A stretch of 50,219 nucleotides of DNA from Shigella phage phi2457T. The position numbers and the translations under genes are program-made. Location of the stretch: sequence record MH917278; one strand, 5' to 3'. Positions within the stretch are counted from its first letter, which is position 1. Each line of letters opens with the position of its first letter. This document shows, in pieces, positions 1 to 50,219 of the stretch. The notes beneath the pieces are model-generated. The model was not told where the DNA came from. It made no database searches and worked only from the letters and a program-made list of their open reading frames with translations.

Positions 1-101
1 GTTGCATGGTGTGCAACTGTTGATGTGATTTTTGCTTAGAATGCAATGATTGTGAGAGGGAGGATTTAGTGTTACCCGGTTCGCCTGGTGGTCATCTCCA
101 T

Positions 102-120
102 TTTTAGCAAAACGTGCTAT
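102..120 (-). promoter_or_regulatory. conserved intergenic element copy (reverse orientation), ATAGCAC-N5-TTGCTAAAA
   Basis: Plus strand reads ttttagcaaaacgtgctat, reverse complement ATAGCACGTTTTGCTAAAA; matches the consensus repeated throughout the window. Confidence 0.4.
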
Positions 121-206
121 CGATTACACTTTAACTTGTCACGACTGTAATATTTGTCTAGAATCGCACTTGTGACAAAATTACGCACTGTGACGCATCA
201 CAATAG

Positions 207-285
207 ACATATAGATATATGTATATATATAATATATATAGTGTTTTTTTTATTTATATATATAGATAATCATATTGTAATAGTT
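207..285. repeat. AT-rich tract with TATATAGATAAT motif (shared with 30996-31057)
   Basis: Near pure A/T run atatagatatatgtatatatataatatatata...atatatagataatcatattg in noncoding left end. Confidence 0.5.
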
Positions 286-436
286 GTGTATAGCCGTCTT
301 ACATTGTCTAGCGTACTGTTGGCATATTTCTACCTGCATGTTTATATATACAGTACTTTTTTGAGGGCTATATATTTCTATAGTGACTCTAGACAGCTAG
401 ACAAATATTACACGGCTTAAAATTGGCTTGCAGTCG

Positions 437-465
437 TTGACAGCTCTACGTCGCTCTGTCACAAT
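437..465 (+). promoter_or_regulatory. candidate sigma70-type promoter upstream of first ORF
   Basis: Perfect TTGACA at 437-442, 17-bp spacer, TGtCACAAT extended -10-like at 457-465; by eye only. Confidence 0.35.
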
Positions 466-523
466 GGCAATTGTTGACATGTTATGACACCATTTACACA
501 CCAATAGACAAAGAGGGCACATT

Positions 524-1039
524 ATGAGCAATACCAATCAGGAATTAAAAATCACCGATATGATTCGACTAACCTGCGATGTAATGTACCGCGACAAAGG
601 TATGACCGAGTTCTCTTTCGTTGCTGATGATATGGCCATCGAGGCCGCGCGATTCTACTTCCGGGGCCAGGAGGTAAGCGATGCCGATCTTGAATCTGCC
701 GCTGCCGGATGGGTGGACCAGAACCAGGGGGAGGTAGAGAAGAGATTCAAGTCCGCTTTCATTACTCCGATCATTACCCGGCACTTTTGCAAGTACGGCA
801 AGGTGGCAAAGGTGAAGGTGGGCCGGAATGACGCCGCAATCACAATGATAACCGTTATCGTTACAGACGAAGAGGTTCCGGTTAAGAAGCGCCGTAGCCG
901 GAAAAAAGTTAGCCTGGCAGACTGCCTGGATTCGTTTGATGTTGATGTTATCAAGCTATCCGATAGCGAGTTAATGGTTCGTGATGTGAATGAGATCGTG
1001 CGACAGATGAAAGCACATATTGAAAAGTGTGGACTGTAA
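524..1039 (+). CDS. hypothetical protein (171 aa)
   Basis: ORF track; ATG preceded by aagaggg SD; first ORF after noncoding leader. Confidence 0.5.
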   Translation: MSNTNQELKITDMIRLTCDVMYRDKGMTEFSFVADDMAIEAARFYFRGQEVSDADLESAAAGWVDQNQGEVEKRFKSAFITPIITRHFCKYGKVAKVKVGRNDAAITMITVIVTDEEVPVKKRRSRKKVSLADCLDSFDVDVIKLSDSELMVRDVNEIVRQMKAHIEKCGL

Positions 1040-1053
1040 CGCCGATAGGTGAA

Positions 1054-1071
1054 ATAGCACTTTTTGTTAAA
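1054..1071 (+). promoter_or_regulatory. conserved intergenic element copy
   Basis: atagcactttttgttaaa immediately after stop of 524..1039. Confidence 0.45.
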
Positions 1072-1129
1072 GCCCGGTCGAGCGGATCGGGTATTATCTT
1101 CTCATCGACACGATACAGAGGAATCGAAG

Positions 1130-1324
1130 ATGGAAACGCAAATTGACGTAGTGGTTGTTCAGCGCGACTCAACTCATGAAAAGGGTCTGTTCAAGAAAGG
1201 AACCGAAATCACGATCGACATTGAGGATATGGTTGCATATCACTCGGGCCTTACCTGGAACGTGGTGCGCGTAGGCAGCGACTACAAACTCAAAGGCTTT
1301 AACACTTACTTTGCAGAGGTTTAA
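1130..1324 (+). CDS. hypothetical protein (64 aa)
   Basis: Internal ATG of ORF 1064..1324 (METQIDVV) preceded by gaggaatcgaag SD; upstream part of the ORF overlaps the conserved element. Confidence 0.45.
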   Translation: METQIDVVVVQRDSTHEKGLFKKGTEITIDIEDMVAYHSGLTWNVVRVGSDYKLKGFNTYFAEV

Positions 1325-1326
1325 TC

Positions 1327-1797
1327 ATGGCGACAATTACCGTATTTCTTGCTAAAGATGAGATTGATGGCGAAATGTCATTCTTCGCGTTTGAGCACAA
1401 GACCGGATCGCACTGGCATATGTACAGCCACTACACGGTCATCGATATCAACTCATACCGCGCAAACTCACTTACTGAAAAGCTGGGTTGCTTCATTGGA
1501 GCTATCAAGGTGAACAATGGCTGCGAGTGGGCAGATGAGCACGAAGATCGCCGCATGTGCAATATGATTAACCCGGTCTATCTTGAGTCGTTCGATCTTG
1601 ATGCTGATGTGGCTATTAAGGTGAGAAAGTCGGGTGAGTTGTTGCCAGGGATGCGTGTGCTGACTGGTTACTCGGGCCGTAAGGTGTGGCGCACTGTATC
1701 CAAGATTCGCCAGCGTTCGGCAACATGCTATAGCGTGTTCTTTGATGACGGCTGGAATGAGGTTGCTGGTAGTAACGTGAAGTATCTTACCAAATAG
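1327..1797 (+). CDS. hypothetical protein (156 aa)
   Basis: ORF track; SD gagg upstream; stop codon TAG lies inside the conserved element at 1794. Confidence 0.5.
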   Translation: MATITVFLAKDEIDGEMSFFAFEHKTGSHWHMYSHYTVIDINSYRANSLTEKLGCFIGAIKVNNGCEWADEHEDRRMCNMINPVYLESFDLDADVAIKVRKSGELLPGMRVLTGYSGRKVWRTVSKIRQRSATCYSVFFDDGWNEVAGSNVKYLTK

Positions 1798-1813
1798 CAC
1801 GAATTGTTAAAAC
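1794..1813 (+). promoter_or_regulatory. conserved intergenic element copy
   Basis: atagcacgaattgttaaaac; followed by hairpin ggggta/tacccc with ctatagt in the loop, then leader catcaaaacgagatacc and SD. Confidence 0.5.
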
Positions 1814-1875
1814 AGGATCGGGGTATCTTGCTATAGTTACCCCATCAAAACGAGATACCAACCAGAGGATTCACC

Positions 1876-2106
1876 ATGTCAATCATCAAGAACCAACAAG
1901 CCATCGACTCGACCAGCCACAACTGCTTTGCTATTTTCATCACTCGCGACAACAAGCGATTTGCTGTCAGGGCGGTACCGGGTGGGTACAAAACATACAT
2001 GGAAAATAACGGAAAGTGGGTGCGCTGCGAAAACCTTGCAAACTTCTTGGTATGGAATGGCGAGTTTCAAGGTCGTGATGATATCAGCACTTTAATTGAG
2101 GAATAA
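1876..2106 (+). CDS. hypothetical protein (76 aa)
   Basis: ORF track; SD agagga 8 nt upstream. Confidence 0.5.
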   Translation: MSIIKNQQAIDSTSHNCFAIFITRDNKRFAVRAVPGGYKTYMENNGKWVRCENLANFLVWNGEFQGRDDISTLIEE

Positions 2107-2112
2107 ATAATC

Positions 2113-2340
2113 ATGCCACGTTACAGTAACCTAACCAAACTAGTCCGCGTAAACGGGCACATGATCCCGGCAAAATCTACTCACTGCGCGAAAGGCGCAA
2201 AGCACGGATTATATTTCAAGTGGCGCGGTCAATGGAACTTCACGGCGGTGAGTAATTTTTACATGCGCGTGCCTGGAGACGATCCGCAATCAGTAGTAGA
2301 AAACTCAATCGGTGACAACAAGATCGAGGTACTAAAATGA
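2113..2340 (+). CDS. hypothetical protein (75 aa)
   Basis: ORF track; SD gagga upstream. Confidence 0.45.
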   Translation: MPRYSNLTKLVRVNGHMIPAKSTHCAKGAKHGLYFKWRGQWNFTAVSNFYMRVPGDDPQSVVENSIGDNKIEVLK

Positions 2341-2443
2341 ACTTCAATACAATAGCTCTATGGTCTGCCGTCTGGTTCTTCTGCATGGGTCACGTCATGG
2401 TCGGTATCGTGGTAATGCTTCTCCTGTGTGCGGGAGCGTTCGA

Positions 2444-2617
2444 ATGATGCGCATTCTGATTTGCATGATGGCGGCGGTCGCCCTGGCTATCCTGGTAGTG
2501 TCCGGCTGTGGCGAGGTCAAAGAGCGATGCCATGAAACCGGGAACCAGGTTACTACTTTCGTGATGGTTGGCAACGTATTGCTACCAATCACATCAAATG
2601 AAATTACTTGCGAATAG
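2444..2617 (+). CDS. putative small lipoprotein (57 aa)
   Basis: Internal ATG of ORF 2360..2617 preceded by gggag; N-terminus MMRILICMMAAVALAILVVSGC has signal peptide plus lipobox-like LVVSGC. Confidence 0.35.
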   Translation: MMRILICMMAAVALAILVVSGCGEVKERCHETGNQVTTFVMVGNVLLPITSNEITCE

Positions 2618-2626
2618 GATTTAACA

Positions 2627-2818
2627 ATGGCTGATTTTATGCACCAAATGATTGCAGTATTCAAAGGTAGCGAAGATGAGGAAGTAAAGGAATGCTTTAC
2701 CTTCAACAAGTCTTATAGCGCGTCGCTAACCAGCTTCGGGAACATCTCATTGCTTGATGATAATGGCGACCCCTGGATATTCGACGAAGATACTGATTGC
2801 TTCGAAATTAAAGAATAG
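2627..2818 (+). CDS. hypothetical acidic protein (63 aa)
   Basis: ORF track; stop TAG lies in the conserved element at 2815. Confidence 0.45.
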   Translation: MADFMHQMIAVFKGSEDEEVKECFTFNKSYSASLTSFGNISLLDDNGDPWIFDEDTDCFEIKE

Positions 2819-2834
2819 CACTTTTTGTTAAAAC
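2815..2834 (+). promoter_or_regulatory. conserved intergenic element copy
   Basis: atagcactttttgttaaaac, hairpin ggggtt/aacccc with gatatagt in loop. Confidence 0.5.
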
Positions 2835-2888
2835 TCAATTCCGGGGTTGCGATATAGTAACCCCATCGATAACGAACGAGGATTTATC

Positions 2889-3095
2889 ATGAAACTGCGG
2901 TGCATTGAATCAAATCAAATTAACTACTCAGAAGGCTTCGAATATGTCGCTCAAATCGATAGCTTTACAAACAAAAGCGGAGAGGTTATTGATGTGGTTC
3001 ATGGAGTGTATACGTGGTTCTACTTTGACAAGAAAGCTCTAACAGCAACTAAGCGCAATGGCGATGTGGTGGCTAAATTTAAACGTGAACAATGA
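2889..3095 (+). CDS. hypothetical protein, member of small paralogous family (KC(I/V)...G.IY motif)
   Basis: Internal ATG (MKLRCIESNQ) with SD gagga; N-terminal motif shared with ORFs 3107, 4856, 8516, 42579, 46453. Confidence 0.45.
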   Translation: MKLRCIESNQINYSEGFEYVAQIDSFTNKSGEVIDVVHGVYTWFYFDKKALTATKRNGDVVAKFKREQ

Positions 3096-3106
3096 GGATT
3101 GAAATC

Positions 3107-3595
3107 ATGAAAATTAAATTACTTTGCACTGGCGGTTACAAGGGCTTTACTCGCGACCTGGAATCTGACCCTATTATCGTTGACGCCGTGAAGTGCAATG
3201 ATAGCATTGGCGGCTACCGCGTCAAAGTCGATGACCTGGTTAAAGCTGGCGTGTACGATCTCAATTGCGGCCTATCGGTTAGTCCGGTATTTGGCCCGGC
3301 TGACTTCAACGAGAAGGACGGAACTATGTTCTTTTTCGATTGGGAAGTGCGGGCAAACATCAAGCCTCGCAAGGTTCGACTTCTCAACAATGGCGGTTAT
3401 CCTATGCTACCAGGTTATGAGAATCGCACATTCCCGGTTATTGTTGACTTTGAAGAAATAACCACACACTTAGCTTATATCAACGGTGAACAGCTTCATG
3501 CTGTTGGATTCGTGGGAGGTATGAATCAAGAGGCGCTGTGCTTCTTCCATCGCGAATCAGAGCCGTTCGATATTGAGTGTGAGCTAGTCTACTAA
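3107..3595 (+). CDS. hypothetical protein (162 aa)
   Basis: ATG with SD gagga 8 nt upstream; N-terminus MKIKLLCTGGYKGF resembles the paralogous family. Confidence 0.5.
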   Translation: MKIKLLCTGGYKGFTRDLESDPIIVDAVKCNDSIGGYRVKVDDLVKAGVYDLNCGLSVSPVFGPADFNEKDGTMFFFDWEVRANIKPRKVRLLNNGGYPMLPGYENRTFPVIVDFEEITTHLAYINGEQLHAVGFVGGMNQEALCFFHRESEPFDIECELVY

Positions 3596-3611
3596 GCACG
3601 AATTGTTAAAA
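3594..3611 (+). promoter_or_regulatory. conserved intergenic element copy
   Basis: aagcacgaattgttaaaa, hairpin ggggatt/aatcccc. Confidence 0.45.
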
Positions 3612-3660
3612 GGGGATTCGTCCTGACTGGTACAATCCCCACATCGACCACCAAGAGGAA

Positions 3661-4152
3661 ATGATTATGTTGAAATTAAACGAGATTAAATTCCCTGTAG
3701 TTTTTAACACCATTAGCTGCGGTAAAATAACCTGCCACAGCAAAGATCGTGCAACTGATTCGTCATTCAATGAGTGTCACCCGTCGATTGTTGGTAATCT
3801 CATTGAGCTTCATAACAATCACAATCCTGATAACATCCCATCTCTTCCATATTATGTTGAGAGTGCCGGGCCTGGTTGGAAAGTTGGTCGGGCCATCTTT
3901 CATGAATCAAAGCCAGAAATCAAGCCATCGCTACAGTGCACTCAGATCGAGAATATGCCACTTAGCGCAACGCTAAAAGGTGTCCAGATTAGCAGCGATT
4001 CTTGGGTTGAGATTACCGCGACACCAAAAACTATTGAGGTGCACGACGATATCATCACGCTTCTATTGCATCACGGCGGCTTCAAGAACAAGACGGTATC
4101 AGGTGAAATCAGCATTAAGCGCGGAACGCTTGTCCGCTATGAGGTGAAATAA
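3661..4152 (+). CDS. hypothetical protein (163 aa)
   Basis: ORF track; SD aagagga upstream. Confidence 0.5.
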   Translation: MIMLKLNEIKFPVVFNTISCGKITCHSKDRATDSSFNECHPSIVGNLIELHNNHNPDNIPSLPYYVESAGPGWKVGRAIFHESKPEIKPSLQCTQIENMPLSATLKGVQISSDSWVEITATPKTIEVHDDIITLLLHHGGFKNKTVSGEISIKRGTLVRYEVK

Positions 4153-4301
4153 TGGCTGCATGGGTATTGATTATCTTGATGAGCACCGGGCCGGATCACG
4201 TATACATGGAAAGTCAGCAAGCATGTAACAAGGCTCGGGAAGTGATTGCAGAAAACAAGCCGTTCGGATACGAAGTAAAAACAATGTGTGTTAAACGATA
4301 G
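4152..4301 (+). CDS. putative small membrane protein (49 aa)
   Basis: ATG overlaps previous stop (ATAATGG); hydrophobic N-terminus MAAWVLIILMS; stop TAG is the TAG of the conserved element at 4298, as for neighbouring genes. Confidence 0.3.
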   Translation: MAAWVLIILMSTGPDHVYMESQQACNKAREVIAENKPFGYEVKTMCVKR

Positions 4302-4316
4302 CACGAATTGCTAAAC
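4298..4316 (+). promoter_or_regulatory. conserved intergenic element copy
   Basis: atagcacgaattgctaaac, hairpin aaggcca/tggcctt with gatatagt in loop. Confidence 0.5.
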
Positions 4317-4381
4317 CTTCCGCAAGGCCATTTGATATAGTGGCCTTATTGAAGCACGGCAACCAATCAGAGGAATCAGCT

Positions 4382-4588
4382 ATGGCTACACGACTCACGC
4401 AGTGGCAGATTTACGACAAGGCTTCACGCCTTCGTGAATCACTTCGAGGTCTGACACCGAACGATCGCATAGAAATCATCGGTCATGCATTGCACGAACT
4501 AACGCCGCATGACGTAACCTATCATTCTTGCGGCAATAAATTTTGGAACGTAACATTCGAGGTGAAGGAAGATGAGCAAAACTCATAA
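4382..4588 (+). CDS. hypothetical protein (68 aa)
   Basis: Internal ATG (MATRLTQ) preceded by conserved leader aaccaatcagaggaatcagct. Confidence 0.45.
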   Translation: MATRLTQWQIYDKASRLRESLRGLTPNDRIEIIGHALHELTPHDVTYHSCGNKFWNVTFEVKEDEQNS

Positions 4589-4859
4589 ATTAAAAATCGC
4601 CACGGTACATTTCATTGGGGTAATGAACGGAACAAAAACGGCAGAGTTCCGCATCAATGACCGCAACTTCCAGCCTGGAGATATCCTGGAGCTATGCGAG
4701 TTCGATCGTGACGAGTTTACCGGGTGGGAAGTTCACGCCAGGGTGTCCGATGTTACAGACGTGACGCCATACATCAATCGCGGGTATGACGATCAGGAAT
4801 GCGACTTCACGCAATACGTGATGTTATCAATCAAACCTTACAGGAAGGTTAGACCATGA
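4572..4859 (+). CDS. hypothetical protein (95 aa)
   Basis: ORF track; SD gaagga; overlaps neighbours by a few nt (translational coupling). Confidence 0.45.
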   Translation: MSKTHKLKIATVHFIGVMNGTKTAEFRINDRNFQPGDILELCEFDRDEFTGWEVHARVSDVTDVTPYINRGYDDQECDFTQYVMLSIKPYRKVRP

Positions 4860-5494
4860 AATTTGAATGCGTATCAAGTGACGGAACGGGATTTAAGTGG
4901 GGAAAAATCTACGAAGGCGCTCGCGTCAATAACGACAGCTTCGTTGTCGTGGATGAGCACGGTAGCAATGTGAACATCATCCGTCGTCACGAATACCAAG
5001 AAATTTTCCTGCCGTATGGCGGTAGTTCAAAATATATCTTCCATCGAATCGTGGATGGTGTTAAATTTAACGACGTAATCGAAGCAATCAACCAACTGCA
5101 TAATAAAGAGGTAAAATTTATGAAATTCGAATGTATCAGTGATAACACCAAAAAATTTACCGTCGGCAAAATTTACGACGTTCCCTCTGAGCACGCTAAG
5201 CACACGGCTGTAATTACCGACGACACGGGCCGCAACCGCATTGCAACCGTAACTCACAACGGCGAGGGTCTTCGCTGGAATAGCGGCGGCACTAAGTTTG
5301 CAACGTTCGGCAAGAAGCGCAAGCGCACTTTTTGCGTAAATGGCAAGGTTACAGCAAACAAGATCCACAACGTCAAGCCATCGGAAGTTGATCGTAAGCC
5401 AGCGACGAAGTTTGAAGAGAAAGCAGATTTGTCTGGTCTGGCTATCGCTCTTGTTCTCCTGGTCGCTTCTATTTCGCTGATGTTCATCATGTAA
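4856..5494 (+). CDS. membrane-anchored protein with internal tandem duplication of the paralogous small domain
   Basis: MKFECVSSDGTGFKWGKIYEG... repeated as MKFECISDNTKKFTVGKIYDV...; C-terminal hydrophobic segment LAIALVLLVASISLMFIM. Confidence 0.5.
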   Translation: MKFECVSSDGTGFKWGKIYEGARVNNDSFVVVDEHGSNVNIIRRHEYQEIFLPYGGSSKYIFHRIVDGVKFNDVIEAINQLHNKEVKFMKFECISDNTKKFTVGKIYDVPSEHAKHTAVITDDTGRNRIATVTHNGEGLRWNSGGTKFATFGKKRKRTFCVNGKVTANKIHNVKPSEVDRKPATKFEEKADLSGLAIALVLLVASISLMFIM

Positions 5495-5642
5495 TGTTAA
5501 CGGGGAATCGGCTCTGAACGGTTCCCCTTTCTTTTGGAGAAAATTCTATGCCAGACTTTGATAACTGGAAAAACGAGCCGCCATCATTTCAGGAGTTGCT
5601 ATTCTGCCTCCTGGTTCTGACAATATCTCTTAAGGGTGTTTT

Positions 5643-5861
5643 ATGGCTACTATCATGACAGCGGAAGATGCAGCGCGTGACGCAGTGGAAGGGATGCGCC
5701 CAAATACCTCCAGAATCGCACACTACTACAATTTTGACGTGTCGGCAGTGCAGCTGGTCCATGAAATTTTAAGGCTTCCACAAGTCGATTCAGCGCGACT
5801 GGTGACGTGCTTAAAAAATTATTTTTGCATCACTATTAAAACGAATAGCACGAATTGCTAA
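5643..5861 (+). CDS. hypothetical protein (72 aa)
   Basis: ORF track; weak SD; 3' end overlaps the conserved element. Confidence 0.35.
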   Translation: MATIMTAEDAARDAVEGMRPNTSRIAHYYNFDVSAVQLVHEILRLPQVDSARLVTCLKNYFCITIKTNSTNC

Positions 5862-5864
5862 AAC
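5845..5864 (+). promoter_or_regulatory. conserved intergenic element copy
   Basis: atagcacgaattgctaaaac, hairpin ggggaat/attcccc. Confidence 0.5.
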
Positions 5865-5918
5865 CTATCAAGGGGAATGCGCTATGATTCCCCTACACCA
5901 ACGAACGAGGGAACACTC

Positions 5919-6365
5919 ATGAAACATTTGATTTGCATTGATACACCTAACAATGAACACACCCTGCACGGCATTGGAATGTTCAAAGGCCACTACATGA
6001 CAGCAAGCATTTATGATGCGCATCGAGGCGATGGCGATCTAATGATTACTTCAAAAGAAGTTAATCCGTACATCATGCAGAATCTCGGGAACAATGAGTA
6101 TATGGCTTACGGCTGCAACGCGGTGTACAAGCATATCAAGATCCGCAAGCGCGTAGTTCGCGCATTCAAGAAGATTGCAATTAAATACTGGAAGATGAGC
6201 AAGAAGGACGCCGGAACATGGGCGCGTAACGTTGCTGATTCATACTTCTATCGTAACGGTGAGTCGTGCTACTTTTTGATCGATGATATTCATGACAATT
6301 ACGGCGGCTCATTCAGTCAGGAAGAGTTTGATAGCTGGGCTGAATACGAGATCAGTTGCTGGTAA
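5919..6365 (+). CDS. hypothetical protein (148 aa)
   Basis: Internal ATG (MKHLICID) after leader acgaacgagggaacactc. Confidence 0.5.
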   Translation: MKHLICIDTPNNEHTLHGIGMFKGHYMTASIYDAHRGDGDLMITSKEVNPYIMQNLGNNEYMAYGCNAVYKHIKIRKRVVRAFKKIAIKYWKMSKKDAGTWARNVADSYFYRNGESCYFLIDDIHDNYGGSFSQEEFDSWAEYEISCW

Positions 6366-6384
6366 TAGCACTAATTGCTAAAAC
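6365..6384 (+). promoter_or_regulatory. conserved intergenic element copy
   Basis: atagcactaattgctaaaac, hairpin aagggcat/atgccctt with gatagaa loop. Confidence 0.5.
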
Positions 6385-6448
6385 TTGCTCAAGGGCATTT
6401 GATAGAATGCCCTTCGTTGAGTTAAGCAACCAATCATAGGAATAAATC

Positions 6449-6982
6449 ATGGATAAAATTACCATTTGGGGTCAAACTATCAACCTGTTTCTCGGCACGC
6501 GACGCGTGGCAATCTTTGACTTTGACGGAACGCTTAGTGATGGATCAAAGCGCCTTCACCTGTTGCCGACAAAGGATTTGCACTTAACTGAAAGCTGGTC
6601 TGAGTTTAACCGAGCGGCAATATTTGATAACCCAATCCAGAGCACGATTGAGGTTATGAACTCTATGTTTGCTGCCGGGTATCACGTAATAGTTTTAACC
6701 GGGCGAAGTGATGAGGTTCGTTACGCATCTGAGTTATGGCTTAAGCATCACGGTGCGAGATATGATTACTTAGTCATGCGACCGCACACAGACAACAGGA
6801 AAGACACGGTGATGAAAGAAGAAGCGGTGCGAGCGATCGGTATTGAAAACATCCTGGCAGCTTGGGATGACTCACCGCAAATTATTCCATTATTCCGGTC
6901 GCTTGGAATAACAACATATGCGGTAGTTGACTATGGCGATAACATTCACGATCATTTAAAATCGCACGGGGTAGAGAAATGA
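6449..6982 (+). CDS. HAD-superfamily phosphatase-like protein
   Basis: Motif I FDFDGTL, motif II-like VLTGRS, motif IV-like WDDSP; resembles the phosphatase domain of polynucleotide kinase/phosphatase or a nucleotidase. Confidence 0.55.
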   Translation: MDKITIWGQTINLFLGTRRVAIFDFDGTLSDGSKRLHLLPTKDLHLTESWSEFNRAAIFDNPIQSTIEVMNSMFAAGYHVIVLTGRSDEVRYASELWLKHHGARYDYLVMRPHTDNRKDTVMKEEAVRAIGIENILAAWDDSPQIIPLFRSLGITTYAVVDYGDNIHDHLKSHGVEK

Positions 6983-7090
6983 ACCTATACGAATTTATTG
7001 CAGCACATCCGGTATTGACGGTTATCATCCTGCTAATCATCAATCACACCATCATCAATATGGCAAAATTATTTTTAGGGAGATACTAAC

Positions 7091-7663
7091 ATGAAAACAG
7101 CTATCATTTTAAACGGCGCTCCTGGAGCAGGCAAGGACACTATCGGATGCATCCTGGCTGACACTTACGATCATGTAGCTTTGCGCAGCTTCAAAGCACC
7201 AATGTTTGAGATTGCTCGGGCAATCCTGGGTGAGGCTAACTACGAGTATTTCATGTTCTTGTATGGGAACCGTATATACAAAGAAGAGCCAGATTCCATC
7301 CTGAACGGTAAAAGCCCGCGCCAGTTTATGATCTGGATTAGCGAGGAAGTCATTAAGCCACAGTTCGGAAATCGCTTCTTCGGCATGCGAGCGGAAAGCA
7401 AGGTCAAAGAATCAGACTCCCTTTCGGTATTTACTGATGGTGGATTCAAAGATGAGGTATTGCAGATGATTGAAGGTGATATCCAGGTCAAGCTATGCCG
7501 AATCCACCGCAAAGGCTGCAACTTTGACAACGACAGTCGTGATTATATTTACCTGGAAGATATGATCGGGGTTAATGGTTATCAGGAGTGTGATTTCTTC
7601 TCTGTCGAAGGTCATCCAGAAATTACCGCTCAGCACATAGCCGCTACGTTCATCAACAAATAG
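7091..7663 (+). CDS. P-loop nucleotide kinase (dNMP-kinase-like)
   Basis: Walker A GAPGAGKDT at N-terminus; size ~190 aa typical of small NMP/dNMP kinases. Confidence 0.5.
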   Translation: MKTAIILNGAPGAGKDTIGCILADTYDHVALRSFKAPMFEIARAILGEANYEYFMFLYGNRIYKEEPDSILNGKSPRQFMIWISEEVIKPQFGNRFFGMRAESKVKESDSLSVFTDGGFKDEVLQMIEGDIQVKLCRIHRKGCNFDNDSRDYIYLEDMIGVNGYQECDFFSVEGHPEITAQHIAATFINK

Positions 7664-7679
7664 CACGAATTGCTAAAAC
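7660..7679 (+). promoter_or_regulatory. conserved intergenic element copy
   Basis: atagcacgaattgctaaaac with downstream gatatagt. Confidence 0.5.
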
Positions 7680-7735
7680 GTCGGTGGGGTGATTTGATAT
7701 AGTTACCTCATCGACAACGAAGAGAGAAAATCGAA

Positions 7736-7945
7736 ATGATGGTATCAACTGATAAGTTTTTCACTTGCACTAAAACTTCTGAAGTATTCGAACTCGTTCA
7801 TACTGATAACGGTGATTTCATGCATGACGGTTGCGACGTTTTCATTGAAGTGAAAGAAAGCGACTATGATGACGGAGTTTATTACAACCCGGCAGTTAAC
7901 ACTCAGTTTTTTACACCGATCGAAGATGAAGGAGAAGAGGCATGA
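7736..7945 (+). CDS. small acidic protein (69 aa)
   Basis: ORF track; Asp/Glu-rich (DYDDGVYY, EDEGEEA). Confidence 0.4.
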   Translation: MMVSTDKFFTCTKTSEVFELVHTDNGDFMHDGCDVFIEVKESDYDDGVYYNPAVNTQFFTPIEDEGEEA

Positions 7946-8286
7946 TTACGATTAACCTATCAGAGAAGCAAGCTCGTGAAATCCTTGATGCGATCGGCGA
8001 CCAATTGCACGTAAAAGGAGCAACTGCCGAGTTGCTCAACCAGATCGAAAAGCAACTTACTCCTGTTTCAACGAATCAAGCTGAGTTTGCAGCCTGGAAG
8101 AGCGAGCGCATCCTGCCAAATATCATCAAGGCATGGAAGCGCAAGCATAAAAAAGAAATCAATGTTGATGACTTATTTTCTGATGAATTAAGTCCTTCAA
8201 AGGTTGCTCAATATCAGTTGCGATACATGGAATCAGTTTGCAATCAGGTCTTAAATGTCAACTTTTCATTCGGGAGTGGTAAATAA
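7942..8286 (+). CDS. hypothetical protein (114 aa)
   Basis: ORF track; ATGA start/stop overlap with upstream gene; SD gaagga. Confidence 0.45.
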   Translation: MITINLSEKQAREILDAIGDQLHVKGATAELLNQIEKQLTPVSTNQAEFAAWKSERILPNIIKAWKRKHKKEINVDDLFSDELSPSKVAQYQLRYMESVCNQVLNVNFSFGSGK

Positions 8287-8516
8287 TGTTTGGTTTAAGT
8301 GAAGCGGAATGGAACGTGGTAAAGCGCGCGGCGAAGGAATTGAATAAATTTGTTAGCGGAATGAAGAAGGAAGATCGCAAAAACGAAAAGATTATGATTG
8401 ATGTGATCTCAACTCATCACAAAAAGGTTGAGCTACTCATCGACCGCTACAAGTTTGTATGGACCGCCGGATATATTGCAGGGCGCGTAGGTAACAAAGA
8501 GGGTGATTACGAATAA
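8286..8516 (+). CDS. hypothetical protein (76 aa)
   Basis: ORF track; SD gggag; TAATG coupling. Confidence 0.4.
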   Translation: MFGLSEAEWNVVKRAAKELNKFVSGMKKEDRKNEKIMIDVISTHHKKVELLIDRYKFVWTAGYIAGRVGNKEGDYE

Positions 8517-8719
8517 TGGCTAACTTACCGAAGAAAGGCGATCAGGTTCGATGTGTTACATCACGCAATGGTGATGCTTTCTCAGCGGGATGCTTGTATG
8601 ACGTTGAAAAAGTAAGTAAAGCAAAGAGACTCGTATTTGTATACGGAGACGATGGAAATATTCATGAGATTGACTACCCGCAGGATATTACTAAGGGCCA
8701 ATTTGAAATTAATGATTGA
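8516..8719 (+). CDS. hypothetical protein, paralogous-family-like (67 aa)
   Basis: ORF track; VRCVTSRNGDAFSAGCLYDV resembles the KC(I/V)...G.IY motif. Confidence 0.4.
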   Translation: MANLPKKGDQVRCVTSRNGDAFSAGCLYDVEKVSKAKRLVFVYGDDGNIHEIDYPQDITKGQFEIND

Positions 8720-8883
8720 CCTGAATCTCTGAGCGGTGATAGTATTAATCCCGTAGACAGACGAGGCGCAAATAAGCGCAACGCGTGAGACGATTCTCAC
8801 ACTTCCAGCTAACAAGCTCGGTTGCATAGTGGTTAAGCAACGCCGCAGACCCGTAAGCGGCAACAATTCAAGAGGATTGCGTA

Positions 8884-9045
8884 ATGCAAAATATCAAAAA
8901 CGAATCAGTCAAAATCGAAATTAAAGTAACTCGCAACGGCAAAACAACTCGTTATAAAAAGCGGTTAAATCATGGAGAGGCTGTTATTGGTCGCATCGAT
9001 GGCGTTATGATTAAGGCGCAAGAAGATGAAGCGATTCAAAGTTAA
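8884..9045 (+). CDS. hypothetical small protein (53 aa)
   Basis: ATG with strong SD aagagga; below ORF-track length cutoff. Confidence 0.3.
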   Translation: MQNIKNESVKIEIKVTRNGKTTRYKKRLNHGEAVIGRIDGVMIKAQEDEAIQS

Positions 9046-9212
9046 ATTGATCATTCGAAAGATGGGGATGTTTTGCCAATCATGCAAACAATCTTTCGAG
9101 ACTGAATTATCGGCAACCAGTCAGGCAGAAGCCATCGCGAAAGCAAAAAAACTTTCCGGCGCAAACCTTGACACTCACAAAATAAACATTGAATTAATTA
9201 AGGAGATCTAAC

Positions 9213-9440
9213 ATGGAAATTTTTTTATGGATTATCGCTGGTATCGTTATTTTTGGTGCTGGTTTATTTTCTGGCTTCGCACTTGTGGCGGCAGCAATTG
9301 CGATGGACGCGAAGGATAAAACTGGTGTATGGCTTACCTACTCACCAAAGAAGGATCAATGGGAAATGACTGGCGATCTTGCTCACTGCTACTCTAAAGC
9401 TCAGACCCACCCTAAAGGCATTAAACGACGATTATCGTGA
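9213..9440 (+). CDS. small membrane protein (75 aa)
   Basis: SD aaggag; N-terminal hydrophobic segment IFLWIIAGIVIFGAGLFSGFALVAAAIA; followed by terminator. Confidence 0.5.
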   Translation: MEIFLWIIAGIVIFGAGLFSGFALVAAAIAMDAKDKTGVWLTYSPKKDQWEMTGDLAHCYSKAQTHPKGIKRRLS

Positions 9441-9448
9441 TAAATACT

Positions 9449-9471
9449 AACCCGCTACGGCGGGTTTTTTT
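9449..9471 (+). terminator. rho-independent terminator
   Basis: Hairpin cccgctacggcggg followed by TTTTTTT. Confidence 0.65.
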
Positions 9472-9490
9472 ATGCCTGCAATATGGTAAA

Positions 9491-9509
9491 ATAGCACTAA
9501 ATGTTAAAC
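9491..9509 (+). promoter_or_regulatory. conserved intergenic element copy upstream of terminase small subunit
   Basis: atagcactaaatgttaaac preceded by ctgcaatatgg -10-like. Confidence 0.45.
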
Positions 9510-9524
9510 AAAGAGGGTATATTT

Positions 9525-10049
9525 ATGAGTGAACCTAAGAACGCTCCCGTAGTTCAGGGTGGTAATTTCAAAGAGCTATACAAGAAAAAGTTCGGCACTG
9601 TTCTTGCGAAGAATCGGACCATGACGCCTGAGCAATTATTCGATCTATCAGTTAAGTATTTCGAATGGGCTGAGGACAATGCGATCAAGGCGTCTGAATC
9701 AGCCAGCTTTCAGGGTGGCGTGTACGAATCTCTTGTTCATAAGCCTCGGGTGTTCACCTGGACAGGGTATCGACTATTCATCGGTGCAAGTGAGGCCGCT
9801 ATCATTAAGTGGAAGCGAGAAGAGGAATATAGCGAGGTTATGGAGTTCGTGGAATCTGTAATCAACGAGCAAAAATTCCAACTTGCCGCCAACGGTGTTA
9901 TTAACGCCTCCTTTATCGGCAAGGATCTCGGGATCGATAAGCCAGCCTCAATCAATATCGAAAACTCAGCAGCTTCAGCATCTACCTCTGTTGCCACCAC
10001 TGAGGATGCAATGAAAGAGGCAGTGAACAGCATTCTTGACATGCTTTAA
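9525..10049 (+). CDS. terminase small subunit (putative)
   Basis: Position immediately upstream of terminase large subunit; ~175 aa; SD aaagaggg; identity by synteny only. Confidence 0.5.
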   Translation: MSEPKNAPVVQGGNFKELYKKKFGTVLAKNRTMTPEQLFDLSVKYFEWAEDNAIKASESASFQGGVYESLVHKPRVFTWTGYRLFIGASEAAIIKWKREEEYSEVMEFVESVINEQKFQLAANGVINASFIGKDLGIDKPASINIENSAASASTSVATTEDAMKEAVNSILDML

Positions 10050-10088
10050 CGTTACGGGCGCGAAAGCGCCCATGAAGGAGATTTAATT

Positions 10089-11657
10089 ATGATTCAATGG
10101 GAAGACCTCGACGCAACTCAGAAGTTAGCGATCAAGAAAATGAGTGAGGCGAATTTCGAAAAGATGATTAGGATCTGGTTCCAGCTTATGCAGGCTCAGC
10201 AGTTCCAGCCTAACTGGCATCACCTTTATTTATGTCACGAAGTTGAGGAAATAATTGCAGGTCGACGCGGGAACACTATCTTTAACGTCACGCCAGGTTC
10301 GGGTAAAACCGAGGTGTTCTCAATTCACCTTCCTGTTTACGCAATGCTCAAGTGCAAGAAGGTACGAAACCTTAACGTTTCATTTGCAGATAGCCTTGTA
10401 AAGCGTAACAGTAAGCGAGTTCGTGAGATTATCAGCAGCAAAGAGTTCCAAGAGTTGTGGCCCTGTAAGTTCGGCACATCGAAAGATGAAGAGATGCAAG
10501 TTCTTAACGAAGATGGCAAGGTCTGGTTCGAGCTAATATCCGCAGCAGCCGGAGGTCGAATCACAGGTTCGCGTGGTGGCTATATGATGCCGGGATTCTC
10601 CGGGATGGTAATGCTCGACGATATAGACAAGCCTGACGATATGTTCTCAAAGGTTAAGCGTGAGCGTACTCACATGCTATTGAAGAACACCATACGATCC
10701 CGTCGTATGCACAACGAGACGCCGATTATCGCAATCCAGCAGCGACTGCACGCGCAGGATTCAACTTGGTTTATGATGAATGGAGGTATGGGTATTGAGT
10801 TTGACCAGATCTCGATCCCGGCACTGGTGACTGAAGAATACGGAAAGACACTTCCTGACTGGTTGCAGCCTTATTTCGAGCGCGACGTTTTGTCGTCTGA
10901 GTATGTAGAATTGGATGGTGTTAAGCATTATTCATTCTGGCCCAGCAAGGAGAGTGTTCACGACCTATTGGCTTTGCGCGAAGCGGACCAGTACACCTTT
11001 GATTCTCAGTACCAGCAGAAGCCGATCGCACTTGGCGGCTCCGTGTTTAACTCGGAATGGTGGACTTATTACGGCAGCAGTCTTGACGCTAACGAGCCAG
11101 ATCCGGGCAAATATGATTACCGTTTCATCACTGCCGATACCGCTCAGAAGACAGGTGAACTAAACGACTACACGGTGTTTTGCTTATGGGGTAAGAAAAA
11201 CGATAAGGTTTACTTTATCGACGGCATTCGCGGCAAGTGGGAAGCGCCTGATATGGAGAAACAATTTACCGCCTTCGTGAATCAGGCATGGAGGCACAAT
11301 AAATCAATGGGTGTGCTTCGCAAAATCTACGTGGAAGATAAGGCGAGCGGGACGGGCTTGATTCAGAACTTAAGGAAAAAGACTCCGATCTCAATCACAC
11401 CATTGCAGCGTAACAAAGATAAAGTTACCCGAGCTATGGATGCTCAGCCAGTAATTAAGGCCGGGCGCGTGGTTCTTCCAGAAGAGCACCCTATGCTTGC
11501 GGAAATCATCGCAGAACATAGCGCCTTCACTTATGATGATACTCACCCTCATGATGATATTGTCGATAACTTCATGGATGCGGCGAACATCGAATTGCTG
11601 ACCATTGATGATCCTATCGAGAGAATGAAGCGACTCGCTGGGATGGTTAAGCGGTAA
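10089..11657 (+). CDS. terminase large subunit
   Basis: 522 aa; N-terminal ATPase region with P-loop-like VTPGSGKTEV and acidic DDIDKPDD, C-terminal nuclease-like region; followed by portal. Confidence 0.85.
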   Translation: MIQWEDLDATQKLAIKKMSEANFEKMIRIWFQLMQAQQFQPNWHHLYLCHEVEEIIAGRRGNTIFNVTPGSGKTEVFSIHLPVYAMLKCKKVRNLNVSFADSLVKRNSKRVREIISSKEFQELWPCKFGTSKDEEMQVLNEDGKVWFELISAAAGGRITGSRGGYMMPGFSGMVMLDDIDKPDDMFSKVKRERTHMLLKNTIRSRRMHNETPIIAIQQRLHAQDSTWFMMNGGMGIEFDQISIPALVTEEYGKTLPDWLQPYFERDVLSSEYVELDGVKHYSFWPSKESVHDLLALREADQYTFDSQYQQKPIALGGSVFNSEWWTYYGSSLDANEPDPGKYDYRFITADTAQKTGELNDYTVFCLWGKKNDKVYFIDGIRGKWEAPDMEKQFTAFVNQAWRHNKSMGVLRKIYVEDKASGTGLIQNLRKKTPISITPLQRNKDKVTRAMDAQPVIKAGRVVLPEEHPMLAEIIAEHSAFTYDDTHPHDDIVDNFMDAANIELLTIDDPIERMKRLAGMVKR

Positions 11658-11711
11658 TAAATGAGATATAATCAAGGCTGTCAATTGACGGCCTTTTTTA
11701 TTGGAGGAAAC

Positions 11712-12995
11712 ATGAAAATTGTTAAGCATGATGGATATAACGATATCTTTAACGGCGGTGCGGACGGCTCACCTAAGCCATTCTTTATGTCCGACGCATC
11801 ATATCACGTCGGCTCTTTCTACAACGATAACGCCACAGCAAAGAGGATTGTAGACGTAATACCTGAAGAAATGGTTACGGCTGGATTTAAAATATCAGGC
11901 GTCAAGGATGAAAAAGAGTTCAAATCTCTGTGGGATAGTTACAAAATTGATCCTAGCTTGGTTGATGTTCTTTGCTGGGCGCGCCTATACGGTGGGGCGG
12001 CTATTGTAGCAATCATTAAAGACAACAGAATGCTAACCAGTCCAGTTAAACCTGGAGCTAAACTTGAAGGTGTGCGTGTTTACGATAGGTTCGCAATTAC
12101 AATCGAAAAAAGAGTAACCAATGCGCGATCGCCTCGCTATGGTGAGCCTGAGATCTATAAGGTGTCGCCCGGTGACAACATTCAACCTTACTTAATCCAC
12201 CACACGAGAATTTTCATTGCTGATGGTGAGAGAGTTACCCCTCAGATGCGGAAGCAGAATCAGGGGTGGGGTGCTTCAGTTTTGAATAAGTCACTGATTG
12301 ATGCAATCTGCGACTACGACTATTGCGAATCACTTGCGACTCAGATCCTGCGGCGTAAGCAACAGGCGGTATGGAAGGTCAAAGGTCTTGCCGAAATGTG
12401 CGATGATGACGATGCTCAGTATGCTGCGCGCCTGCGACTTGCTCAGGTTGATGACAACTCCGGAGTAGGCCGTGCGATCGGTATCGATGCTGAGACGGAA
12501 GAATACGATGTTCTAAACTCTGATATCAGCGGAGTGCCTGAGTTCTTATCGAGCAAGATGGATCGTATTGTTTCCCTTTCCGGGATTCATGAGATTATCA
12601 TCAAAAATAAGAACGTAGGCGGCGTATCAGCGAGTCAAAACACAGCACTTGAGACTTTCTATAAGCTGGTAGATCGTAAGCGTGAGGAAGATTACAGGCC
12701 TCTTCTTGAGTTCTTGCTGCCGTTCATTGTTGACGAGCAAGAGTGGTCGATCGAGTTCGAGCCTTTATCCGTTCCGAGCAAGAAAGAGGAATCAGAGATC
12801 ACGAAGAATAACGTTGATTCGGTTACGAAAGCTATCACTGAGCAAATCATCGATCTGGAAGAAGCTCGCGACACGTTGCGATCTATTGCCCCTGAGTTCA
12901 AACTCAAGGATGGTAATAACATCAACATTCGCGAACCTGAAGAAACAACCGAACCGGAACCGGGATTAGGGGAGAAGTTAGAAGATGAAAATTAA
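11712..12995 (+). CDS. portal protein
   Basis: ~427 aa ORF directly after terminase; internal ATG with SD ggagga; acidic C-terminus; synteny. Confidence 0.8.
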   Translation: MKIVKHDGYNDIFNGGADGSPKPFFMSDASYHVGSFYNDNATAKRIVDVIPEEMVTAGFKISGVKDEKEFKSLWDSYKIDPSLVDVLCWARLYGGAAIVAIIKDNRMLTSPVKPGAKLEGVRVYDRFAITIEKRVTNARSPRYGEPEIYKVSPGDNIQPYLIHHTRIFIADGERVTPQMRKQNQGWGASVLNKSLIDAICDYDYCESLATQILRRKQQAVWKVKGLAEMCDDDDAQYAARLRLAQVDDNSGVGRAIGIDAETEEYDVLNSDISGVPEFLSSKMDRIVSLSGIHEIIIKNKNVGGVSASQNTALETFYKLVDRKREEDYRPLLEFLLPFIVDEQEWSIEFEPLSVPSKKEESEITKNNVDSVTKAITEQIIDLEEARDTLRSIAPEFKLKDGNNINIREPEETTEPEPGLGEKLEDEN

Positions 12996-13746
12996 TGGCG
13001 TTGCTACTCAGTGGCGCTATCCTGAAATGAGCGAGCGCGCAATGTCGCGCTCCCTACAGGATATTGCAGCCAAACTAACTGAAAAAATGCGTGACGAATT
13101 AAAGCTGATGAAATTTGATGCTACCGACGAAGAGATAGATCAGGCAGAAAGGTCATTGCTTAATTACGTTGAATCACTCATCGCGCCGATTATCGGTTCT
13201 CTATCATCCGTTGCGCTCACGATCTATAAATTCAACTCTAAGCAGTGGCTGCGCATCGCTCGCAATGCTGGAGGTAAGAAGAATCAAGCCGTGATGCTAC
13301 TTGCCCTGATTGGTCCTACCGCTGCCGAAAGTTGGTACTCAGGACAATATAATCTGTGGCGATCGCAGGTGACTACTTCTATCAGGAAATTTGCCGCCAA
13401 CATGGTTACTGATTTCACTGATAAACTTCGTGCGGCATCCGGTCAGGGCAAAAGCAAGGATTTTGTTGTTGAGCTTGCTAAGGAGCGATTTGGTATTTAC
13501 CGGAATTGGGCCAAAAATAGAGCATCGGGAATTGTCGGAACCTGGAACAGTAGACTAATGCGGCAGCGCATAAAAGACGCTGGTGTCTCTTATTATTTCT
13601 GGCGAGGGGTGATGGATTTACGCGAACGTGAAAAACATGTAAGATGGGAAGGTAAGCGTATAGCGGTAGATTCCGATCACGTATTTCCGGGTGAAGAATA
13701 CAATTGCCGCTGTTGGGCTGTTCCAGACTTTTCCACAGGAGATTAA
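12985..13746 (+). CDS. head morphogenesis protein (SPP1 gp7 / Mu F-like minor capsid)
   Basis: 253 aa after portal; conserved C-terminal region ending ...VFPGEEYNCRCWAV typical of this family. Confidence 0.65.
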   Translation: MKINGVATQWRYPEMSERAMSRSLQDIAAKLTEKMRDELKLMKFDATDEEIDQAERSLLNYVESLIAPIIGSLSSVALTIYKFNSKQWLRIARNAGGKKNQAVMLLALIGPTAAESWYSGQYNLWRSQVTTSIRKFAANMVTDFTDKLRAASGQGKSKDFVVELAKERFGIYRNWAKNRASGIVGTWNSRLMRQRIKDAGVSYYFWRGVMDLREREKHVRWEGKRIAVDSDHVFPGEEYNCRCWAVPDFSTGD

Positions 13747-13748
13747 AA

Positions 13749-14861
13749 ATGAAGGCAAAGCAAAGATTCGATTCAGTAAAAATCAAGGCGCACTTTGATG
13801 ATAATGGTTTTTTGGTTGACCGCCCCATTGTGGCACGAATCGGTGCTCAGGTTTACAAGACTCCCCACGGCGATCGAGTTGAGTTCCGTCCGGCGTCCGA
13901 AGTTTTCAAGCAAGATTCCTTGCAAAGTTTTGCAGGCAAGCCGATCACAGTCGGTCACGTAACGGTAACCCCCCAAAATGCTAAGGACGTTGTTGTAGGA
14001 TCGTGCGCTGGCGCTGGTATTGCTTCAGGTGTTGGAGTTGAAGTCCCTTTGAGCATTTACAGCGACTACGCGATCAGCAAGGCTAAAGCAAAAGAAGCTG
14101 GTGAATTATCTGTTGGCTACACGTCAGTAGATATTGATAAACCGGGATGGGGTTCAAATGAGACTGGAGAATATATCTTCGAAGAGGATATGAAACAGGA
14201 CGAAGAGCCGCCTGAAGGTTGGGTTAAATTCGATGCTGTACAGACTAATATCAAGGTCAACCATATTGCTCTGGTTTTTAAAGGTCGCGCGGGAATTGCC
14301 AAATTAAATCTTGATGCTGAGCAGGAATTCCCGTATGATAATAACGTTCAATTAACTAACGAGGACAAGCAAATGAAGAAAATTAAGATCGACTCAGTTG
14401 ATGTGGAAGTAACCGAAGATGTTGCGAACCATATCGAAAAATTAACCGCGCAGATTGCCACCATTCAGGGCAAAGCTGACGGCTTCGAAGCTGAGCGCGA
14501 TGCGCTGAAGGTTAAGGTTGACTCCCTGCCGGAACTGGTGAAGGCCGAAGTAGAGAAGCAAAAAGCTGACGCCGCAGCGCGTGCTGAAGTAACCGCAGTA
14601 GCGGAAACCGCAGGCGTTAAGCATGATGGTCTTGATATCAAAGACGTTAAGGTCGCTGTTGTCAAAGCTATGCTTGATAAAGATGTTAGCGAAAAATCAG
14701 ACGCATATATCGACGCTATGTTTGATGTTGCTAAGGATTCTGATATTATGGCTATTCAGCGTAAGGCGGTAAAAGGCGATTCTATCGAAGGTGGTAAGCC
14801 GGAAGAGAAAAACGACGCCGCGCCTGTTACGCCAAATTCACGTTTAAGCAAAGTAATGTAA
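13749..14861 (+). CDS. putative scaffolding / prohead core protein
   Basis: Position between head morphogenesis and capsid genes; C-terminal half Ala/Lys/Glu-rich and predicted coiled coil. Confidence 0.5.
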   Translation: MKAKQRFDSVKIKAHFDDNGFLVDRPIVARIGAQVYKTPHGDRVEFRPASEVFKQDSLQSFAGKPITVGHVTVTPQNAKDVVVGSCAGAGIASGVGVEVPLSIYSDYAISKAKAKEAGELSVGYTSVDIDKPGWGSNETGEYIFEEDMKQDEEPPEGWVKFDAVQTNIKVNHIALVFKGRAGIAKLNLDAEQEFPYDNNVQLTNEDKQMKKIKIDSVDVEVTEDVANHIEKLTAQIATIQGKADGFEAERDALKVKVDSLPELVKAEVEKQKADAAARAEVTAVAETAGVKHDGLDIKDVKVAVVKAMLDKDVSEKSDAYIDAMFDVAKDSDIMAIQRKAVKGDSIEGGKPEEKNDAAPVTPNSRLSKVM

Positions 14862-14872
14862 GGGGAAATATC

Positions 14873-15349
14873 ATGGCACAGATTAATGCATCTTATCAGC
14901 GAGACATGGCTATTGCGCTTCCGGGTATGGTTGCGGATACTTCGAAGTATAATATTGATGGCGCTTGCGTCGTTAACGAAGGTGATGTTTTTGTTGGCGC
15001 CGCCGTACAGGTTGTTCAAGCCCAAGCCGTTGATGGCCATAAATTGGTTAAGGCTATGGAATCGTCTAAAGTGCCGTATGGCGTAGCTATTCGATCTCAC
15101 TGGCAGACTGTGAATAAAGATAATCAGATGATTTACGAAGATGGCGGCGCTATCAACGTGATTACCTCCGGTAGAGTTTGGATGCTTTCCAAATCAGAAG
15201 AGGCGCCAACTTTCGGGACCGCTGTAAAACTTGACGTTGACGGTCAAGAGAAATCTGACGGTACGATCGAAACCACTTGGACCTACGCTGGCGGTTGGAC
15301 CAAATATAAAGACATTCAGCTTGTTGAAGTTCAGTTGCATCAACTGTAA
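14873..15349 (+). CDS. capsid-associated structural protein, paralogue A (decoration-like)
   Basis: Shares N-terminal domain with the next gene (DTSKYNIDGACV / DTSNYNIDGSCV; PYGVAIRS / PYGIAFRS); located before major capsid. Confidence 0.5.
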   Translation: MAQINASYQRDMAIALPGMVADTSKYNIDGACVVNEGDVFVGAAVQVVQAQAVDGHKLVKAMESSKVPYGVAIRSHWQTVNKDNQMIYEDGGAINVITSGRVWMLSKSEEAPTFGTAVKLDVDGQEKSDGTIETTWTYAGGWTKYKDIQLVEVQLHQL

Positions 15350-15364
15350 TTAGTGTTTAATATG

Positions 15365-15396
15365 GGGACTATCCTTTTTGGATAGTCCTTTTTTTA
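15365..15396 (+). terminator. rho-independent terminator
   Basis: Hairpin ggactatcc/ggatagtcc followed by TTTTTTT. Confidence 0.6.
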
Positions 15397-15409
15397 TGGA
15401 GAAAATACT

Positions 15410-16177
15410 ATGCCTTACGAAAATTTAATGTTACGCCCGGCGTGCCCTGGTAATCTTTCGGATACTTCAAACTACAATATTGATGGATCTTGTGTTGCTA
15501 AAGGTGATATTGAGTTCGGCGCTGCTGTTAAAGTTGTCGGTATTGTTGACGGAGTTAAGGTTGTTTCCACGCTTACTGATGGTGCAACACCTTACGGAAT
15601 CGCTTTCCGTTCCCAATATGAACACCTGAGCGGTAAAATCCTCGACGGTGAAGTTTGCAACGTCGTTTCTCATGGTCGAATGTGGACGCTCACTTCTCTT
15701 GATGAAGCTCCGGCCTTATTCTCAAAGTTGCAATTTGGATCTGGTGGTGTTGTTACTGGTAGCTCTGGTTCCGTAGGTTGGACATTTGCTGGTGGGTTTG
15801 TTAAGCACGAGGACGGGTACATTATTGAGGTACAGGTTAAGCGAAATGCCTTCATTGTTCCACCTCCACCCCCTCCTGTGGTTCTTGTTGAGTCTGCGAC
15901 GATTACAACTAACAAGGAGAGTCCTCAGCCAAACAATGCACCTGTGCAATTTAACGTTGCTGTAAAACCTGACAACGCCACCGATAAAACTGGCCTGTGG
16001 TCTGTTGATGCTGAAAATATTGCGACAATAGATCCAAAATCTGGCGTTCTTACTCCAATTGGTGGAGATGCAGCAGGTAGCGTAAGCGTAAATTGGACGG
16101 CTAACGATTCCAGCAAAACTAAAGAATCGATCACTTATGTCTTTGATGCTGTGCCAGCCGAAGAAGAAGAGTCATAA
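15410..16177 (+). CDS. capsid-associated structural protein, paralogue B, with poly-Pro linker and C-terminal Ig-like domain
   Basis: N-terminal domain paralogous to 14873..15349; PPPPPPVVLV linker; C-terminal ~90 aa resembles bacterial Ig-like (Big_2-type) domain. Confidence 0.55.
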   Translation: MPYENLMLRPACPGNLSDTSNYNIDGSCVAKGDIEFGAAVKVVGIVDGVKVVSTLTDGATPYGIAFRSQYEHLSGKILDGEVCNVVSHGRMWTLTSLDEAPALFSKLQFGSGGVVTGSSGSVGWTFAGGFVKHEDGYIIEVQVKRNAFIVPPPPPPVVLVESATITTNKESPQPNNAPVQFNVAVKPDNATDKTGLWSVDAENIATIDPKSGVLTPIGGDAAGSVSVNWTANDSSKTKESITYVFDAVPAEEEES

Positions 16178-16196
16178 CACAAAAACACTTTGACGC

Positions 16197-16215
16197 TTTA
16201 ACAAAAAGTGCTATT
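16197..16215 (-). promoter_or_regulatory. conserved intergenic element copy, inverted relative to local transcription
   Basis: tttaacaaaaagtgctatt (reverse complement AATAGCACTTTTTGTTAAA) upstream of major capsid gene. Confidence 0.4.
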
Positions 16216-16220
16216 ATTGA

Positions 16221-16248
16221 AGCCGTGAACATAATCACGGCTTTTTTT
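16221..16248 (+). terminator. rho-independent terminator
   Basis: Hairpin agccgtga/tcacggct followed by TTTTTTT. Confidence 0.6.
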
Positions 16249-16269
16249 ATTAACTAAGGAGAAGTAATC

Positions 16270-17229
16270 ATGACTACTAAAAAATTTGATGAAGCAGATA
16301 AAAGCAATATTGAAATGTACCTGATCCAAGCTGGCGTAAAACAGGATGCAGCAGCAACTATGGGTATCTGGACCGCTCAGGAGCTACACCGCATCAAGAG
16401 CCAGTCTTACGAAGAGGACTACCCGGCAGGATCTGCTCTCCGTGTATTCCCGGTTACAACCGATCTCTCTCCGACCGACAAGACGTTTGAGTACATGACC
16501 TTTGATAAGGTTGGTACTGCGCAGATTATCGCTGACTATACCGATGACCTGCCTCTGGTTGATGCGCTTGGCACTTCTGAGTTCGGAAAGGTGTTCCGCT
16601 TGGGTAACGCGTACCTGATTTCAATCGACGAAATCAAAGCAGGTCAGGCAACTGGTCGACCGCTGTCAACCCGCAAGGCAAGTGCGTGTCAGCTAGCGCA
16701 TGACCAACTGGTTAACCGTCTGGTGTTCAAAGGCTCCGCACCGCACAAGATCGTGTCTGTGTTCAACCATCCGAACATCACCAAAATTACCTCAGGTAAG
16801 TGGATTGATGGAGTTAGCCAAAAACCAGAAACGGCTGAAGCTGAACTAACTCAGGCCATCGAAACCATCGAGACGATTACTCGCGGACAGCACCGAGCAA
16901 CCAATATTCTGATCCCGCCGTCCATGCGTAAGGTTTTGGCTATTCGTATGCCTGAAACCACTATGTCTTATCTGGACTATTTCAAGTCTCAGAATGCTGG
17001 TATCGAAATTGACTCTATCGCAGAACTTGAAGATATCGATGGCGCTGGAACTAAAGGCGTGCTGGTGTACGAAAAGAATCCGATGAATATGTCCATCGAG
17101 ATCCCGGAAGCATTTAACATGCTGCCAGCACAGCCGAAAGATCTGCACTTCAAAGTGCCTTGCACCTCCAAGTGTACTGGCCTTACAATTTATCGTCCGA
17201 TGACTATTGTCTTAATCACTGGCGTGTAA
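16270..17229 (+). CDS. major capsid protein
   Basis: 319 aa; strong SD aaggagaa; position after scaffold/decoration genes and before connector genes; flanked by terminators. Confidence 0.75.
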   Translation: MTTKKFDEADKSNIEMYLIQAGVKQDAAATMGIWTAQELHRIKSQSYEEDYPAGSALRVFPVTTDLSPTDKTFEYMTFDKVGTAQIIADYTDDLPLVDALGTSEFGKVFRLGNAYLISIDEIKAGQATGRPLSTRKASACQLAHDQLVNRLVFKGSAPHKIVSVFNHPNITKITSGKWIDGVSQKPETAEAELTQAIETIETITRGQHRATNILIPPSMRKVLAIRMPETTMSYLDYFKSQNAGIEIDSIAELEDIDGAGTKGVLVYEKNPMNMSIEIPEAFNMLPAQPKDLHFKVPCTSKCTGLTIYRPMTIVLITGV

Positions 17230-17236
17230 TATTATA

Positions 17237-17263
17237 GGGACTAACTTAGTTGGTCCCTTTTTT
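17237..17263 (+). terminator. rho-independent terminator
   Basis: Hairpin gggacta...tggtccc followed by TTTTTT. Confidence 0.55.
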
Positions 17264-17278
17264 ATTGGAGAAATCAAA

Positions 17279-17566
17279 ATGGCTAAAGAAAAAACTGTTG
17301 TTATCGTAAACGTTGGTGTGGCGCTTCAGATGTTCCGTCTTGAAGATGGCTCATTCGCAAAGGTTCTCCCGGATGAAGAGGTGACACTCCCAGCATCCGC
17401 ACTTGAATTGCCTGGGCTGCGTTGCTTGATTGCTCGCGAAGAAATCGAAGTAAAAGACGACAGTGCCACCAACCGGAAAATCCGCGCAGAGATGGCTAAA
17501 CTTAAAAAGCCTGATCCGTGGGATAGTAAAAGTGTTAAAGAACTTGAGGACGGCGGCGAATATTAA
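17279..17566 (+). CDS. hypothetical protein (95 aa), terminator-flanked
   Basis: ORF track; SD ggagaaa; terminators on both sides. Confidence 0.4.
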   Translation: MAKEKTVVIVNVGVALQMFRLEDGSFAKVLPDEEVTLPASALELPGLRCLIAREEIEVKDDSATNRKIRAEMAKLKKPDPWDSKSVKELEDGGEY

Positions 17567-17570
17567 TCAT

Positions 17571-17598
17571 CAAGGCGCTCATGTAGCGCCTTTTTTTT
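17571..17598 (+). terminator. rho-independent terminator
   Basis: Hairpin ggcgct/agcgcc followed by TTTTTTTT. Confidence 0.6.
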
Positions 17599-17611
17599 GT
17601 GGAGTTTGGTT

Positions 17612-18022
17612 ATGAATCAAGAAACTTTAATTTCAGTTGTTGAGCAAGTGCGAAAGCTGGTCCCTGCACTTCGCAAAGTTCCAGATGAAACTCTTTATGC
17701 ATGGGTTGAAATGGCTGAGCTATTCGTATGCCATAAGACCTTCAAAGACGCATACGTCAAAGCGCTTGCTCTTTATGCTTTACATCTTGCTTTCCTTGAC
17801 GGAGCACTAAAAGGTGAAGATGAAGATCTGGAATCTTACTCACGACGCGTTACGTCTTTCTCACTGAGCGGTGAGTTTAGTCAGACTTTTGGTGAGGTTA
17901 CGAAAAACCAGTCAGGAAACACAATGCTTTCGACGCCGTGGGGTAAGATGTTTGAACAACTTAAAGCGCGACGCCGTGGTAGGTTCGCATTAATGACCGG
18001 ACTCCGTGGAGGATGCCACTAA
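17612..18022 (+). CDS. head-tail connector / head completion protein (putative)
   Basis: Position after major capsid; internal ATG with SD; identity by synteny. Confidence 0.45.
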   Translation: MNQETLISVVEQVRKLVPALRKVPDETLYAWVEMAELFVCHKTFKDAYVKALALYALHLAFLDGALKGEDEDLESYSRRVTSFSLSGEFSQTFGEVTKNQSGNTMLSTPWGKMFEQLKARRRGRFALMTGLRGGCH

Positions 18023-18393
18023 TGAACTACTCACAAATTGAAAGAATGGCTCGCAAAGGCGTGGCTTTCTTCACAGATCCATCAAGACCTATGAACCTGA
18101 TAAGGGAAGGTGAATATGGATACGATGAAAATGGATTCGAGATTCCACCGATGGAACAGGTTATTCCAATATCTGGAGCCACTCGCAGACCAAATGCTCG
18201 GGAGGTTGACGGAGAAACAATACGCGCCTCCGACCTTTTGGGGATCTTCAATAATGATCATGAAATAAACGAAGGCGACTATATAGAGATTGACGGTGTT
18301 CGTCATGTTGTAGTTGACGCTCGTCCGGTTCAGGCGTCATTAGAACCTGTCGCCTATCGTCCAGTATTAAGGAGGGTATCAGTCGGTGGCTAA
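18022..18393 (+). CDS. head-tail joining protein (putative)
   Basis: TAATG coupling to upstream gene; synteny. Confidence 0.45.
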   Translation: MNYSQIERMARKGVAFFTDPSRPMNLIREGEYGYDENGFEIPPMEQVIPISGATRRPNAREVDGETIRASDLLGIFNNDHEINEGDYIEIDGVRHVVVDARPVQASLEPVAYRPVLRRVSVGG

Positions 18394-18829
18394 TTATCAG
18401 ATTCGTAGATTTCAAGGTGAGATTGATGCGTGGATTAAGGCAGCAGAGAGCACTCTTGAGCACGCTATTGAGATATTTGTAAGAGATGTGCATAGCGCTC
18501 TTGTTAGCCGATCTCCTGTCGATACTGGGCGTTTTAAGGGTAACTGGCAGATAACTTTTAACGAAATACCCAGCTACGCATTAAACCGATATGATAAAAC
18601 TGGCGGTGTAGTACGCGGTGAGGAACAGGCAAAGACTTATGGCATGTTCAGCCGTGGAGGTGCGATAACCTCGGTTCACTTTTCAAACATGTTGATTTAT
18701 GCAAACGCACTTGAATACGGTCACTCACAGCAAGCGCCAAGCGGCGTAGTAGGATTGGTGGCGTTGAGGCTGCGATCGTATATGTCTGGTGCAATAAAGC
18801 AAGCAAGGAGACAACAAAATGCACTATGA
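18386..18829 (+). CDS. head-tail adaptor, HK97 gp10-like (putative)
   Basis: Sequence ...DTGRFKGNWQ... resembles HK97 gp10-family neck proteins; synteny. Confidence 0.5.
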   Translation: MANYQIRRFQGEIDAWIKAAESTLEHAIEIFVRDVHSALVSRSPVDTGRFKGNWQITFNEIPSYALNRYDKTGGVVRGEEQAKTYGMFSRGGAITSVHFSNMLIYANALEYGHSQQAPSGVVGLVALRLRSYMSGAIKQARRQQNAL

Positions 18830-19217
18830 GTTATCAGCGGCGGCTAGAGCCGCATTTCTGTCAAAGTACAGAGATTTTCCTCACTACATGGAAAACCGCA
18901 ACTTCACACCACCGAAGGATGGCGGTATGTGGCTTAGATTTAATTACATAGAAGGCGATACACGTTATCTATCCATTGACAGAAAATGCAAGTCTTACAT
19001 TGCTATCGTGCAAATTGGAGTGGTTTTCCCTCCAGGATCAGGGGTTGACGAGGCAAGATTGAAAGCAAAAGAGATTGCTGATTTTTTCAAAGATGGTAAA
19101 ATGCTTAACGTTGGTTATATTTTCGAGGGTGCAATCGTGCATCAAATTGTTAAACACGAGAGCGGGTGGATGATTCCGGTTCGCTTTACAGTACGAGTAG
19201 ACACAAAGGAGACTTAA
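18819..19217 (+). CDS. tail completion / tail terminator protein (putative)
   Basis: Position immediately before major tail protein. Confidence 0.45.
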   Translation: MHYELSAAARAAFLSKYRDFPHYMENRNFTPPKDGGMWLRFNYIEGDTRYLSIDRKCKSYIAIVQIGVVFPPGSGVDEARLKAKEIADFFKDGKMLNVGYIFEGAIVHQIVKHESGWMIPVRFTVRVDTKET

Positions 19218-19218
19218 T

Positions 19219-19887
19219 ATGCACTTACCAAATGGCGCGCAAATTTTCGTGGAAACCTCTCGCGGAGAAGAGATCGAGGCGACCGCTGTCACTAACGCAA
19301 AAAATCCTGTTGCTACAGTTGCATCTAAGGGCGACTTGGCGAAAGGTGATTACGTTATTGTAACTCAGTCAACTTGGGCTAAGATGGTTAGTCGAGTACT
19401 AATTGTTACTGACGCCCAAGAAACAAGCATTACTCTTGCTGGGATTGACACTACTGATGCTCTTGTTTTCCCGGCTGGCGGTACAATGAGCTTTGCAAAA
19501 ATTACTGGCTGGACTGAGATCCCTTGCGTACAGGAGATTGGTCAGGACGGCGGCGAGCAGCAGTATTACACTTATCAGTGTTTGTCTGACGATAAAGAGC
19601 AGCAGATCCCGACGTTTAAGTCTGCAATCTCGCTAACGTACACCTTCGCGCACGAATTTGATAACCCTATCTATCCTATTCTGCGTAAGCTGGATTCTTC
19701 TGGTCAGGTAACTGCGGTTCGGATGTATGTTCCAAAAGCGAACGAGATGCGCATGTGGGCTGGTATCTTGTCTTTTAACGACATTCCATCTACGCAAGTA
19801 AACGAAATGGAAACGGTACAACTCGCCGTATCCCTGAAGGGTGATTTCACTTTCGTTTCATCCGCTCTGGCATCACCTGGTGCCTAA
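19219..19887 (+). CDS. major tail protein
   Basis: 222 aa directly upstream of the G/G-T chaperone pair and tape measure; followed by hairpin. Confidence 0.6.
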   Translation: MHLPNGAQIFVETSRGEEIEATAVTNAKNPVATVASKGDLAKGDYVIVTQSTWAKMVSRVLIVTDAQETSITLAGIDTTDALVFPAGGTMSFAKITGWTEIPCVQEIGQDGGEQQYYTYQCLSDDKEQQIPTFKSAISLTYTFAHEFDNPIYPILRKLDSSGQVTAVRMYVPKANEMRMWAGILSFNDIPSTQVNEMETVQLAVSLKGDFTFVSSALASPGA

Positions 19888-19898
19888 ATCATATCCAC

Positions 19899-19922
19899 AG
19901 GGGGCTTGCGCCCCCTTATTCA
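19899..19922 (+). terminator. terminator-like hairpin
   Basis: agggggcttgcgccccct followed by a weak T-rich tract. Confidence 0.4.
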
Positions 19923-19960
19923 TTTCTGTAAAATCATCGTATCAAGTTTGCACTATTCTC

Positions 19961-19980
19961 TTTTAACAAAAAGTGCCATT
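19961..19980 (-). promoter_or_regulatory. conserved intergenic element copy, inverted relative to local transcription
   Basis: ttttaacaaaaagtgccatt upstream of tail chaperone gene. Confidence 0.4.
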
Positions 19981-20000
19981 AACCAATCAGGAGAAATATC

Positions 20001-20318
20001 ATGGCTAAATTTAATTTCGTTCTTGGTCAACTTCCAGACTTCAAACTTCCAGTCACCTTCACCATGCCTAACGGTGAAGATGCAACGATCATTTTCACTG
20101 TACGCCACCTTTCCAGTAAAGAAGTTCAGGATATGTATGCCAACCAGGGAGAAATGAACGACAGCGAGTTCATTACCAAGATCGCGTCAGGATGGAACCT
20201 TGAAGAAGAATTTAACGAAGAAAATGCGCGAAAACTGGTTCAGTATTATCCTTCAGCAGCGTACAACCTGACAGCAACTTACATCAAGGCTCTCGCCGGA
20301 CACCGCGCAAAAAACTAA
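20001..20318 (+). CDS. tail assembly chaperone (lambda gpG-like)
   Basis: 105 aa ORF between major tail and tape measure; ends with slippery A_AAA_AAC two codons before the stop. Confidence 0.7.
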   Translation: MAKFNFVLGQLPDFKLPVTFTMPNGEDATIIFTVRHLSSKEVQDMYANQGEMNDSEFITKIASGWNLEEEFNEENARKLVQYYPSAAYNLTATYIKALAGHRAKN

Positions 20319-20635
20319 AAAGGGCGGTCTATCTGTTATATCAGAAGCCGCCAACAGAGGAACAATTGCGATCGGTTGGTTTAAGTCTTTCAGACTATGA
20401 AGACGAGGAACCTGAAACGATAATTGGCGACGCTGAAATGGTGAAGGCTTGGAATGTTTTTACATCAATGCTCACTCAGTGGAGAAGTTCAGGCGCTGGC
20501 GCTTATGGTCTTGACTATAATGTTTTGCCTATGTTGTTTAAAATCTATAAAATAGAAGATGAAGAACTGGCATTGCAGGACGTTAGGATCATGGAAGCGA
20601 AAGCGCTTGAAATGATTGCTAAGCAGAATAACTAA
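20001..20635 (+). CDS. tail assembly chaperone G-T fusion via -1 programmed ribosomal frameshift (predicted)
   Basis: Heptamer A AAA AAC at 20309-20315 in frame 0; the -1 frame is open from 20309 through ORF 20366..20635 with no intervening stop. Confidence 0.6.
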
Positions 20636-20658
20636 GCCGCCGTCTGGCGGTTTTTTTG
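20636..20658 (+). terminator. rho-independent terminator
   Basis: Hairpin ccgcc/ggcgg followed by TTTTTTT. Confidence 0.55.
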
Positions 20659-20674
20659 TATATAAGGGGGTTAT

Positions 20675-23548
20675 ATGGTTGATAAGGTAGCAGGTCTATC
20701 GCTTGACGTTGATGTTTCGACAGTGCAGCGCGCCGTCAAGTCATTGAAAGAGTTTTCAAAAGCTAACGACCAAGCCGCTGACTCTATGGGGTCTTTAATC
20801 AATGAGGCCGAGGTTGCAAAACAGAAGGCTAAAGAGCACGCTGAGCAACTTAAGCGCCAGCGCAAAGAGTACGAGGCTGTAGAAAAGGCAATCGATCCTA
20901 CAGTATCAAAAATGGAAAGGCTGAAGATTGCATCTCAGCAGCTTGATAAACTCTGGCAAAAGGGCGTTGTTCCAGATGAAACATTTTTCCGTTTGGGTGA
21001 AATGCTGGACATGCAAAATGCAAAACTTGCTCGCAGCCGAGCCATGCTTACTGAAGAGGGGCAGGCAGCATTGCAGGAAGCGAAAGCAAAAGAGCAGGCA
21101 GCAGCGAAAAACAAAGCGTTCATGGATTCCCTGAACAGTCAGGTTAACGCTATTGGCAAAACTCACGCAGAGTTAATGGAACTGAAAGCGGCTCAGCTTG
21201 GACTATCAAATGAAGCAGCGCCACTGATCGCAAAACTGAAAGAGCAGGGTCGAGCCATGAATGCCGCAGGTATTAGCGCGGGGCAATATAGGCAGGCAAT
21301 GCGAATGCTTCCTGCACAGATTACCGACGTCGTTACATCTCTTGCGTCCGGTATGCCAGTTTGGATGGTTGCCATCCAGCAAGGTGGTCAAATCAAGGAC
21401 TCGTTCGGCGGGATCGGGAATACGTTTAAGGTATTGCTCAGCTATATTAATCCGGTCACAGTTGGTGTTGGTGTTCTTGTCGGCTCTTTAGGTCTTCTTG
21501 CGAAAGCTGGTTATGACTCTTACAAGTCAATAACTGATATGCAGAAGGCTCTTGTTGAGACTGGAGGTTATGCAGGAGTCACGGCTGAAGAACTTGATTC
21601 TGTTGCTAAAAAGGTGTCTCAGACGAGCAATTCAACAATTTCAAGCATTCGTGAGATTGTTACTGAACTTGCCAGTACGGGGAAGTATACGCGAGAGCAG
21701 ATTCAGAACATCACAAAGGCTACCGCTGAGTGGTCGACAGCAACCGGTAAATCAGCAAGTAAAATCATCGCTGAGTTCGATAAAATCGCAAGCGATCCTG
21801 TAAAGGGTCTGGCTAAACTTAACGAGCAATACAACTTTTTAGAAAAAGGGCAACTGACATATATCGATACGCTAAGCCGTACTAAGGGTGAAACAGAGGC
21901 AGTGTCTGAAGCCACGAAATTATTCGCCGATGTAATGGAAAAACGAATGAAGTCGATCGCTGATAATGCTACCCCTCTGGAAAAAATGTGGAACGATATT
22001 AAGCAGTGGGCCTCTGATGCGTGGGGGTGGGTTGGGGATCATACTCTCGGAGCATTAAACCTGATTATTGACGTAGTTCAGGGTACGGTAATTCAGGTAA
22101 AAATGATTCTGGCGAAGGGTGATGAGTACATCTCAAACTTTATAGCCTCTGCAATTAAGGCTACGCAGTCTCTGCCTGGAATGAGTGATTTCGGCGCTGA
22201 TGTACTAAAGGAACAGGAGAATATTGTAAAAAGTTCTCGTGACAACTACGATCAGTTAGCTTCAGAGCTTGATGCCATCAACGCCCGTGTTGAAAAAGGT
22301 GAGATGGGATACATTGAAGCAATGAAGCAGCGCCGTACTCTTGAAAAGCAGTATAGCCAGGAAACTAAGGACGCCATCAAGGAAGAAGCTAAAGAGATCG
22401 AAAAGCGAAACCGTGAACGAAATAAGCAGTCGAAAATTTTACGCTCACCTACAGAGCAATTCGATAAGGAGTTAATTTCACTCAAAGCGCAGCTTAAGGT
22501 TTTGCAGGAGCACAAGGAGATCGGGCAAAAAATATCAGCACAGAGAAAGGCGCTTTTTACGACTGAGGCTACAATTGCTGTTCTTCGAGAAGCTAGTTCT
22601 AAGCGTCAGCTATCTGCGGAAGAAAAAGCACTACTTGCAAACCAAGAGAAGGTTTTAGAGCTTGCGAAACAAAAGGCTGAGATTGGCGATCAGATTGTTA
22701 AGCAGCAGCAGTTGAACGCACTTACCGATAAATCACTGAAATTTGTCAATGATTTGACGGCAGCTACAGAGCAGCTAAACGCGTCTCGCGGGATGAGCAC
22801 TCGAGAAATGGAACGACAAGCGGAACTGGCTAAGATCACCACTGACTATATTAATGCAGGTGGCAGCGAAGGAGATGAAAAACTCCAGAACATGATCAAG
22901 GCACAAAATGATTACTATGCTGCGGAAGATGCCAAGCGCGCTGACTGGTTAGCTGGTGCTGAAAGCGCATTTGCAGATTACGGCGATTCTGCAATGGATA
23001 TGTACGGCAACGTGTATGATATCGCGTCAAGTTCACTTAACGGAATGAGTGATATGATGACCCAATTCCTTACTACAGGTAAGGCAAATTTTGAGGACTT
23101 TGCGAAAAATATCATTAGCATGATTATCAAGATGATTGCTCAGATGGTAATCTTCAATACGATCTCAGGCATGACGGGAGGTAAGACATGGAGTTTTGCA
23201 AGTGGATTGACCTCTAGCGCTTCTGCGGCATCACAGGCAACTCCTACGCCTGCCGTCTCTGGTTTTAGGTCTTTATCTTCAGGCGTTGCCGTTACCTCGC
23301 TTGCTGCCGCTGCGGGTAGTGTTGCAACCTCTGGATTTAACGCATCTAAATCCGCACCGAAGGCAGCGAACCAGTCAGCAGGCGGGACGGTCGTTGATGT
23401 TAGGGGTATGGAGGTTAAAGTTGACAACGGTTCAGATCCGAGAGGAATTTCTCAGGGCGTAGAAATGATGTTCAAAAAAATGATTCGAGAGTCTTGTTCG
23501 CAGGGCGGTGAGGTTTACAATTACATTCAGGAAAAAACAGGAGGCTAA
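20675..23548 (+). CDS. tail tape measure protein
   Basis: 957 aa, Ala/Lys/Glu/Gln-rich coiled-coil sequence with hydrophobic segments near 21400 and 23100; position after G/G-T. Confidence 0.9.
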
Positions 23549-23550
23549 TA

Positions 23551-23904
23551 ATGGCGACACTTGACACTTTCAGTTGGTGTACGCAGGTTCAAGGGGGCGG
23601 CGGCTCCCTTACCACTACCAACAATGACAGATCCATACAGTTTGGAAACGGCTACATGCAGCTTGCATCTTCTGGATTTAACACCACGCGACGCGAGTAT
23701 TCAGTTGTCTATGCTGGGGAAGATTTCATGTCTGTTTACGACTTCTGCAACTCTCACCGCATAAAGCCGTTCGCATGGACTCCACCGGACGGTAAGATCG
23801 GGGTATGGGTAGTCAAGCCTAACAGCTTGGGTGCGAAGCCAGTATCACGCGACGTGATGGAGATTAACGTCACGTTTATGGAGCAGTTTACATCTATGGA
23901 GTAG
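23551..23904 (+). CDS. minor tail protein (lambda gpM-like)
   Basis: 117 aa directly after tape measure; synteny with lambda M-L-K-I-J. Confidence 0.6.
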   Translation: MATLDTFSWCTQVQGGGGSLTTTNNDRSIQFGNGYMQLASSGFNTTRREYSVVYAGEDFMSVYDFCNSHRIKPFAWTPPDGKIGVWVVKPNSLGAKPVSRDVMEINVTFMEQFTSME

Positions 23905-23916
23905 CACCTCATGACA

Positions 23917-23942
23917 AAAGCCCGCCTTGCGCGGGTTTTTTT
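23917..23942 (+). terminator. rho-independent terminator followed by -10-like element
   Basis: Hairpin cccgccttgcgcggg + T7; downstream gtagctgtagaatgg. Confidence 0.6.
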
Positions 23943-23983
23943 GTAGCTGTAGAATGGTTGCAGGCAAACAAGAGGAAAAATCA

Positions 23984-24766
23984 ATGAGCGAAAACAAAAA
24001 ACTGTATGATGAAGAAAGCGGAAAGAGCCTGTTTCATAACTGCCTGCAATCACTGTATCCTGGAGAGATTATCACTCTGATCGAAGTGGATGGTAGCAAG
24101 TTCGGCGCTCAGGTGTATCGATTCCACGGAGAGAATATCCAGTACACTCCAGAGGAAATCATGCAGGCCCAGCAAACTGGAACGCTGCCGCCGAAAGAAA
24201 TTACATTCCGTGGGGAGCAATATGGAGCGCGCCCGTTCGGCATATCCGGGATCTCGTTTGATAGTTCCGGCAAGGCAACAAAACCACAGTTGACGGTGGC
24301 GAACATTGATAGCAGGGTATCTGCAATGATTCGATCATATAACGGATTGATGCAAGCTAAGGTGACAATCTGGATCACTCAAAAGGACTTAATTCAACCT
24401 GACGGCTCAATAGCTGACGGCGCTTACCGCAAACTGGTATACTATATCGAACGCCCGAGCTATGTCGATAAGAGCGTCGCCCGATTCGATCTCACGTCTC
24501 CGTATGATATGGATGGCATCATGATCCCGTCTCGACTAACGCAAAGCGTTTGCTATTGGGCGCAGCGGGGGTGGTATAAAACCGGGAAAGGCTGCGGATA
24601 CAACGGGCAAAACGGTTATTTTGACAAAGACAATAATCCGGTAGACGATCCTGCTTTGGATTTCTGCCCAGGTACGGTAACGGCCTGCCGCCTGCGATTC
24701 GGCGCAAACAATGAACTGGATTTTGGCGGCTGCGCGGTTGCTTCACTACAGAGGAAAAATCAATGA
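23984..24766 (+). CDS. minor tail protein (lambda gpL-like)
   Basis: Internal ATG with SD aagagga; Cys-rich C-terminus (CYWAQ...CGYNG...CPGTVTAC...GGC) like the Fe-S binding region of gpL. Confidence 0.65.
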   Translation: MSENKKLYDEESGKSLFHNCLQSLYPGEIITLIEVDGSKFGAQVYRFHGENIQYTPEEIMQAQQTGTLPPKEITFRGEQYGARPFGISGISFDSSGKATKPQLTVANIDSRVSAMIRSYNGLMQAKVTIWITQKDLIQPDGSIADGAYRKLVYYIERPSYVDKSVARFDLTSPYDMDGIMIPSRLTQSVCYWAQRGWYKTGKGCGYNGQNGYFDKDNNPVDDPALDFCPGTVTACRLRFGANNELDFGGCAVASLQRKNQ

Positions 24767-25497
24767 TTAATGCAAAAATTAAACTTGAAATCATGACTCA
24801 CGCTCAAGAAGAATACCCCCGCGAATGCTGCGGGGTAGTTACCCAAAAAGGACGCGTGCAAAAATACCATCGCATTGATAACGTGCATCGCGATCCTGAG
24901 AATCATTTCATGATGGACGCAGTGCAATACGCATGTATTGAGGATGACGCAGACTCAACCACGATTGCGATCGTTCACAGCCACACAGGAGACGGGGCTA
25001 CAACTCTTCCCAGTGCGCACGACACATGCATGTGCAACGAGATGGAAGTTACATGGATTATTGTTAGCGTACCGGAAGGAGATATGCGATTTGTTAAGCC
25101 TGAGAAATTACCTCTGATTGGTCGACCGTGGTCGTTAGGATCATTTGACTGTTACGGGCTAGTAATGGCGTGGCACAAAGAGCACGGCGTAGAGTTACGC
25201 GATCGCCGATTGAATTTTGAATGGTGGAAACCTGAGTACGGAATTAATCTCTATCAGGATTATTACAAGCAAGATGGATTCGTTGAGATTCCAGATCAGA
25301 ATAACCCATCATTCGGGGATATGGTAATCATGCAGATAGGGCAAAATGTTCCGGTATGGAACCACGCAGGGATTTACCTGGGTGATAATCAGATCTTGCA
25401 TCACGCCTTTGGCAAACTTTCGCGACGTGATATCTATTCCGGCTGGTATCAGGATCATACTGTTTTAATTGTTCGCCATAAGGATCTTAAATTATGA
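24763..25497 (+). CDS. tail assembly protein (lambda gpK-like; JAB/MPN plus NlpC/P60 domains)
   Basis: JAMM-like motif HSHTGDGATTLPSAHD and C-terminal Cys/His region typical of NlpC/P60; ATGA overlap with L. Confidence 0.7.
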   Translation: MINAKIKLEIMTHAQEEYPRECCGVVTQKGRVQKYHRIDNVHRDPENHFMMDAVQYACIEDDADSTTIAIVHSHTGDGATTLPSAHDTCMCNEMEVTWIIVSVPEGDMRFVKPEKLPLIGRPWSLGSFDCYGLVMAWHKEHGVELRDRRLNFEWWKPEYGINLYQDYYKQDGFVEIPDQNNPSFGDMVIMQIGQNVPVWNHAGIYLGDNQILHHAFGKLSRRDIYSGWYQDHTVLIVRHKDLKL

Positions 25498-26093
25498 ATG
25501 ATGTAAAAGTAATCAAATTATCCGGTTCACTTGGAAGGCGCTTCGGCGTCTTTCACAGATTCGCCGTTGACTCTTACCCGGAAGCTATCCGGGCGCTATC
25601 CAGTCAGGTTGATGGATTCAAAGAATATATGCAAAGTGAGGTCGGATCACGTAGCAAGTTTGCAATATTTGTGGATGGCGTTAACGTTGGACACCATGAA
25701 GAGGAAAAATTCAAGTGTGCCAAAGAGATAAGGATTGTTCCGATCCCGACTGGTTCTAAGTCAGGCGGTCTATTCCAGGTTGTATTGGGTGCGGCAATAA
25801 TGGTTGCTGCGTTCTATACTGGCGGCGCATCTCTGGCGTTAATGGGAACAATGTCCTCGTCTCTGTTTATGATGGGCGGCGCTATGGTGCTGGGCGGCGT
25901 GATGCAGATGATTTCACCGCAGCCTGGAGGCGCAAATTTTGAGGTTCAGTCAAGCAAGAATAAACCTTCTTACGCGTTCGGTGGTGCTGTCAATACTACT
26001 GCGGCGGGATACCCTCTCCCGATCCCATATGGATATCGCGCCGGAGGTGGCGCAACTTTCTCGGCAGGTTCTTATGCCGAGGATATGAGTTAA
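25494..26093 (+). CDS. tail assembly protein (lambda gpI-like)
   Basis: 199 aa with Gly/Ala-rich hydrophobic C-terminal half; position between K and J homologues. Confidence 0.6.
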   Translation: MNDVKVIKLSGSLGRRFGVFHRFAVDSYPEAIRALSSQVDGFKEYMQSEVGSRSKFAIFVDGVNVGHHEEEKFKCAKEIRIVPIPTGSKSGGLFQVVLGAAIMVAAFYTGGASLALMGTMSSSLFMMGGAMVLGGVMQMISPQPGGANFEVQSSKNKPSYAFGGAVNTTAAGYPLPIPYGYRAGGGATFSAGSYAEDMS

Positions 26094-26097
26094 AATT

Positions 26098-26122
26098 AAC
26101 CCGCCTTGCGCGGGTTTTTTTT
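26098..26122 (+). terminator. rho-independent terminator followed by TGTATAAT
   Basis: Same hairpin cccgccttgcgcggg as at 23921, + T8, then cgcctgtataatg. Confidence 0.6.
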
Positions 26123-26170
26123 CGCCTGTATAATGAGTCCACCGATAAATAGCACAAAAAGGTAAGCATC

Positions 26171-29100
26171 ATGATTCAAAAAGTGATAAGTGGATCTAAA
26201 GGTGGATCACAAAAGCCGCATAAGCCAGTTGAGATGGAAGATAATCTAATCTCAATCAACAAAATCAAGATTCTTCTGGCAGTATCTGATGGCGAGGTTG
26301 ACGAAACATTCAACCTTAAGCAACTGATGTTTAACTCAGTCCCGGTGCAAAACGAGGATGGCTCTTTTAACTTTGAGGGCGTAACAGCAGAGTTCAGGCC
26401 GGGTACGCAGACTCAGGAATACATTAAGGGCATGGAGGATAGCTCCAGCGAGGTAACTGTAAACCGTGAGATTACTACCGATAATCCATACACGATCTCA
26501 GTAACCAACAAGACGCTGTCGGCAATCCGTATTAAAATGTTCATGCCTCGCGGCGTACGCATTGAAAGCAACGGCGATAAAAACGGCGTTCGCGTTGAGT
26601 ACGAAGTGCAGCAAGCGGTTGATAGTGGTTCGTTTGAGACTATTCTTACTGACGTAATCGAAGGCAAAACAATGTCAGGTTACGATCGAAGCCGTCGTGT
26701 AAACCTGCCAAACTTCAATAACCAGGTTATATTCAGGATTGTTCGAAAGACTCCAGATTCTGATAATTCAAACGTTGTTGATGCGATTCAGGTAAAGAGC
26801 TATGCCGAGGTGATTGATGCCAAATTCCGTTACCCTCTGACAGGTCTTCTTTTCGTAGAGTTCGACTCGAAGATGTTCCCAAACCAGTTACCTACGATCT
26901 CAATTCGTAAGCGATGGAAGATTATAAACGTTCCGTCAAACTACGATCCGGAATCACGAACTTATAACGGAAATTGGGATGGCACTTTTAAGAAGGCGTG
27001 GACTAATAATCCGGCTTGGGTTCTTTATGACTTGATGATTAATCAGCGTTACGGACTGGATCAGAAAGAGCTTGGAATATCTGTCGATAAATGGGCGCTA
27101 TATGAGGCGGCGCAATATTGCGACCAGATGGTTCCTGACGGGAAAGGCGGTACGGAGCCTCGCTACCTTTGCGACGTGATAATTCAGTCACAGACTGATG
27201 CGTACAAGGTGATTCGAGACATTTGCTCAATCTTCCGTGGTATGAGCTTCTGGAATGGCGAAAGCATCTCGGTAATCATCGACAGACCGCGTGAGCCTGC
27301 TTACATCTTCACTAACGACAACGTTGTTAATGGTGACTTCTCCTATACGTTCGCAAGCGAAAAGAGTATGTACACGACGTGTAACGTGATGTTTGACGAC
27401 GAGCAAAACATGTATCAACAGGACGTTGAGCCAGTATTCGATCGTGAGGCGACTCTGCGGTTCGGTAATAACGTAACCAGCATTACAGCGATCGGTTGCA
27501 CACGTCGAAGCGAGGCCAACCGACGTGGGAGATGGATTCTGAAAACCAACCTCCGCAGCACTACGGTAAACTTCGCTACCGGTCTTGAGGGTATGATCCC
27601 GACAATCGGAGATGTTGTGGCAATAGCTGATAACTTCTGGTCAAGTAACTTGACGATGAACCTATCAGGGCGCTTGCTCGAAGTGTCTGGAAGTCAGATT
27701 TTCTTGCCGTTCCGGGTGGATGCACGCGCGGGTGACTTTATTATCGTAAATAAGCCAGATGGCAAGCCCGTGAAGCGCACAATCTCAAGTGTTAGTGCGG
27801 ATGGTAAGACTATAGAGGTTAACATTGGCTTTGGCTTTCCTGTGAAGCCTAACACGGTATTCGCTATCGACCGCACAGACATTGCGTTACAGCAGTACGT
27901 CGTGACAAAAATCGATAAGGGTGATGACGATGAGGAATTTACCTACAAGATTACTGCGGTTGAGTACGATCCTAACAAGTACGATGAGATTGATTACGGT
28001 GTTAACATAGACGACAGACCGACGAGTATCGTTGAACCAGACCAGATCCCTAGACCGGAAAACGTGCAAGTGTCATCTGAGTCACGAATCGTCCAGGGGA
28101 TGAGCGTAGAGACGATGATTGTAAGCTGGGATAAAGTGCCGTACGCAGTTTTCTATGATGTTCAGTGGAGAAAGGATAACGGCAACTGGCAAAATGTACC
28201 ACAGACAGCAAACAAAGAGGTATACGTTGAAGGTATTTACGCTGGCAACTATCAGGTTCGCGTTCGCTCCGTAGCTGGTTCCGGTACGACTTCAGGATGG
28301 TCAAATATCGTAGCTGCGACGCTGACGGGCAAACAAGGTGAGCCGGGTCGACCGATTAACCTTACAGCTACGGATGATGTTGTTTTTGGTATCCGTACAA
28401 AATGGGGGTTCTCTGATGGTTCTGGAGATACGGCCTATACAGAGTTGCAACAGTCACCGGATGGAACGGTTGACAATGCGAGTTTACTCTCTCTGATCCC
28501 GTATCCGCAGCATGAGTATTATCATTCACCGATGCCGGGCGGGAATATTGTGTGGTATCGGGTAAGGACGGTTGATAGGATCGGTAACGTGTCTCAGTGG
28601 ACTGATTTTGTCAGAGGTATGGCATCAACAAACGTTGACGATATCATTGGGGAGATTTCTGTCGATATCGAAAACTCGCCTGGTTACGAGTGGCTTGTTG
28701 ATAACGCAACCGACAACGCGGCGCAGAACGCAGCTAACGCAGAGGCAGCAATAGAAAACGCGCTCGCCAATGACAAAGACGCGATCTATATGAAGAAGGA
28801 GAACGGAAAACGAAAGGCTGAGTACACGAAATCACTGAAACTTATTGCTGATGAGACGCAGGCACGAGTGACGGCGATCGAGCAATTGAAAGCAAGTTTT
28901 GGCGATCAGATTAGCGCAAGCAATAGTGAATTGCGTGAAGTTATCGCAACTGAGACAGGGGCGCTATCTCGTGAGATTGACCAACTCAAGGCAGAGATTG
29001 GTGATGATATTCAGGCAAGTTTGACCGATATCCGTGAAGCCATCGCGAACGAGACTGAGGCGAGAACGCAAGCTGACTTAACGTTAAGCGCGCAACTTGG

Positions 29101-29620
29101 GAATAACGAGGCAGCACTTTCTCAAAAACTTGACTCGTGGAGTAACGCCGATTCGACTGGTGCAATGTACGGCGTCAAGCTGGGCCTTAAGTATAATGGT
29201 CAGGAATACAGCGCAGGTATGGCTATGTCTCTGATTGGTTCTGGTGCGGCTGTTAAGGCTCAGATTCTTTTTGAGGCATCTCGATTTGCAATCATGACTG
29301 GCATGAACGGTCAGACTCAGTACCCATTCGTTGTTGAGAATGGCCAGGTTATTCTAAGTAGCGCGATCATCAAGGATGGCTTTATTACTAATGCCATGAT
29401 TGGAAACTGGATTCAATCTAACAATTGGGATGGGAATAATGGATGGGCCATAAACAAGAATGGCGACGCTTCATTCATGAATGCAACAGTGAGGGGTAGA
29501 ATTTACGCAAATAACGGAGAGTTTGCATTTAACGGAACAAATAACACGGTTCAGATAAACAATAACGGTATCACGGTCAACTTACCTAACGGGGGTCGAG
29601 TGGTTGTTGGTGTCTGGTAA
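26171..29620 (+). CDS. central tail fibre / host specificity protein (lambda gpJ-like)
   Basis: 1149 aa; position after I; FN3-like region and C-terminal coiled-coil with repeated units (ELREVIATETGA / TDIREAIANETEA). Confidence 0.85.
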   Translation: MIQKVISGSKGGSQKPHKPVEMEDNLISINKIKILLAVSDGEVDETFNLKQLMFNSVPVQNEDGSFNFEGVTAEFRPGTQTQEYIKGMEDSSSEVTVNREITTDNPYTISVTNKTLSAIRIKMFMPRGVRIESNGDKNGVRVEYEVQQAVDSGSFETILTDVIEGKTMSGYDRSRRVNLPNFNNQVIFRIVRKTPDSDNSNVVDAIQVKSYAEVIDAKFRYPLTGLLFVEFDSKMFPNQLPTISIRKRWKIINVPSNYDPESRTYNGNWDGTFKKAWTNNPAWVLYDLMINQRYGLDQKELGISVDKWALYEAAQYCDQMVPDGKGGTEPRYLCDVIIQSQTDAYKVIRDICSIFRGMSFWNGESISVIIDRPREPAYIFTNDNVVNGDFSYTFASEKSMYTTCNVMFDDEQNMYQQDVEPVFDREATLRFGNNVTSITAIGCTRRSEANRRGRWILKTNLRSTTVNFATGLEGMIPTIGDVVAIADNFWSSNLTMNLSGRLLEVSGSQIFLPFRVDARAGDFIIVNKPDGKPVKRTISSVSADGKTIEVNIGFGFPVKPNTVFAIDRTDIALQQYVVTKIDKGDDDEEFTYKITAVEYDPNKYDEIDYGVNIDDRPTSIVEPDQIPRPENVQVSSESRIVQGMSVETMIVSWDKVPYAVFYDVQWRKDNGNWQNVPQTANKEVYVEGIYAGNYQVRVRSVAGSGTTSGWSNIVAATLTGKQGEPGRPINLTATDDVVFGIRTKWGFSDGSGDTAYTELQQSPDGTVDNASLLSLIPYPQHEYYHSPMPGGNIVWYRVRTVDRIGNVSQWTDFVRGMASTNVDDIIGEISVDIENSPGYEWLVDNATDNAAQNAANAEAAIENALANDKDAIYMKKENGKRKAEYTKSLKLIADETQARVTAIEQLKASFGDQISASNSELREVIATETGALSREIDQLKAEIGDDIQASLTDIREAIANETEARTQADLTLSAQLGNNEAALSQKLDSWSNADSTGAMYGVKLGLKYNGQEYSAGMAMSLIGSGAAVKAQILFEASRFAIMTGMNGQTQYPFVVENGQVILSSAIIKDGFITNAMIGNWIQSNNWDGNNGWAINKNGDASFMNATVRGRIYANNGEFAFNGTNNTVQINNNGITVNLPNGGRVVVGVW

Positions 29621-29624
29621 CAGA

Positions 29625-29650
29625 AAGGGGCCGATTGGCCCCTTTTTTTA
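29625..29650. terminator. bidirectional terminator between convergent genes
   Basis: Hairpin ggggccgattggcccc flanked by A-run and T7. Confidence 0.65.
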
Positions 29651-30613
29651 ATACATGTTCGGAGTGAAAGGAATTGGCATTGAAATGTTTATATTGAAGG
29701 GGAATTGCGCTCCGCTTTGGGTGGAATAATTACCTACTCTTGTTCCTGGGGCGCTTCTCACGTTACCTCCGCTCATACACACGCCCTTGTATCGAATGTT
29801 ATTATATCCACCTGTAACTCTGCATATCGTACCTGTTCTTAGTATTGGGAAAAATCCACCACACCACTGCCACCCGTCATTTATCGCCATAGTCCCGCCG
29901 AGAACGAAGGGGCGTCTAACGCTTGAGAAGACGATCTGACCAGCAGGATTACTCATGGTTATTCCTGGCCCTGGGGGTGGTGGAGTGTTATTAAATATTA
30001 CGAGTTGCACGTATACGCTAGCGCCAACGTCATCAATCCCGTTATAGTTTGCATCCCTGCACCATATTGTATTGCCGTCAGATTCAAGTGTTACGTTTGG
30101 ATTATCCCACATACCGAAAGGAACGCCCTGCACTGGCAACTGAGCCTGACCGTTAACCTGAATCCCCCCAACAAATGCAGCGCTCATCAATCTGGCGTTA
30201 TTCGGTATAGCTGCGAAGTTCGTTGAATCGTTAACAAGTATCCCCTGATTTCCAGCCTGAGCGGGGAGGATTTCGTAGCAGTTTCCATAAAATCTCATCC
30301 TCCTTCCACCGTGCCCGTTAAAATTACCTACCGTTATTCGTCCGGTTGAATCATTTACCTTCTGAAAACTAGTCAAATAATACACCTCCGGGATGTAATC
30401 CATATCGTCTATGTAGATAGCCTGAGATGGAAGGCAAAAAGCGGTAGATCCTGGACTCATTTGCAGACCAAAATCAAAAACCGATCCAGATGAATCAACC
30501 CCGTCAGCCTGTATAGGTCCACACCATGACGGGGCGCGAAGCCCTGAAGTTATCTCCATTGCCGGGCGACCGTCGTTTAGGTTTATATATATTCCTTGCC
30601 CCATAATTACCAC
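29648..30613 (-). CDS. putative receptor-binding protein (T5 pb5-like role, inferred)
   Basis: 321 aa Gly/Asn-rich beta-type protein co-transcribed downstream of a lipoprotein gene, convergent with J; inference from arrangement. Confidence 0.4.
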   Translation of the reverse strand: MVIMGQGIYINLNDGRPAMEITSGLRAPSWCGPIQADGVDSSGSVFDFGLQMSPGSTAFCLPSQAIYIDDMDYIPEVYYLTSFQKVNDSTGRITVGNFNGHGGRRMRFYGNCYEILPAQAGNQGILVNDSTNFAAIPNNARLMSAAFVGGIQVNGQAQLPVQGVPFGMWDNPNVTLESDGNTIWCRDANYNGIDDVGASVYVQLVIFNNTPPPPGPGITMSNPAGQIVFSSVRRPFVLGGTMAINDGWQWCGGFFPILRTGTICRVTGGYNNIRYKGVCMSGGNVRSAPGTRVGNYSTQSGAQFPFNINISMPIPFTPNMY

Positions 30614-30837
30614 TCTTTAGTTTTGATTGACACCTTGCCGCTAAAGTTGCCCTGATCGTCGTCGGATGACAGACCTTTGAATCGCATATCAATTTCGCCA
30701 GCAGGAACCTTTTGACCATCAACGAATCGCATCATGCAAGAACCGTATGCGTAAGTAACGCAGTCGCCATTTTTAAGATTCTGAGCACAACCAGTCAGGA
30801 TGAATGCCGCAGCGATAATGGTGATTAACTTTTTCAT
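30607..30837 (-). CDS. superinfection-exclusion lipoprotein (Cor/Llp-like)
   Basis: 76 aa; signal peptide MKKLITIIAAAFILTGC with lipobox LTGC; adjacent to putative receptor-binding gene. Confidence 0.6.
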   Translation of the reverse strand: MKKLITIIAAAFILTGCAQNLKNGDCVTYAYGSCMMRFVDGQKVPAGEIDMRFKGLSSDDDQGNFSGKVSIKTKEW

Positions 30838-30915
30838 TTGTATGTCCTCGTCGTTAGTGTGATTTCATTGTATGTCGCATTTACTTTTATTGCAATAGCG
30901 CGATTACAATTTTTT

Positions 30916-31259
30916 CGTGTAACAGGTGTCTATTTTTGTAACCGAAACGGGTGTTACAAAATCAACCCCATCCGACCGCAGGTGGATATGATAAAAACTC
31001 TATATAATATATATAGATAGATAATATTTAATTTTAGCTTTATATATATAATTATTGTTGTGTAACAGTTGTATATCGTGTAACAGGTGATTTGATTGAT
31101 TCGTCAAATTTCTATCATATTTGTTCAAAATATAATCAATCTTGATTCTATTCATGGATATCTTTGTATTTCTAAGAAAAAGCGGTTACAAGTATTACGC
31201 AATAGACACAACATAAAAACAGGATTAAGTAATTGATTCCGTTGGCGCTGGTTGTAACT
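30916..31259. repeat. iteron-like cluster of TGTAAC/GTTACA repeats (candidate origin or regulatory hub)
   Basis: cgtgtaacaggtg at 30916 and 31077; tgtaacag 31061; ttgtaacc 30937; gtgttacaa 30951; ggttacaag 31184; gttgtaact 31251; includes AT-rich tract 30996-31057. Confidence 0.5.
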
Positions 31260-31363
31260 TGAGCGATATAGACACGCAATTACACACCAATTACATGTAT
31301 TCGATTGACTAAACGCTGTTAATGGCTATAATGGATTCATCGTAAACGAGGGAGATAAACGAA

Positions 31364-32428
31364 ATGTTCCAGGTATTCACATCAAGTCAGCTTTCTAATG
31401 ACGAGTATCATAGCAACGAAGGTTGGGCGGCAGAGTATGTAAGCGGTTCTAGCCTTGCAGAAATTTATCAGACTTGCCCGGCTAACTGGCGATTCAAGAA
31501 GAACGAGACTACTAAAGCGCTGGATTTCGGCACTCAGTCGCACACTAACTTTGAGAGTCGAGATCTGTTTACTGCAACGTATGCGCGTTGTCCTGCTCCG
31601 TCAGAGTTTAAAGATCTTATTACTTCGCAAACGGCACTGGCAGCAAAATTAAAATCTTTTGGCCTGAAAGGCACATCCGGTAAGCAGTACCCTGACCTCA
31701 TCAAAATGATGGTTGATTGCGGTGAAGATCTCAATGTTCAATATCTTATTGAACTGATTGCTGAAGCTGAGGCGCGCGCTGAAGGAAAGCAACTGGTTGA
31801 CGCTGATAAATATGATGCCTGTATGAAGATGAGGGCCATTCTTGAGCAAAACCCAGATCATGAAGCGTGCATCAATAGCGAAACTGCGCAGCGTGAGATC
31901 TCAATTTTCGGTGAGATATCCGGCGTCAAGGTTAAGGTTCGACTTGACCATTTGGACTACAAAGAGAATGTTCCAGGTCGTGTGCTGACTGGTTATGATG
32001 AGAATGGCGATCCGGTATTTGAAGACGTGATTTTTCCTGAAGCTCTGATTATCACTGACTTCAAAACCACGATGAGCGCCAACCCGTTAGAGTTCCCGAG
32101 ACTGGCATACAATCACGGGTATTATCTTAAAATGGCCTTACAGCATGACCTATTGCGGCGTGCAATTCAGGCTGGAGCATTTGAAGGAAACTTCCCGGAA
32201 GATATTCCGATCGTAGTTCGATTGCTGGCACAGGAGAAAAAGGAACCTTACATTGCCCTTGCTTACCGCATGACTATGGAGCAAATCAGAATAGGTCGCA
32301 ATCAGTATATTAGCGTGGTCCACACTTATAAGGCTTGCTCTGAGATGGACGTTTGGCCAGGATATGCTGGCGACGCAAGCGAGATCGAACTTGAAACGCC
32401 GTCATGGGTACGATATCAAAACAAGTAA
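31364..32428 (+). CDS. putative recombination exonuclease (PD-(D/E)XK-like)
   Basis: 354 aa directly upstream of ERF and SSB genes; motif IITDFKTT consistent with D-x-K nuclease signature; assignment tentative. Confidence 0.45.
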   Translation: MFQVFTSSQLSNDEYHSNEGWAAEYVSGSSLAEIYQTCPANWRFKKNETTKALDFGTQSHTNFESRDLFTATYARCPAPSEFKDLITSQTALAAKLKSFGLKGTSGKQYPDLIKMMVDCGEDLNVQYLIELIAEAEARAEGKQLVDADKYDACMKMRAILEQNPDHEACINSETAQREISIFGEISGVKVKVRLDHLDYKENVPGRVLTGYDENGDPVFEDVIFPEALIITDFKTTMSANPLEFPRLAYNHGYYLKMALQHDLLRRAIQAGAFEGNFPEDIPIVVRLLAQEKKEPYIALAYRMTMEQIRIGRNQYISVVHTYKACSEMDVWPGYAGDASEIELETPSWVRYQNK

Positions 32429-32502
32429 ACGGCACAAATAGCTAAACAAATAATTAATGAGGTGTTATAATGCACCTCATACACCAATCAGGAGAAGTTA
32501 AG

Positions 32503-33150
32503 ATGCAATTATCACCGGAAACAAACGAAATCCTCCCAGCACTGTTTAATGCTCGCAATAAATTCGCGAAGGCAAAGAAGGACGCCAAAAACAATCACCT
32601 GAAGAACTCATACGCAACTCTTGATGCGATGATGGCGGCAGTTAGCCCAGCGTTAACCGATAACGATATCATGATCCTGCAATCAATGCTGGATACCAGT
32701 ACAGAAACGACTTTCCATCTTGAAACTATGCTGATTCACAAATCAGGGCAGTGGGCCAAATTCTTCATGATGATGCCGATTGCAAAACGCGATCCTCAAG
32801 GTGTAGGTTCCGCAATGACTTATGCTCGACGCTACTCTCTCGCTGCGGCGCTTGGTATTAGTCAGAGTGACGACGATGCGCAGCTTGCAGTGAAATCCGT
32901 CAAGGACTGGAAAAAAGAACTTGATGCGTGCGAAGATATCGAATCACTGAAGGATGTATGGGCCAGCGCCTACCGTCAGACTGACACAGCGAGCAAATCA
33001 ATAATTCAGGATCATTACAACGCACTGAAGGCGAAGTTTGAGATCGGCAAGGCTCGCGGCATTCGCCCGGCGCAACCGGAACAGAAAAAACAGGTTGAAG
33101 CAACGAGCGCGAAACCTGTACAATCTCAATCAATCACCAACTTTGAATAA
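32503..33150 (+). CDS. ERF-family single-strand annealing protein
   Basis: Internal ATG after leader accaatcaggagaag; N-terminal region (LPALFNARNKFAKAKKDAKNNHLKNSYATLDAMM) resembles ERF recombinases; adjacent to SSB. Confidence 0.6.
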   Translation: MQLSPETNEILPALFNARNKFAKAKKDAKNNHLKNSYATLDAMMAAVSPALTDNDIMILQSMLDTSTETTFHLETMLIHKSGQWAKFFMMMPIAKRDPQGVGSAMTYARRYSLAAALGISQSDDDAQLAVKSVKDWKKELDACEDIESLKDVWASAYRQTDTASKSIIQDHYNALKAKFEIGKARGIRPAQPEQKKQVEATSAKPVQSQSITNFE

Positions 33151-33196
33151 CAATGCGGGCGGCTTCGGTCGCCCATAAATTTTAGGAGAGAAAATC

Positions 33197-33610
33197 ATGC
33201 ATATTATTACTGGCGAGATCCGAAAAGAACCTAAGATTCTTGAACGTAACGGAGGGAATACTTATATAATCGAACTGGCAGAGAGCTACAAGCCTCGAGA
33301 TGGAGATCGAGAATACACCAACTACACATTCTTTTTTAGCGACGGTGGAAAGCCTGGCCTTGCTGACTGGTATCGTGAAGCGTTCCAGGTTGGTCGCGTC
33401 GTATCAGTATCATGCGAGACGTTGAAGATCTCATCACGTGAACACAATGGAACGGTTTACAATTCATTGCAGGCCGCTGACTTCCCGAAGTTGGTATTTA
33501 GTCAACGAGGACAAAGCAATCAACAACGATCACCGCAGCAACAACAGCGAACGCAATCACAACCACAGCCAAATCCTCAATCAACTTTCGATGATGATAT
33601 CCCGTTCTAA
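33197..33610 (+). CDS. ssb: single-stranded DNA-binding protein
   Basis: 137 aa, Gln/Pro-rich linker and acidic C-terminal tail FDDDIPF typical of SSB. Confidence 0.8.
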   Translation: MHIITGEIRKEPKILERNGGNTYIIELAESYKPRDGDREYTNYTFFFSDGGKPGLADWYREAFQVGRVVSVSCETLKISSREHNGTVYNSLQAADFPKLVFSQRGQSNQQRSPQQQQRTQSQPQPNPQSTFDDDIPF

Positions 33611-33612
33611 CA

Positions 33613-33640
33613 AAAATCCCCGCAATGCGGGGATTTTATC
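33613..33640. terminator. bidirectional terminator
   Basis: Hairpin atccccgcaatgcggggat flanked by A-run and T-run, between convergent genes. Confidence 0.65.
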
Positions 33641-35423
33641 ATTTGGACTTCAACATTTTTATCTCTTCTTGTAACTCTTCAACTTTCTTTATTGTATCCT
33701 GTAAAGCTCTCATAGTGTCAAGCAATAAAGGAGTTGTATCAAGCTCAAGCCTTTCAACTTTTGGCCCGTTTAGCTCGTGGCTCTCATACATCCTTCTCTT
33801 AACATATAGATTGTCGATCTCTTCTATCTCCTGAGCTATGACACCTCGCCTTACCCTTTCTTGCTCATCATCGTTAAAGATAAAGTTCCTAAATCTCATT
33901 GATTTTATGTTGTTGTATGCAATGCTTGATTCATCATCCTTTATGCTGTGCTTTATATTTCTGTCAGATGCCGGAATCTGTTGGAAACTTCCAGCCCCTT
34001 GCGGTCCAGCGTAAGATATTTGCCCTGAAGCCATAAACCTGAAATGCATTTGCAAACCAATATTGCCTGCCCCATCCCTATCTTGAGCACCTACTGATAT
34101 TTGTGCCCTGGGCCATTCAGGATTGCCCGTAGTCATCATGCCAAAAGCTACGCCGCCAACATACCCTTGACCCCTTGTATCACACGATCCAGCAATAAGT
34201 GATTGATAGTTTTCAGCGCCACTATCGGCAGTGTAAGCATTACCCTGGAAGCATGAAGCAGACCACATCTGGTTGTAACCCATAGATGTTTTCTGGCATA
34301 AAAACTGATTAGCTCTAAATCTATTGTTAGTCTCGAAGTAGTTTGCCCCTTCATAAAATAATAAAGCCCCAGCATAACCATTATCGCTATGTTCTTTTCT
34401 GACGTAAATCCCTGGTGTGGATATTCCATCAGGTGACATAATCATCAATGATGACAATATGGACTGACTACCCCAATTAGAACCGTTCCATGAGTTCCTT
34501 CCTGCCCCTATAGCTCCCGTGGTGTTAACAGTAAGAAAGTTAACAGCATCATTTTCACCTAACCCAATATTTTTTCTTGACTCTTTTTTATCATCAAGAC
34601 CAGCTAGATTGCCATCCTTAGTTAAAAGATTTTCAGCATTGATGCTGTTAGCTGCGTCTTTTGCTTCTTGAGCACTTACCGCAGCAGCATCTTTTGAGCT
34701 TACCGCTTCGTCACGCGCTGCCTGAGCGTCGTTTTTTGCAGAGGTAGCCGTTTGTGCTGCCGTTTGAGCGTCATTAACGTAACCTGACAGATCGCCTTTC
34801 GCGTCATTAATTGCCTGAATCGCCGCCGCTTCTTCTGAGTCAATGTGAGTGATGGATGAATTTTCTTTTTGCTGCACATCGGTTATAGCCTGATCCTTAG
34901 CCGCATTGATGCTACCGACAGCACCGTCAACAATCTGTTGCGTCTGATTCTTGATTGAGTTAGTTTCATCGCGTGCAGCGTTGGCTGCGTCACGCGCTAA
35001 TTCAGCCTGATTTTGCGCAGCTTGAGAATCAGATTTCGCCTGATTCACATCAGCAACTATTTGCTCAAGTTTATTCATATCAAGCTGATTTATCAGGTCT
35101 ATAGCTTCCGCAATCTCAGTCTCTTTGCTTTGATAGTATCGCAGAGTCTCGGCGACGTTTTGAGCTAATCCGTTAACGGTTAGAGAGTCATTAAGTAGGA
35201 TCACATACTTACCGTCATCGGCAGTCTGACCATCAGTAGAGATAGCCTTTAATTCTGTATCACTAACGATATCGCTAATCACAGCCAGCTTAATTGGTTG
35301 CTCAAGGAACACGATAGTTGCACCTACGCGAATAAGAGCAAGCTGATCTTTCCATTTTGTATCGGTTCCGTGAACCGTTCCGTCTGCATCCATTGATGCA
35401 GTACCGCGTCTGTATAAAGCCAT
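33639..35423 (-). CDS. side tail fibre with C-terminal S74-type intramolecular chaperone domain
   Basis: 594 aa; Ala/Gln/Asp-rich coiled-coil repeats; C-terminal region SDRNIKHSIKDDESSIAYNNIKSMRFRNFIFND...RRGVIAQEIEEID matches the auto-cleaving chaperone-of-endosialidase domain. Confidence 0.75.
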   Translation of the reverse strand: MALYRRGTASMDADGTVHGTDTKWKDQLALIRVGATIVFLEQPIKLAVISDIVSDTELKAISTDGQTADDGKYVILLNDSLTVNGLAQNVAETLRYYQSKETEIAEAIDLINQLDMNKLEQIVADVNQAKSDSQAAQNQAELARDAANAARDETNSIKNQTQQIVDGAVGSINAAKDQAITDVQQKENSSITHIDSEEAAAIQAINDAKGDLSGYVNDAQTAAQTATSAKNDAQAARDEAVSSKDAAAVSAQEAKDAANSINAENLLTKDGNLAGLDDKKESRKNIGLGENDAVNFLTVNTTGAIGAGRNSWNGSNWGSQSILSSLMIMSPDGISTPGIYVRKEHSDNGYAGALLFYEGANYFETNNRFRANQFLCQKTSMGYNQMWSASCFQGNAYTADSGAENYQSLIAGSCDTRGQGYVGGVAFGMMTTGNPEWPRAQISVGAQDRDGAGNIGLQMHFRFMASGQISYAGPQGAGSFQQIPASDRNIKHSIKDDESSIAYNNIKSMRFRNFIFNDDEQERVRRGVIAQEIEEIDNLYVKRRMYESHELNGPKVERLELDTTPLLLDTMRALQDTIKKVEELQEEIKMLKSK

Positions 35424-35443
35424 AGCGTAAACTCCTTAAGTAA

Positions 35444-35462
35444 ATAGCACGAATTGCTAAAC
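35444..35462 (+). promoter_or_regulatory. conserved intergenic element copy within an extended inverted repeat
   Basis: atagcacgaattgctaaac followed 27 nt later by inverted half gtgctat; lies between two minus-strand genes. Confidence 0.4.
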
Positions 35463-35499
35463 ACAGATTTTATCATTGTGCTATTGGTCTTGCAACGGG

Positions 35500-35526
35500 C
35501 AATAAAAAACCGCCCGAAGGCGGTTA
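35500..35526 (-). terminator. rho-independent terminator (minus strand)
   Basis: Hairpin accgcccgaaggcggt with A6 on plus strand (T6 on minus) after the primase-like gene. Confidence 0.6.
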
Positions 35527-36459
35527 GAGTAGGTCACTTGCTGAGAATAACTTAGCTTGCATTCCTGAACGGTATCCTCCAGGATTCGGGATGATTATTT
35601 TTAATTGCCGGTCGTCAGCCATGTATAAAGTATCCTTATCTGAAGGTTCGCACGCCACTCTTACCTCGCGATCTCCTTTGTATCTGTACGCAACCATTTC
35701 GAGATTTTCAGGAGTGAAGCAGGCCCACACCTCTTGCTTTGTGTGAAATGCAATATGCTGAGCATCAATCCAATTAAGGCATAAGTAGATCGCTTTTTCA
35801 GTTTTACCAGTCACAGCAACCGAGCAACTTGTGTATTTCTTAGCGTAAAATGACTCCCTTCCTTCCTCGTCAATAATCAAAATATTGCAAAACTCGTCAT
35901 CAAGCCCGTCCTCATGCACAAGTTGACACGGGATAGTGTGAAATACGCTCTCCCCGCCATCGTCGCGACGTTTTACGCCAACGTCGAATGATTCAGTAGG
36001 TAGCGATTCAAACATGCTTAGAGGCGTCTTTACGCGCTTCTCTGTGCGCTCCATGACTTTCATCACCGCTTCATGATCTGCCATCATGACATTGACACCA
36101 GATACCGGAGTTCGGCGCGCTTTCTTGTTTGCCTTGACGATGTATTCCTGCGGAACTTTTCCGAGAAATCTTCCCAATATATTTATGCATTCGCTATACG
36201 GCATACCAGTTAATTTCATCAACCAACCGATCCCGGAGTCGTTACCGCATGAGTTGCAGATTGCACCGCCGTCTCCTGGGGTATTCAGGTTGTCGGTCCA
36301 GCGAAAACGGTCTTTACCTCCACAGTTGGGGCAAGGTTGGTGCTTCTTGTTGAATACCTCGTTAGGCAATCCGCAGACTGACTGAAAAGCCTCACGCCAT
36401 AACCCCTTCATATACGGCAAGACGTCCTCTTTCTGAAACATCATAAACTCTTCGTTCAC
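35524..36459 (-). CDS. putative DNA primase (zinc-binding N-terminal domain)
   Basis: 311 aa; CPNCGGKDRF...CNSCGN zinc-ribbon near N-terminus; adjacent to helicase gene. Confidence 0.45.
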   Translation of the reverse strand: MNEEFMMFQKEDVLPYMKGLWREAFQSVCGLPNEVFNKKHQPCPNCGGKDRFRWTDNLNTPGDGGAICNSCGNDSGIGWLMKLTGMPYSECINILGRFLGKVPQEYIVKANKKARRTPVSGVNVMMADHEAVMKVMERTEKRVKTPLSMFESLPTESFDVGVKRRDDGGESVFHTIPCQLVHEDGLDDEFCNILIIDEEGRESFYAKKYTSCSVAVTGKTEKAIYLCLNWIDAQHIAFHTKQEVWACFTPENLEMVAYRYKGDREVRVACEPSDKDTLYMADDRQLKIIIPNPGGYRSGMQAKLFSASDLL

Positions 36460-36473
36460 TTCCAGATCTCCAA

Positions 36474-36512
36474 ATAAAAAACGCGTAGAAGGATGTTAAC
36501 CCGCTACGCGTC
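36474..36512 (-). terminator. rho-independent terminator (minus strand)
   Basis: Hairpin acgcgtag...ctacgcgt preceded on plus strand by A7. Confidence 0.5.
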
Positions 36513-36519
36513 GTTTGTT

Positions 36520-36972
36520 TTAACTAAAAATGCTATTCGTCGTTCCAATATCTTCCTTCTTCACGACTCGCATAAACTTCTTGTTTTTGCATCGCTTCTC
36601 AAGGCACTTTCCGTTCCCATCAAACTTCAGATCGAATCGTAGCCATGCCGCCCGGAATCCTTTGCAACCCTGTCGGCGGTAAGCACGATGCGCTGCTTCA
36701 GCGCCTTGCCATGAAATCATATTGCGATCTTTCCAGCCTTGCACCGTCTGATTGCTAACTTTTAGAGCCTTTGCGCAGGCCGCAGGACCACCGTAATATT
36801 CGATAAGAGCATCCAATCGCGCTCTCAGTCCTGCGCGCGTTTCTTCTTTATGGATATAAAATCCGCAGCGCTGGCGAGGCTTTTTATCTTTACCGCGTCG
36901 TGTTCCGTTGTTACCATTGATGTGACGTTTATCGATTTCACCAGTAGACTCTGCGATACGTTTCATATTCAT
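36520..36972 (-). CDS. HTH DNA-binding protein (Cro/YdaS-like)
   Basis: Internal ATG with SD caggag; segment CAKALKVSNQTVQGWKDRNMIS looks like a helix-turn-helix. Confidence 0.45.
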   Translation of the reverse strand: MNMKRIAESTGEIDKRHINGNNGTRRGKDKKPRQRCGFYIHKEETRAGLRARLDALIEYYGGPAACAKALKVSNQTVQGWKDRNMISWQGAEAAHRAYRRQGCKGFRAAWLRFDLKFDGNGKCLEKRCKNKKFMRVVKKEDIGTTNSIFS

Positions 36973-36985
36973 CTTAATTCTCCTG

Positions 36986-37005
36986 TAGCACTTTTTGCTA
37001 AAAAC
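36986..37005 (+). promoter_or_regulatory. conserved intergenic element copy upstream of helicase
   Basis: tagcactttttgctaaaaac in divergent region. Confidence 0.45.
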
Positions 37006-37066
37006 GTTTACTGTATGCCGTGTATTATATCGTAAACGATACAACGATTCAAAGGATTAAATAGCC

Positions 37067-39085
37067 GTGACAATTAACATCAAAAAGCAAATCGCATTAC
37101 TTGGCGAGGACTATATAAAACGCACTCAAGAACGATTCACTGTTGGTGAGGTCGTTCCGTATCCGTACCAGGTTGTTGCTTATGCTGAGATCGCAAAACG
37201 CCTATCAAATTATGAGCATCCATTCTTTGTTAAAGCGTCAGTATCGGCGGGTAAGACCATCATTTTTGCTATGGTTGCAAAGCAGTGTCAAAAAATGGGC
37301 TTGAAAATGCTTGTGCTGGCACGCCAGGGTGAGATTGTCGATCAGGATAGTGAAGAGATCGACAATTTCGGGGTGACTAACTCTATATTCTCAGCGTCAC
37401 TTGGAATCAAGTCTTGCTACTTCCCGATCGTGGTAGGCTCTGAGGGTACTGTTGCAAATGGTTTAAATAATGAGCTAGCTGATTTTGTCCCTCACGTAAT
37501 CGGGATAGATGAATGTCACCAGGTGGATTGGGAAGACCTTGCACAAGCCATAGATGGCAAGGAAACGATGGAACAGATGCGGGAAGAGAAGGGAAAAATC
37601 ATTATGAATGGGGAGGTTCCTCTGATTGGTAATGATGGGAAGCCTCTACTTGGAACTAAGCGAAGCCAATACACGATCGTAATCATGGAAATGATGCGCC
37701 GCTGCAAAGAAACTCACGGTCACGACCTCAGAATATTTGGTATGACTGGATCTGAATTTCGTGGCGTAGTTCCTATTCTTGTTGAGAATCCAAAGGCGTT
37801 AGGCTTCTGGCGTGAGCGCGTTACTGATATAGACACCAACTACCTTATTGAGTTTGGCTCAGTTGTTCCTACTATATTCGGCTCGACGGACGGAGTTCAC
37901 TACGATCTTGATAAATTTAAGGCATCAAGCGAGGATGGGGTACAGGACTTTACAGAGAAAGATATGAAGGCAATGGAAGATGAGATCCTTCATGATAAAT
38001 CTCTTACTCAGCGAATCATGCAAATGGTTGCTAAAAAGGCTGAAGAGCGTAACGCAGTCCTGATTACATGCGCTGGGGTGCGTCACTGCAAAGAGGCGGC
38101 AGCGGCACTACCGCCTGGAAGCACATATGCAATTATTACTGGCGACACAGACACTAAAACGCGCAAGAAGATTCTTGATGATGTGAGGGCAGGGAAAATT
38201 AAATACACCTTTCAGGTCATGGCGCTAACTACTGGCGTTAACGTTCCAAACTGGGATTTCAGTGTAATACTTCGCAAGATAGGATCTCTCACCTTGCTGA
38301 TTCAGCTTTTGGGTAGGGGTATGCGACTTCTTAAATCATGGCAGGTTGCTGAAGGGATGGTTAAGCAAGACCATCTTGTATGGGATTTCGCAGGCACGAT
38401 GGATGAGTTGGGGCAGCTTTATTTCGATCCTATACTTGAGCAGGCTCAGTTCCAGAAGCGATTTGAGAACGGAAAAGACCCGAAAAAGTGTCCGAAATGT
38501 GGTTGCGTAAATAGCTTCTACGCTCGCCGATGCGTTAACGTTATCGACGGTGAACGCTGCGATCATTTCTGGACTTCTCAGATTTGCGAGGACCAGGTTG
38601 ATGAACGTACCGGGAAAATTCTTGTTAAAGGGTGCGGTGCCGAGAATGACGTTGTTGCCCGAGTCTGTCGCTGTTGCGATGTTTCTCTTGTTGATCCTAA
38701 CCTTAAGTTATCCGGTAAGGCGTACACTAAGAATGACTGGTACGAGGTCAAGAATTTTGAAGTTACGTTAACCAAAAACCAAAATGGTGTGATATACAAA
38801 TACACACTTATTAACGACGATGGTGATGAGTTCAAGGCGTATGAAAAATTCTTCCCTGAGTCAGACTCTAAGATTTGCGGTACGCTATGGAAAACGAAAG
38901 GAGTATTACCTCACGTATCAGATCCTAAAATGCGTCGCTACTTTATCGGAATGAAGAACGCTATCAAGATCGTGCAATACGCTCATCATATAGCGCATCC
39001 GGTACGCGTTACTCATAGACGCAACCAGAAGAAAGAAGATATTATTTCACGCAAAGATTTCGGTATGGAGGATATCCCGGAATGA
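37067..39085 (+). CDS. superfamily-2 DNA helicase
   Basis: 672 aa; Walker A SAGKT, DEAH-type motif IGIDECHQV, Cys-rich zinc-ribbon near C-terminus; GTG start inferred from ORF track. Confidence 0.75.
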   Translation: MTINIKKQIALLGEDYIKRTQERFTVGEVVPYPYQVVAYAEIAKRLSNYEHPFFVKASVSAGKTIIFAMVAKQCQKMGLKMLVLARQGEIVDQDSEEIDNFGVTNSIFSASLGIKSCYFPIVVGSEGTVANGLNNELADFVPHVIGIDECHQVDWEDLAQAIDGKETMEQMREEKGKIIMNGEVPLIGNDGKPLLGTKRSQYTIVIMEMMRRCKETHGHDLRIFGMTGSEFRGVVPILVENPKALGFWRERVTDIDTNYLIEFGSVVPTIFGSTDGVHYDLDKFKASSEDGVQDFTEKDMKAMEDEILHDKSLTQRIMQMVAKKAEERNAVLITCAGVRHCKEAAAALPPGSTYAIITGDTDTKTRKKILDDVRAGKIKYTFQVMALTTGVNVPNWDFSVILRKIGSLTLLIQLLGRGMRLLKSWQVAEGMVKQDHLVWDFAGTMDELGQLYFDPILEQAQFQKRFENGKDPKKCPKCGCVNSFYARRCVNVIDGERCDHFWTSQICEDQVDERTGKILVKGCGAENDVVARVCRCCDVSLVDPNLKLSGKAYTKNDWYEVKNFEVTLTKNQNGVIYKYTLINDDGDEFKAYEKFFPESDSKICGTLWKTKGVLPHVSDPKMRRYFIGMKNAIKIVQYAHHIAHPVRVTHRRNQKKEDIISRKDFGMEDIPE

Positions 39086-39498
39086 TTACAGATAAAGGCG
39101 ATTACTTAGAGTTTTACGAGCGAGATCCTAGCGACACGCGAAAGGAGGACGCTCATCAAGTAGACTGCGTGTCCTGGTTGAAATACAATTTTCCTCAGCT
39201 TCTATTTTGGCACACAGTTAACGAAGGTGAAAAAACAATCACTTCGGCACTTAGGGATGAGCAGGCTGGATTACTTAAAGGCGTATCAGACTTTGTTATT
39301 CTGATTGGTATAAACTCACGTTACCCGTTCGCAGCTATCGAACTCAAGCGGGTTAATAAGTCCGGCAAAGGAAAGGCATCACCAGTCAGCGATAAGCAAA
39401 GGGAGTTTCTCAAAAAGGTTCGGGATCGCGGTGGATTCTCTGCCGTTGCATACGGATTTGAGCAATTCAAGCTGGCAATATACGATTTAACGAAATAG
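39082..39498 (+). CDS. VRR-NUC domain nuclease (putative)
   Basis: 138 aa; ...AAIELKRVNKSGKGKASPVSDKQREFLKKVRDRGGFSAVAYG resembles VRR-NUC; ATGA overlap with helicase. Confidence 0.5.
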   Translation: MITDKGDYLEFYERDPSDTRKEDAHQVDCVSWLKYNFPQLLFWHTVNEGEKTITSALRDEQAGLLKGVSDFVILIGINSRYPFAAIELKRVNKSGKGKASPVSDKQREFLKKVRDRGGFSAVAYGFEQFKLAIYDLTK

Positions 39499-39513
39499 CA
39501 CTTTTTGCTAAAC
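39495..39513 (+). promoter_or_regulatory. conserved intergenic element copy
   Basis: atagcactttttgctaaac then hairpin and leader caccgaaacgagagga. Confidence 0.5.
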
Positions 39514-39565
39514 ATGCCGGAATGGATTCTGGCATTATTATCTCACCGAAACGAGAGGATTAAAA

Positions 39566-40279
39566 ATGAAAGACTTTAATGATATCGAAACCATTGATTT
39601 TGCTGAAACTGGTTGCTCATTTACTCGCGAAGCAATAGCATCAGGCGGTTATTATCAGGCATTGAAAACCCCAACCTGCAAAGAGATTTCAGGACGTCGA
39701 TACAAGGGAACCAATACGCCGGATGCTGTTCGTGATTTATGGTCAACTCCACGAGAGGTTATCGCATATCTTGAGGGGCGCTACGGAAAATATGATCTAG
39801 ACGCTGCGGCAAGCGAAGAAAATAAAGTTTGCGAGAAGTTTTATTCCCAGGAAACAAACTGCTTAAAACGTTGGTGGGGTAAAAATAAGCACGTATGGTT
39901 AAATCCTCCTTACAGTCGACCTGATATATTCGTCAAGAAAGCGATTGAGCAAATGGAGCACAACAACCAGATCGATATTCTTTTACCTGCCGATAACTCG
40001 ACGGCGTGGTTTACTGAGGCTCGACAGCACGCGGCTGAAATCATCTGGATTGAAGCTGATTTGACTGAGGATATTGACGGAAATGAATACGCACGATCCG
40101 GTCGTCTGGCTTTCATATCAGGTGAAACTGGAAAAGCCGTAGACGGCAACAATAAAGGTTCGGTTATTTTTATTATGCGCGAACTTAAAGAAGGTGAGAC
40201 GCAACAGACTCACTACATCCCAATCACAAGCATTTGTCCTTCCGTTAAAAACAAACGAGCAAAGGTGAGAAAAGTATGA
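39566..40279 (+). CDS. dam: DNA N6-adenine methyltransferase (Dam-like)
   Basis: 237 aa with catalytic DPPY-type motif NPPYS; typical phage Dam size. Confidence 0.75.
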   Translation: MKDFNDIETIDFAETGCSFTREAIASGGYYQALKTPTCKEISGRRYKGTNTPDAVRDLWSTPREVIAYLEGRYGKYDLDAAASEENKVCEKFYSQETNCLKRWWGKNKHVWLNPPYSRPDIFVKKAIEQMEHNNQIDILLPADNSTAWFTEARQHAAEIIWIEADLTEDIDGNEYARSGRLAFISGETGKAVDGNNKGSVIFIMRELKEGETQQTHYIPITSICPSVKNKRAKVRKV

Positions 40280-40527
40280 TGAGCGAAAAAATGGTTCCTG
40301 TTAAATTAACTGATCAAGGGTTATGGCTTCTTTATCGCGCTACGTGCTGCGAAATTATGGAGAGAAACGGATTAACTCAAGATGTTATTGGTTGCGATTT
40401 ATGGGAGTTTACAAGTTCTCTTGATATGTCGTTCGATGAGATAAAGAATAAACACATAGAGCATTGGCCTTCAATCATTCAGAAAGACGTAGAAGAACTT
40501 AAATCCGACACGATCTTACAGCACTAA
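40276..40527 (+). CDS. hypothetical protein (83 aa)
   Basis: ORF track; ATGA overlap with dam. Confidence 0.4.
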   Translation: MMSEKMVPVKLTDQGLWLLYRATCCEIMERNGLTQDVIGCDLWEFTSSLDMSFDEIKNKHIEHWPSIIQKDVEELKSDTILQH

Positions 40528-40537
40528 TTGCTAAAAC
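40519..40537 (+). promoter_or_regulatory. conserved intergenic element copy
   Basis: cagcactaattgctaaaac overlapping stop codon, then hairpin acccg/cgggt and tatagt. Confidence 0.45.
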
Positions 40538-40593
40538 TACCCGGCGAAAGTCGGGTATAGTTATTTCATCAAAACGAAATGAGGAATAATAAG

Positions 40594-40803
40594 ATGGCAC
40601 GCATTAACGCAAACTTTTTCAATATCGCTCAGCAGTCTGCAAAAATGGCTGTTCATATCACTGAAAAGCAAGGCGGCAATTTTGATTGGGATATTGCTAT
40701 GAACTTCCTTAAAATGGCTTACTATCGCTGCTCAGTCAAAGATGTTGAGTGTTTTATTGAAAGCGTGGAGAAATTAACCAATGTTGATAAAAAAACAAGG
40801 TAA
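40594..40803 (+). CDS. hypothetical protein (69 aa)
   Basis: Internal ATG (MARINANFF) with SD gagga. Confidence 0.4.
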   Translation: MARINANFFNIAQQSAKMAVHITEKQGGNFDWDIAMNFLKMAYYRCSVKDVECFIESVEKLTNVDKKTR

Positions 40804-41053
40804 ACGCGAGGTTTGGGAGCACGCGAAGGAATGCGGAATCTCAGACGATATAGCACTAATAGCGAAATATTTCGATATAAAGGATGTTAGCATTATATCA
40901 AATGGCAAGATTTCATTTATGGAAGATATGCCGAGAAAAATGCATAGAGTGCCAGCAACTCCGTCACTTGAGTTTTATCGTGAAGAAGGAAAGAGAATTG
41001 AGCGAGAACGAAAAGCAGCAAAAAACAACAAGCCTTCCAGGCTTAAATATTAA
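40781..41053 (+). CDS. hypothetical protein; possibly 5' part of a frameshifted gene continuing to 41285
   Basis: ORF 40781..41053 is overlapped in the +1 frame by ORF 40884..41285, which lacks a credible start after 41053. Confidence 0.3.
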   Translation: MLIKKQGKREVWEHAKECGISDDIALIAKYFDIKDVSIISNGKISFMEDMPRKMHRVPATPSLEFYREEGKRIERERKAAKNNKPSRLKY

Positions 41054-41363
41054 CGCAGAAGATTATCATACTATCTGGATCGGAAAAAAGCAGGTTAAGA
41101 AAATCCCTTTCTCTGATTGGTTGCCTCCTGACTTCGTTAATGTGCTTTGCACTATCGGTATGGAACATGAGTTGCGTATAGGTTACTACTCACCTGGCAG
41201 AAACAGTATGATGCTTGAGGTTGACGGAAAGCTGGTTGAGTTTAAATCGTCAGATCTAGGATTCTGGTTAAAGGCTGTGGCATGAATCTTTATTTTGCTG
41301 TAGTATTAACACCGCTAATTTCATTTTCAGTAATGTATTTCATTATCATGTAAGGATTAAAAT

Positions 41364-42515
41364 ATGTCACAAGCTAAAATCACTACCGAGCAACTTATCG
41401 AAGAGCGCATGAGCGGCCTTACACTTCGCGAGATCGCGGAAAAGTACGGTATGCACATCCGCACAGTTGAAGCGCGTCACGCCAAACTTGCAAAAGAAGG
41501 TCACTTCCACGGTAACGAGCATGTTGCTAAGAACGTACCGGAAGGATTCATGGTAAAAGGAACATCAACGATGATTCGCGGCGATGGGACCGAGGTAGTG
41601 CGATGGGTTAAGACCGATCAGGACCGAGAGAAGATTGCTGCAATGATGGAAGCAGCGCGTATTGCATTCTGTGAAGACTTGCCGCGAGCAAAACCAACCG
41701 AGCTACTCACCTCGCAAGGGCTTACAACCGCTATTGGCAAGCTGGCACTCTACCCGGTGTTCGATCTTCACATTGGCGCGCTTGCTCACAAGCATGAATG
41801 CGGAGAGAACTACTCTACAGACGTAGCGGAAAAAGTGCTGAATGACTTCTTTAACTACGCGATCGATATTGCCCCGAACGCAGAGAAGGCTGTTCTGTTA
41901 ATCGGAGGCGACTTCCTTCACTCAGACGGTCTTGATGCTGTTACCCCGGCAAGTGGTCACGTTCTGGATCAGGATTCACGATATGCGAAATTGGTGCATG
42001 TGGCTATTCGATCGGTGCGACGAGCTATCGACAAAATGCTGACTAAACACAAAGAGGTCGAAGTTCAGGTTATCGAAGGGAACCACGACCAGGCCGGAAT
42101 GATTTGGCTACGCGCTGCAATGGCTGCATACTATGAGGACGAGCCGCGAGTATTCGTTGACGTTAGTCCTATGATTCTGCATAAGACCCGCTGGGGAAAT
42201 ACCTTGTTGGGATACACTCACGGTCACACGATGAAAAAGGCAGACACGCGACTTGCAGCGATGGCAGCAGATTTCCGCGCAGATTTTGGTGAAAGCAAAT
42301 ACGTGTACACGCATAGCGGACACTGGCATCATCAGACAATTACTGAACACTCGTTAGGTATTGATGAAGTGCACGGTCAGTTAGGCGCGAAGGATGCATA
42401 CGCAGCACGCGGAGGGTGGCGCTCATATCGCCAGGCGGCGGTAATTGTTTACGATAAGCAATTTGGGGAAATCGGTCGTTTCATCTATCGTCCAGAAATG
42501 ACAGGATCGCACTAA
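41364..42515 (+). CDS. metallophosphoesterase-family protein with N-terminal HTH domain
   Basis: N-terminus LTLREIAEKYGMHIRTVEARH (HTH-like); phosphoesterase motifs DLHIGALAH, GGDFLHSDG, EGNHD (GNHD as in Mre11/SbcD-type enzymes). Confidence 0.5.
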   Translation: MSQAKITTEQLIEERMSGLTLREIAEKYGMHIRTVEARHAKLAKEGHFHGNEHVAKNVPEGFMVKGTSTMIRGDGTEVVRWVKTDQDREKIAAMMEAARIAFCEDLPRAKPTELLTSQGLTTAIGKLALYPVFDLHIGALAHKHECGENYSTDVAEKVLNDFFNYAIDIAPNAEKAVLLIGGDFLHSDGLDAVTPASGHVLDQDSRYAKLVHVAIRSVRRAIDKMLTKHKEVEVQVIEGNHDQAGMIWLRAAMAAYYEDEPRVFVDVSPMILHKTRWGNTLLGYTHGHTMKKADTRLAAMAADFRADFGESKYVYTHSGHWHHQTITEHSLGIDEVHGQLGAKDAYAARGGWRSYRQAAVIVYDKQFGEIGRFIYRPEMTGSH

Positions 42516-42526
42516 TTGATAAAAAC
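42507..42526 (+). promoter_or_regulatory. conserved intergenic element copy (degenerate)
   Basis: tcgcactaattgataaaaac then gggtatagt and leader catcgaaaacaaagagga. Confidence 0.4.
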
Positions 42527-42578
42527 ACCAGAAGGGATTCGGGTATAGTAACAACATCGAAAACAAAGAGGATATATC

Positions 42579-42755
42579 ATGAAGCGAGTTAAGTGCATCC
42601 GAAATGATTCCAAAACGCTTCCATTCCGCGTAAATCAGATCTATAGTGTCGGTTATGATTTCGGAGGTGGATTGTTTGAGATTTACGATGGTAGAGGTTC
42701 AACAATCAAAGCTCCTATGAACGGTCATTACCTGGAATTTATTGAGCTAGATTAA
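42579..42755 (+). CDS. small paralogous-family protein (58 aa)
   Basis: ATG after conserved leader; MKRVKCIRNDSKTLPFRVNQIYSVGYDFGGG matches the KC(I/V)...G.IY family motif. Confidence 0.4.
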   Translation: MKRVKCIRNDSKTLPFRVNQIYSVGYDFGGGLFEIYDGRGSTIKAPMNGHYLEFIELD

Positions 42756-42873
42756 CAATATCATTCATAACCTTACGGGCTGGCATGGTTTACATGCTGG
42801 CCTTTTTGCGTTGTGTCAAATATATTTGAGGGTTAAAATCAACTCACTTGTTCAAAAAATAAATGGTGATATT

Positions 42874-43089
42874 ATGAAAGAGTTTTTAACTGCGGCGACG
42901 TCCAGCACTGGCGGTGCTTCACTAGTCGGTGCCGCTACTGGGCAACTTTATATTGCTGGCGCTACATTCATTTGCTTTCTTCTTTTTGGCGTATGGGGCG
43001 CGTACTGGAAGTATCGAGATAGCAAGGCAATCCAGGAGGCGCTAAACGATGGCGATCTTAATAAGGCGCTTAGGATTAGGGGGCGATAA
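42874..43089 (+). CDS. holin (pinholin-like, two TMDs)
   Basis: 71 aa; TMD1 Gly/Ala-rich [21 protein letters not shown]2 [15 protein letters not shown], charged C-terminus; directly upstream of endolysin. Confidence 0.55.
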
Positions 43090-43577
43090 TGGGATTAAAA
43101 AATAACGTTATAGGCGCATCGATCGGGGCTGCTTTGACTTTGACACCTACACTACTGGAACGAATCGAAGGGATAGAATACGAAGTGTATTACGATATAG
43201 CCGGAGTCCCTACAGTATGCAGCGGAATAACCGGGCCGGACGTCATACCTGGCAAGAAATACACTAAGCGAGAATGCGATGCATTACTGATAAAACATAT
43301 CGGCGTCGCTCAGCGATACGTTGACAAGAAGGTTAAGGTTGAAATTCCGGTAACGATGCGCGCCTCACTCTACAGCTTTACTTTCAACGTTGGTACTGGC
43401 GCATTCGGATCTTCTACAATGCTTAAGCTAATCAATCAGAGTAAGCACAAGGAGGCGTGCAATCAGTTATGGCGATGGGTATACTACTACAATCCAAAAA
43501 CAAAAAAGCGCGAAGTGTCTAGAGGACTCAAGAACCGACGCGCTGAAGAATACGCGTATTGCGTTAAGGAATTATGA
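43089..43577 (+). CDS. endolysin, lysozyme (T4/P1 lysozyme-like) with SAR-like N-terminus
   Basis: Catalytic region [23 protein letters not shown] matches the E-D-T signature of phage lysozymes; N-terminal [17 protein letters not shown] is weakly hydrophobic and Gly/Ala-rich. Confidence 0.8.
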
Positions 43578-43978
43578 TGAAACTGAAGAAAACGTGCATT
43601 GCGATTGCAGTGGCTGTTGGTGTTATTTCTCTATCCGGTTGCTCGACGGCATCTGCTCTGAGCGGTTTACTTTCTGACTCCCCGGATGTTACTGCGCAGG
43701 TTGGCGCTGAGAACACTAAGCAACTGGCGGGAGTTACTGCAAAGGCCGACGATAAGCGAGAAGTGAAGGTGAGTGATTCAAATATTGGCAAGATTGACTC
43801 ATCCGTCAAGAAGTCTGTGGAAGTGTCAACCATTCAGGCTAACACGGTTAACGCTGAAAGCATCACGGTAACAAAACCGGGGAACTGGTACGATGCAATT
43901 GTAGGGTGGACTCTCGTTTTTATTGGCCTGTTGATGATTTATTTTTCACTTCGTAAGAACGGAAAAAAGGAGGCTTAG
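43574..43978 (+). CDS. unimolecular spanin (u-spanin, T1 gp11-like)
   Basis: N-terminal lipoprotein signal with lipobox LSGC plus C-terminal [16 protein letters not shown] in the same polypeptide; last gene of lysis cassette. Confidence 0.7.
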
Positions 43979-43993
43979 CCTCCTTTTCTTTTA
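43962..43993. terminator. bidirectional terminator
   Basis: Hairpin aaggaggcttagcctcctt flanked by A-run and T-rich run between convergent genes. Confidence 0.6.
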
Positions 43994-44206
43994 TGCGTCT
44001 TCCCACATATAACTTTCGTTCGTGAGTTTTGCGTATTCGCGAACCTCAATCTCGCAGGTGTCGCCGTACATCTCAGCGACCTTCTTCTCGTTCGCTACCG
44101 CCGTTTCTTCAGTCCATCCATCATCCTTGCTGTAAAGGGTAGGAATCTCACTACTAGTGCCGTTAGAGTGGTTGTAAACGCGAACTACTAAAAATTTGTC
44201 AGCCAT
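43991..44206 (-). CDS. hypothetical protein (71 aa)
   Basis: ORF track; preceded on minus strand by conserved element, hairpin acccgatc/gatcgggt and SD. Confidence 0.4.
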   Translation of the reverse strand: MADKFLVVRVYNHSNGTSSEIPTLYSKDDGWTEETAVANEKKVAEMYGDTCEIEVREYAKLTNESYMWEDA

Positions 44207-44270
44207 GATGTTTTCCTTCAGGTCGTTTAATTTCGATGAAACAAATATACCCGATACGAGATCGGGTGTT

Positions 44271-44288
44271 TTAACAAAAAGTGCTATT
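44271..44288 (-). promoter_or_regulatory. conserved intergenic element copy (minus orientation)
   Basis: Plus strand ttaacaaaaagtgctatt = reverse complement AATAGCACTTTTTGTTAA. Confidence 0.5.
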
Positions 44289-44395
44289 TGTACCTTTTTA
44301 CGTGAAGGAGTAACTCCCCCTCCTTATCGCAAAGATTATGCTCGCTTTCGTTACTGGACCTCATTGAAGTGAGTAACAGACTCAACAACCCTTGC

Positions 44396-44803
44396 TCAAA
44401 TTCTTCTTTCGTAAGCTGGAGCCTTGCGCACAATTCGACGTTCCGATCTATCAATGTTTCTACGTTCGCCAAACAAATCTTCATCACTCATCTCTCCAAT
44501 GTGCATCATTTCCCACGTATACCGATTGTTGTAGCCATCAATACACATCAGCTTCATCATTACCGGGCGCTTAATCTTTCCCTTGCACCAGTAAACTCCA
44601 TCCTTGCGATCTAAGTAACCCTCAGTCACGCAACGAGCGCAAAACTCCTTAGATAGCGCGCTTGTAAATTCACGGCGAGTCATTCCAGCAGCCTTAGCAA
44701 AACGCTCACTTTCCTTGTGGGCGTATATAAATTTCGCTATGTGCTGTCGAGTGTATTTGTCGTAACCTTCGCAGAACCTGAACAGATCTAAAAGAAGAAG
44801 CAT
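44396..44803 (-). CDS. hypothetical Cys-containing protein (135 aa)
   Basis: ORF track; translationally coupled to upstream gene; several Cys (CARCV, WCKG, MCIDG). Confidence 0.4.
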   Translation of the reverse strand: MLLLLDLFRFCEGYDKYTRQHIAKFIYAHKESERFAKAAGMTRREFTSALSKEFCARCVTEGYLDRKDGVYWCKGKIKRPVMMKLMCIDGYNNRYTWEMMHIGEMSDEDLFGERRNIDRSERRIVRKAPAYERRI

Positions 44804-44807
44804 ATTA

Positions 44808-46376
44808 TTAACCCATCAGTCGAGGATTGATGAAAACAATATCATCAATGCGGCAAGTGTAGTTCATCTCTTCGAGCGTGATCAGCAGGCTATCTATTCT
44901 CTCAGATACTTTCTGTTGACCGTTGAACGGAGTAACGTTCCGGCACTTTGCAACGATGCTATGAATAGGAGCGCGCCCTTTATTCTTCTTTGCGATCTCA
45001 GTGATAACATCAATCAGCTTACGAGATTCAGCCTCATCACCAGCATACCCGGCAGCGCTGGCAGACGACAGATAAGTCCTGGAAAGCTCATTGAAGATCA
45101 TGATTGCTTCCTGCATCGTTTCAAGGTCAATCTCACGGTTGGAACGGTTCGGTGATTCACCCTCCCAATTCTTGATCGTGTGGAGAACTGAAGCAATACG
45201 CAAGGCGTGCTTATCGAACTTTCCGAGATGACCGCGTAGCATTGAGTGAGAGTATTTCCCACCTGCGGCGAAATCCGGCTCCATCGCCTGACGCGCAAGG
45301 TTTAATTCACGCATAGCATTACGACTTACAGAAAGAACAACGTTTTCCTCCTTCATAATGTTGTGCACGAGTCGATAATATTTACTCACCAATCCTCGAT
45401 CTACTTCCTTATACAGTGCATCACCATTTTCATCGCAAAGGATACGAGTACCTAAAAGAGGTTCCTCACGAACAAGAAGGAAGCGCTCAGATACGCCGAT
45501 GCCTCGTTGGCCTGCGTCCATGATACCCTTGATTGTTTCATCCTGCGCAATAACGCAGATGGAACCGACCGGGCAAAGGGACAAGTTGTTATCCTGGTTG
45601 GAACGCGCCACCTCCATATGGTTTTTATCCCACGCCTTAAGGATAAGCTCACTATTTGATTTCTTGTCTGAACCCCCATAAGTCAGGCCGAGCAATGTAT
45701 TGATTGCTGTCGCCTCATCAGAGATTACGGAGAAATGACCTTGAACAGCAGCTACTTTCGCTAGACCTTCTGGTGTAGGATCTGATACCGCGAAAACAAT
45801 ATCAGCCATCTTCTTGATTTTCTCTTCCAGTTTTTCTTTGTCCTCGTATAGCGCTGCCGTCGTGTTACCCTTCGGGTCGTTCTTAATTTCCTTCTCGACC
45901 TGACGTAGCTGACTGGTTAAACGGATACGTTCCTTTTTTCGCTCTTCATTCAGTCGCTGAATCTCTGCGCGCATAGGCGTAATCGCTGCGGAGTTAATCG
46001 CAGATTTACCTGTTGACGGTGGCTGGCTGATTACCATGTAAAGAGCGGTTGGTTGTTCTTCTCCGTGATATTGCACCCAAAACTTCCCGAGCATCGCGGC
46101 TGAGATGCACCCAATGAAATGAGCGTACGCAGACGAAACAGGGAACTGTACAGACTCGGCCTTTGCTTTTGCATATTCGAATACCAGGTTATCGCCACCT
46201 AACGAAATCAGAGGGAACTTATCGTTGCCGCTATTGATATCGATCGGATCTTGCCAAAATGAAACTGAGTCACCATAGCTGTTTTCACGAATTGCGATCG
46301 CCACCGGATTAACTCCAGTACTATTGGCGATCTCAATAATCTGTTGGTAATTCAGTTTTGGCTTAATATTAAACAT
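44808..46376 (-). CDS. large early protein with P-loop-like motif and central coiled coil (function unknown)
   Basis: Internal ATG (MFNIKPK) with SD aaggag; PPSTGKSA motif; Lys/Glu-rich coiled-coil segment; conserved element and hairpin upstream. Confidence 0.5.
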   Translation of the reverse strand: MFNIKPKLNYQQIIEIANSTGVNPVAIAIRENSYGDSVSFWQDPIDINSGNDKFPLISLGGDNLVFEYAKAKAESVQFPVSSAYAHFIGCISAAMLGKFWVQYHGEEQPTALYMVISQPPSTGKSAINSAAITPMRAEIQRLNEERKKERIRLTSQLRQVEKEIKNDPKGNTTAALYEDKEKLEEKIKKMADIVFAVSDPTPEGLAKVAAVQGHFSVISDEATAINTLLGLTYGGSDKKSNSELILKAWDKNHMEVARSNQDNNLSLCPVGSICVIAQDETIKGIMDAGQRGIGVSERFLLVREEPLLGTRILCDENGDALYKEVDRGLVSKYYRLVHNIMKEENVVLSVSRNAMRELNLARQAMEPDFAAGGKYSHSMLRGHLGKFDKHALRIASVLHTIKNWEGESPNRSNREIDLETMQEAIMIFNELSRTYLSSASAAGYAGDEAESRKLIDVITEIAKKNKGRAPIHSIVAKCRNVTPFNGQQKVSERIDSLLITLEEMNYTCRIDDIVFINPRLMG

Positions 46377-46432
46377 CACAATAAACTCCTTAGTTGACGG
46401 TGTAAATGATACACCGACAATGGTACACGCGT

Positions 46433-46450
46433 TTTGCAAAAAGTGCTATT
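46433..46450 (-). promoter_or_regulatory. conserved intergenic element copy (minus orientation)
   Basis: Plus strand tttgcaaaaagtgctatt; hairpin cggtgta/tacaccg lies between it and the gene start. Confidence 0.45.
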
Positions 46451-46452
46451 GG

Positions 46453-46869
46453 TTATAAGTATTTGGCCTCAAAGGTTGTGCCGTCTGCGATACTAAAACC
46501 AACCTCTTCGCGAAATAAGGTCCAGCGACAACCATCTTCATCAAAGATGTAACCAGCTACGCCACCGAGAGCGCGACCGCTTTCAACCTGGTAACGCTTG
46601 CCAACTTTGAATGATTTTTTCATTGGGTTGCGATGGTCAAGCCCGGTGCACTTGAGCGTCTTTGTTTTCAACTCAGTGAACTTCGCGAAGAAGATTTCAT
46701 CAGATCCGTGAATCTGTAATTCATCATGCTTTTCAAGTTTTAAATACTTGCCGCATTTTAACTTGATTTCACGAGTGCCATCATAGCGCTCACGACCTTT
46801 GTATAGGTTGTTTACTTCAAATCCTGTGATTTTATCTGCGTGAGTGCATTTCAGTTTGATGGATTTCAT
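46453..46869 (-). CDS. paralogous-family protein (138 aa)
   Basis: MKSIKLKCTHADKITGFEVNNLYKG matches family motif; conserved leader caagataaccaatcaggag upstream. Confidence 0.45.
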   Translation of the reverse strand: MKSIKLKCTHADKITGFEVNNLYKGRERYDGTREIKLKCGKYLKLEKHDELQIHGSDEIFFAKFTELKTKTLKCTGLDHRNPMKKSFKVGKRYQVESGRALGGVAGYIFDEDGCRWTLFREEVGFSIADGTTFEAKYL

Positions 46870-46931
46870 TTCGTTAACTCCTGATTGGTTATCTTGAATA
46901 AGGTCACTTTATCAAATGACCTTACGGCAAT

Positions 46932-46951
46932 ATTAACAAATCGTGCTATTT
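46932..46951 (-). promoter_or_regulatory. conserved intergenic element copy (minus orientation)
   Basis: Plus strand attaacaaatcgtgctattt; hairpin ggtca/tgacc downstream on minus strand. Confidence 0.45.
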
Positions 46952-47162
46952 ACCAGGGAATATAATCGTCGTCGTCCTCATCAATATCATCGCCAGGTAA
47001 CTCGAAGTTTGGATTATATTCGCTTTCTGCGTCCATATCCATATTCCCTAGAGCGTCCTCAAGTGTGATTTCTTTATATGCAACCTTGATACACCATTCC
47101 GCACTAAGCCCGGCATCAAGAGCGGCAAAATAACGAGTCCAGAAATTATCCCGTTCCATCAA
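46950..47162 (-). CDS. small acidic protein (70 aa)
   Basis: ORF track; C-terminus ELPGDDIDEDDDDYIPW strongly acidic. Confidence 0.4.
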   Translation of the reverse strand: MMERDNFWTRYFAALDAGLSAEWCIKVAYKEITLEDALGNMDMDAESEYNPNFELPGDDIDEDDDDYIPW

Positions 47163-47387
47163 TTAACTCCATGAATTAATGTAAATTGAGTTAGCCTCAA
47201 GCGTAGCGCGCACATCAGCATCTGTTGCATTTACTAAGCGCGAGCCTGGCGTGCTGCCGATAACGTTATTACCGTTACGAGTCTTAGTTACCGTCATTGA
47301 AATAAAACCGGAAGACTTATCCATTTTGATAACTACACGGCCTTTCGCGTTCAGGTGCTTGATGATATTCTCAACTTTAATGCTCAT
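47163..47387 (-). CDS. hypothetical protein (74 aa)
   Basis: ORF track; SD aaggaa upstream. Confidence 0.4.
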   Translation of the reverse strand: MSIKVENIIKHLNAKGRVVIKMDKSSGFISMTVTKTRNGNNVIGSTPGSRLVNATDADVRATLEANSIYINSWS

Positions 47388-47446
47388 CTTTAATTCCTTT
47401 GTTTGTTTGGTGTGGGAGTAATATACCTTACTCCCGGTTTGTTGTC

Positions 47447-47465
47447 TTTAGCTATTCGTGCTATC
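47447..47465 (-). promoter_or_regulatory. conserved intergenic element copy (minus orientation)
   Basis: Plus strand tttagctattcgtgctatc; hairpin gggagta...tactccc downstream on minus strand. Confidence 0.45.
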
Positions 47466-47607
47466 AGTACTCAGAAATTACTTTGCACTCTTTGATTGTG
47501 CCACCTAGAACTACTTTCTGCATCATTGCTTTTTGATGGCTATCGTAAACGCGAACATTTTTTACGCTGTTAAATTTGCCAGTATAGAAAGTGTGAATGT
47601 AAATCAT
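47464..47607 (-). CDS. possible small ORF (47 aa)
   Basis: ATG overlaps stop of upstream gene (ATGA); below ORF-track cutoff; coordinates approximate. Confidence 0.2.
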   Translation of the reverse strand: MIYIHTFYTGKFNSVKNVRVYDSHQKAMMQKVVLGGTIKECKVISEY

Positions 47608-47924
47608 TTTTTACCGTCCCAAGTTTGATACGCCGTCACCAGGTTGATGCTATGGTCGAACTCATCAATGCTGAGAGATCCGATTCGAACCAATTCTTTT
47701 TCATGCTTAATATCAATCATCCTGCTATATGGATGACCTGGCACGTATTTGAAAAGTCGCTTGCTGTCGGCAATGTCAGCGTTGATCCCGTAGAATCTAC
47801 CTACCGCTGCCTTCACGCGCTCCATGATATTTTTTTCGTGAATTGCCGCCGCGTTATTCAGTGCCGCAACCGTGCTTCCGTTAATCTTCGGTGACTTCGT
47901 TGTGATCTTGTAAGTGTGGTTCAT
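47604..47924 (-). CDS. hypothetical protein (106 aa)
   Basis: Internal ATG (MNHTYKITT) with SD aggggg; avoids overlap with upstream ORF. Confidence 0.4.
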   Translation of the reverse strand: MNHTYKITTKSPKINGSTVAALNNAAAIHEKNIMERVKAAVGRFYGINADIADSKRLFKYVPGHPYSRMIDIKHEKELVRIGSLSIDEFDHSINLVTAYQTWDGKK

Positions 47925-47940
47925 TATTCCCCCTAACCAG

Positions 47941-48141
47941 TCAGGATAGCTTTCTCGCTTCATCAATGATAACAGGTTCGAGGCGCTCAAGTCGAACGCT
48001 GAACGTGTTCATAAATCCCTCGTTGTTCTTCAATAATTCGAATGCGTCCGTAGCTTCAATGGCGCTACTGCCCATGTAAGCGATCACGCTCTTCTGTGTC
48101 TTGCGTGAGATCGCCACTACGCGGTAAATATTATCACTCAT
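47941..48141 (-). CDS. hypothetical protein (66 aa)
   Basis: Internal ATG (MSDNIYRV) with SD aaggaag. Confidence 0.4.
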   Translation of the reverse strand: MSDNIYRVVAISRKTQKSVIAYMGSSAIEATDAFELLKNNEGFMNTFSVRLERLEPVIIDEARKLS

Positions 48142-48505
48142 ACAATGCTTCCTTAACACGGTCCGCAATGCAGGAGTTAACGGCGATTGAATAGTTAGCT
48201 ACACCCCATAATGCAATATTGCCAAGCTCGGTCCGCATTGATGGGTTGTTTAGCTGAATGATTGTCTCTCCCGTGTCTTTATCGACGAAGCGAGACACGC
48301 CAGAATGGTCCACTACGCGGGTTACTCGGTTCACGCACTCCATTGCATCACTTACACCGTAATAAGCGCTTAGAGCGGCTCTCACTGCCTTCTCTTGCTT
48401 GTTGTAAATCTTGCGCGCAATGTTCTCGATCGCTACGTTCTCTTTCTCGTCAGTCTGGATTGCTGTGCTTGCTGAGAAGTCCAGGTTTATGAATTGCTTA
48501 ATCAT
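48134..48505 (-). CDS. hypothetical protein (123 aa)
   Basis: Internal ATG (MIKQFINL) with SD gaggg. Confidence 0.4.
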   Translation of the reverse strand: MIKQFINLDFSASTAIQTDEKENVAIENIARKIYNKQEKAVRAALSAYYGVSDAMECVNRVTRVVDHSGVSRFVDKDTGETIIQLNNPSMRTELGNIALWGVANYSIAVNSCIADRVKEALYE

Positions 48506-48509
48506 ATAA

Positions 48510-48740
48510 TTACCCTCTGAAACTATCAATAGTGTCGTTGATGTATTTCACTTGCGCCTCAACGTCAGACGTTGCGATATACTGGAATGTATCGTAATCA
48601 TCCCGCAAATCGACAAGCTCGACCTTTGTGTGATGCTCTTTCAGGCCGCCCATGTGACCGTAATGCGTGCGATAGACGATAAATCCCTCATCATTGGCTC
48701 GCTGGATTGCTTTCTTTAATCCGGGATGCTTAATTGCCAT
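48510..48740 (-). CDS. hypothetical protein (76 aa)
   Basis: Internal ATG (MAIKHPG) after conserved leader aaccaatcaggagaatcacc. Confidence 0.4.
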   Translation of the reverse strand: MAIKHPGLKKAIQRANDEGFIVYRTHYGHMGGLKEHHTKVELVDLRDDYDTFQYIATSDVEAQVKYINDTIDSFRG

Positions 48741-48797
48741 CTGGTGATTCTCCTGATTGGTTGATGCGTTAACCATACCCCGATCTCGCTCGGGGCG

Positions 48798-48816
48798 TTT
48801 AGCAATTCGTGCTATT
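48798..48816 (-). promoter_or_regulatory. conserved intergenic element copy (minus orientation)
   Basis: Plus strand tttagcaattcgtgctatt; hairpin ccccgagcgagatcgggg downstream on minus strand; contains stop of upstream gene. Confidence 0.5.
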
Positions 48817-49150
48817 AAGCAATATCGAACTCAGCGGCGTATGCTTCTTTGATGCCAGCTTCACGCATGGTGCGCTTACTGATTTTGCGCGGGAATTTGT
48901 ACTGGCTGTTAGGCATCACCCACCAGAAGCAAGCAGTCTCGCGAACGATTTCATATTTACCGTAACGAGTGAAGGTATCGCGTTCCATATCAGGCTGGTT
49001 AACACAGGTCAGGAATTTAACTGCCTTGTCTTCAGTTTTGATTTCTTCCCAAACGAAGGAGTCCATTCCGTTAACCTTGCAAGCAACCATGATGTACTCA
49101 ACGCCGTTTTCGATTTTGATGATTTCGTTACCGCGATTTTCGTATTTCAT
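48815..49150 (-). CDS. hypothetical protein (111 aa)
   Basis: ORF track; leader catcgaaacgagatacacatcaggag upstream resembles plus-strand leaders. Confidence 0.45.
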   Translation of the reverse strand: MKYENRGNEIIKIENGVEYIMVACKVNGMDSFVWEEIKTEDKAVKFLTCVNQPDMERDTFTRYGKYEIVRETACFWWVMPNSQYKFPRKISKRTMREAGIKEAYAAEFDIA

Positions 49151-49213
49151 TTTCTTGCTCCTGATGTGTATCTCGTTTCGATGAGGTAATTATGCCAAAT
49201 CACACCGATCGAG

Positions 49214-49232
49214 TTTTAACAAAAAGTGCTAT
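49214..49232 (-). promoter_or_regulatory. conserved intergenic element copy (minus orientation)
   Basis: Plus strand ttttaacaaaaagtgctatc. Confidence 0.5.
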
Positions 49233-49920
49233 CCGCGATTGCTTTGAAAAATCCCCTGGGCGACAGAGATCGTATCAACTTAGTTTTGGCAGATTTGCCG
49301 CCTAGCTTACTGTGCTGTGCAGAGTACCCGTCAGGTATGCTTACAGGTTTTCTCTCTGGCATGACAAAATCGTCAGAGGTCCAAAGGCAAGTTTTCTTCG
49401 GGTAAGCATCGCGCGGCGCAATATACATCGGGAACCAGGGGTGTGAGTCATTCTCAGGAAGATAGCCGCCATACTCCCAGGGATTGAAGGAGTGATTTGG
49501 TTTTCTCCAGGCAGATGACAGGACGCTAACCGGATTCTCAATGATGTAAGTCACACCCAGGCTATCGCCAATGTTCGCGGCAATCCTTGCGGTGGCAACG
49601 GCCTTTTCCTGGAATAACGGATCGCGTTCACGCTTTCTTGCGAAGTGGGCGGCACCGCTAACAGCCAGGTCGGTACACGGCGGGAAGGCCATAATGAAAT
49701 CCGGCTTGCCATACACGCCAGCTATAGCATCACGCTCAAACGCTGCGTCAATGAACACGTTCACATACTCAATGTTCGGATGCTCCACCCGGGCATTGTA
49801 CTTTGCATAATCACCGTGATCGGCTCCGTCAAAGTTGAAGCACATCACCTTGTGACCTTGCTTAGCCAGTTCATGACCAGCAAGACCGGAACCGTCGAAT
49901 AGCGACCAAATCAACTTCAT
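49216..49920 (-). CDS. DNA cytosine-C5 methyltransferase-like protein (compact)
   Basis: Motif I-like LFDGSGLAG, motif IV-like FPPCTD (catalytic Pro-Cys), motif VI-like IIENP; only 234 aa so target-recognition and C-terminal motifs are unclear. Confidence 0.45.
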   Translation of the reverse strand: MKLIWSLFDGSGLAGHELAKQGHKVMCFNFDGADHGDYAKYNARVEHPNIEYVNVFIDAAFERDAIAGVYGKPDFIMAFPPCTDLAVSGAAHFARKRERDPLFQEKAVATARIAANIGDSLGVTYIIENPVSVLSSAWRKPNHSFNPWEYGGYLPENDSHPWFPMYIAPRDAYPKKTCLWTSDDFVMPERKPVSIPDGYSAQHSKLGGKSAKTKLIRSLSPRGFFKAIADSTFC

Positions 49921-50060
49921 TTTGCGATCTCCTTTTTGTAGTGATTCAGCTTGTCGATGATTGACTTCGACTTGTTGGCTAGCGCCATGTCAGAGAACAG
50001 AGCCACGCGATAGATGTGTTCGTAACGATTAATGGCCGCGTTGATGTTTGCAATATTCAT
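49920..50060 (-). CDS. possible small ORF (46 aa)
   Basis: ATG after conserved leader aaccaatcagaggaatcgac; stop overlaps ATG of the methyltransferase-like gene (ATGA). Confidence 0.3.
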
Positions 50061-50118
50061 GTCGATTCCTCTGATTGGTTGATGAGATGAATAATACCCG
50101 ATCTACCCGGGTGACGTG

Positions 50119-50135
50119 TGGCAAAAAATGCTATT
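50119..50135 (-). promoter_or_regulatory. conserved intergenic element copy (degenerate, minus orientation)
   Basis: Plus strand tggcaaaaaatgctatt; hairpin and leader follow on minus strand. Confidence 0.35.
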
Positions 50136-50219
50136 CCAATAGTTGCTCATTATTCCACCATCAATGGAATATCTGGAATAATTGCGATCCCGATTGATCT
50201 CGAATGATGAAATGTGATT

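Follow-up and report, generated by a model that had tools for sequence, protein, structure and literature searches.

Paired AT-rich cores with shared flanking repeats at the early promoters of the T1-like Shigella phage phi2457T: a possible origin-type module

The stretch of DNA analyzed here (the window) is the 50,219-nucleotide record MH917278 of Shigella phage phi2457T, a complete T1-like (Tunavirus) genome opened at the conventional left end of phage T1 and showing 92–96% nucleotide identity to Tunavirus phages. Position 1 of the window is position 1 of T1, where the annotated terminal repeat of the T1 record (repeat_region 1..2800) begins. The preliminary description of this sequence took bases 1–523 as a self-contained left end, but circularly permuted records of related phages continue from these bases into 50062–50219, which in circular or concatemeric DNA is continuous with position 1. 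The two segments together constitute region A, a single non-coding stretch of ~680 bp between two divergent early-gene arms. The first gene of the leftward arm starts at 50060, and that of the rightward arm occupies 524–1039 (+). The 5′ untranslated region of the latter (494–523, +) contains a 12-mer, TTACACACCAAT, and an ATAGACA motif, and its ribosome-binding site, AAGAGGG, directly precedes the start codon (ATG, 524). That 1–523 is regulatory in character and lacks a credible ORF was borne out. The sole ORFs are 154–420 (+), which has a TTG start and low-complexity Ile/Tyr/Phe content, and 397–537 (−), and relatives carry indels of 1, 4 and 10 nt; the low-complexity ORFs and the frameshifting indels rule out a hidden gene. 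Rfam covariance models gave no matches at E ≤1 in 1–700 and 30750–31450, and a tRNA search of the window found none. Folded as single-stranded DNA, 130–430 gave a z score of −2.6.

The left third of region A (50062–50219) contains four copies of TATTCCA/TGGAATA (50132–50180; 4 of the 13 in the genome). A direct repeat, ATGTGATTnTTGC, has one copy that starts at 50212, crosses the junction and ends at position 5, and a second at 23–35. The left third also contains a degenerate copy (~50118–50138, −) of the T1-family 21-nt repeat, whose consensus, aaATAGCACnnnTTGnTAAAA, was described in the TLS paper (PMC11447400). Another copy, at 103–120 (−), has zero mismatches to the consensus and is oriented with local transcription; genome-wide there are 25 copies versus 0.48 expected. 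Two palindromes of the form TTGCA-N5-TGCAA (2–16 and 32–46) likewise lie within 1–127. The segment 50108–127, here called the packaging-end (pac-proximal) block, is conserved across the family. Indeed, 1–127 is ~97% identical to T1 1–127, beyond which 128–205 has diverged, and 50108..17 aligns to 7384..7236 of Klebsiella Webervirus KP1801 with a score of 54, versus 22.7 ± 2.9 for shuffled sequences.

Promoters were scored with a sigma-70 weight matrix, for which the genome-wide 99.99th percentile is 9.1. Rightward of the packaging-end block, TTGTCA (136–141), a 17-nt spacer and TAGAAT (159–164) make up the rightward half of a candidate bidirectional promoter (136+, score 12.0). Its leftward half (−, score 8.4) combines TTGTCA (178–173), an 18-nt spacer and AATATT (154–149). 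The TTGTCAC/GTGACAA copies proposed earlier as operators are better read as the two −35 hexamers of this promoter; they lie at 136 and 172, not 135 and 169, and the third copy, near 456, is inexact (cTGTCACA at 457). A promoter-like arrangement of TAGACA (204–209), an 18-nt spacer and TATAAT (228–233) follows inside the AT-rich core (204+, score 11.3). The candidate main rightward early promoter spans 437–465 (+) and consists of TTGACA, a 17-nt spacer and (TGt)CACAAT (score 12.1). Two TTGACA hexamers had been placed at 437 and 474, which are exactly their positions, but the one at 474 has no usable −10. The 437+ promoter is annotated as a promoter in phage SA12KD, and both of its hexamers are kept in the W- and T-type genomes defined below; 12 of the 20 columns over 441–460, which cover most of the spacer, vary within the W-type. 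The predicted transcription starts of region A lie near 171(+), 142(−), 240(+) and 472(+).

The repeats first noted at the left end proved non-random, with corrections to some positions. TTGTCTAG occurs at 304, as first given, and at 154 rather than 155; counting the complement CTAGACAA at 397, the 50,219-bp genome has just these three copies. The string that bears the complement, ctctagacagctagacaa, is present, at 387–404 rather than 388–405. Four of the five genomic copies of the 7-mer CTAGACA/TGTCTAG lie in the region (155, 305, 389 and 397), and the tetramer CTAG, although strongly avoided in the genome as a whole (30 copies), occurs four times here. The 15-mer TGTAAYANNTGTNTA, allowing at most one mismatch, has seven matches versus 0.46 expected, a statistic inflated by the derivation of the pattern from the same data; six of the seven (146+, 276+, 398−, 30918+, 31061+ and 31281−) fall in region A and in region B, the intergenic region at 31 kb.

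Within region A these repeats form four sites. S1 (TGTAATATTTGTCTAG, 146–161, +) shares bases with the −10 hexamers of the bidirectional promoter and is the left arm of a perfect 16-nt inverted repeat (146–161/397–412). S2 (TGTAATAGTTGTGTATAGC, 276–294, +), the counterpart of 31061–31075, adjoins the AT-rich core and is kept in both allele groups. S3 (TTGTCTAG, 304–311, +) has TGTTAATC at the aligned position of T-type genomes. The cluster S4 (387–412, −) combines two tandem CTAGACA copies with AATATTACA, its segment 397–412 being the right arm of the 16-nt inverted repeat. Exact inverted repeats of at least 16 nt also arise in 5 of 100 block shuffles, which we tentatively attribute to self-complementary TA runs. 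A longer, imperfect inverted repeat of 23 nt (155–177/457–479) was rejected as a shared operator, its pairing (18 of 23) being equalled by 58 of 100 block shuffles. The block cATGTTTATATATACAGTa (338–358, +) is identical in the W- and T-type consensus and resembles a LexA box or an extended −10. As a LexA box (CTGT-N8-ACAG) it was rejected: 339–354 reads ATGT-N8-ACAG, and the genome has no full match. As would be expected of operators, palindromic or repeated sites overlap or adjoin promoter elements at 155–161, 457–463 and 30934–30961. Specifically, TGTCTAG at 155–161 overlaps the −10 at 159–164, and TGTCACA at 457–463 overlaps the −10 at 460–465 and, with TATGACA at 484–490, flanks the start of the 437+ promoter.

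The center of 1–523 is occupied by an AT-rich core of ~70 bp, almost pure A/T, at 203–275, which is a candidate DNA-unwinding element. No 60-bp duplex window of the genome is less stable than the one it contains (−0.883 kcal/mol per step versus a mean of −1.366 ± 0.081), and it is nearly identical in T1 and all aligned Tunavirus genomes. The second least stable window is the core (~30996–31056) of region B (30838–31363), which lies between cor (leftward) and recE (rightward) and adjoins recE-erf-ssb. Region B carries sites at 30918–30932(+), 31061–31075(+), 31079–31093(+) and 31281–31295(−), and a palindrome, TTTTGTAAC-N10-GTTACAAAA (30934–30961), just upstream of the cor promoter; in nine Tunavirus genomes the arms of this palindrome are invariant and its spacer hypervariable. 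In the same nine genomes 30985–31125 is almost invariant. This base-by-base invariance of the region B core is greater than an unwinding element defined by composition only would need. An ORF at 31000–31155(−) was rejected as a gene, a 2-nt deletion in JMPW1 being one that would frameshift it.

The recE promoter (+, score 13.3) has TTGACT (31305), a 16-nt spacer and TATAAT (31327–31332), and the cor promoter (−, score 10.7) has TTGCAA (30895–30890), a 17-nt spacer and TACAAT (30872–30867); their predicted starts lie near 31339(+) and 30860(−). The strongest promoter candidates of the genome are clustered in the two regions (136+, 204+, 437+, 31305+ and 30895−), with the cores 100–250 bp away from the main promoters. 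AT-rich DNA with repeats over strong promoters is also typical of a purely transcriptional control region. Neither DnaA boxes nor GATC occur in 1–523 and 30838–31363, and a search of the same intervals for the IHF consensus gave a single match, in region B. Such host-type sites are optional for phage origins. A third divergent region (36973–37270) was rejected as a further element: it lacks an AT core, shares no sites save a 21-nt repeat, and is mostly coding in T1.

The AT tract of the left end had been likened to sequence at 31.0 kb, a likeness that a formal alignment confirms. Positions 216–291, covering the core and the adjoining site S2, align to their paralogous counterpart upstream of recE (31001–31076) with a score of 54, compared with 24.2 ± 3.2 (maximum 38) for dinucleotide shuffles and 25.0 ± 3.4 (maximum 37) for shuffles in 40-nt blocks, which keep local AT content; 0 of 300 shuffles of either kind reached 54. 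The strings TATATAGATA (259; 31010), TAGATAAT (263; 31018) and GTTGTGTA (283; 31057) are found nowhere else in the genome, and the 12-mer of the 5′ untranslated region (494; 31280) is likewise restricted to two places. This 12-mer was rejected as a sign that regions A and B co-evolve, as in region B it does not follow the allele type. In both regions the enriched repeats flank the cores as mixed direct and inverted copies at irregular spacing, with no regular tandem iterons.

Comparison of Tunavirus genomes separated two allele groups, 10 W-type genomes, which have TGTCTAG as in the window, and 6 T-type genomes, which have TGTTAAT(C) as in T1. The TGTCTAG copies at 155+, 305+, 389− and 397− are swapped for TGTTAAT(C) at T1 145+, 316+, 399− and 408−, a pattern that holds in the 10 W-type and 6 T-type genomes, with one recombinant as the only mixed case. 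S1 is invariant in the 10 W-type genomes and is replaced by GTGTTAAyxxTTGTaTA in the 6 T-type genomes, while the S4 position of the latter holds three tandem CGATTAAC(A/C) copies. T1 also has GGTTAATC at 417− and an extra TGTTAATC at 501+, the latter in a segment absent from W-type genomes. At the place of the 136+ promoter, T-type phages have TTGATT-17-TATGAT, a different but valid promoter despite the sequence divergence. Repeats that contain G/C fall outside the TA runs and do not vary inside either allele group, and the coordinated replacement of TGTCTAG by TGTTAAT(C) at corresponding sites argues that these are likely protein-binding sites. Region B shows no co-variation with the allele type of region A, and thus the allele-specific sites are not common to both loci in Tunavirus.

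The same two-element organization is seen in two further genera. In Webervirus KP1801, 14 of the 19 genomic copies of GTAAGAT/ATCTTAC fall in the two equivalent regions, both of which also contain the identical palindrome GTAAGATGCATCTTAC, and the two cores of Rtpvirus IME253 share roughly 85% identity along an alignment of ~120 nt. The flanking repeats of KP1801 and IME253 are lineage-specific, and in each case are common to that genome's own two regions. These shared repeats lend independent support to the suggestion that one binding protein may serve both AT-rich regions. Across four genomes of three genera (phi2457T, T1, KP1801 and IME253), ranking of 60-bp windows by duplex stability puts the two cores lowest, at z ~5–6, with the next window at z ~3–4. 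All three genera have the element in the same polarity relative to the genes downstream. A search for recE-positive records yielded ~1,500. The equivalent of region B in KP1801 directly follows the primase gene, and in KP1801 and LL5 the AT-cored region of ~500 bp upstream of recE is kept even though its flanking genes are co-directional.

Two phage proteins are candidate binders of these sites. The first is a Cro-like helix-turn-helix protein encoded beside the primase gene (36520–36972, −), the homologue of T1 ST23, which matches Pfam P22_Cro at E = 5.5e-5, below Pfam's gathering threshold, and phrog_2856 ("transcriptional regulator"); it is 97% identical to the T1 protein and 53% identical to that of KP1801. 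As the only recognizable sequence-specific DNA-binding protein among the ORFs scanned, it is a candidate for binding the conserved TGTAAC-type sites. A search for further regulators among 20 more early-arm ORFs returned only products of unknown function or unrelated to transcription. Being 97% identical across the W- and T-types, the Cro-like protein could match the TGTAAC sites but not the allele-specific ones. The second candidate is the 171-residue product of the first rightward gene (524–1039, +; phrog_11083). Its N-terminal half co-segregates with repeat type and is the sole part that tracks the allele-specific sites, a co-variation that physical linkage alone could explain; structural comparison of this protein gave no significant matches.

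Replication origins of T1-like phages have been reported as not found (PMC11447400; PMC7718038), and the TLS paper found no iteron-like repeats (PMC11447400). In the literature covered, a search for mapped Drexlerviridae transcription starts or an origin returned none, and the T1-family papers among it do not describe paired AT cores with flanking repeats. We tentatively favor the reading that regions A and B form a paired, protein-bound unwinding module, probably of origin type and coupled to early-promoter control. In this model, phage-encoded sequence-specific protein(s) would bind the flanking repeats at both loci, with the Cro-like protein at the TGTAAC-type sites and an allele-specific factor at TGTCTAG or TGTTAATC. 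Binding, together with negative supercoiling generated by the outward-firing early promoters, would open the AT cores, and the two elements would serve as origin-type unwinding sites, that is, as the replication origins of the phage. Because the −10 and start regions of early promoters coincide in part with these sites, a bound protein would also switch off or time early transcription.

A close parallel is provided by oriL and oriR of SPP1, two origins that share initiator-binding boxes beside an AT-rich segment. Like SPP1, phi2457T is a pac-type headful siphovirus with two distant non-coding elements per genome, each composed of repeated short boxes and an adjacent, easily melted AT-rich segment, and one of the two lies near replication genes. 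However, whereas the SPP1 initiator, G38P, and its binding are experimentally established, an initiator acting on the elements here is hypothetical; their repeats are mixed direct and inverted copies rather than a defined box pair, and one element also adjoins the packaging end and early promoters. At the primary origin of T7, promoters read into an AT-rich segment, and the host-type 136+ promoter of phi2457T, with its predicted start at ~171, similarly reads straight into the 203–275 core, an arrangement consistent with transcriptional activation of opening. T7, in contrast, relies on a phage-encoded RNA polymerase and a recognition site for primase, and the weight-matrix scan found no conserved promoter reading into the region B core. 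Older work suggests that T1 concatemers form by recombination, in which case a classical origin may not be needed for initiation.

A role confined to transcription is almost as probable as the origin-type module. The AT cores would then be curved or UP-like DNA or a platform for nucleoid proteins and the repeats would be operators, with no role in replication; a phage regulator would switch off or time the early promoters of both regions, much as p4 does in phi29. Much of the evidence above is in keeping with such control: the strongest promoter candidates of the genome cluster here, the 437 promoter shows conserved hexamers around a variable spacer, the repeats overlap promoter elements (the −10 hexamers at 159–164 and 460–465), the sole recognizable DNA-binding protein is a Cro-like regulator, and host-type origin features are absent. 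The divergent early/late promoter region of phi29, with its repeated p4 sites, is the corresponding known system. It too is a divergent promoter region of a lytic phage in which spaced inverted sites overlap or flank promoters and serve a small regulator, but regulator and sites are experimentally defined in phi29 and the regulator is a candidate here; moreover, phi29 has one such region, with no extreme AT core duplicated elsewhere. Against a role confined to transcription, KP1801 and LL5 retain the large AT-cored region between genes that point the same way, promoter control does not need two extreme outliers of low duplex stability, as present in four genomes, and the cores, given their distance from the main promoters, are too far away for UP elements.

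A more specific variant, in which region A is a plasmid-like origin-plus-initiator cassette in a lytic phage, we consider unlikely. Here, the first-gene product, as a winged-helix-type protein, would read the allele-specific repeats through its variable N-terminal half, open the AT core and repress its own promoter. Cassettes of iteron-type origin and rep gene are exemplified by lambda ori and by plasmids F (RepE) and pPS10 (RepA). Region A resembles them in the order of its parts, from the AT-rich unwinding element through the repeated sites and the promoter overlapped by inverted copies to the first gene, whose variable half co-segregates with the repeat sequence. However, region A lacks regularly spaced tandem iterons and DnaA boxes, the fold similarity of the first-gene product is too weak to count, and no rep-like gene adjoins the element upstream of recE.

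Less likely still is that the whole array of repeats and AT tract is the pac site, bound by the small terminase subunit, with the 31.0-kb copy as a secondary packaging site. Position 1 of the window does coincide with the start of the annotated T1 terminal repeat, and a published comparison placed the T1 pac site in the left-end untranslated region (PMC7718038). The likeness to that T1 region consists of the direct homology of 1–127 (~97%) and of the 21-nt repeat at 103–120, whereas 128–523 belongs to the other allele group than that of T1. Multi-repeat pac sites occur in phages such as P1 and SPP1, and in P22, SPP1 and Sf6 pac lies within or beside the small terminase gene. In the window this gene lies instead at 9501–10049, ~9.5 kb from the packaging-end block, as it does in T1. 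[quoted passage not shown] Indeed, with a subunit 98% identical to that of T1, the TGTCTAG/TGTTAATC sites are wholly different. In addition, the AT core begins ~200 bp inside the annotated end, and a pac site at 31 kb implies a second series of genome ends, none of which is annotated or reported in the literature covered. By homology to T1, 50108–127 would lie at the first-headful end. The earlier suggestion of a genome terminus or pac region stands, through T1 homology, for the first ~130 bp; the evidence for it does not extend to the TGTCTAG and AT-tract repeats, which lie in the allele-variable segment. The start positions of related phages' records were left out as terminus evidence because they are mostly set by the convention of orienting records to T1, as stated explicitly in the KanT1 paper.

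Finally, it is most improbable that the repeats have no specific function and are by-products of low-complexity AT-rich spacer and of exchange, by recombination or gene conversion, involving two intergenic regions. In favor of this reading, TA-rich DNA readily yields direct and inverted repeats (5 of 100 block shuffles give an exact inverted repeat of at least 16 nt), the 23-nt inverted repeat lacks significance, the shared 12-mer shows no co-variation with allele type and the regions are located at mosaic junctions. Against it, the G/C-containing repeats outside the TA runs are constant within each allele group, motif replacement is coordinated across corresponding sites, the avoided CTAG recurs four times here, and two more genera, of other lineages of the family, have the same arrangement of two elements with repeats of their own.

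T1 is a classic T phage and a notorious laboratory contaminant. The core pair, which recurs in related genera, may represent the replication origins of the T1-like phages. The analysis provides two precise candidate origin sites of ~70 bp each, with the same architecture in three Drexlerviridae genera, and these come with defined repeats and two candidate binding proteins, making the origin question directly testable. Should the cassette reading be true, region A and the element upstream of recE would together identify the T1-like replication origins, and the allele groups would represent exchangeable origin-specificity modules that recombine between co-infecting phages. If the role is instead purely transcriptional, the elements would still define the early on/off control sites of the phage family, and the two allele groups would constitute a natural specificity swap. 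Either outcome would help in engineering T1-like phages for therapy and in selecting safe points at which to open or modify their genomes.

At the nucleotide level the window is 92-96% identical to Tunavirus phages (T1-like, Drexlerviridae) of Escherichia and Shigella, and its position 1 aligns with position 1 of the T1 reference genome. In the T1 record, bases 1..2800 are annotated as a repeat region, the terminal redundancy from headful packaging. Because the sequence left of position 1 in circularly permuted close relatives is the window's right end, the true unit is a ~680-bp non-coding region (50062-50219 plus 1-523), here called the early region. On one side of it, a leftward arm begins at 50060 (- strand) and includes genes for a methylase and a DUF3987 helicase; on the other, a rightward arm opens with small early genes at 524 (+ strand) and extends to the terminase at 9.5 kb. 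The absence of a credible ORF from 1-523, as claimed in the preliminary description, is borne out, since the ORFs present are of low complexity and disrupted by indels in relatives; searches of the region for Rfam families and tRNAs returned no match. The single other large non-coding region in the window, the sister region (30838-31363), lies between cor (leftward) and recE-erf-ssb (rightward). The promoter-proximal leftward arm (48507-50077) contains about five genes, including a DNA methyltransferase, that have no T1 counterpart. The product of the second rightward-arm gene, 1130-1324(+), has a hit to PF25180 in Pfam ("Phage antiviral trigger protein Gp54", E = 5e-36) and is thereby identified as a protein known to trigger a bacterial defence system.

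The AT tract of the early region had been likened to DNA at 31.0 kb and, indeed, the two have several strings in common that are found nowhere else in the genome. Local alignment pairs 216-291 with 31001-31076 at a score of 54, compared with 24 +/- 3 for dinucleotide shuffles and 25 +/- 3 for shuffles preserving local composition (highest shuffle, 38). A nearest-neighbour stability scan places the least stable 60-bp windows of the genome at 209-268 and 30996-31055, within the extremely AT-rich segments, or AT cores, at 203-275 and about 30996-31056; their stabilities are -0.88 and -0.91 kcal/mol per step (genome mean, -1.37 +/- 0.08; next window, -1.10). In T1, the Klebsiella phage KP1801 (Webervirus), and IME253 (Rtpvirus), too, two windows stand out as extreme outliers; in each genome one falls in the divergent early region and the other upstream of recE. 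The AT-cored regions are 6692-7440 and 22673-23167 in KP1801 and 7479-8184 and 36693-37105 in IME253. The flanks in KP1801 and IME253 harbor their own repeats, common to the two regions of that genome. In KP1801, 14 of the 19 genome copies of GTAAGAT/ATCTTAC fall in these regions and the palindrome GTAAGATGCATCTTAC is identical in both. In IME253, the two cores can be aligned along about 120 nt with roughly 85% identity, copies of TGTATACTGTGTAACG lie on both sides of the early core, and GTGTAAC-type sites are present in both regions. Such pairs, each with its own shared repeats, indicate that the feature is family-wide and not specific to phi2457T. In other genera, too, the DNA upstream of recE includes a ~500-bp region with an AT core, though the repeats differ; some of these regions lie between co-directional genes, so divergent promoters alone do not account for them. 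Relative to its downstream genes, the element has the same polarity in Tunavirus, Webervirus, and Rtpvirus.

The motifs listed previously are all present in 1-523, mostly within one base of the reported coordinates. TTGTCTAG/CTAGACAA, at 154, 304, and 397, accounts for all three genome copies, and four of the five copies of CTAGACA lie in 1-523. CTAG is strongly avoided genome-wide (30 copies), and four of these are in 1-523. TTGTCAC at 136 and GTGACAA at 172 are exact, but the copy near 456 is not (cTGTCACA at 457). A perfect 16-nt inverted repeat joins 146-161 and 397-412; an imperfect 23-nt inverted repeat in 1-523 was not significant. In both the early and the sister region, three copies of the 15-mer TGTAAYANNTGTNTA follow one another on the plus, plus, and minus strands; its 7 matches versus 0.46 expected are an inflated statistic because the pattern was chosen post hoc. 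GATC is very frequent in the window (251 copies), yet it is missing from both 1-523 and 30838-31363.

Comparison of seventeen Tunavirus genomes at 128-~740 revealed two allele groups and one recombinant, phage vB_SsoS_008, which retains remnants of both. The 10 W-type genomes, which include the window, contain TGTCTAG at window positions 155+, 305+, 389-, and 397-. This word is never present in the 6 T-type genomes, T1 among them, which instead contain TGTTAAT(C) at the corresponding T1 positions 145+, 316+, 399-, and 408-, as well as GGTTAATC at 417-; an extra T-type copy is found at T1 501+, within DNA absent from W-type genomes. Such replacement of one repeated word by another at the same places is hard to explain other than by a change in recognition specificity. 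Relative to T1, 128-~740 is a mosaic module that takes in the flanking repeats, the spacer of the main promoter, and the first gene's N-terminal half. In the sister region of nine Tunavirus genomes, the arms of the palindrome TTTTGTAAC-N10-GTTACAAAA (30934-30961) are invariant and its 10-nt spacer is hypervariable, a textbook dimer-binding-site footprint just upstream of the predicted cor promoter. The ~140 bp containing the AT core and its right flank (30985-31125) are almost invariant in the same nine genomes while neighbouring intergenic DNA varies, a constraint that exceeds what an AT-rich spacer should need. Among the ORFs scanned, sequence-specific DNA binding is recognisable in one product alone, the Cro-like helix-turn-helix protein encoded next to the primase gene at 36520-36972(-). 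As it is 97% identical across both allele groups, it could bind the conserved TGTAAC-type sites rather than the allele-specific ones.

A genome-wide weight-matrix scan for sigma-70-type promoters ranked several candidates here among the genome's best. Those in the early region are at 136(+) (TTGTCA-17-TAGAAT, score 12.0), 204(+) (TAGACA-18-TATAAT, 11.3), and 437(+) (TTGACA-17-CACAAT with an extended -10, 12.1). Candidate recE and cor promoters in the sister region are at 31305(+) (TTGACT-16-TATAAT, 13.3) and 30895(-) (TTGCAA-17-TACAAT, 10.7). The TTGACA hexamers noted at 437 and 474 are both present. At 437, both hexamers are kept in 16 genomes with a variable spacer, the signature expected of a working promoter, and the 474 hexamer has no -10 partner. 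The inverted TTGTCAC/GTGACAA pair, previously read as operator-like, most plausibly supplies both -35 hexamers of a predicted bidirectional promoter with -10s at 159-164 (+) and 154-149 (-). Its leftward half, which scores only 8.4, would supply the leftward arm's otherwise missing promoter. Both allele groups conserve cATGTTTATATATACAGTa at 338-358, which looks like a LexA (SOS) box but has ATGT in place of the essential CTGT; alternatively, it could be an extended -10 element.

Judged from sequence, 1-523 with 50062-50219 is a real multi-part control region, ordinary in kind. The flanking repeats are probably functional binding sites, and the AT core and the site next to it probably form a functional module that is conserved and duplicated. 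Its role is a more tentative matter: we favor an unwinding element of origin type, coupled to control of the early promoters, because the cores are extreme stability outliers, are flanked by repeats, adjoin replication and recombination genes, and are kept where promoters alone would not need them, and because a replication origin is reported as not found in T1-like phages (PMC11447400, PMC7718038). A purely transcriptional role of cores and repeats is nearly as plausible: the repeats overlap promoters, the base-by-base invariance goes beyond what mere AT-richness requires, and a search of both non-coding regions for DnaA boxes and GATC sites found none.

The preliminary description had also suggested a terminus or pac region. 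Positions 1-127 are about 97% identical to T1, whereas 128-205 are close to unalignable, and 50108-50219 plus 1-127 can be aligned to the equivalent KP1801 region (score 54 versus 22.7 +/- 2.9 for shuffles). This pattern matches that of the small terminase subunit (98% identity to T1, 51% to KP1801). The block contains TTGCA-N5-TGCAA palindromes (2-16 and 32-46), a direct repeat, ATGTGATTnTTGC, with copies 30 bp apart spanning position 1, and four of the genome's 13 TATTCCA/TGGAATA repeats (50132-50180); the KP1801 block holds the same TATTCCA/TGGAATA words. It also carries, at 103-120(-), a copy of the T1-family 21-nt repeat ATAGCACnnnTTGnTAAA, which has 25 genome copies at <=2 mismatches versus 0.48 expected (the others at 1054-1071(+) and 23 further sites), nearly all pointing the way of local transcription, with a hairpin after at least two of them; the TLS paper lists its function among open questions (PMC11447400). 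Given the block's conservation, the terminase pattern, and the location of the T1 pac site in the left-end untranslated region (PMC7718038), a terminus or pac assignment is reasonable for this block by homology and annotation. It is unlikely that the array of repeats and AT tract itself serves as the pac site, because the terminase is conserved but these repeats are swapped. A chance origin of the array is more improbable still.

Both the 21-nt repeat and the position of pac at the left end have been described before; in the papers on T1-like phages that we consulted, the original T1 genome paper not being among them, we found no description of paired AT cores or swapped repeats. The nearest analogues of the early and sister pair are the paired origins oriL and oriR of SPP1, iteron-plus-rep cassettes, the promoter-fed AT-rich origin of T7, and the regulated divergent promoter region of phi29. 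The defining features found here are those of unwinding elements and promoters; unlike the regular iterons of iteron-type origins, the repeats here are mixed direct and inverted copies at irregular spacing. The pair offers concrete, family-wide candidates for origins or early control elements, and the repeats swapped between allele groups would represent a natural specificity swap.

Follow-up and report, generated by a model that had tools for sequence, protein, structure and literature searches.

Introduction

Marboxes, the sites of the Escherichia coli activators MarA, SoxS and Rob, follow the consensus AYnGCACnnWnnRYYAAAY (PMC3709825) or, in a second published form, GCAnnWWnTGnnAAA (PMC12052159). 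Class II promoters are defined by a forward box that overlaps the −35 (PMC12052159). In the Rob–micF complex, Rob, a protein with constitutive, high-level expression, contacts −47G and −45A and blocks the access of sigma region 4 to the −35 element (PMC9178005). Separately, a 21-nt direct repeat, aaATAGCACnnnTTGnTAAAA, was published in 2024 for phage TLS and noted there also for T1, Rtp and Rogue1; a stoperator, an enhancer site or a UP element were suggested as possible functions, and only three sigma70-like promoters were given (PMC11447400).

The window analysed here, the whole 50,219-nucleotide stretch of Shigella phage phi2457T DNA (MH917278), contains nearly all of a T1-like phage genome (Tunavirus), to which Shigella phage Sfin-4 is 99% identical. 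By sequence, its repeated element reproduces the E. coli marbox almost perfectly; the site is of a known kind but in a new setting. We consider it likely that the element is a marbox (soxbox/robbox) in class II, micF-type promoters, read by a host activator.

Form and number of the element

The element has the form ATAGCAC-N3-TTGYTAAAAC, which is equivalent to the core TAGCA-N5-TGCTA given in an earlier note on this DNA. The full formula of that note, ATAGCAC-N5-TTG(C/T)TAAAAC, has no match even with two mismatches, as the spacer is really N3, but all 22 copies that it listed are genuine, to within 1 nt, and far above chance. With up to three mismatches, ATAGCACNNNTTGYTAAA has 32 matches in the window against 3.1 expected, a count reached in 0 of 100 shuffles, and a weight matrix at a cut-off of at least 14 bits finds 28 matches on both strands, against 0.2–0.3 expected per 50 kb. 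Further copies lie at 16214(−), 19979(−), 32429(+), 36536(−) and 40850(+), with a weak one at 39886(+) (Table 1). The block conserved in 110 modules from six genomes reads aAATAGCAC-KWW-TTGYTAAAAC. Co-orientation with the genes, also claimed earlier, holds for the promoter-type copies but not for 120(−), 16214(−), 19979(−) and 35444(+), which are opposed to adjacent genes. The TAG or TAA of the element does often end the upstream gene: among 25 strong boxes, 16 include or abut the stop codon that ends a long reading frame upstream.

A composite promoter with a phased −10

In a composite promoter, the element makes up the upstream half: the box is followed by a TAnnnT −10, usually with an extended −10 G at −14, and a CA start. 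A −10-like hexamer lies exactly 18 bp past the 20-bp box in 20 window copies, compared with a background of 1.3% of positions. Six other Drexlerviridae genomes each carry the same module 17–29 times. Among the 110 modules from six genomes, the distance from box to −10 is 18 bp in 94, 19 bp in 11 and 17 bp in 5, and three features outside the module-selection filter recur, G at −14 (95 modules), C at −1 (75) and A at +1 (92). With the −10 numbered −12 to −7, the GCAC of the box falls at −47 to −44. No −35 hexamer is present at the 17-bp position in box modules, which fits the occlusion of sigma region 4 by Rob (PMC9178005). The earlier suggestion of a promoter-associated, directional element used with host RNA polymerase is supported. 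Mapped transcription start sites were not found in the literature for any Drexlerviridae.

Two observations count against the marbox explanation. The full TG extended −10 is present in about half of the promoters, and these might function without any activator. A few boxes, such as the one at 9491, lack both a −10 and an obvious promoter partner. The promoters are also overlapped by a hairpin, distinct from the box, that shows an RNA-level signature.

Table 1 Boxes and promoter modules in the window, with positions of the 20-bp box and of the −10 hexamer
Feature	Coordinates	Strand	Box	−10 hexamer	Remarks
Class II module	1054..1104	+	1054-1073 (ATAGCACTTTTTGTTAAAGC)	TATTAT 1092-1097, 18 bp	predicted start ~1104
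Class II module	1794..1844	+	1794-1813	TATAGT 1832-1837, TG extension	predicted start ~1844; TAG of box is stop codon of gene 1327..1797
Class II module	2815..2865	+	2815-2834	TATAGT 2853-2858	predicted start ~2865
Class II module	3593..3643	+	3593-3612 (TAAGCAC..., 19.6 bits), weaker	TACAAT 3631-3636, TG	predicted start ~3643
Class II module	4298..4348	+	4298-4317 (0 mismatches to 19-mer marbox consensus)	TATAGT 4336-4341, TG	
Class II module	5845..5895	+	5845-5864	TATGAT 5883-5888	
Class II module	6365..6415	+	6365-6384	TAGAAT 6403-6408, TG	upstream of polynucleotide kinase gene 6449..6982
Class II module	7660..7710	+	7660-7679	TATAGT 7698-7703, TG	
Box without −10	9491..9510	+	9491-9510		between terminator 9451-9472 and terS ribosome-binding site; conserved in T1 (8362)
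Weak-scoring module	32429..32478	+	32429-32448 (15.8 bits; 0 mismatches to marbox consensus)	TATAAT 32466-32471, 17 bp, TG	upstream of erf
Class II module	39495..39545	+	39495-39514 (0 mismatches)	CATTAT 39533-39538, TG	upstream of dam
Weak copy	39886	+			
Class II module	40518..40568	+	40518-40537 (ACAGCACTAATTGCTAAAAC, near micF ACAGCACTGAATGTCAAAAC)	TATAGT 40556-40561	
Weak module	40850..40900	+	40850-40869 (17.2 bits)	TAGCAT 40888-40893, TG	conserved in T1 (40308)
Class II module	42506..42556	+	42506-42525 (ATCGCAC...)	TATAGT 42544-42549	
Antisense class II module past major tail gene	19929..19979	−	19960-19979 (ATGGCAC...)	TACGAT 19936-19941, TG	conserved in T1 (18850)
Degenerate box	36486..36536	−	36517-36536		holds regulator-gene stop codon, then terminator with TAACAT in loop; upstream of primase gene
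Class II module	44237..44287	−	44268-44287	TATATT 44244-44249	
Class II module	46399..46449	−	46430-46449	TATCAT 46406-46411	upstream of DNA helicase gene 44808..46439
Class II module	46899..46949	−	46930-46949	TAAAGT 46906-46911, TG	
Class II module	47413..47464	−	47445-47464	TATATT 47420-47425, 19 bp	
Class II module	48765..48815	−	48796-48815 (0 mismatches)	TATGGT 48772-48777	
Class II module	49182..49232	−	49213-49232	CATAAT 49189-49194, TG	
Class II module	50084..50134	−	50115-50134 (ATAGCATTTTTTGCCACACG), degenerate	TATTAT 50091-50096	first promoter of right-arm early operon
Backward box without own −10	101..120	−	101-120		15 bp upstream of −35 of + strand sigma70 promoter (TTGTCA 136-141, 17 bp, TAGAAT 159-164); spans ~−71..−52
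Reversed box	16195..16214	−	16195-16214		fills spacer of major-head-gene promoter (TTGACG 16190-16195, 16 bp, TATTAT 16212-16217) and gives its TGc extension
Box reversed relative to tail-fibre gene	35444..35463	+	35444-35463		spans −4..+15 of − strand promoter TTGCAA (35495-35490), 17 bp, TAAAAT (35472-35467); conserved in T1
Face-to-face switch	36985..37052	both			box-dependent helicase promoter overlaps canonical promoter of regulator gene
Helicase promoter of switch		+	36985-37004	TATTAT 37023-37028	
Regulator promoter of switch		−		TATAAT 37029-37024	−35 TTGAAT 37052-37047; box at +12..+31 of regulator transcript

The element matches the marbox

Against AYnGCACnnWnnRYYAAAY, 18 of the 110 phage modules have no mismatch, 71 have one, 15 have two and 6 have three, and GCAnnWWnTGnnAAA is matched perfectly by 83; its two W positions are the phage positions restricted to A/T. 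The likeness also holds in the opposite direction. A matrix built from phage boxes only has a unique top match in the E. coli K-12 mar region, ATGCCACGTTTTGCTAAATC (15.2 bits; next best −1.3), and another in the micF region, ACAGCACTGAATGTCAAAAC (14.5 bits; next best −1.5), in 472 bp of test sequence where 0.002 chance matches are expected; the fumC box is likewise the top match in its region. At micF, the box is followed after 18 bp by TAGAAT and after a further 7 nt by the annotated 5′ end, with orientation and −10 distance identical to those of the phage modules. Position 19 of the box is mostly A, where the consensus has Y, which counts against the marbox reading. Phage boxes score 25–34 bits, compared with 15 for mar, 14.5 for micF, 5 for fumC and less than 1 for sodA.

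Marboxes are asymmetric, and a single protein molecule binds each of them through two helix-turn-helix motifs (PMC9638938, PMC9178005). The 5-bp inverted repeat, earlier said to suit a dimeric binder, is incidental, and the asymmetry of such a site explains the directionality also pointed out then. Nor is the motif undescribed, although it was not recognised at that time: the TLS repeat was in print (PMC11447400) and the marbox consensus has long been known (PMC3709825, PMC12052159), although the match between the two is apparently unreported in the literature searched.

Boxes at canonical promoters

A backward box at −71 to −52 of a canonical promoter is found in the window and in T1; its centre in the window (~−61.5) fits a class I, mar-type position. 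Elsewhere, three canonical promoters, those of the regulator gene, the major-head gene and the tail-fibre gene, have a reversed box inside them or just downstream, a position predicted to be repressing. For the box in the major-head-gene promoter, pbpG offers a precedent of a repressing marbox position (PMC12052159). The face-to-face arrangement of the helicase and regulator promoters recurs in T1, TLS, KP36 and phiJLA23.

Which protein reads the box

The box is invariant across phages that infect Escherichia, Shigella, Klebsiella and Yersinia and share only 48–80% identity in their own proteins, and this invariance fits a conserved host reader. Six-frame open reading frames of six genomes contain no MarA/SoxS/Rob-like protein (the best E value, 0.13, did not recur across genomes), and no AraC-type Pfam domain was detected in 20 proteins, so the reader is probably host Rob, which is constitutive, MarA or SoxS. 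As a marbox copy stands exactly at the activating promoter position, the phage, a relative of T1, probably relies on stress regulators of its host to express most of its early and middle genes. Against this, our literature search found no report of rob, marA or soxS as T1 host factors, and Rob is reported to be largely sequestered until induced, so the level of free Rob may be low. RamA is a further marbox-binding AraC-family activator in Klebsiella and Salmonella.

It is unlikely that a phage-encoded protein reads the box and that the marbox likeness is convergent or incidental. Two candidates, both put forward in the earlier note, are a 150-aa YdaS/P22-Cro-type regulator (36520..36972) and a 383-aa protein in which an HTH of the sigma-r4/LuxR type is fused to a phosphoesterase domain (41364..42515). 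Both genes belong to the core set of the family. In every genome examined, a box lies between the regulator gene's own canonical promoter and its ribosome-binding site, which resembles autoregulation, but this box is simply accounted for as the class II element of the divergent helicase promoter that overlaps there, and the recognition helix differs per subfamily (NQTVQG, LKTVWG, IQVVQQ, RQAVEE, YGTVRH) while the DNA box is identical throughout. In the 383-aa protein, the HTH helix is well conserved (R33, V35, E36 and R38 invariant) and the KP36 ortholog clears the Pfam Sigma70_r4_2 cutoff, but nothing connects the protein to the box, and a single HTH would not account for an asymmetric two-part 20-bp site, the base-for-base match to the site of a two-HTH monomer or the micF spacing. 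The uniformity of the phage boxes, far above that of host marboxes, speaks for a phage-encoded reader and could reflect a reader more selective than the host activators.

The boxes could instead act mainly as decoys, about 25 high-affinity sites per genome copy that titrate MarA/SoxS/Rob and blunt the host stress response, with promoter activation secondary. They are many and stronger than host boxes, several have no −10 and their copy number climbs with replication. A sponge would need neither the exact −10 distance, constant down to a single base pair in about 85% of modules (six genomes), nor a fixed orientation and a conserved start dinucleotide, and we regard this explanation as very unlikely.

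Host RNA polymerase might also use the element alone, as a UP-like element, a displaced −35 (TTGYTA) or a sigma54-type promoter, a proposal that strikes us as highly improbable. TTGYTA is similar to TTGACA, and extended −10 promoters are able to function without a −35, but TTGYTA lies 22 bp from the −10, far past the 16–19 bp tolerated by sigma70. TAGCAC-N3-TTGC is similar to the sigma54 consensus, TGGCAC-N5-TTGC, but is 2 bp short in spacing, has AG in place of GG and is phased to a sigma70-type TAnnnT with TG extension. UP elements, proposed by the TLS authors (PMC11447400), are A/T tracts, which the invariant GCAC does not resemble. A signal at the RNA level was also proposed earlier; read as a site for the processing or stability of read-through transcripts, this role is very improbable for the box itself. 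Boxes overlap stop codons, and the hairpin that comes after them has an RNA signature on the sense strand, but that signature belongs to the hairpin, which keeps pairing with variable sequence, whereas the box keeps its sequence, is phased to a DNA-level −10 and occurs in both orientations at canonical promoters.

With a host activator as the preferred reader, the protein would bind GCAC (−47 to −44) and TAAA (−36 to −33), replace the contact of sigma region 4 with the −35 and, by touching the alpha C-terminal domain and sigma region 4, recruit host RNA polymerase, and transcription would begin at the conserved A, 7 nt past the −10 hexamer. In cells free of stress, Rob, being both constitutive and abundant, is the most probable reader; MarA, SoxS and RamA would replace or supplement it when antibiotics, oxidants or bile impose stress. 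The reversed boxes at the regulator, major-head and tail-fibre promoters would repress them.

Comparison with known systems

The TLS repeat is the same element, in consensus, orientation with transcription, location ~76 nt upstream of start codons and A/T/G central-triplet subgroups, but was linked neither to a phased −10 nor to the marbox (PMC11447400). With E. coli class II marbox promoters (micF, fumC, lpxC P2 and others), the phage modules share the 20-bp asymmetric consensus, a forward box over the −35 region, 18 bp to the −10, the GCAC A site at −47 to −44 and a true −35 that is weak or absent (PMC12052159, PMC9178005, PMC9638938). They differ in lying on a virulent phage genome, at ~20–28 per 50 kb; the phage boxes are far nearer to the consensus and to one another, and usually come with an extended −10, an overlap with the upstream stop codon and an interleaved hairpin.

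Box 101–120 resembles the class I promoter of marRAB, being backward, 15 bp upstream of the −35 (16 bp in mar), at ~−71 to −52 (~−72 to −53 in mar) and identical to the mar box at 16 of 20 positions; unlike marRAB, it is a single case per genome, its downstream promoter is predicted and a ~350-nt leader follows. CRP class II promoters of the galP1 type also have an activator site centred near −41.5, an extended −10 and no functional −35, but there a dimer binds a symmetric 22-bp site, as opposed to the asymmetric, orientation-dependent site of the phage. In T4 middle promoters, with sigma appropriation by AsiA/MotA, a phage-wide upstream element likewise replaces the −35 while the sigma70 −10 is retained. 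In T4, phage proteins read the MotA box, which has its centre at −30, whereas the marbox-like element is centred at ~−41 and matches the site of a host factor.

The box in a T1-like genome

Over 12 kb, the window shares 99.1% identity with Shigella phages Sfin-4, -5, -6 and -2, and 90-95% with many further T1-like phages, which identifies it as a near-complete Tunavirus genome (family Drexlerviridae). The T1 layout is seen in the annotation of the close relative Sfin-3, with small early genes on the plus strand at the left end and the minus strand at the right end, a central structural block, and replication, recombination and lysis genes at approximately 31-44 kb.

The 20-bp repeat, hereafter the box, has the form ATAGCAC-N3-TTGYTAAAAC. 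The formula heading the earlier note (ATAGCAC-N5-TTG(C/T)TAAAAC) carried a miswritten spacing and has no match even at two mismatches; the core given there, TAGCA-N5-TGCTA, equals the true form when the sequence is read directly at its coordinates. Allowing up to three mismatches, the true form occurs 32 times against 3.1 expected, a count reached in none of 100 shuffles, and a weight matrix made from 25 copies gives 28 hits of at least 14 bits where 0.2-0.3 are expected per 50 kb of random sequence on both strands. All 22 listed copies are real, and the list omitted those at 16214(-), 19979(-), 32429(+), 36536(-) and 40850(+) and a weak one at 39886(+). The reported overlap with stop codons is borne out: a long reading frame that precedes the box has its stop codon within or abutting it in 16 of the 25 strong copies. 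Weak box-like sequences at the start of the tail J gene (ATAGCACAAAAAGGTAAACATCATG) and within the dam gene are probably kept as coding or ribosome-binding sequence and not as functional boxes.

A phased -10 hexamer forms a composite promoter

A -10-like hexamer (TATAGT, TATTAT, CATAAT, TAAAGT and others) lies exactly 22 bp 3' of TTGYTA, that is, 18 bp past the 20-bp element. Hexamers scoring at least 4 bits occur at this offset for 20 copies in the window, compared with 1.3% of positions genome-wide, and none of the other box-to-hexamer offsets tested in the window is enriched. We aligned on the hexamer 110 non-identical modules, each a box with its phased -10, from six genomes. Box and hexamer are 18 bp apart in 94 modules, and the other 16 have a distance of 17 or 19 bp; the conserved upstream block extends from -52 to -31, and the alignment contains no -35 hexamer at the normal 17-bp spacing. 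Features outside the selection filter include G at -14, the mark of an extended -10 (95 of 110), C at -1 (75 of 110) and A at +1 (92 of 110), the last two placing the predicted start 7 nt past the hexamer, with a ribosome-binding site and start codon 20-35 nt farther 3'. A full TG extended -10 is present in about half of the promoters, and these may be active without an activator. At the recE-erf operon the sigma70 promoter is near-consensus and lacks a box; its leader still has the 5' motif CATCGTAAACGA, as after box-dependent promoters.

The box matches the marbox of E. coli

A backward copy at -71 to -52 of a canonical promoter, together with forward copies over the -35 region, led us to the marbox by recalling the two ways in which E. 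coli uses this MarA/SoxS/Rob site. Class II boxes are forward and overlap the -35, and class I boxes are reversed and lie farther upstream (PMC12052159). The consensus, AYnGCACnnWnnRYYAAAY, is degenerate and asymmetric (PMC3709825), a ChIP-derived form is GCAnnWWnTGnnAAA (PMC12052159), and the reader is a monomer with two HTHs that recognize an A site, GCAC, and a B site, CAAA (PMC9638938).

The 15-mer ChIP-derived form is perfect in 83 of the 110 modules, and the 19-mer consensus is matched without mismatch in 18, with one in 71, two in 15 and three in 6, the single mismatch being mostly A for Y at position 19. The modules have GCAC at -47 to -44 and TAAA at -36 to -33 with an A/T-containing spacer between them, and phage sequence is restricted to A/T at exactly the consensus W positions (-42 and -41). 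As in class II promoters, the box is forward, overlaps the -35 region and keeps a fixed short distance to the -10.

We also scanned the E. coli K-12 mar and micF control regions, in which 0.002 chance hits are expected, with a matrix from the phage copies only. Each region gave a unique top hit, ATGCCACGTTTTGCTAAATC in mar (backward, 15.2 bits) and ACAGCACTGAATGTCAAAAC in micF (forward, 14.5 bits), with the next best below 0 in both; these are the textbook mar and micF boxes. The fumC class II box is the top hit of its region and has no consensus mismatches but scores 5.4 bits only, and the matrix fails to recover the degenerate sodA box, so that it models strong mar-type boxes only. Phage boxes score 25-34 bits and, set against these host scores, are unusually strong boxes of the mar type. 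We consider it probable that the phage element is a marbox, read by host Rob, MarA or SoxS, and by RamA where present. The identification is drawn from sequence and geometry, and binding and activation are its predictions. Read as class II marboxes, the modules would provide a family-wide promoter map of approximately 20 sites per genome with predicted starts, and candidate host factors can be named.

Candidate readers

The phage boxes are uniform, and a more selective reader than MarA, SoxS or Rob could lie behind that uniformity. The invariance of the box among phages of Escherichia, Shigella, Klebsiella and Yersinia is in keeping with a reader conserved in the hosts. In the absence of inducers, Rob is reportedly sequestered for the most part. 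An unfiltered profile search with approximate sequences of MarA, SoxS and the N-terminal domain of Rob found no consistent MarA/SoxS/Rob-like protein in the six-frame ORFs of six genomes, the best match (E = 0.13) being a tape-measure ORF, and Pfam scans of 20 proteins contained no AraC-type domain. Cells make Rob constitutively and in large amounts, and it keeps sigma region 4 off the -35 element (PMC9178005), which fits the absent -35 hexamers. No paper linking Rob or MarA to phage T1 was found in the literature searched.

Two phage HTH proteins had been put forward as readers in the earlier note. The first, a 150-aa YdaS/P22-Cro-type protein (the regulator), is the product of a family core gene with 824 phage records; against an invariant box, each subfamily has a different recognition helix in this protein, which weakens its case. 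The second, a well-conserved 383-aa protein, joins an N-terminal sigma-r4/LuxR-type HTH to a metallophosphoesterase domain; nothing ties it to the box, and its single HTH leaves a two-part asymmetric site unexplained. A related-locus search for the two core genes returned family members alone, at no less than 61% identity, so presence or absence does not discriminate between them. The HTH of the 383-aa protein, of the sigma70-region-4/LuxR type, occupies residues ~8-45 with R33, V35, E36 and R38 invariant, and its phosphoesterase is calcineurin-like, with the PHROGs label 'DNA repair exonuclease'.

Spread through Drexlerviridae and earlier description

T1 belongs to the original T phages, and to our knowledge its promoters have never been defined. 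A search with the same matrix finds the element 17-29 times in each of six relatives.

Matrix hits in six genomes and the number carrying a phased -10
Phage	Genus	Hits	With phased -10
Sfin-3	Tunavirus	29	19
T1	Tunavirus	24	15
TLS	Tlsvirus	22	16
KP36	Webervirus	17	14
phiJLA23	Rogunavirus	17	8
Yersinia phage YP10S2	unclassified	23	17

Among the matches listed in a scan of viral contigs for the composite signature, all contigs with multiple copies measure 7-53 kb, among them several confirmed T1 relatives, and two single hits on larger contigs are at about chance level.

The element, which the earlier note did not recognize as a described motif, was published in 2024 in a re-annotation of phage TLS (PMC11447400), as a 21-nt direct repeat, aaATAGCACnnnTTGnTAAAA, in 21 places along the direction of transcription and ~76 nt 5' of start codons, also present in T1, Rtp and Rogue1. 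Its authors reported three sigma70-like promoters only and offered stoperators, enhancer-binding sites or UP elements as possible functions of the repeats (PMC11447400). The repeat itself is therefore not new, and the marbox is textbook knowledge; no publication linking the two was found in the papers searched, and the literature searched contained no transcription start mapping or transcriptome data for Drexlerviridae.

Other kinds of site

Stoperators of the mycobacteriophage L5 type are repressor sites dispersed through the transcription units of a temperate phage and bear no fixed relation to a -10. A few reversed boxes do occupy leader regions; against a site of this type, ~85% of modules have their -10 phased at 18 bp, and the annotation of a close relative contains no repressor or integrase. 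UP elements are A/T-rich tracts at -40 to -60 for the alpha C-terminal domain and have no invariant G/C positions, whereas the GCAC and the G at -38 of the phage element are nearly invariant. The sigma54 consensus has GG and GC 10 bp apart (TGGCAC-N5-TTGC) and no sigma70 -10; the phage element has N3 spacing, AG for GG, and a sigma70 TAnnnT with TG extension phased to the box. T4 MotA boxes are centred at -30, 11-13 bp from the -10, as opposed to a centre at about -41 and 18 bp here. TTGYTA is rejected as a -35, since it would leave a 22-bp spacer to the -10. The sites of CRP, FNR, Fis, IHF, LexA and DnaA, ECF -35 elements, MotA boxes and lambda CII (TTGC-N6-TTGC) differ from the element in sequence or position.

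Hairpins overlapping the promoters

A G+C-rich hairpin covers nearly every promoter. The segment from -31 to +8 folds at -11.5 kcal/mol, compared with -4.8 kcal/mol for shuffled sequence (p = 3e-30) and -9.2 kcal/mol for the antisense RNA (p = 4e-9), and G·U pairs number 110 in the sense and 72 in the antisense RNA. Arm sequences vary with pairing kept, which argues for a structure in read-through RNA and not for a protein site. Two registers occur: in the first, the hairpin ends right before the T-rich -10 and is terminator-like, three such hairpins being annotated as terminators in the T1 record; in the second, the -10 is inside the loop. Transcripts initiated at these promoters would have their 5' ends past the 3' arm or within it and would thus escape the hairpin. 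The combination resembles a compact insulator, terminator and promoter in one, set between gene cassettes.

Boxes outside class II promoters

A scan of the window for canonical sigma70 promoters found few, and three of the four top-ranked contain a reversed box, namely those of the regulator, tail-fibre and major-head genes. A box inside the promoter spacer represses, for example at pbpG (PMC12052159), and by that analogy the reversed boxes should repress these three promoters. This suggests, speculatively, that one factor activates early and middle promoters and holds some late promoters off.

Positions of promoters, boxes, hairpins and HTH genes
Feature	Window (strand)	Elements	Other genomes
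Class I candidate box	101-120	reverse box	same arrangement in T1
Predicted left-end promoter and leader	136-520 (+)	TTGTCA (136-141)-17-TAGAAT; A/T-rich ~350-nt leader with short repeats; first gene at 524	
Hairpin examples	1074-1092; 1819-1843; 40540-40557		T1 38973-39001, 39998-40024, 41980-42007
Box at late operon entry	9451-9530 (+); box 9491	strong box without -10, between intrinsic terminator and terS ribosome-binding site	T1 8362
Major-head gene promoter	16190-16250 (+)	TTGACG-16-TATTAT; box 16195-16214 fills the spacer and gives TGc of the extended -10	
Module pointing antisense into major tail gene	19929-19979 (-)	complete box and extended -10	T1 18850
recE-erf promoter	31305-31332 (+)	TTGACT-16-TATAAT; no box	
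Regulator gene	36520..36972		
Regulator (-) and helicase (+) promoters	36985-37052	regulator TTGAAT-17-TATAAT; box +12 to +31	T1, TLS, KP36, phiJLA23
Tail-fibre gene promoter		TTGCAA-17-TAAAAT; box 35444-35463, at -4 to +15	T1
Weak box-like sequences	39886		T1 25021; TLS 24908; YP10S2 40987; phiJLA23 5018(-)
383-aa protein gene	41364..42515 (+)		

The -10 of the regulator promoter overlaps, on the opposite strand, that of the box-dependent helicase promoter, and the two hexamers share 5 bp, so that one promoter would be occupied at a time; this face-to-face arrangement is kept in five genomes. The spacer box of the major-head promoter is conserved in T1 and TLS, recognisable in YP10S2 and decayed in KP36. 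Directly 3' of this promoter are a hairpin and T-run, with the predicted start in the 5' arm, an arrangement kept in T1, TLS and YP10S2; starting inside that arm, major-head transcripts would escape a terminator that stops upstream read-through.

No promoter partner was found for the box at the late operon entry. The complete module directed antisense into the major tail gene may give rise to an antisense transcript within the structural block. By the class I criterion, a reverse box upstream of a -35 hexamer with its centre between -56 and -85, there is one candidate, upstream of the predicted left-end promoter, and the leader region behind that promoter may also hold packaging or replication signals.

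A possible early-to-late programme

Reversed boxes within late promoters point to a simple switch from early to late expression. In a tentative and on balance doubtful scheme, the T1 family would hand nearly all early and middle transcription to host stress regulators, with the same factor, on reversed boxes, restraining late promoters. Forward boxes would activate approximately 20 promoters and reversed boxes would repress the canonical major-head, tail-fibre and regulator promoters; replication would then raise the number of very strong boxes and titrate the limited free activator, or an early phage protein would inactivate it, and either loss would flip the early programme to the late one. 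If so, phage development would be coupled to the antibiotic, oxidative and bile-salt stress state of the host, and rob, marA and soxS status would modulate susceptibility.

Should the class II marbox reading be confirmed, it would show a virulent phage in striking dependence on the regulators of stress and antibiotic resistance in its host. Phage gene expression might then change with salicylate, paraquat, bile salts or marR mutations, the last common in clinical isolates, with bearing on phage-antibiotic combinations and the control of T1 contamination, and the boxes would be compact, strong, inducible promoter parts.

Comparison with known promoters

At micF, where the box centre is at -41.5 (PMC9638938), the hexamer TAGAAT comes 18 bp after the box, just as in the phage modules, and the annotated 5' end 7 nt after the hexamer. 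Rob contacts -47G and -45A in its cryo-EM complex with micF (PMC9178005), and the phage GCAC covers these positions when the hexamer is numbered -12 to -7. At mar, the box lies 16 bp 5' of the -35, at about -72 to -53; the left-end box of the window lies 15 bp 5' of TTGTCA, at -71 to -52. The factors of T4 middle promoters, MotA and AsiA, are phage-encoded.

Follow-up and report, generated by a model that had tools for sequence, protein, structure and literature searches.

A repeated, probable promoter cassette in Shigella phage phi2457T with a likeness to host class II marbox promoters and an overlapping hairpin

The DNA analyzed here (the window; 50,219 nucleotides of Shigella phage phi2457T, record MH917278) is a complete T1-like (Drexlerviridae) phage genome. 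Between an open reading frame at 1327..1797 and a 76-aa early gene lies a compact intergenic cassette with the following features.

1794..1813, + strand: marbox-like 20-mer ATAGCACGAATTGTTAAAAC, predicted to span -50 to -31
1795..1797, + strand: TAG stop codon of the upstream open reading frame 1327..1797, within the marbox (open reading frame list and sequence)
1816..1846, + strand: class B hairpin GAT-c-GGGGTA ... TACCCC-ATC, with the -10 in its loop and its 3' arm spanning -6 to +3
1829..1830, + strand: TG at -15/-14 (extended -10), read from the sequence
1832..1837, + strand: -10 hexamer TATAGT, 22 nt past TTGTTA, that is, 18 nt past the marbox
1844, + strand: predicted transcription start, an A with C before it, 7 nt past the -10
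1844..1875, + strand: conserved leader ATCAAAACGA..., with the SD AGAGGA at 1864-1869
1876..2106, + strand: 76-aa early gene downstream of the cassette (open reading frame list)

A Pfam search with the 76-aa product returned no family.

TTGYTA followed after exactly 22 nt by TATAGT occurred at five sites on the + strand (1804, 2825, 4308, 7670, and 40528), against 0.02 expected from shuffled sequences. These include all three copies (1794, 2815, and 4298) for which a first-pass annotation had reported TATAGT exactly 22 nt past TTG(C/T)TA. The hexamer singled out there is real and fixed in its spacing, but the true element is longer (20 nt). In full, the upstream element reads TAGCAC-N3-TTGYTAAA and is present in about 25 copies; allowing up to two mismatches, the window contained 26 against 0.77 expected. 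The full 20-nt element, the existence of two hairpin classes, and the match to a known host regulon had escaped that annotation. A -10-like hexamer, defined by A in second place, T in sixth, and a match of at least 4/6, lay exactly 22 nt past TTGYTA in 20 of the 27 window copies tabulated. The downstream 76-aa protein, used as the query for related loci, retrieved only two, and whole genomes of six Drexlerviridae genera were used instead. Across these six genomes, 90 of 117 copies had the -10 at exactly 22 nt, with offsets of 21 or 23 in at most six copies. Folding was performed on 90 cassettes and position-by-position conservation was computed on 88 unique ones. The element was unchanged across divergent genera, and each cassette preceded a gene with its own SD, at about 25 copies per genome. 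Two orphan copies lacking a -10 were found, one at 35444 and the other, located on the terS ribosome-binding site, at 9491. Fairly probably, T1-like phages use the cassette as the standard promoter, or intergenic expression module, of their early regions. Further cassettes and related features of the window are as follows.

101..164, + strand: class I (mar-like) promoter at the left genome end; backward marbox TTTTTAGCAAAACGTGCTAT, 15 nt, TTGTCA, 17 nt, TAGAAT
1054..1097, + strand: cassette, marbox to -10 TATTAT; class A, terminator-like hairpin
2815..2858, + strand: cassette, marbox to -10 TATAGT; class B hairpin GGGGTT/AACCCC
3593..3636, + strand: cassette, degenerate marbox (AAGCAC), -10 TACAAT; class B hairpin
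4298..4341, + strand: cassette, zero-mismatch marbox, -10 TATAGT; hairpin AAGGCCA/TGGCCTT
5845..5888, + strand: cassette, -10 TATGAT
6365..6408, + strand: cassette, -10 TAGAAT; hairpin AAGGGCAT/ATGCCCTT
7660..7703, + strand: cassette, -10 TATAGT; 15-pair hairpin including G·U pairs
36493..36536, - strand: degenerate cassette 5' of the primase gene; hairpin and T-run with true terminator shape, a terminator in the T1 annotation
36972..36520, - strand: conserved 150-aa Cro-like HTH regulator; T1 gp23
36985..37028, + strand: cassette 5' of the helicase gene; marbox and the ribosome-binding region of the divergently transcribed regulator gene overlap
39495..39538, + strand: cassette 5' of the Dam methylase gene; class A hairpin, the equivalent being annotated as a terminator in the T1 record
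40518..40561, + strand: cassette, -10 TATAGT; class A, GAAA-loop hairpin
42506..42549, + strand: cassette, -10 TATAGT; weak hairpin
44244..44287, - strand: cassette, -10 TATATT; class A hairpin leading into a U-rich tail
46406..46449, - strand: cassette 5' of the second helicase gene, -10 TATCAT
46906..46949, - strand: cassette, -10 TAAAGT; hairpin AAGGTCA/TGACCTT
48772..48815, - strand: cassette, -10 TATGGT; class A hairpin
49189..49232, - strand: cassette, -10 CATAAT
50091..50134, - strand: cassette, degenerate marbox, -10 TATTAT

The repeated element was compared with the marbox in two forms. A 20-mer marbox consensus, AYNGCACNNWNNRYYAAAYN, is reportedly that of Martin et al. 1999; the window contained 21 sites with at most one mismatch to it, against 0.75 in shuffles, and 19 of 25 window copies fell within this limit. 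The published marbox definition is GCANNWWNTGNNAAA (PMC12052159), and the MarA recognition elements are CACG/T-7 nt-AAA, subject to a 7-bp rule (PMC8811837). Exact matches to GCANNWWNTGNNAAA numbered 21, compared with 0.65 expected from shuffles. In the 1794 marbox, RE1 is GCAC and RE2 is TAAA with 7 bp between them; this 20-mer has one mismatch to AYNGCACNNWNNRYYAAAYN and none to GCANNWWNTGNNAAA, and 14 of its 20 positions are identical to the E. coli micF marbox. Over the 88 unique cassettes, conservation peaked at ATAGCAC and TAAA(A), corresponding to the two MarA recognition elements. G-47 was invariant but its would-be dyad partner at -37 was C in 55 and T in 30 cassettes, and the element is therefore asymmetric; C-44 and A-34/-33 fall outside the dyad. 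In every cassette the marbox was forward: GCAC was the element farther from the -10 and the downstream gene, AAA the nearer one. Its centre was at -40.5, and the -10 lay 18 bp past the 20-mer in 90 of the 117 copies from the six genomes.

This geometry is that of class II marbox promoters, in which a forward marbox covers the -35, is centred near -41, and leaves no recognisable -35 (PMC12052159, PMC8811837, and PMC10268841 between them). At micF, sigma70 is displaced from the -35 (same class II literature: PMC12052159, PMC8811837, PMC10268841), and forward marbox sites in general cluster near -41 (PMC10268841). The class II promoters micF, inaA, fumC, and lpxC P2 share with the phage cassettes GCAC and AAA 7 bp apart, the forward direction in place of a -35, the 18 bp to the -10, the centre near -41, and the start, a predicted one in the phage, 7 nt after the -10. 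E. coli K-12 micF reads ACAGCACTGAATGTCAAAAC-18-TAGAAT-7-annotated 5' end and inaA reads marbox-18-TATAGT, while the spacing in fumC is 18 or 19. Judged by sequence, direction, and spacing, the cassette repeat matches a MarA/SoxS/Rob marbox. The marbox consensus is degenerate, and a match alone is little proof. Unlike the host class II promoters, the phage copies number about 25 per 50 kb in a virulent phage, are closer to the consensus and to each other, and add an embedded RNA hairpin and a conserved leader. Position 19 of the marbox is mostly A, not Y, in the phage copies. The site at 101-164 instead resembles the class I marRAB promoter of E. coli. Its backward marbox is identical to the mar marbox at 16 of 20 positions and, as in marRAB, is followed by a real -35, 17 nt, and a -10, the spacer after the marbox being 16 nt in mar and 15 in the window. 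It differs from marRAB in being a single copy at the genome end, where no MarR-type operators were identified. The T1 left end has the same class I geometry.

The hexamer at the proper -35 position (-35..-30) of the cassettes reads AAAaCn. A canonical sigma70 scan detected none of the cassettes in 1-10 kb, and overall returned 23 sites against 19.5 expected, that is, no enrichment. These results uphold the earlier view that TTGYTA is not an ordinary -35. Within the -10 of the 88 unique cassettes, A2 and T6 were invariant and the middle positions variable (TAnnnT). An extended -10 had also been proposed; TG at -15/-14 is indeed present in several copies, but with 36 of 88 (41%) it is a minority feature, and G-14 alone occurs in 71 of 88 (81%). 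G-14 or TG may allow many copies to fire without an activator. A occupied +1 in 76 of 88 cassettes and C occupied -1 in 60, followed by a ATCGAAACGA-like leader and then an SD, in agreement with the conserved leader and SD first described. Transcription is predicted to begin at the conserved A, 7 nt after the -10, which is also the distance between the -10 of micF and its annotated 5' end. A literature search found no transcriptome or start-site map for the T1 family. The first-pass suggestion of a -10 promoter with an upstream activator site is thus the one we favour, specified as a class II forward marbox and with the extended -10 confined to a minority.

The spacer, -10, and discriminator of the 90 cassettes folded with a mean z of -3.3 against shuffles that kept the -10 fixed, and 82% had z < -1.64; for the hairpin at 1816..1846 the MFE was -13.4 kcal/mol (z = -3.9). 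The stems listed in the first-pass annotation (ggggta/tacccc, ggggtt/aacccc, aaggcca/tggcctt, and aagggcat/atgccctt) are all present and fold as claimed. Its statement that TATAGT usually sits in the loop or 3' arm describes the 41 of 88 cassettes in class B, but in another 24 (class A) the entire stem-loop fits into the 22-nt spacer, ending at the -10; the remaining 23 have a weak fold or none. The hexamer keeps its distance from the element while the hairpin shifts, standing 5' of the hexamer in class A and around it in class B. In a 9-pair helix, 99.1% of positions were paired and six pairs showed compensatory changes, which none of 500 shuffles equalled. The GC-rich hairpin is real. The sense fold was stabler than the antisense in 71 of 90 cassettes (p = 3e-9), G·U accounted for 12.7% of pairs, and the effect of base composition on strand stability had the opposite sign to the observed sense bias. 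The stronger sense strand and the G·U pairs suggest that the hairpin probably works as RNA, in read-through from the upstream gene; such transcripts would be its target, given that its 3' arm begins at or spans the predicted start. A DNA cruciform or N4-type hairpin promoter is disfavoured, since G·U pairs give the sense strand the better fold. The RNA hairpin offered earlier as an alternative to a promoter is thus supported by covariation and sense bias, but appears to be a second layer rather than a rival.

The hairpin probably ends or stabilises upstream transcripts. The mean T count in the 8-nt tail was 3.8 for class A and 1.4 for class B. One copy (1072-1092) passed a terminator scan, and class B tails do not fit the U-tract pattern; some cassette hairpins were annotated as terminators by the depositors of the T1 record. 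An Rfam search of the window matched no family. For class B, which lacks a U-tract, our guess at its role is that a 3' protective or pause structure is more likely.

We favour, with reasonable though not high confidence, a model of two layers in which a class II marbox promoter is read by host MarA/SoxS/Rob and an RNA hairpin is laid over it. The computation shows directly how well the sequence matches, its orientation and spacing, the signature of the -10, and the statistics, covariation, and strand bias of the hairpin, whereas the start site, activator binding, activator identity, and hairpin function are inferred. The DNA layer would be a sigma70 promoter without a -35 that carries a 20-bp asymmetric marbox at about -50..-31, forward and 18 bp from the -10. 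On the pattern of micF, inaA, and fumC, the marbox would be occupied by a monomeric activator of the AraC/XylS type, which would stand in for the contact between sigma region 4 and the -35 and recruit RNA polymerase; the candidate readers are host MarA, SoxS, and Rob (RamA in Klebsiella). The RNA layer, a GC-rich hairpin over the spacer, -10, and discriminator, would form only in transcripts from the upstream gene, whose stop codon lies within the marbox, and would end or stabilise those transcripts. Class A would have the shape of an intrinsic terminator, with the -10 supplying the U-rich tail, and class B would form 3' protective or pause structures.

A phage-encoded MarA homologue was considered and rejected. 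A phmmer search with MarA against six-frame open reading frames from the six genomes gave a best E of 1.3, and Pfam found no AraC-type HTH among 22 window proteins. Since these searches yielded no phage AraC-family protein, the element is most likely read by a host activator, and its invariance across divergent genera is what a conserved host reader would lead one to expect. Of MarA, SoxS, and Rob, it is Rob that is constitutive and abundant, and for its constitutive nature we would guess it to be the default reader of the cassette marbox. Unstressed cells contain little MarA or SoxS, and Rob stays largely inactive before induction, which fits poorly with the very short latent period of the phage. 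The same cassettes were also present in two Drexlerviridae records, one with Vibrio cholerae as its listed host and the other with Pseudomonas aeruginosa; both host labels are doubtful, that of Pseudomonas because the two genomes have 45% GC. If these host assignments are correct, a strictly enterobacterial activator would not be the whole story. A literature search found nothing linking marboxes to phages.

The promoter may be correctly identified and its reader be a phage protein, either the Cro-like HTH regulator or an unrecognised early protein, that is made first from canonical sigma70 promoters and then switches the cassettes on. We regard this as rather unlikely, although several observations speak for it. 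The element is partly palindromic (TAGCA-N5-TGCTA), and the regulator belongs to the core genes, with 824 phage records containing it, has a P22_Cro/YdaS-type HTH, and possesses its own TTGAAT-17-TATAAT promoter, with its start codon 12 nt from the helicase-cassette marbox. The first gene (524..1039) lies behind canonical promoters and has no known fold, its AlphaFold model (pLDDT 83.6) finding no fold match in the PDB; the cassettes in phages listed on Vibrio and Pseudomonas point the same way. Against a phage reader, the asymmetric conservation (G-47, -37, C-44, and A-34/-33) suits a two-HTH monomer better than a symmetric dimer, and the predicted recognition helix of the regulator varies by clade (SNQTVQGW versus CCVRLTNAY) where the element is identical. 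Both points also weaken a symmetric dimer operator TAGCA-N5-TGCTA of the class II CRP-like type. Moreover, the marbox sequence together with both class I and class II geometry would have to be coincidence. The reader could also be one of the small phage proteins whose fold is unknown. The phage Mu Mor/C and lambda CII promoters likewise combine a poor -35 with an activator site that overlaps its region, and their activators, which the phages encode themselves, recognise dyad or direct repeats; the phi2457T site differs in matching that of a host monomeric two-HTH activator.

Distinctly less likely than a phage reader is an arrangement with no activator, in which the -10 or extended -10 promoters are self-sufficient and the repeat is a UP-like element that RNA polymerase touches directly or a repressor 'stoperator' that serves to turn early genes off. 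The good -10 hexamers, the frequencies of G-14 (81%) and TG (41%), and the orphan copies without a -10 (9491 and 35444) would suit it. UP elements are A/T-rich tracts, unlike the most conserved bases of the repeat, which contain G/C (GCAC, TTG), and the repeat overlaps the -35 region rather than lying upstream of a -35. The strict 18-bp spacing in one orientation (90/117) is also unlike that of roadblock sites. The repeat itself has been described before. A 21-nt direct repeat, aaATAGCACnnnTTGnTAAAA, was reported in 2024 in phage TLS with its function left open (PMC11447400); its 18 copies there are intergenic, follow the direction of transcription, and precede start codons by about 76 nt, and T1, Rtp, and Rogue1 have it too. 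According to the accessible text of that report, its authors propose a stoperator, enhancer site, or UP element, and their re-annotation of TLS lists only three sigma70-like promoters (PMC11447400). The TLS repeat is the same element as the phi2457T cassette repeat, and the accessible text makes no mention of the fixed -10 spacing, the hairpin, or a marbox match.

Very improbably, the cassette is an RNA element only, a UAUAGU-type-loop hairpin with a boxA-like sequence serving as a processing or nut-like antitermination site: real covariation, the sense-strand bias, and the many terminators punctuating T1-type genomes speak for it, but the hexamer is fixed relative to the element while the hairpin moves between class A and B, the sigma70 signature (A2, T6), G-14, and a C/A start 7 nt on are present, each of the roughly 25 copies per genome stands before a gene with its own SD, and no Rfam family matched.

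Two known promoter types were also set aside. The sigma54 consensus is TGGCAC-N5-TTGC, with GG and GC 10 bp apart (-24/-12); the TAGCAC-N3-TTGC of the element is 2 bp too short and has A for the first G. The sequence TTGCTAAA of the element is similar to a T4 MotA box but stands at -40, not -30, and no MotA/AsiA-type annotation appeared among the annotations of the phage records viewed.

Returning to the host-read marbox, we put forward tentatively, as a proposition that could well fail, that Drexlerviridae have wired nearly all early genes (about 20-25 promoters per genome) to MarA/SoxS/Rob/RamA through class I and class II architecture copied from the host. If so, early expression would be raised by exposure of the cells to bile, salicylate, or oxidants and in mar/ram/sox mutants with multidrug resistance, and would fall without these factors. 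T1 is a classic coliphage whose promoters, to our knowledge, were never defined, and many Klebsiella and E. coli phage-therapy candidates are Drexlerviridae. If the repeat is a marbox, the early transcription of about 1,100 sequenced phages would be legible from sequence alone, a long-noted repeat would gain a testable function, and phage expression would be tied to a clinical multidrug-resistance regulon, with relevance to phage-antibiotic combination. The cassettes would also be compact, strong, insulated promoter/terminator parts responsive to MarA/SoxS/Rob, and a hairpin wrapped around a -10 is an unusual overlap of signals.

The cassettes recall the promoter-early stem-loops (PeSLs) of T4-like phages, composite terminator/early-promoter stem-loop motifs (PMC2839356, PMC4122927). 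Both are short repeated promoter and stem-loop cassettes between small accessory early genes; here, unlike in PeSLs, the promoter is of the marbox type without a -35, and the stem-loop is in the spacer or around the -10. The likeness, drawn from descriptions, would be an analogy of design, not membership. In PeSLs, indel breakpoints between relatives fall within the cassettes. In phi2457T, judged by inspection and with cassettes making up about 3% of the genome, blastn block ends between the window and T1 coincide in the same way, at 1793, 2813, 2882, and 4366 and again at 42500/42542, 44285, 46450/46455, and 50078, all in or about 10 nt from cassettes.

The window is a complete T1-like siphophage genome of 50,219 bp (Drexlerviridae, Tunavirus); its first 6 kb are collinear with T1 and share 94% identity with Shigella phages Sfin-1 and Sfin-2. 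In this genome, TTGYTA-N22-TATAGT occurs five times against 0.02 expected. The conserved upstream element extends beyond the hexamer, and TAGCAC-N3-TTGYTAAA with up to two mismatches is found 26 times against 0.77 expected. Copies of the element lie on the coding strand immediately 5' of genes; together with the -10-like hexamer, hairpin, leader and SD they form a repeated cassette. The cassette studied is located in the left early arm between two ORFs:

1327..1797, 156-aa ORF, upstream neighbour
1876..2106, 76-aa ORF, downstream neighbour

Early-arm cassettes occupy the plus strand at 1-9.4 kb and the minus strand at 44-50 kb, further ones are located in the replication/recombination block (35-43 kb), and no forward-facing cassette was found in the structural block of the window (9.5-30 kb). 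The element is present in 1,108 phage records, often in multiple copies per record; the multi-copy matches listed are all records of 22-52 kb, and all but one bear enterobacterial names.

Alignment of 27 window copies on the element placed a -10-like hexamer exactly 22 nt past TTGYTA in 20 of them, followed by 6 nt and ATCRA. The same layout was observed in T1, TLS, Klebsiella phage Sweeny, Escherichia phage 12210I and Cronobacter phage CS01, which cover several genera and subfamilies of Drexlerviridae. Across the six genomes the hexamer is at offset 22 in 90/117 element copies, and at offset 21 or 23 in no more than six. The cassette observation is real and highly non-random. Among 88 unique cassettes, A-11 and T-7 are invariant, and T-12 (83%), G-14 (81%), TG at -15/-14 (41%), C-1 (68%) and A+1 (86%) are frequent. 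Judged from sequence, this position profile is what marks a sigma70 -10 element, the predicted start being 7 nt further on. Where a -35 hexamer would be expected, the sequence is AAAaCn; a canonical -35/-10 scan detected none of the cassettes in 1-10 kb and overall returned 23 sites against 19.5 expected, which is no enrichment. These results confirm the first-pass annotation, which had placed TATAGT 22 nt after TTG(C/T)TA within a GC-rich hairpin and held TTGCTA unlikely to be a normal -35. We conclude that the unit is a promoter cassette.

The phage 20-mer A-TAGCAC-nnn-TTGYTA-AAAC resembles the marbox of the host activators MarA/SoxS/Rob, AYnGCACnnWnnRYYAAAYn, and this likeness served as a lead that was then tested in four ways. 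The marbox defined by the Grainger laboratory as 5'-GCANNWWNTGNNAAA-3' (PMC12052159) has 21 exact matches in the window versus 0.65 in shuffles; the 20-mer with at most one mismatch likewise gives 21 window sites versus 0.75. MarA reads CGTG with helix 3 and TTT with helix 6, separated by 7 bases, so that its elements appear on the other strand as CACG/T-7 nt-AAA (PMC8811837). The phage element is CAC(G/T)-7 nt-AAA, with conservation maxima at ATAGCAC and TAAA(A). The 20-mer is forward in every cassette, covers -50 to -31 (centre -40.5, with the -10 numbered -12 to -7) and ends 18 bp ahead of the -10. Class II marbox geometry, in which a 20-bp box overlapping the -35 is followed by 18 bp, accounts for the 22-nt spacing. 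At the micF promoter, sigma70 is displaced from the -35 (PMC12052159, PMC8811837, PMC10268841). E. coli K-12 micF resembles the cassette in its series of ACAGCACTGAATGTCAAAAC, 18 nt, TAGAAT, 7 nt and the annotated micF 5' end, and its box has 14/20 positions in common with the phage consensus. K-12 inaA is similarly built of a marbox, 18 nt and TATAGT, and fumC has 18 or 19 nt from marbox to -10. Window 101-120 holds a backward copy sharing 16/20 positions with ATGCCACGTTTTGCTAAATC, the backward marbox of the mar promoter. It is followed by 15 nt (16 nt in mar), TTGTCA, 17 nt and TAGAAT, a class I, mar-like arrangement whose geometry is kept in T1 with different hexamers. Both classes of marbox promoter are thus represented in the phage.

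The repeat as such has been described before. The available portions of the 2024 TLS re-annotation (PMC11447400) report a 21-nt direct repeat, aaATAGCACnnnTTGnTAAAA, in 18 intergenic copies oriented with transcription and about 76 nt ahead of start codons, also present in T1, Rtp and Rogue1. They list just three sigma70-like promoters in TLS, suggest that the repeat is a stoperator, enhancer-binding site or UP element, and in those portions mention no fixed -10 distance, hairpin or host-regulon match. Other T1-family genome papers relied on generic promoter predictors, and a literature search found no T1-family transcriptome or start-site map. The marbox identification, fixed geometry and hairpin analysis appear to be new within the searchable literature.

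Folding of the spacer, the -10 and the next 12 nt in 90 cassettes gave a mean z of -3.3 relative to shuffles that hold the -10 fixed. In class A (24/88), the stem-loop lies within the spacer and ends at the -10, and the T-rich -10 and discriminator form its tail (mean 3.8 T per 8 nt); several class A hairpins were annotated as rho-independent terminators by the T1 depositors, and one passes a terminator scan. In class B (41/88), the arms flank the -10, with the 3' arm over about -6 to +6 and a mean of 1.4 T per 8 nt in the tail. The fold is weak or absent in the other 23/88. A subfamily of 13 members, picked solely by TTTG(A/T) preceding the -10, has a 9-pair helix that is 99.1% paired, with both-side changes in six pairs. 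Shuffles matched the observed values in 0/500 trials on four of five measures and in 2/500 on the fifth, and shifting the register by 1-3 columns lowered pairing to about 50%. In 71/90 cassettes the sense strand gives a more stable fold than the antisense (mean difference 2.65 kcal/mol, p = 3e-9), and G·U accounts for 12.7% of all hairpin pairs. Shuffled sequences have a small strand bias of opposite sign, so the strand difference does not come from base composition. The data point to an RNA structure rather than a DNA cruciform.

Because the predicted start falls on or within the 3' arm, only read-through transcripts from the upstream gene would contain the hairpin; the stop codon of that gene is often inside the marbox (e.g. 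TAG at 1795-1797). Most economically, the hairpin would be a 3' end element of the upstream unit, class A acting as a transcription terminator and class B, at a guess, shielding the 3' end or inducing a pause. The hairpin is a genuine second signal, probably at the RNA level. The spacer contains GATC, the Dam site, in 18/88 unique cassettes from the six genomes, by our own arithmetic about 2.4 times the 7-8 expected at equal base frequencies, often as GGATCGGG or CCGATC inside stems. The phage has a methylase of its own:

39566..40279, phage-encoded Dam methylase

As for the protein that reads the element, a phmmer search of every six-frame ORF in the six genomes with MarA as query detected no AraC/XylS-type protein (best E = 1.3), and Pfam scans of 22 window proteins detected no HTH_18 or AraC domain. 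The AlphaFold model of the first gene product, encoded behind the canonical promoters (pLDDT 83.6), had no PDB fold match. The sole recognisable phage DNA-binding protein is a Cro-like regulator, encoded by a core gene that occurs in 824 phage records:

36972..36520, minus strand, 150-aa P22_Cro/YdaS-type HTH regulator (T1 gp23)

This regulator has its own promoter (TTGAAT-17-TATAAT) and its start codon adjoins the marbox of the helicase cassette, and on these grounds it was considered as a possible reader of the partly palindromic TAGCA-N5-TGCTA. However, conservation of the element is asymmetric, G-47 being invariant and its would-be partner at -37 being C55/T30, and the predicted recognition helix varies by clade (SNQTVQGW vs CCVRLTNAY) whereas the element is identical in those phages. 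Such invariance across divergent phages is what would be expected of a site for a conserved host protein, and on this ground the host activators MarA/SoxS/Rob, or RamA in Klebsiella, are our preferred putative readers. Rob is abundant and constitutive and is thus the likeliest default. Many copies may retain some activator-free activity through G-14/TG. We regard the full mechanism, including putative host-factor binding and activation, as moderately probable.

Nine near-consensus marboxes in Vibrio phage Vc1 and 16 in Pseudomonas phage Motto, most with a -10-like hexamer at 18-bp spacing, bear on this choice. Both are Drexlerviridae records labelled with non-enterobacterial hosts, and these labels, if right, favour a phage-encoded reader. 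The labels are doubtful given the 45% GC of both phages and their closeness to enteric Tempevirinae; either they cannot be relied on or the cassettes function independently of enterobacterial MarA/SoxS/Rob.

The N-terminal motif of the regulator, RIAxSTGEIDKRxINGNNGTRRGKDKKPR, is extremely conserved, with 12 invariant residues across 21 homologues, and had no family match. The regulator promoter (minus strand) and the divergent helicase cassette are arranged back to back, with the promoter overlapping the -10 of the cassette (36985-37070). Both -10s are enclosed by an inverted repeat, ACGTTTAC-N20-GTAAACGT, a possible operator for the regulator.

Window-T1 homology blocks end in or beside cassettes at 1793, 2813, 2882, 4366, 42500/42542, 44285, 46450/46455 and 50078, which are boundaries of insertions, deletions and replacements. 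At two of them, the T1 sequence missing from the window coincides with annotated HNH endonuclease genes. This suggests modular exchange mediated by cassettes. T4-like phages have promoter-early stem-loop cassettes (PeSLs) for which such boundary behaviour has been reported (PMC2839356, PMC4122927); the T1-family cassette is an analogue of the PeSL design built on a different promoter type. In the leaders (+1 to +40) of all cassettes, e.g. window 1844-1875, 4348-4380 and 50084-50060, ATCGAAACGA is conserved at +1 to +10, and a subset carries AACCAATCAGAGGAAT directly around the SD. These shared motifs could be translation or stability signals, or a mere trace of cassette duplication.

Two good marbox copies are antisense in the late structural block, at 19979-19929 (-) and 16214-16164 (-); they occupy the intergenic gaps that follow the major tail gene and precede the major head gene. 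The former, with a TG-extended TACGAT correctly spaced at 22 nt, might be the promoter of a short antisense RNA; its T1 counterpart at 18849 is conserved. In 12210I, a copy at 14958 has a similar position, with the major tail gene on one side and the tape-measure chaperone gene on the other; it is sense and ahead of a small inserted gene. Orphan marboxes with zero mismatches and no -10 at the proper distance occur at 9491-9510 (+) and 35444-35463 (+). The first, conserved in T1 at 8363, follows closely on a bidirectional terminator (9449-9466) and directly overlies the ribosome-binding region of the small terminase gene; the second, located between the genes for tail fibre and primase, leads into a terminator. 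Both may act as roadblocks or regulatory sites where the early and late regions meet. At the left end, window 120-520 is an unusual AT-rich stretch with (TA)n-like runs at about 215-270 and several repeats of the types TGTCTAGA/TCTAGACA and TTGTGAC/GTCACAA. It contains the only strong canonical sigma70 promoters of the first 10 kb (204-233 and 437-465), and could serve for immediate-early control or be close to the start of packaging or replication.

Follow-up and report, generated by a model that had tools for sequence, protein, structure and literature searches.

Conserved sub-60-residue open reading frames of a T1-like Tunavirus phage are probably protein-coding genes

Our analysis indicates that three short open reading frames of Shigella phage phi2457T, located at 2337..2447, 4152..4301 and 6979..7089, are very likely genuine protein-coding genes of the left-arm accessory block of a T1-like Tunavirus phage. 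The window, i.e., the whole stretch of DNA that was analysed (50,219 nucleotides, record MH917278), is the complete genome of a T1-like phage (Drexlerviridae, Tunavirus) and shares 97% identity with Shigella phages Sfin-1, Sfin-2, Sfin-4 and Sfin-6. Two further genes of the same sub-60-aa class, 2444..2617 and 5548..5658, belong to the same block. All five genes, as well as the motifs described below, are on the plus strand, and each gene occupies the coding-strand gap left by the genes on either side, has a Shine-Dalgarno motif of its own and shows purifying selection at the amino-acid level. Four of them (2337..2447, 2444..2617, 4152..4301 and 6979..7089) start on or adjoining the upstream stop codon.

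A sequence-only reading had proposed the three ORFs, and we found them at the coordinates and with the translations it gave; they are missing from the ORF track because of its length cut-off of about 60 aa. The description of them as unannotated proved incorrect. The annotation of T1 Orf73 and Orf69 dates from 2004, the records of Sfin-4 and LeonhardEuler annotate all three ORFs, and the exact peptides of 2337..2447 and 6979..7089 are deposited at NCBI/UniProt. The genes are thus not new, and public records list them as hypothetical proteins. The remark that such short genes are often missed was borne out, as both 36-codon genes are omitted from many GenBank records: 2337..2447 is not annotated in phage Chapo and RefSeq SH2, and 6979..7089 has no CDS in about 14 of the 22 annotated records of a spread sample, several RefSeq re-annotations among them. 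The label "early block" was derived from position only and is unsupported. Our search found no expression data for the block, and the literature searched yielded no ribosome profiling or proteomics evidence of translation of the micro-ORFs.

A 36-codon open frame is by itself not improbable; the three ORFs stand beyond chance because they are conserved. The sequence-only reading had made its claim depend on conservation of the frames, and all three stayed intact, with no indels, across the complete relatives compared (14 or 15). The coupling signatures it described are likewise present and kept in relatives. Among 14–15 distinct Tunavirus sequences, purifying selection was seen for 2337..2447, 4152..4301 and 6979..7089 (dN/dS ~0.13, ~0.11 and ~0.12, respectively), matching the accepted neighbouring genes measured in the same way (0.04–0.21). 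Changes at the first, second and third codon positions numbered 10/3/31, 9/5/35 and 7/2/16. In the same order, 30 synonymous and 14 non-synonymous changes (binomial p = 7e-11, a test of synonymous excess), 34 and 15 (p = 1e-13), and 18 and 7 (p = 3e-7, with ~23% synonymous expected and few informative substitutions, 25, behind the test) were counted. None of the other five frames combines this pattern with staying open: their dN/dS is near or above 1, or they contain stops. A Shine-Dalgarno-like motif lies 5–7 nt upstream of each ORF, and this motif, the start codon and the stop position are retained in relatives. For two of the three micro-ORFs, the frame is preserved even in divergent homologs at 25–49% identity.

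The first ORF, 2337..2447, encodes a putative single-pass membrane peptide of 36 aa, MNFNTIALWSAVWFFCMGHVMVGIVVMLLLCAGAFE. Its ATG overlaps the TGA of an upstream 75-aa gene, and its own TGA overlaps the ATG of 2444..2617, the 57-aa gene that follows (ATGA in both cases). The GAGG Shine-Dalgarno motif is located within the upstream gene (2326..2329), 7 nt before the ATG; GAGGT is invariant in 14 of 14 distinct relatives, and in the T1 record a ribosome-binding site is marked in the corresponding place. The peptide matched phrog_25570 over its full length (E = 3.4e-27) and is the ortholog of T1 Orf73 (CPTT1_005, AAP49927.1), from which it shows no meaningful difference: both have 36 aa, 86% identity, the same predicted single transmembrane helix and the same ATGA overlaps between Orf74 and Orf72 homologs. 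The proposed hydrophobic core was recovered, with a best 19-residue Kyte-Doolittle mean of 2.46, typical of a transmembrane helix, and AlphaFold2 with single sequence input predicted one 33-residue helix (residues 3–35, pLDDT 92.7). Remote homologs present in other Drexlerviridae genera carry a central G-H-P-G, which might alternatively adopt a turn and make the peptide a re-entrant hairpin. The A7xxxA11 small-xxx-small motif is invariant, and a mid-helix Gly-His is mostly conserved. An N-in/C-out topology is predicted from charge distribution only. The T1 Orf73 record notes a "single transmembrane domain predicted N-in and C-out", and the N-terminal Lys and C-terminal Asp/Glu of the remote homologs suggest the same; the peptide itself contains no Lys and no Arg.

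The adjoining gene 2444..2617 (T1 Orf72; 57 aa) was outside the list of the sequence-only reading, yet it belongs to the same sub-60-aa class. It is lipoprotein-like, with a lipobox V-S-G|C, and is a member of phrog_8628 (E = 3.2e-29; the UniRef protein name is "Lipoprotein"), with dN/dS of ~0.13. It is translationally coupled to 2337..2447. The two are not obligate partners, since locus L012 keeps the 36-aa gene without the 57-aa one.

The second ORF, 4152..4301 (49 aa), shares one base of its start with the upstream TAA (TAATG) and is preceded at 5 nt by a GAGGTG Shine-Dalgarno motif (4141..4146), which is conserved in relatives, one of them having GGGGTG. As claimed, its stop codon, TAG at 4299–4301, is formed by the first three bases of a repeated intergenic element, TAGCACGAATTGCTAAA, one copy of which spans 4299..4315. 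The window contains 22 copies of the element versus 0.08 expected, and the element is the same 21-nt direct repeat that was reported in phage TLS (PMC11447400). The gene is the ortholog of T1 Orf69 (CPTT1_009, AAP49931.1), from which no difference was found: Orf69 also has 49 aa, is 94% identical, follows the Orf70 homolog and stops in the repeat element. The product is a member of phrog_5579 (E = 1e-25), and tblastn detected homologs in 93 phage records; of these, 37 are less than 60% identical and belong to other Drexlerviridae. At least 90% of the 26 aligned family members share W4, C25, A28, R29 and C46, and L6 is invariant. In JMPW1, a premature stop interrupts the gene.

The sequence-only reading had grouped all three ORFs as small membrane proteins. 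Hydropathy agrees with this for 2337..2447 and 6979..7089, while the product of 4152..4301 is predicted to be soluble: its best 19-residue Kyte-Doolittle mean is only 1.15, and its longest uncharged run has 14 residues. AlphaFold2 with the 26-sequence alignment (mean pLDDT 88.5) predicts with high confidence a small globular strand-strand-helix-strand protein (strands 4–10, 13–19 and 43–48; helix 22–35), with the hydrophobic N-terminus as strand 1. Foldseek matched the model to many small uncharacterised phage proteins in BFVD, a set of predicted viral protein structures. New for the Orf69 family are this predicted fold and the finding that members in other Drexlerviridae genera are often located directly 3' of the polynucleotide kinase gene.

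The third ORF, 6979..7089, lies between the genes for polynucleotide kinase and dNMP kinase and encodes a putative single-pass membrane peptide of 36 aa, MNLYEFIAAHPVLTVIILLIINHTIINMAKLFLGRY. Its start overlaps the polynucleotide kinase stop (ATGA); its 3' end has no overlap (TAAcATG) and lies one base before the next gene. A GGGG Shine-Dalgarno-like motif is found at 6968..6971. In the five relatives whose kinase 3' end differs, AAGGAG (AATGAG in one of them) is found at this distance from the start, and four of the five use a GTG start; the motif and the start/stop overlap are kept in two different upstream sequence contexts. Here too the core is hydrophobic as proposed (best 19-residue Kyte-Doolittle mean 2.22, typical of a transmembrane helix), and an N-out/C-in topology is predicted, again only from charge distribution, because of Glu5 versus Lys29/Arg35. 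We found the ORF in 52 phage records, which come exclusively from Escherichia/Shigella phages and never fall below 90% identity; it is confined to a subset of Tunavirus. Comparison with PHROG and Pfam matched no family, and we found no homologs outside this one genus. Hypothetical protein Sfin3_0009 (YP_009902237.1) of Sfin-3 is identical in sequence, and bas13_0075 of phage LeonhardEuler is an ortholog with more than 90% identity and a GTG start. In T1, JMPW2 and L015, the ORF is absent and an HNH endonuclease is in its slot, and it is also missing when the two kinase genes directly overlap each other, as in Klebsiella-phage relatives. Its replacement in T1 indicates that it is dispensable.

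The remaining gene, 5548..5658, follows a terminator-like hairpin (5502–5527) and encodes a 36-aa membrane micro-ORF product, MPDFDNWKNEPPSFQELLFCLLVLTISLKGVLWLLS, orthologous to T1 Orf67 (CPTT1_011), whose record notes a "single transmembrane domain predicted N-out and C-in". Its dN/dS is ~0.20 and its best 19-residue Kyte-Doolittle mean is 2.41. The search for a PHROG family match was negative; weak matches in other genera (E 0.005–0.2) have a common [KR]G[VIA]LW motif.

One alternative, that the three ORFs stand open by chance within short non-coding spacers and are conserved as DNA or RNA signals and not as proteins, is extremely unlikely. Such frames are not rare at 36 codons, T-rich ones often look hydrophobic (we found several spurious hydrophobic ORFs within real genes), and 6979..7089 and 5548..5658 have no PHROG family match. 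However, substitutions are mainly third-position, and in precisely the frame proposed most of them are synonymous (dN/dS 0.11–0.13, p ≤ 3e-7), indels are lacking in every complete relative, translation signals and stop positions are all kept, the frame persists in the 25–49%-identity homologs of two of the ORFs, and Rfam gave no RNA family in 1..10000. For 6979..7089, one may also think of a translated spacer that passes ribosomes leaving the polynucleotide kinase gene on to the dNMP kinase gene and yields a functionless peptide; the gene might be young and possibly of de novo origin. Its tightly coupled start and its end one base before the next ATG would fit, as would its narrow range at uniformly high identity, the lack of remote homologs, and its dispensability in T1 and in the Klebsiella-phage relatives. 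A pure relay, however, would allow non-synonymous changes and indels in multiples of three, whereas the amino-acid sequence is constrained (18 synonymous versus 7 non-synonymous changes) and both length and hydrophobic core are invariant, and we consider this explanation unlikely.

We propose that, on polycistronic transcripts, ribosomes from the upstream gene translate the ORFs through re-initiation or coupling, and that the 2337..2447 and 6979..7089 peptides would insert into the inner membrane. The micro-ORF products most likely have an accessory, non-essential role and would bind host proteins stoichiometrically. The membrane peptides would bind by helix-helix packing in the inner membrane (A7xxxA11 and Gly-His in 2337..2447), and the soluble 4152..4301 protein through an exposed hydrophobic sheet face, possibly serving host takeover, superinfection exclusion or counter-defence. 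Accessory status is suggested by the HNH replacement of 6979..7089, the premature stop in JMPW1 and the different neighbours that these genes adjoin in other genera.

Other functions seem less probable. The product of 4152..4301 might be an envelope protein, in which AAWVLIILM would serve as a signal that is not cleaved or as an anchor, and the conserved cysteines C25 and C46 would be joined in a periplasmic disulfide; every family member has a hydrophobic N-terminus, and several small genes nearby are envelope-targeted. This is improbable, as the uncharged run is short, the 19-mer value lies below the usual threshold of 1.6, the summed Hessa insertion free energy of the segment is unfavourable (+7.9), and a positively charged n-region is lacking. 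In distant homologs, the stretch includes Ser, Tyr and Gly and alternates as a strand would, AlphaFold2 confidently places it in a three-stranded sheet, and the T1 authors put no transmembrane note on Orf69 while they did so for its neighbours. A role of the membrane peptides in lysis timing or pore formation (as holin, antiholin or viroporin-like factors) in place of host-protein binding is very unlikely. Their very small size, the single helix and the mostly conserved mid-helix His of the 2337..2447 family are in line with such a role, but no family of the PHROGs lysis category was matched at E ≤ 0.1, and 6979..7089 is dispensable in T1. Moreover, the peptide genes lie in the left-arm small accessory block and do not adjoin lysis genes, and the holin, endolysin and unimolecular spanin of T1-like phages form a separate cluster (PMC11447400).

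Host-protein binding by small phage products, the role we favour, can be set beside known systems. The product of 2444..2617 resembles T5 Llp and phi80/N15 Cor in being a small putative phage lipoprotein, and it has a lipobox and Gly at +2. Both Llp and Cor block receptors, and the receptor of T1 is FhuA. The gene 2444..2617 differs in having no named family match and in not adjoining receptor-binding genes. Among small membrane-anchored proteins, Bacillus phage SPO1 Gp56 and T4 Imm as well as the E. coli regulators MgrB and AcrZ are further examples. Together with Gp11 of Staphylococcus phage PhiNM1, they have no sequence or structural homology to the micro-ORF products, and the analogy is functional only: all are small, membrane-anchored and bind stoichiometrically within the membrane, as the proposed peptides may do. 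Gp11, recovered in a phage early-gene screen, is a small membrane protein that binds MurG and DivIC (PMC11237401).

An open frame of 36 codons is not significant by itself, and we therefore tested the three micro-ORFs (2337..2447, 36 aa; 4152..4301, 49 aa; 6979..7089, 36 aa) for conservation. All three were found exactly at the positions and with the translations proposed by a model that had worked from the sequence alone; their absence from the ORF track reflects only their length, which is under about 60 codons. The comparison set comprised 72 IMG/VR (public viral contigs) loci around homologs of the polynucleotide kinase, 56–99% identical, together with three loci from GenBank and, at a later stage, the T1 record. 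For each ORF, complete ungapped copies with start and stop codons in place were present in 14 or 15 relatives, at 86–99% nucleotide identity. There were two exceptions. In JMPW1 (3704-3853) a premature stop interrupts the 49-aa gene at codon 25; the gene may be knocked out naturally there, or else the sequence is in error. The record of vB_SsoS_008 is indel-ridden, with frameshifts in nearly all small genes examined, which suggests poor sequence quality.

To keep shared ancestry from inflating the counts, each distinct allele was scored a single time in each alignment column. Changes at first, second and third codon positions numbered 10, 3 and 31 in 2337..2447, 9, 5 and 35 in 4152..4301, and 7, 2 and 16 in 6979..7089. 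The corresponding synonymous and non-synonymous changes were 30 and 14 (dN/dS about 0.13, binomial p 7e-11), 34 and 15 (about 0.11, 1e-13), and 18 and 7 (about 0.12, 3e-7), under a null of roughly 20–23% synonymous changes expected under neutrality. Eight accepted neighbour genes measured likewise gave dN/dS of 0.00–0.21; seven of them fell within 0.04–0.21, and the value of 0.00 comes from only two distinct sequences with four changes. In the other frames the ratio was mostly near or above 1. The antisense frame that has its third positions in common with the coding frame gave a lower ratio, but it contains stop codons. Conservation of the frames in relatives was a check that the sequence-only reading had set for itself, and loss of that conservation was what should have spoken against it. 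As the frames are conserved, we conclude that the three micro-ORFs are real genes. The literature searched contained no relevant transcriptomics, ribosome profiling or gene essentiality work on T1 or Drexlerviridae, the sole Drexlerviridae match being RNA-seq of a T5-like phage.

The proposed coupling signatures were also borne out. The 2337..2447 gene has an ATGA overlap at both ends: its start overlaps the stop of a 75-aa gene upstream, and its stop the start of a 57-aa gene downstream. The start of 4152..4301 has one base in common with the preceding TAA (TAATG), and its own stop is the TAG that forms the first triplet of TAGCACGAATTGCTAAA. The start of 6979..7089 forms an ATGA with the polynucleotide kinase stop, and a single base separates the end of the ORF from the dNMP kinase ATG. 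All three starts are preceded, at a distance of 5–7 nt, by Shine-Dalgarno-like motifs that are kept in relatives despite their position inside the upstream coding sequence. Even where relatives have another kinase 3′ end, 6979..7089 is preceded by AAGGAG (four) or AATGAG (one) and has an overlapping GTGA or ATGA start. Start/stop overlap or abutment, combined with a Shine-Dalgarno motif and conserved in relatives, is thus found at all three starts, and shows at the level of sequence an arrangement for putatively coupled translation.

The TAG at the end of 4152..4301 belongs to a repeated element, TAGCACNAATTGYTAAA. Its 17-nt pattern occurs in 22 copies in the window (up to 2 mismatches) vs 0.08 expected, for example at 1795-1811, 2816-2832, 4299-4315, 5846-5862, 6366-6382, 7661-7677, 35445-35461 and, on the minus strand, 48798-48814; the TAG often terminates the gene that precedes the element. 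The element matches the 21-nt direct repeat aaATAGCACnnnTTGnTAAAA of phage TLS, which is present there at 21 sites and for which a role as a stoperator, an enhancer site or an UP element was suggested (PMC11447400). Copies read by eye between 1 and 8 kb are followed by a hairpin of variable sequence with a TATAGT-like -10 box, often TGnTATAGT. In the two copies counted, the spacing from TTGCTA to TATAGT is 22 nt and not 17, so the pair is not a standard -35/-10 promoter. Separately, at the left end of the window (130-470), near-consensus sigma-70 matches (TAGACA-18-TATAAT, TTGTCA-17-TAGAAT and TTGACA-17-CACAAT) are embedded in an AT-rich TATATA tract 5′ of the first gene; these are likely the entry promoters of the small-gene block. 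An Rfam search of 1..10000 gave no match.

The micro-ORFs are located in a left-arm block of many small genes, all on the + strand. A 5.3-kb query across them matched 255 phage records, and the best matches (97% identity over 96% of the query) were Shigella phages Sfin-6, -4, -1 and -2. These belong to the genus Tunavirus (Drexlerviridae, Tunavirinae), the T1-like phages, from which we take the 50.2-kb window to be a whole T1-like genome.

The suggestion that the products are small membrane proteins held for two of the three. A single-pass segment was taken as a hydrophobic stretch of at least about 19 residues whose mean Kyte-Doolittle value exceeds 1.6. The best 19-residue mean is 2.46 in 2337..2447, which contains a run of 31 residues without charged or amide side chains; the core of 6979..7089, FIAAHPVLTVIILLII, reaches 2.22. 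For 4152..4301 the longest uncharged run is 14 residues and no 19-mer exceeds 1.15, which falls short of the usual threshold. AlphaFold2 with a 26-sequence alignment (pLDDT 88.5) predicted three strands (4-10, 13-19 and 43-48), with a helix (22-35) between the second and the third. The model is confident, so the hydrophobic N-terminus is best read as one strand in a small globular domain (strand-strand-helix-strand) with no membrane span, and the 49-aa gene should not be counted among membrane proteins. Thus, two of the three genes encode peptides with one hydrophobic helix and one a predicted globular protein.

The 2337..2447 peptide is 86% identical to CPTT1_005 of T1 (Orf73), for which the reference record notes 'single transmembrane domain predicted N-in and C-out', and it matches phrog_25570 (function unknown) over its whole length (E = 3.4e-27, residues 1-36 on profile 1-36 of 36). 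It also keeps the T1 synteny, between the Orf74 and Orf72 homologs with an ATGA overlap on both sides. Single-sequence AlphaFold2 predicted one continuous helix over residues 3-35 (pLDDT 92.7). Homologs of the 36-aa peptides were sought by tblastn against GenBank phages and by local HMM searches of 75 loci. Among GenBank phages, 55 records contain the 2337..2447 gene, and all of these are Tunavirus of Escherichia or Shigella. Both methods revealed remote homologs with 29–44% identity in other Drexlerviridae, including IME347 and TLS-like phages of Salmonella, Escherichia and Citrobacter (YSP2, U136B and Stevie among them). Across the family A7, A11, G33 and F35 are invariant, the residue after F35 is always Asp or Glu, and a central Gly-His is present in 6 of 7 sequences, in three of them as G-H-P-G. 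Remote members start with Met-Lys and end with Asp/Glu, which fits the N-in/C-out topology. Their genes again share an ATGA overlap with the upstream neighbour, but these neighbours are unrelated genes.

The adjacent lipoprotein-like gene, 2444..2617 (+, 57 aa), corresponds to T1 Orf72 and phrog_8628, is putatively coupled to 2337..2447 and has a dN/dS of about 0.13. It encodes a signal peptide with a predicted lipobox (ILVVSG before C22, Gly at +2) that agrees with the consensus [LVI][ASTVI][GAS]C, and is named 'Lipoprotein' in UniRef; the lipobox consensus is lost in two relatives (VSVC, VSGF). In three loci (L055, L062 and L066) remote homologs carry an N-terminal transmembrane anchor instead, with the Cys-rich C-terminal domain retained. 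An obligate pair was rejected, as one locus (L012) has the peptide without the lipoprotein and remote homologs of each occur alone; a functional pair of the two is unlikely.

The gene at 4152..4301 corresponds to Orf69 of T1 (CPTT1_009) and matches phrog_5579 (function unknown; E = 1e-25, residues 1-49 on profile 1-52 of 52). It was present in 93 records; in 37 of these, which come from other genera, identity is under 60%. A profile search of a large protein database returned 27 clusters at 90% identity. In the 26-sequence alignment L6 is invariant, while W4, C25, A28, R29 and C46 are nearly so. In several distant loci examined, the gene lies directly 3′ of the polynucleotide kinase gene.

For 6979..7089, the position of Glu5 on the N side vs Lys29 and Arg35 on the C side suggests an N-out/C-in topology. 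The gene was present in 52 records, all Tunavirus with 90% identity or more, and neither tblastn nor the HMM searches found remote homologs. T1 (5465-5959), JMPW2 and one further locus have an HNH homing endonuclease gene at this place, flanked by the polynucleotide kinase and dNMP kinase genes, and in relatives from Klebsiella phages the two kinase genes overlap directly. The endonuclease gene (in L076, L075 and L015) and the 36-aa gene (in the window) are alternative occupants of a single intergenic slot. A +2-frame ORF across the same spacer in some relatives was discarded (dN/dS about 6, absent from the window).

One further gene of this class, not listed by the sequence-only reading, is 5548..5658 (+, 36 aa), a conserved membrane micro-ORF equivalent to T1 Orf67. 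Its best 19-mer scores 2.41, and the T1 record has a transmembrane note for it (N-out, C-in). It starts just 3′ of a terminator-like hairpin (5502-5527) and has a 16-nt overlap with the next gene. No PHROG family was matched; weak matches in other Drexlerviridae genera (E 0.005–0.2) have a [KR]G[VIA]LW motif in common. We also noted that the 212-aa ORF at 4856-5494 (+) looks as if two paralogous modules, each beginning with MKFEC..GKIY (38% identity over 39 aa, E = 2e-6), had been fused in frame; it has an internal Shine-Dalgarno motif and ATG at 5120 and a C-terminal hydrophobic tail anchor, and its homologs are annotated shorter in T1 and Chapo.

The three genes had been presented as unannotated, which is not the case: they are already known as hypothetical genes, in T1 (Orf73 and Orf69) since 2004 and later in relatives. 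All three are annotated in Sfin-4 and in the BASEL-collection coliphage LeonhardEuler, and NCBI and UniProt list hypothetical proteins identical in sequence to the 2337..2447 and 6979..7089 peptides (e.g. bas13_0062, Sfin3_0009 / YP_009902237.1). It is nevertheless fair to say, as the sequence-only reading did, that genes of this kind are often overlooked, since annotation is patchy. Chapo lists only the 49-aa gene and RefSeq SH2 lacks 2337..2447. Of the 52 records with 6979..7089, a spread sample of 25 included 22 annotated ones; in about 14 of the 22 the overlapping kinase gene is the only entry at the matched position. With public annotation this inconsistent, comparative pipelines that apply a length cut-off will lose these 36-codon genes.

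A role in lysis would fit poorly: no lysis-category match (holin, antiholin or spanin) was obtained, PHROG matches were to families of unknown function only, and T1-like phages have their lysis genes in a separate cluster (PMC11447400). Searches of Pfam, NCBIfam and PDB sequences gave nothing above threshold, and no homology pointing to a specific host target was found. The unrelated neighbours of the remote homologs and the HNH gene or direct kinase overlap in the slot of 6979..7089 indicate accessory genes, individually dispensable and shuffled as small modules. As such they fit the usual content of plastic lytic-phage regions, and the finding matters little for the window. We infer that the products may bind host proteins, the two membrane peptides acting within the inner membrane by helix packing and the soluble 4152..4301 protein via a hydrophobic sheet face that is exposed; such binding would serve host takeover, superinfection exclusion or counter-defence.

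A bolder reading would make the Orf73-family peptide a dedicated inhibitor or gate of a host inner-membrane machine, and the other micro-peptides of the block an envelope-directed effector toolkit shuffled among T1-like phages. The machine might be a component for phage DNA entry (superinfection exclusion) or a membrane-bound defence effector. Retention across genera, the invariant A7xxxA11 helix-packing motif, the mid-membrane Gly-His of most members and the acidic periplasmic tip could all be read this way; we nevertheless regard it as a long shot. If true, the peptide would be a minimal 36-residue transmembrane anti-host factor, and a target, if found, would make it a further example of a minimal transmembrane phage effector.

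Binding of host proteins by the accessory micro-ORF peptides would resemble the way in which early small membrane proteins of other phages act, such as PhiNM1 Gp11, which binds MurG and DivIC (PMC11237401). Small phage proteins are now recognised as abundant effectors (PMC11323111).
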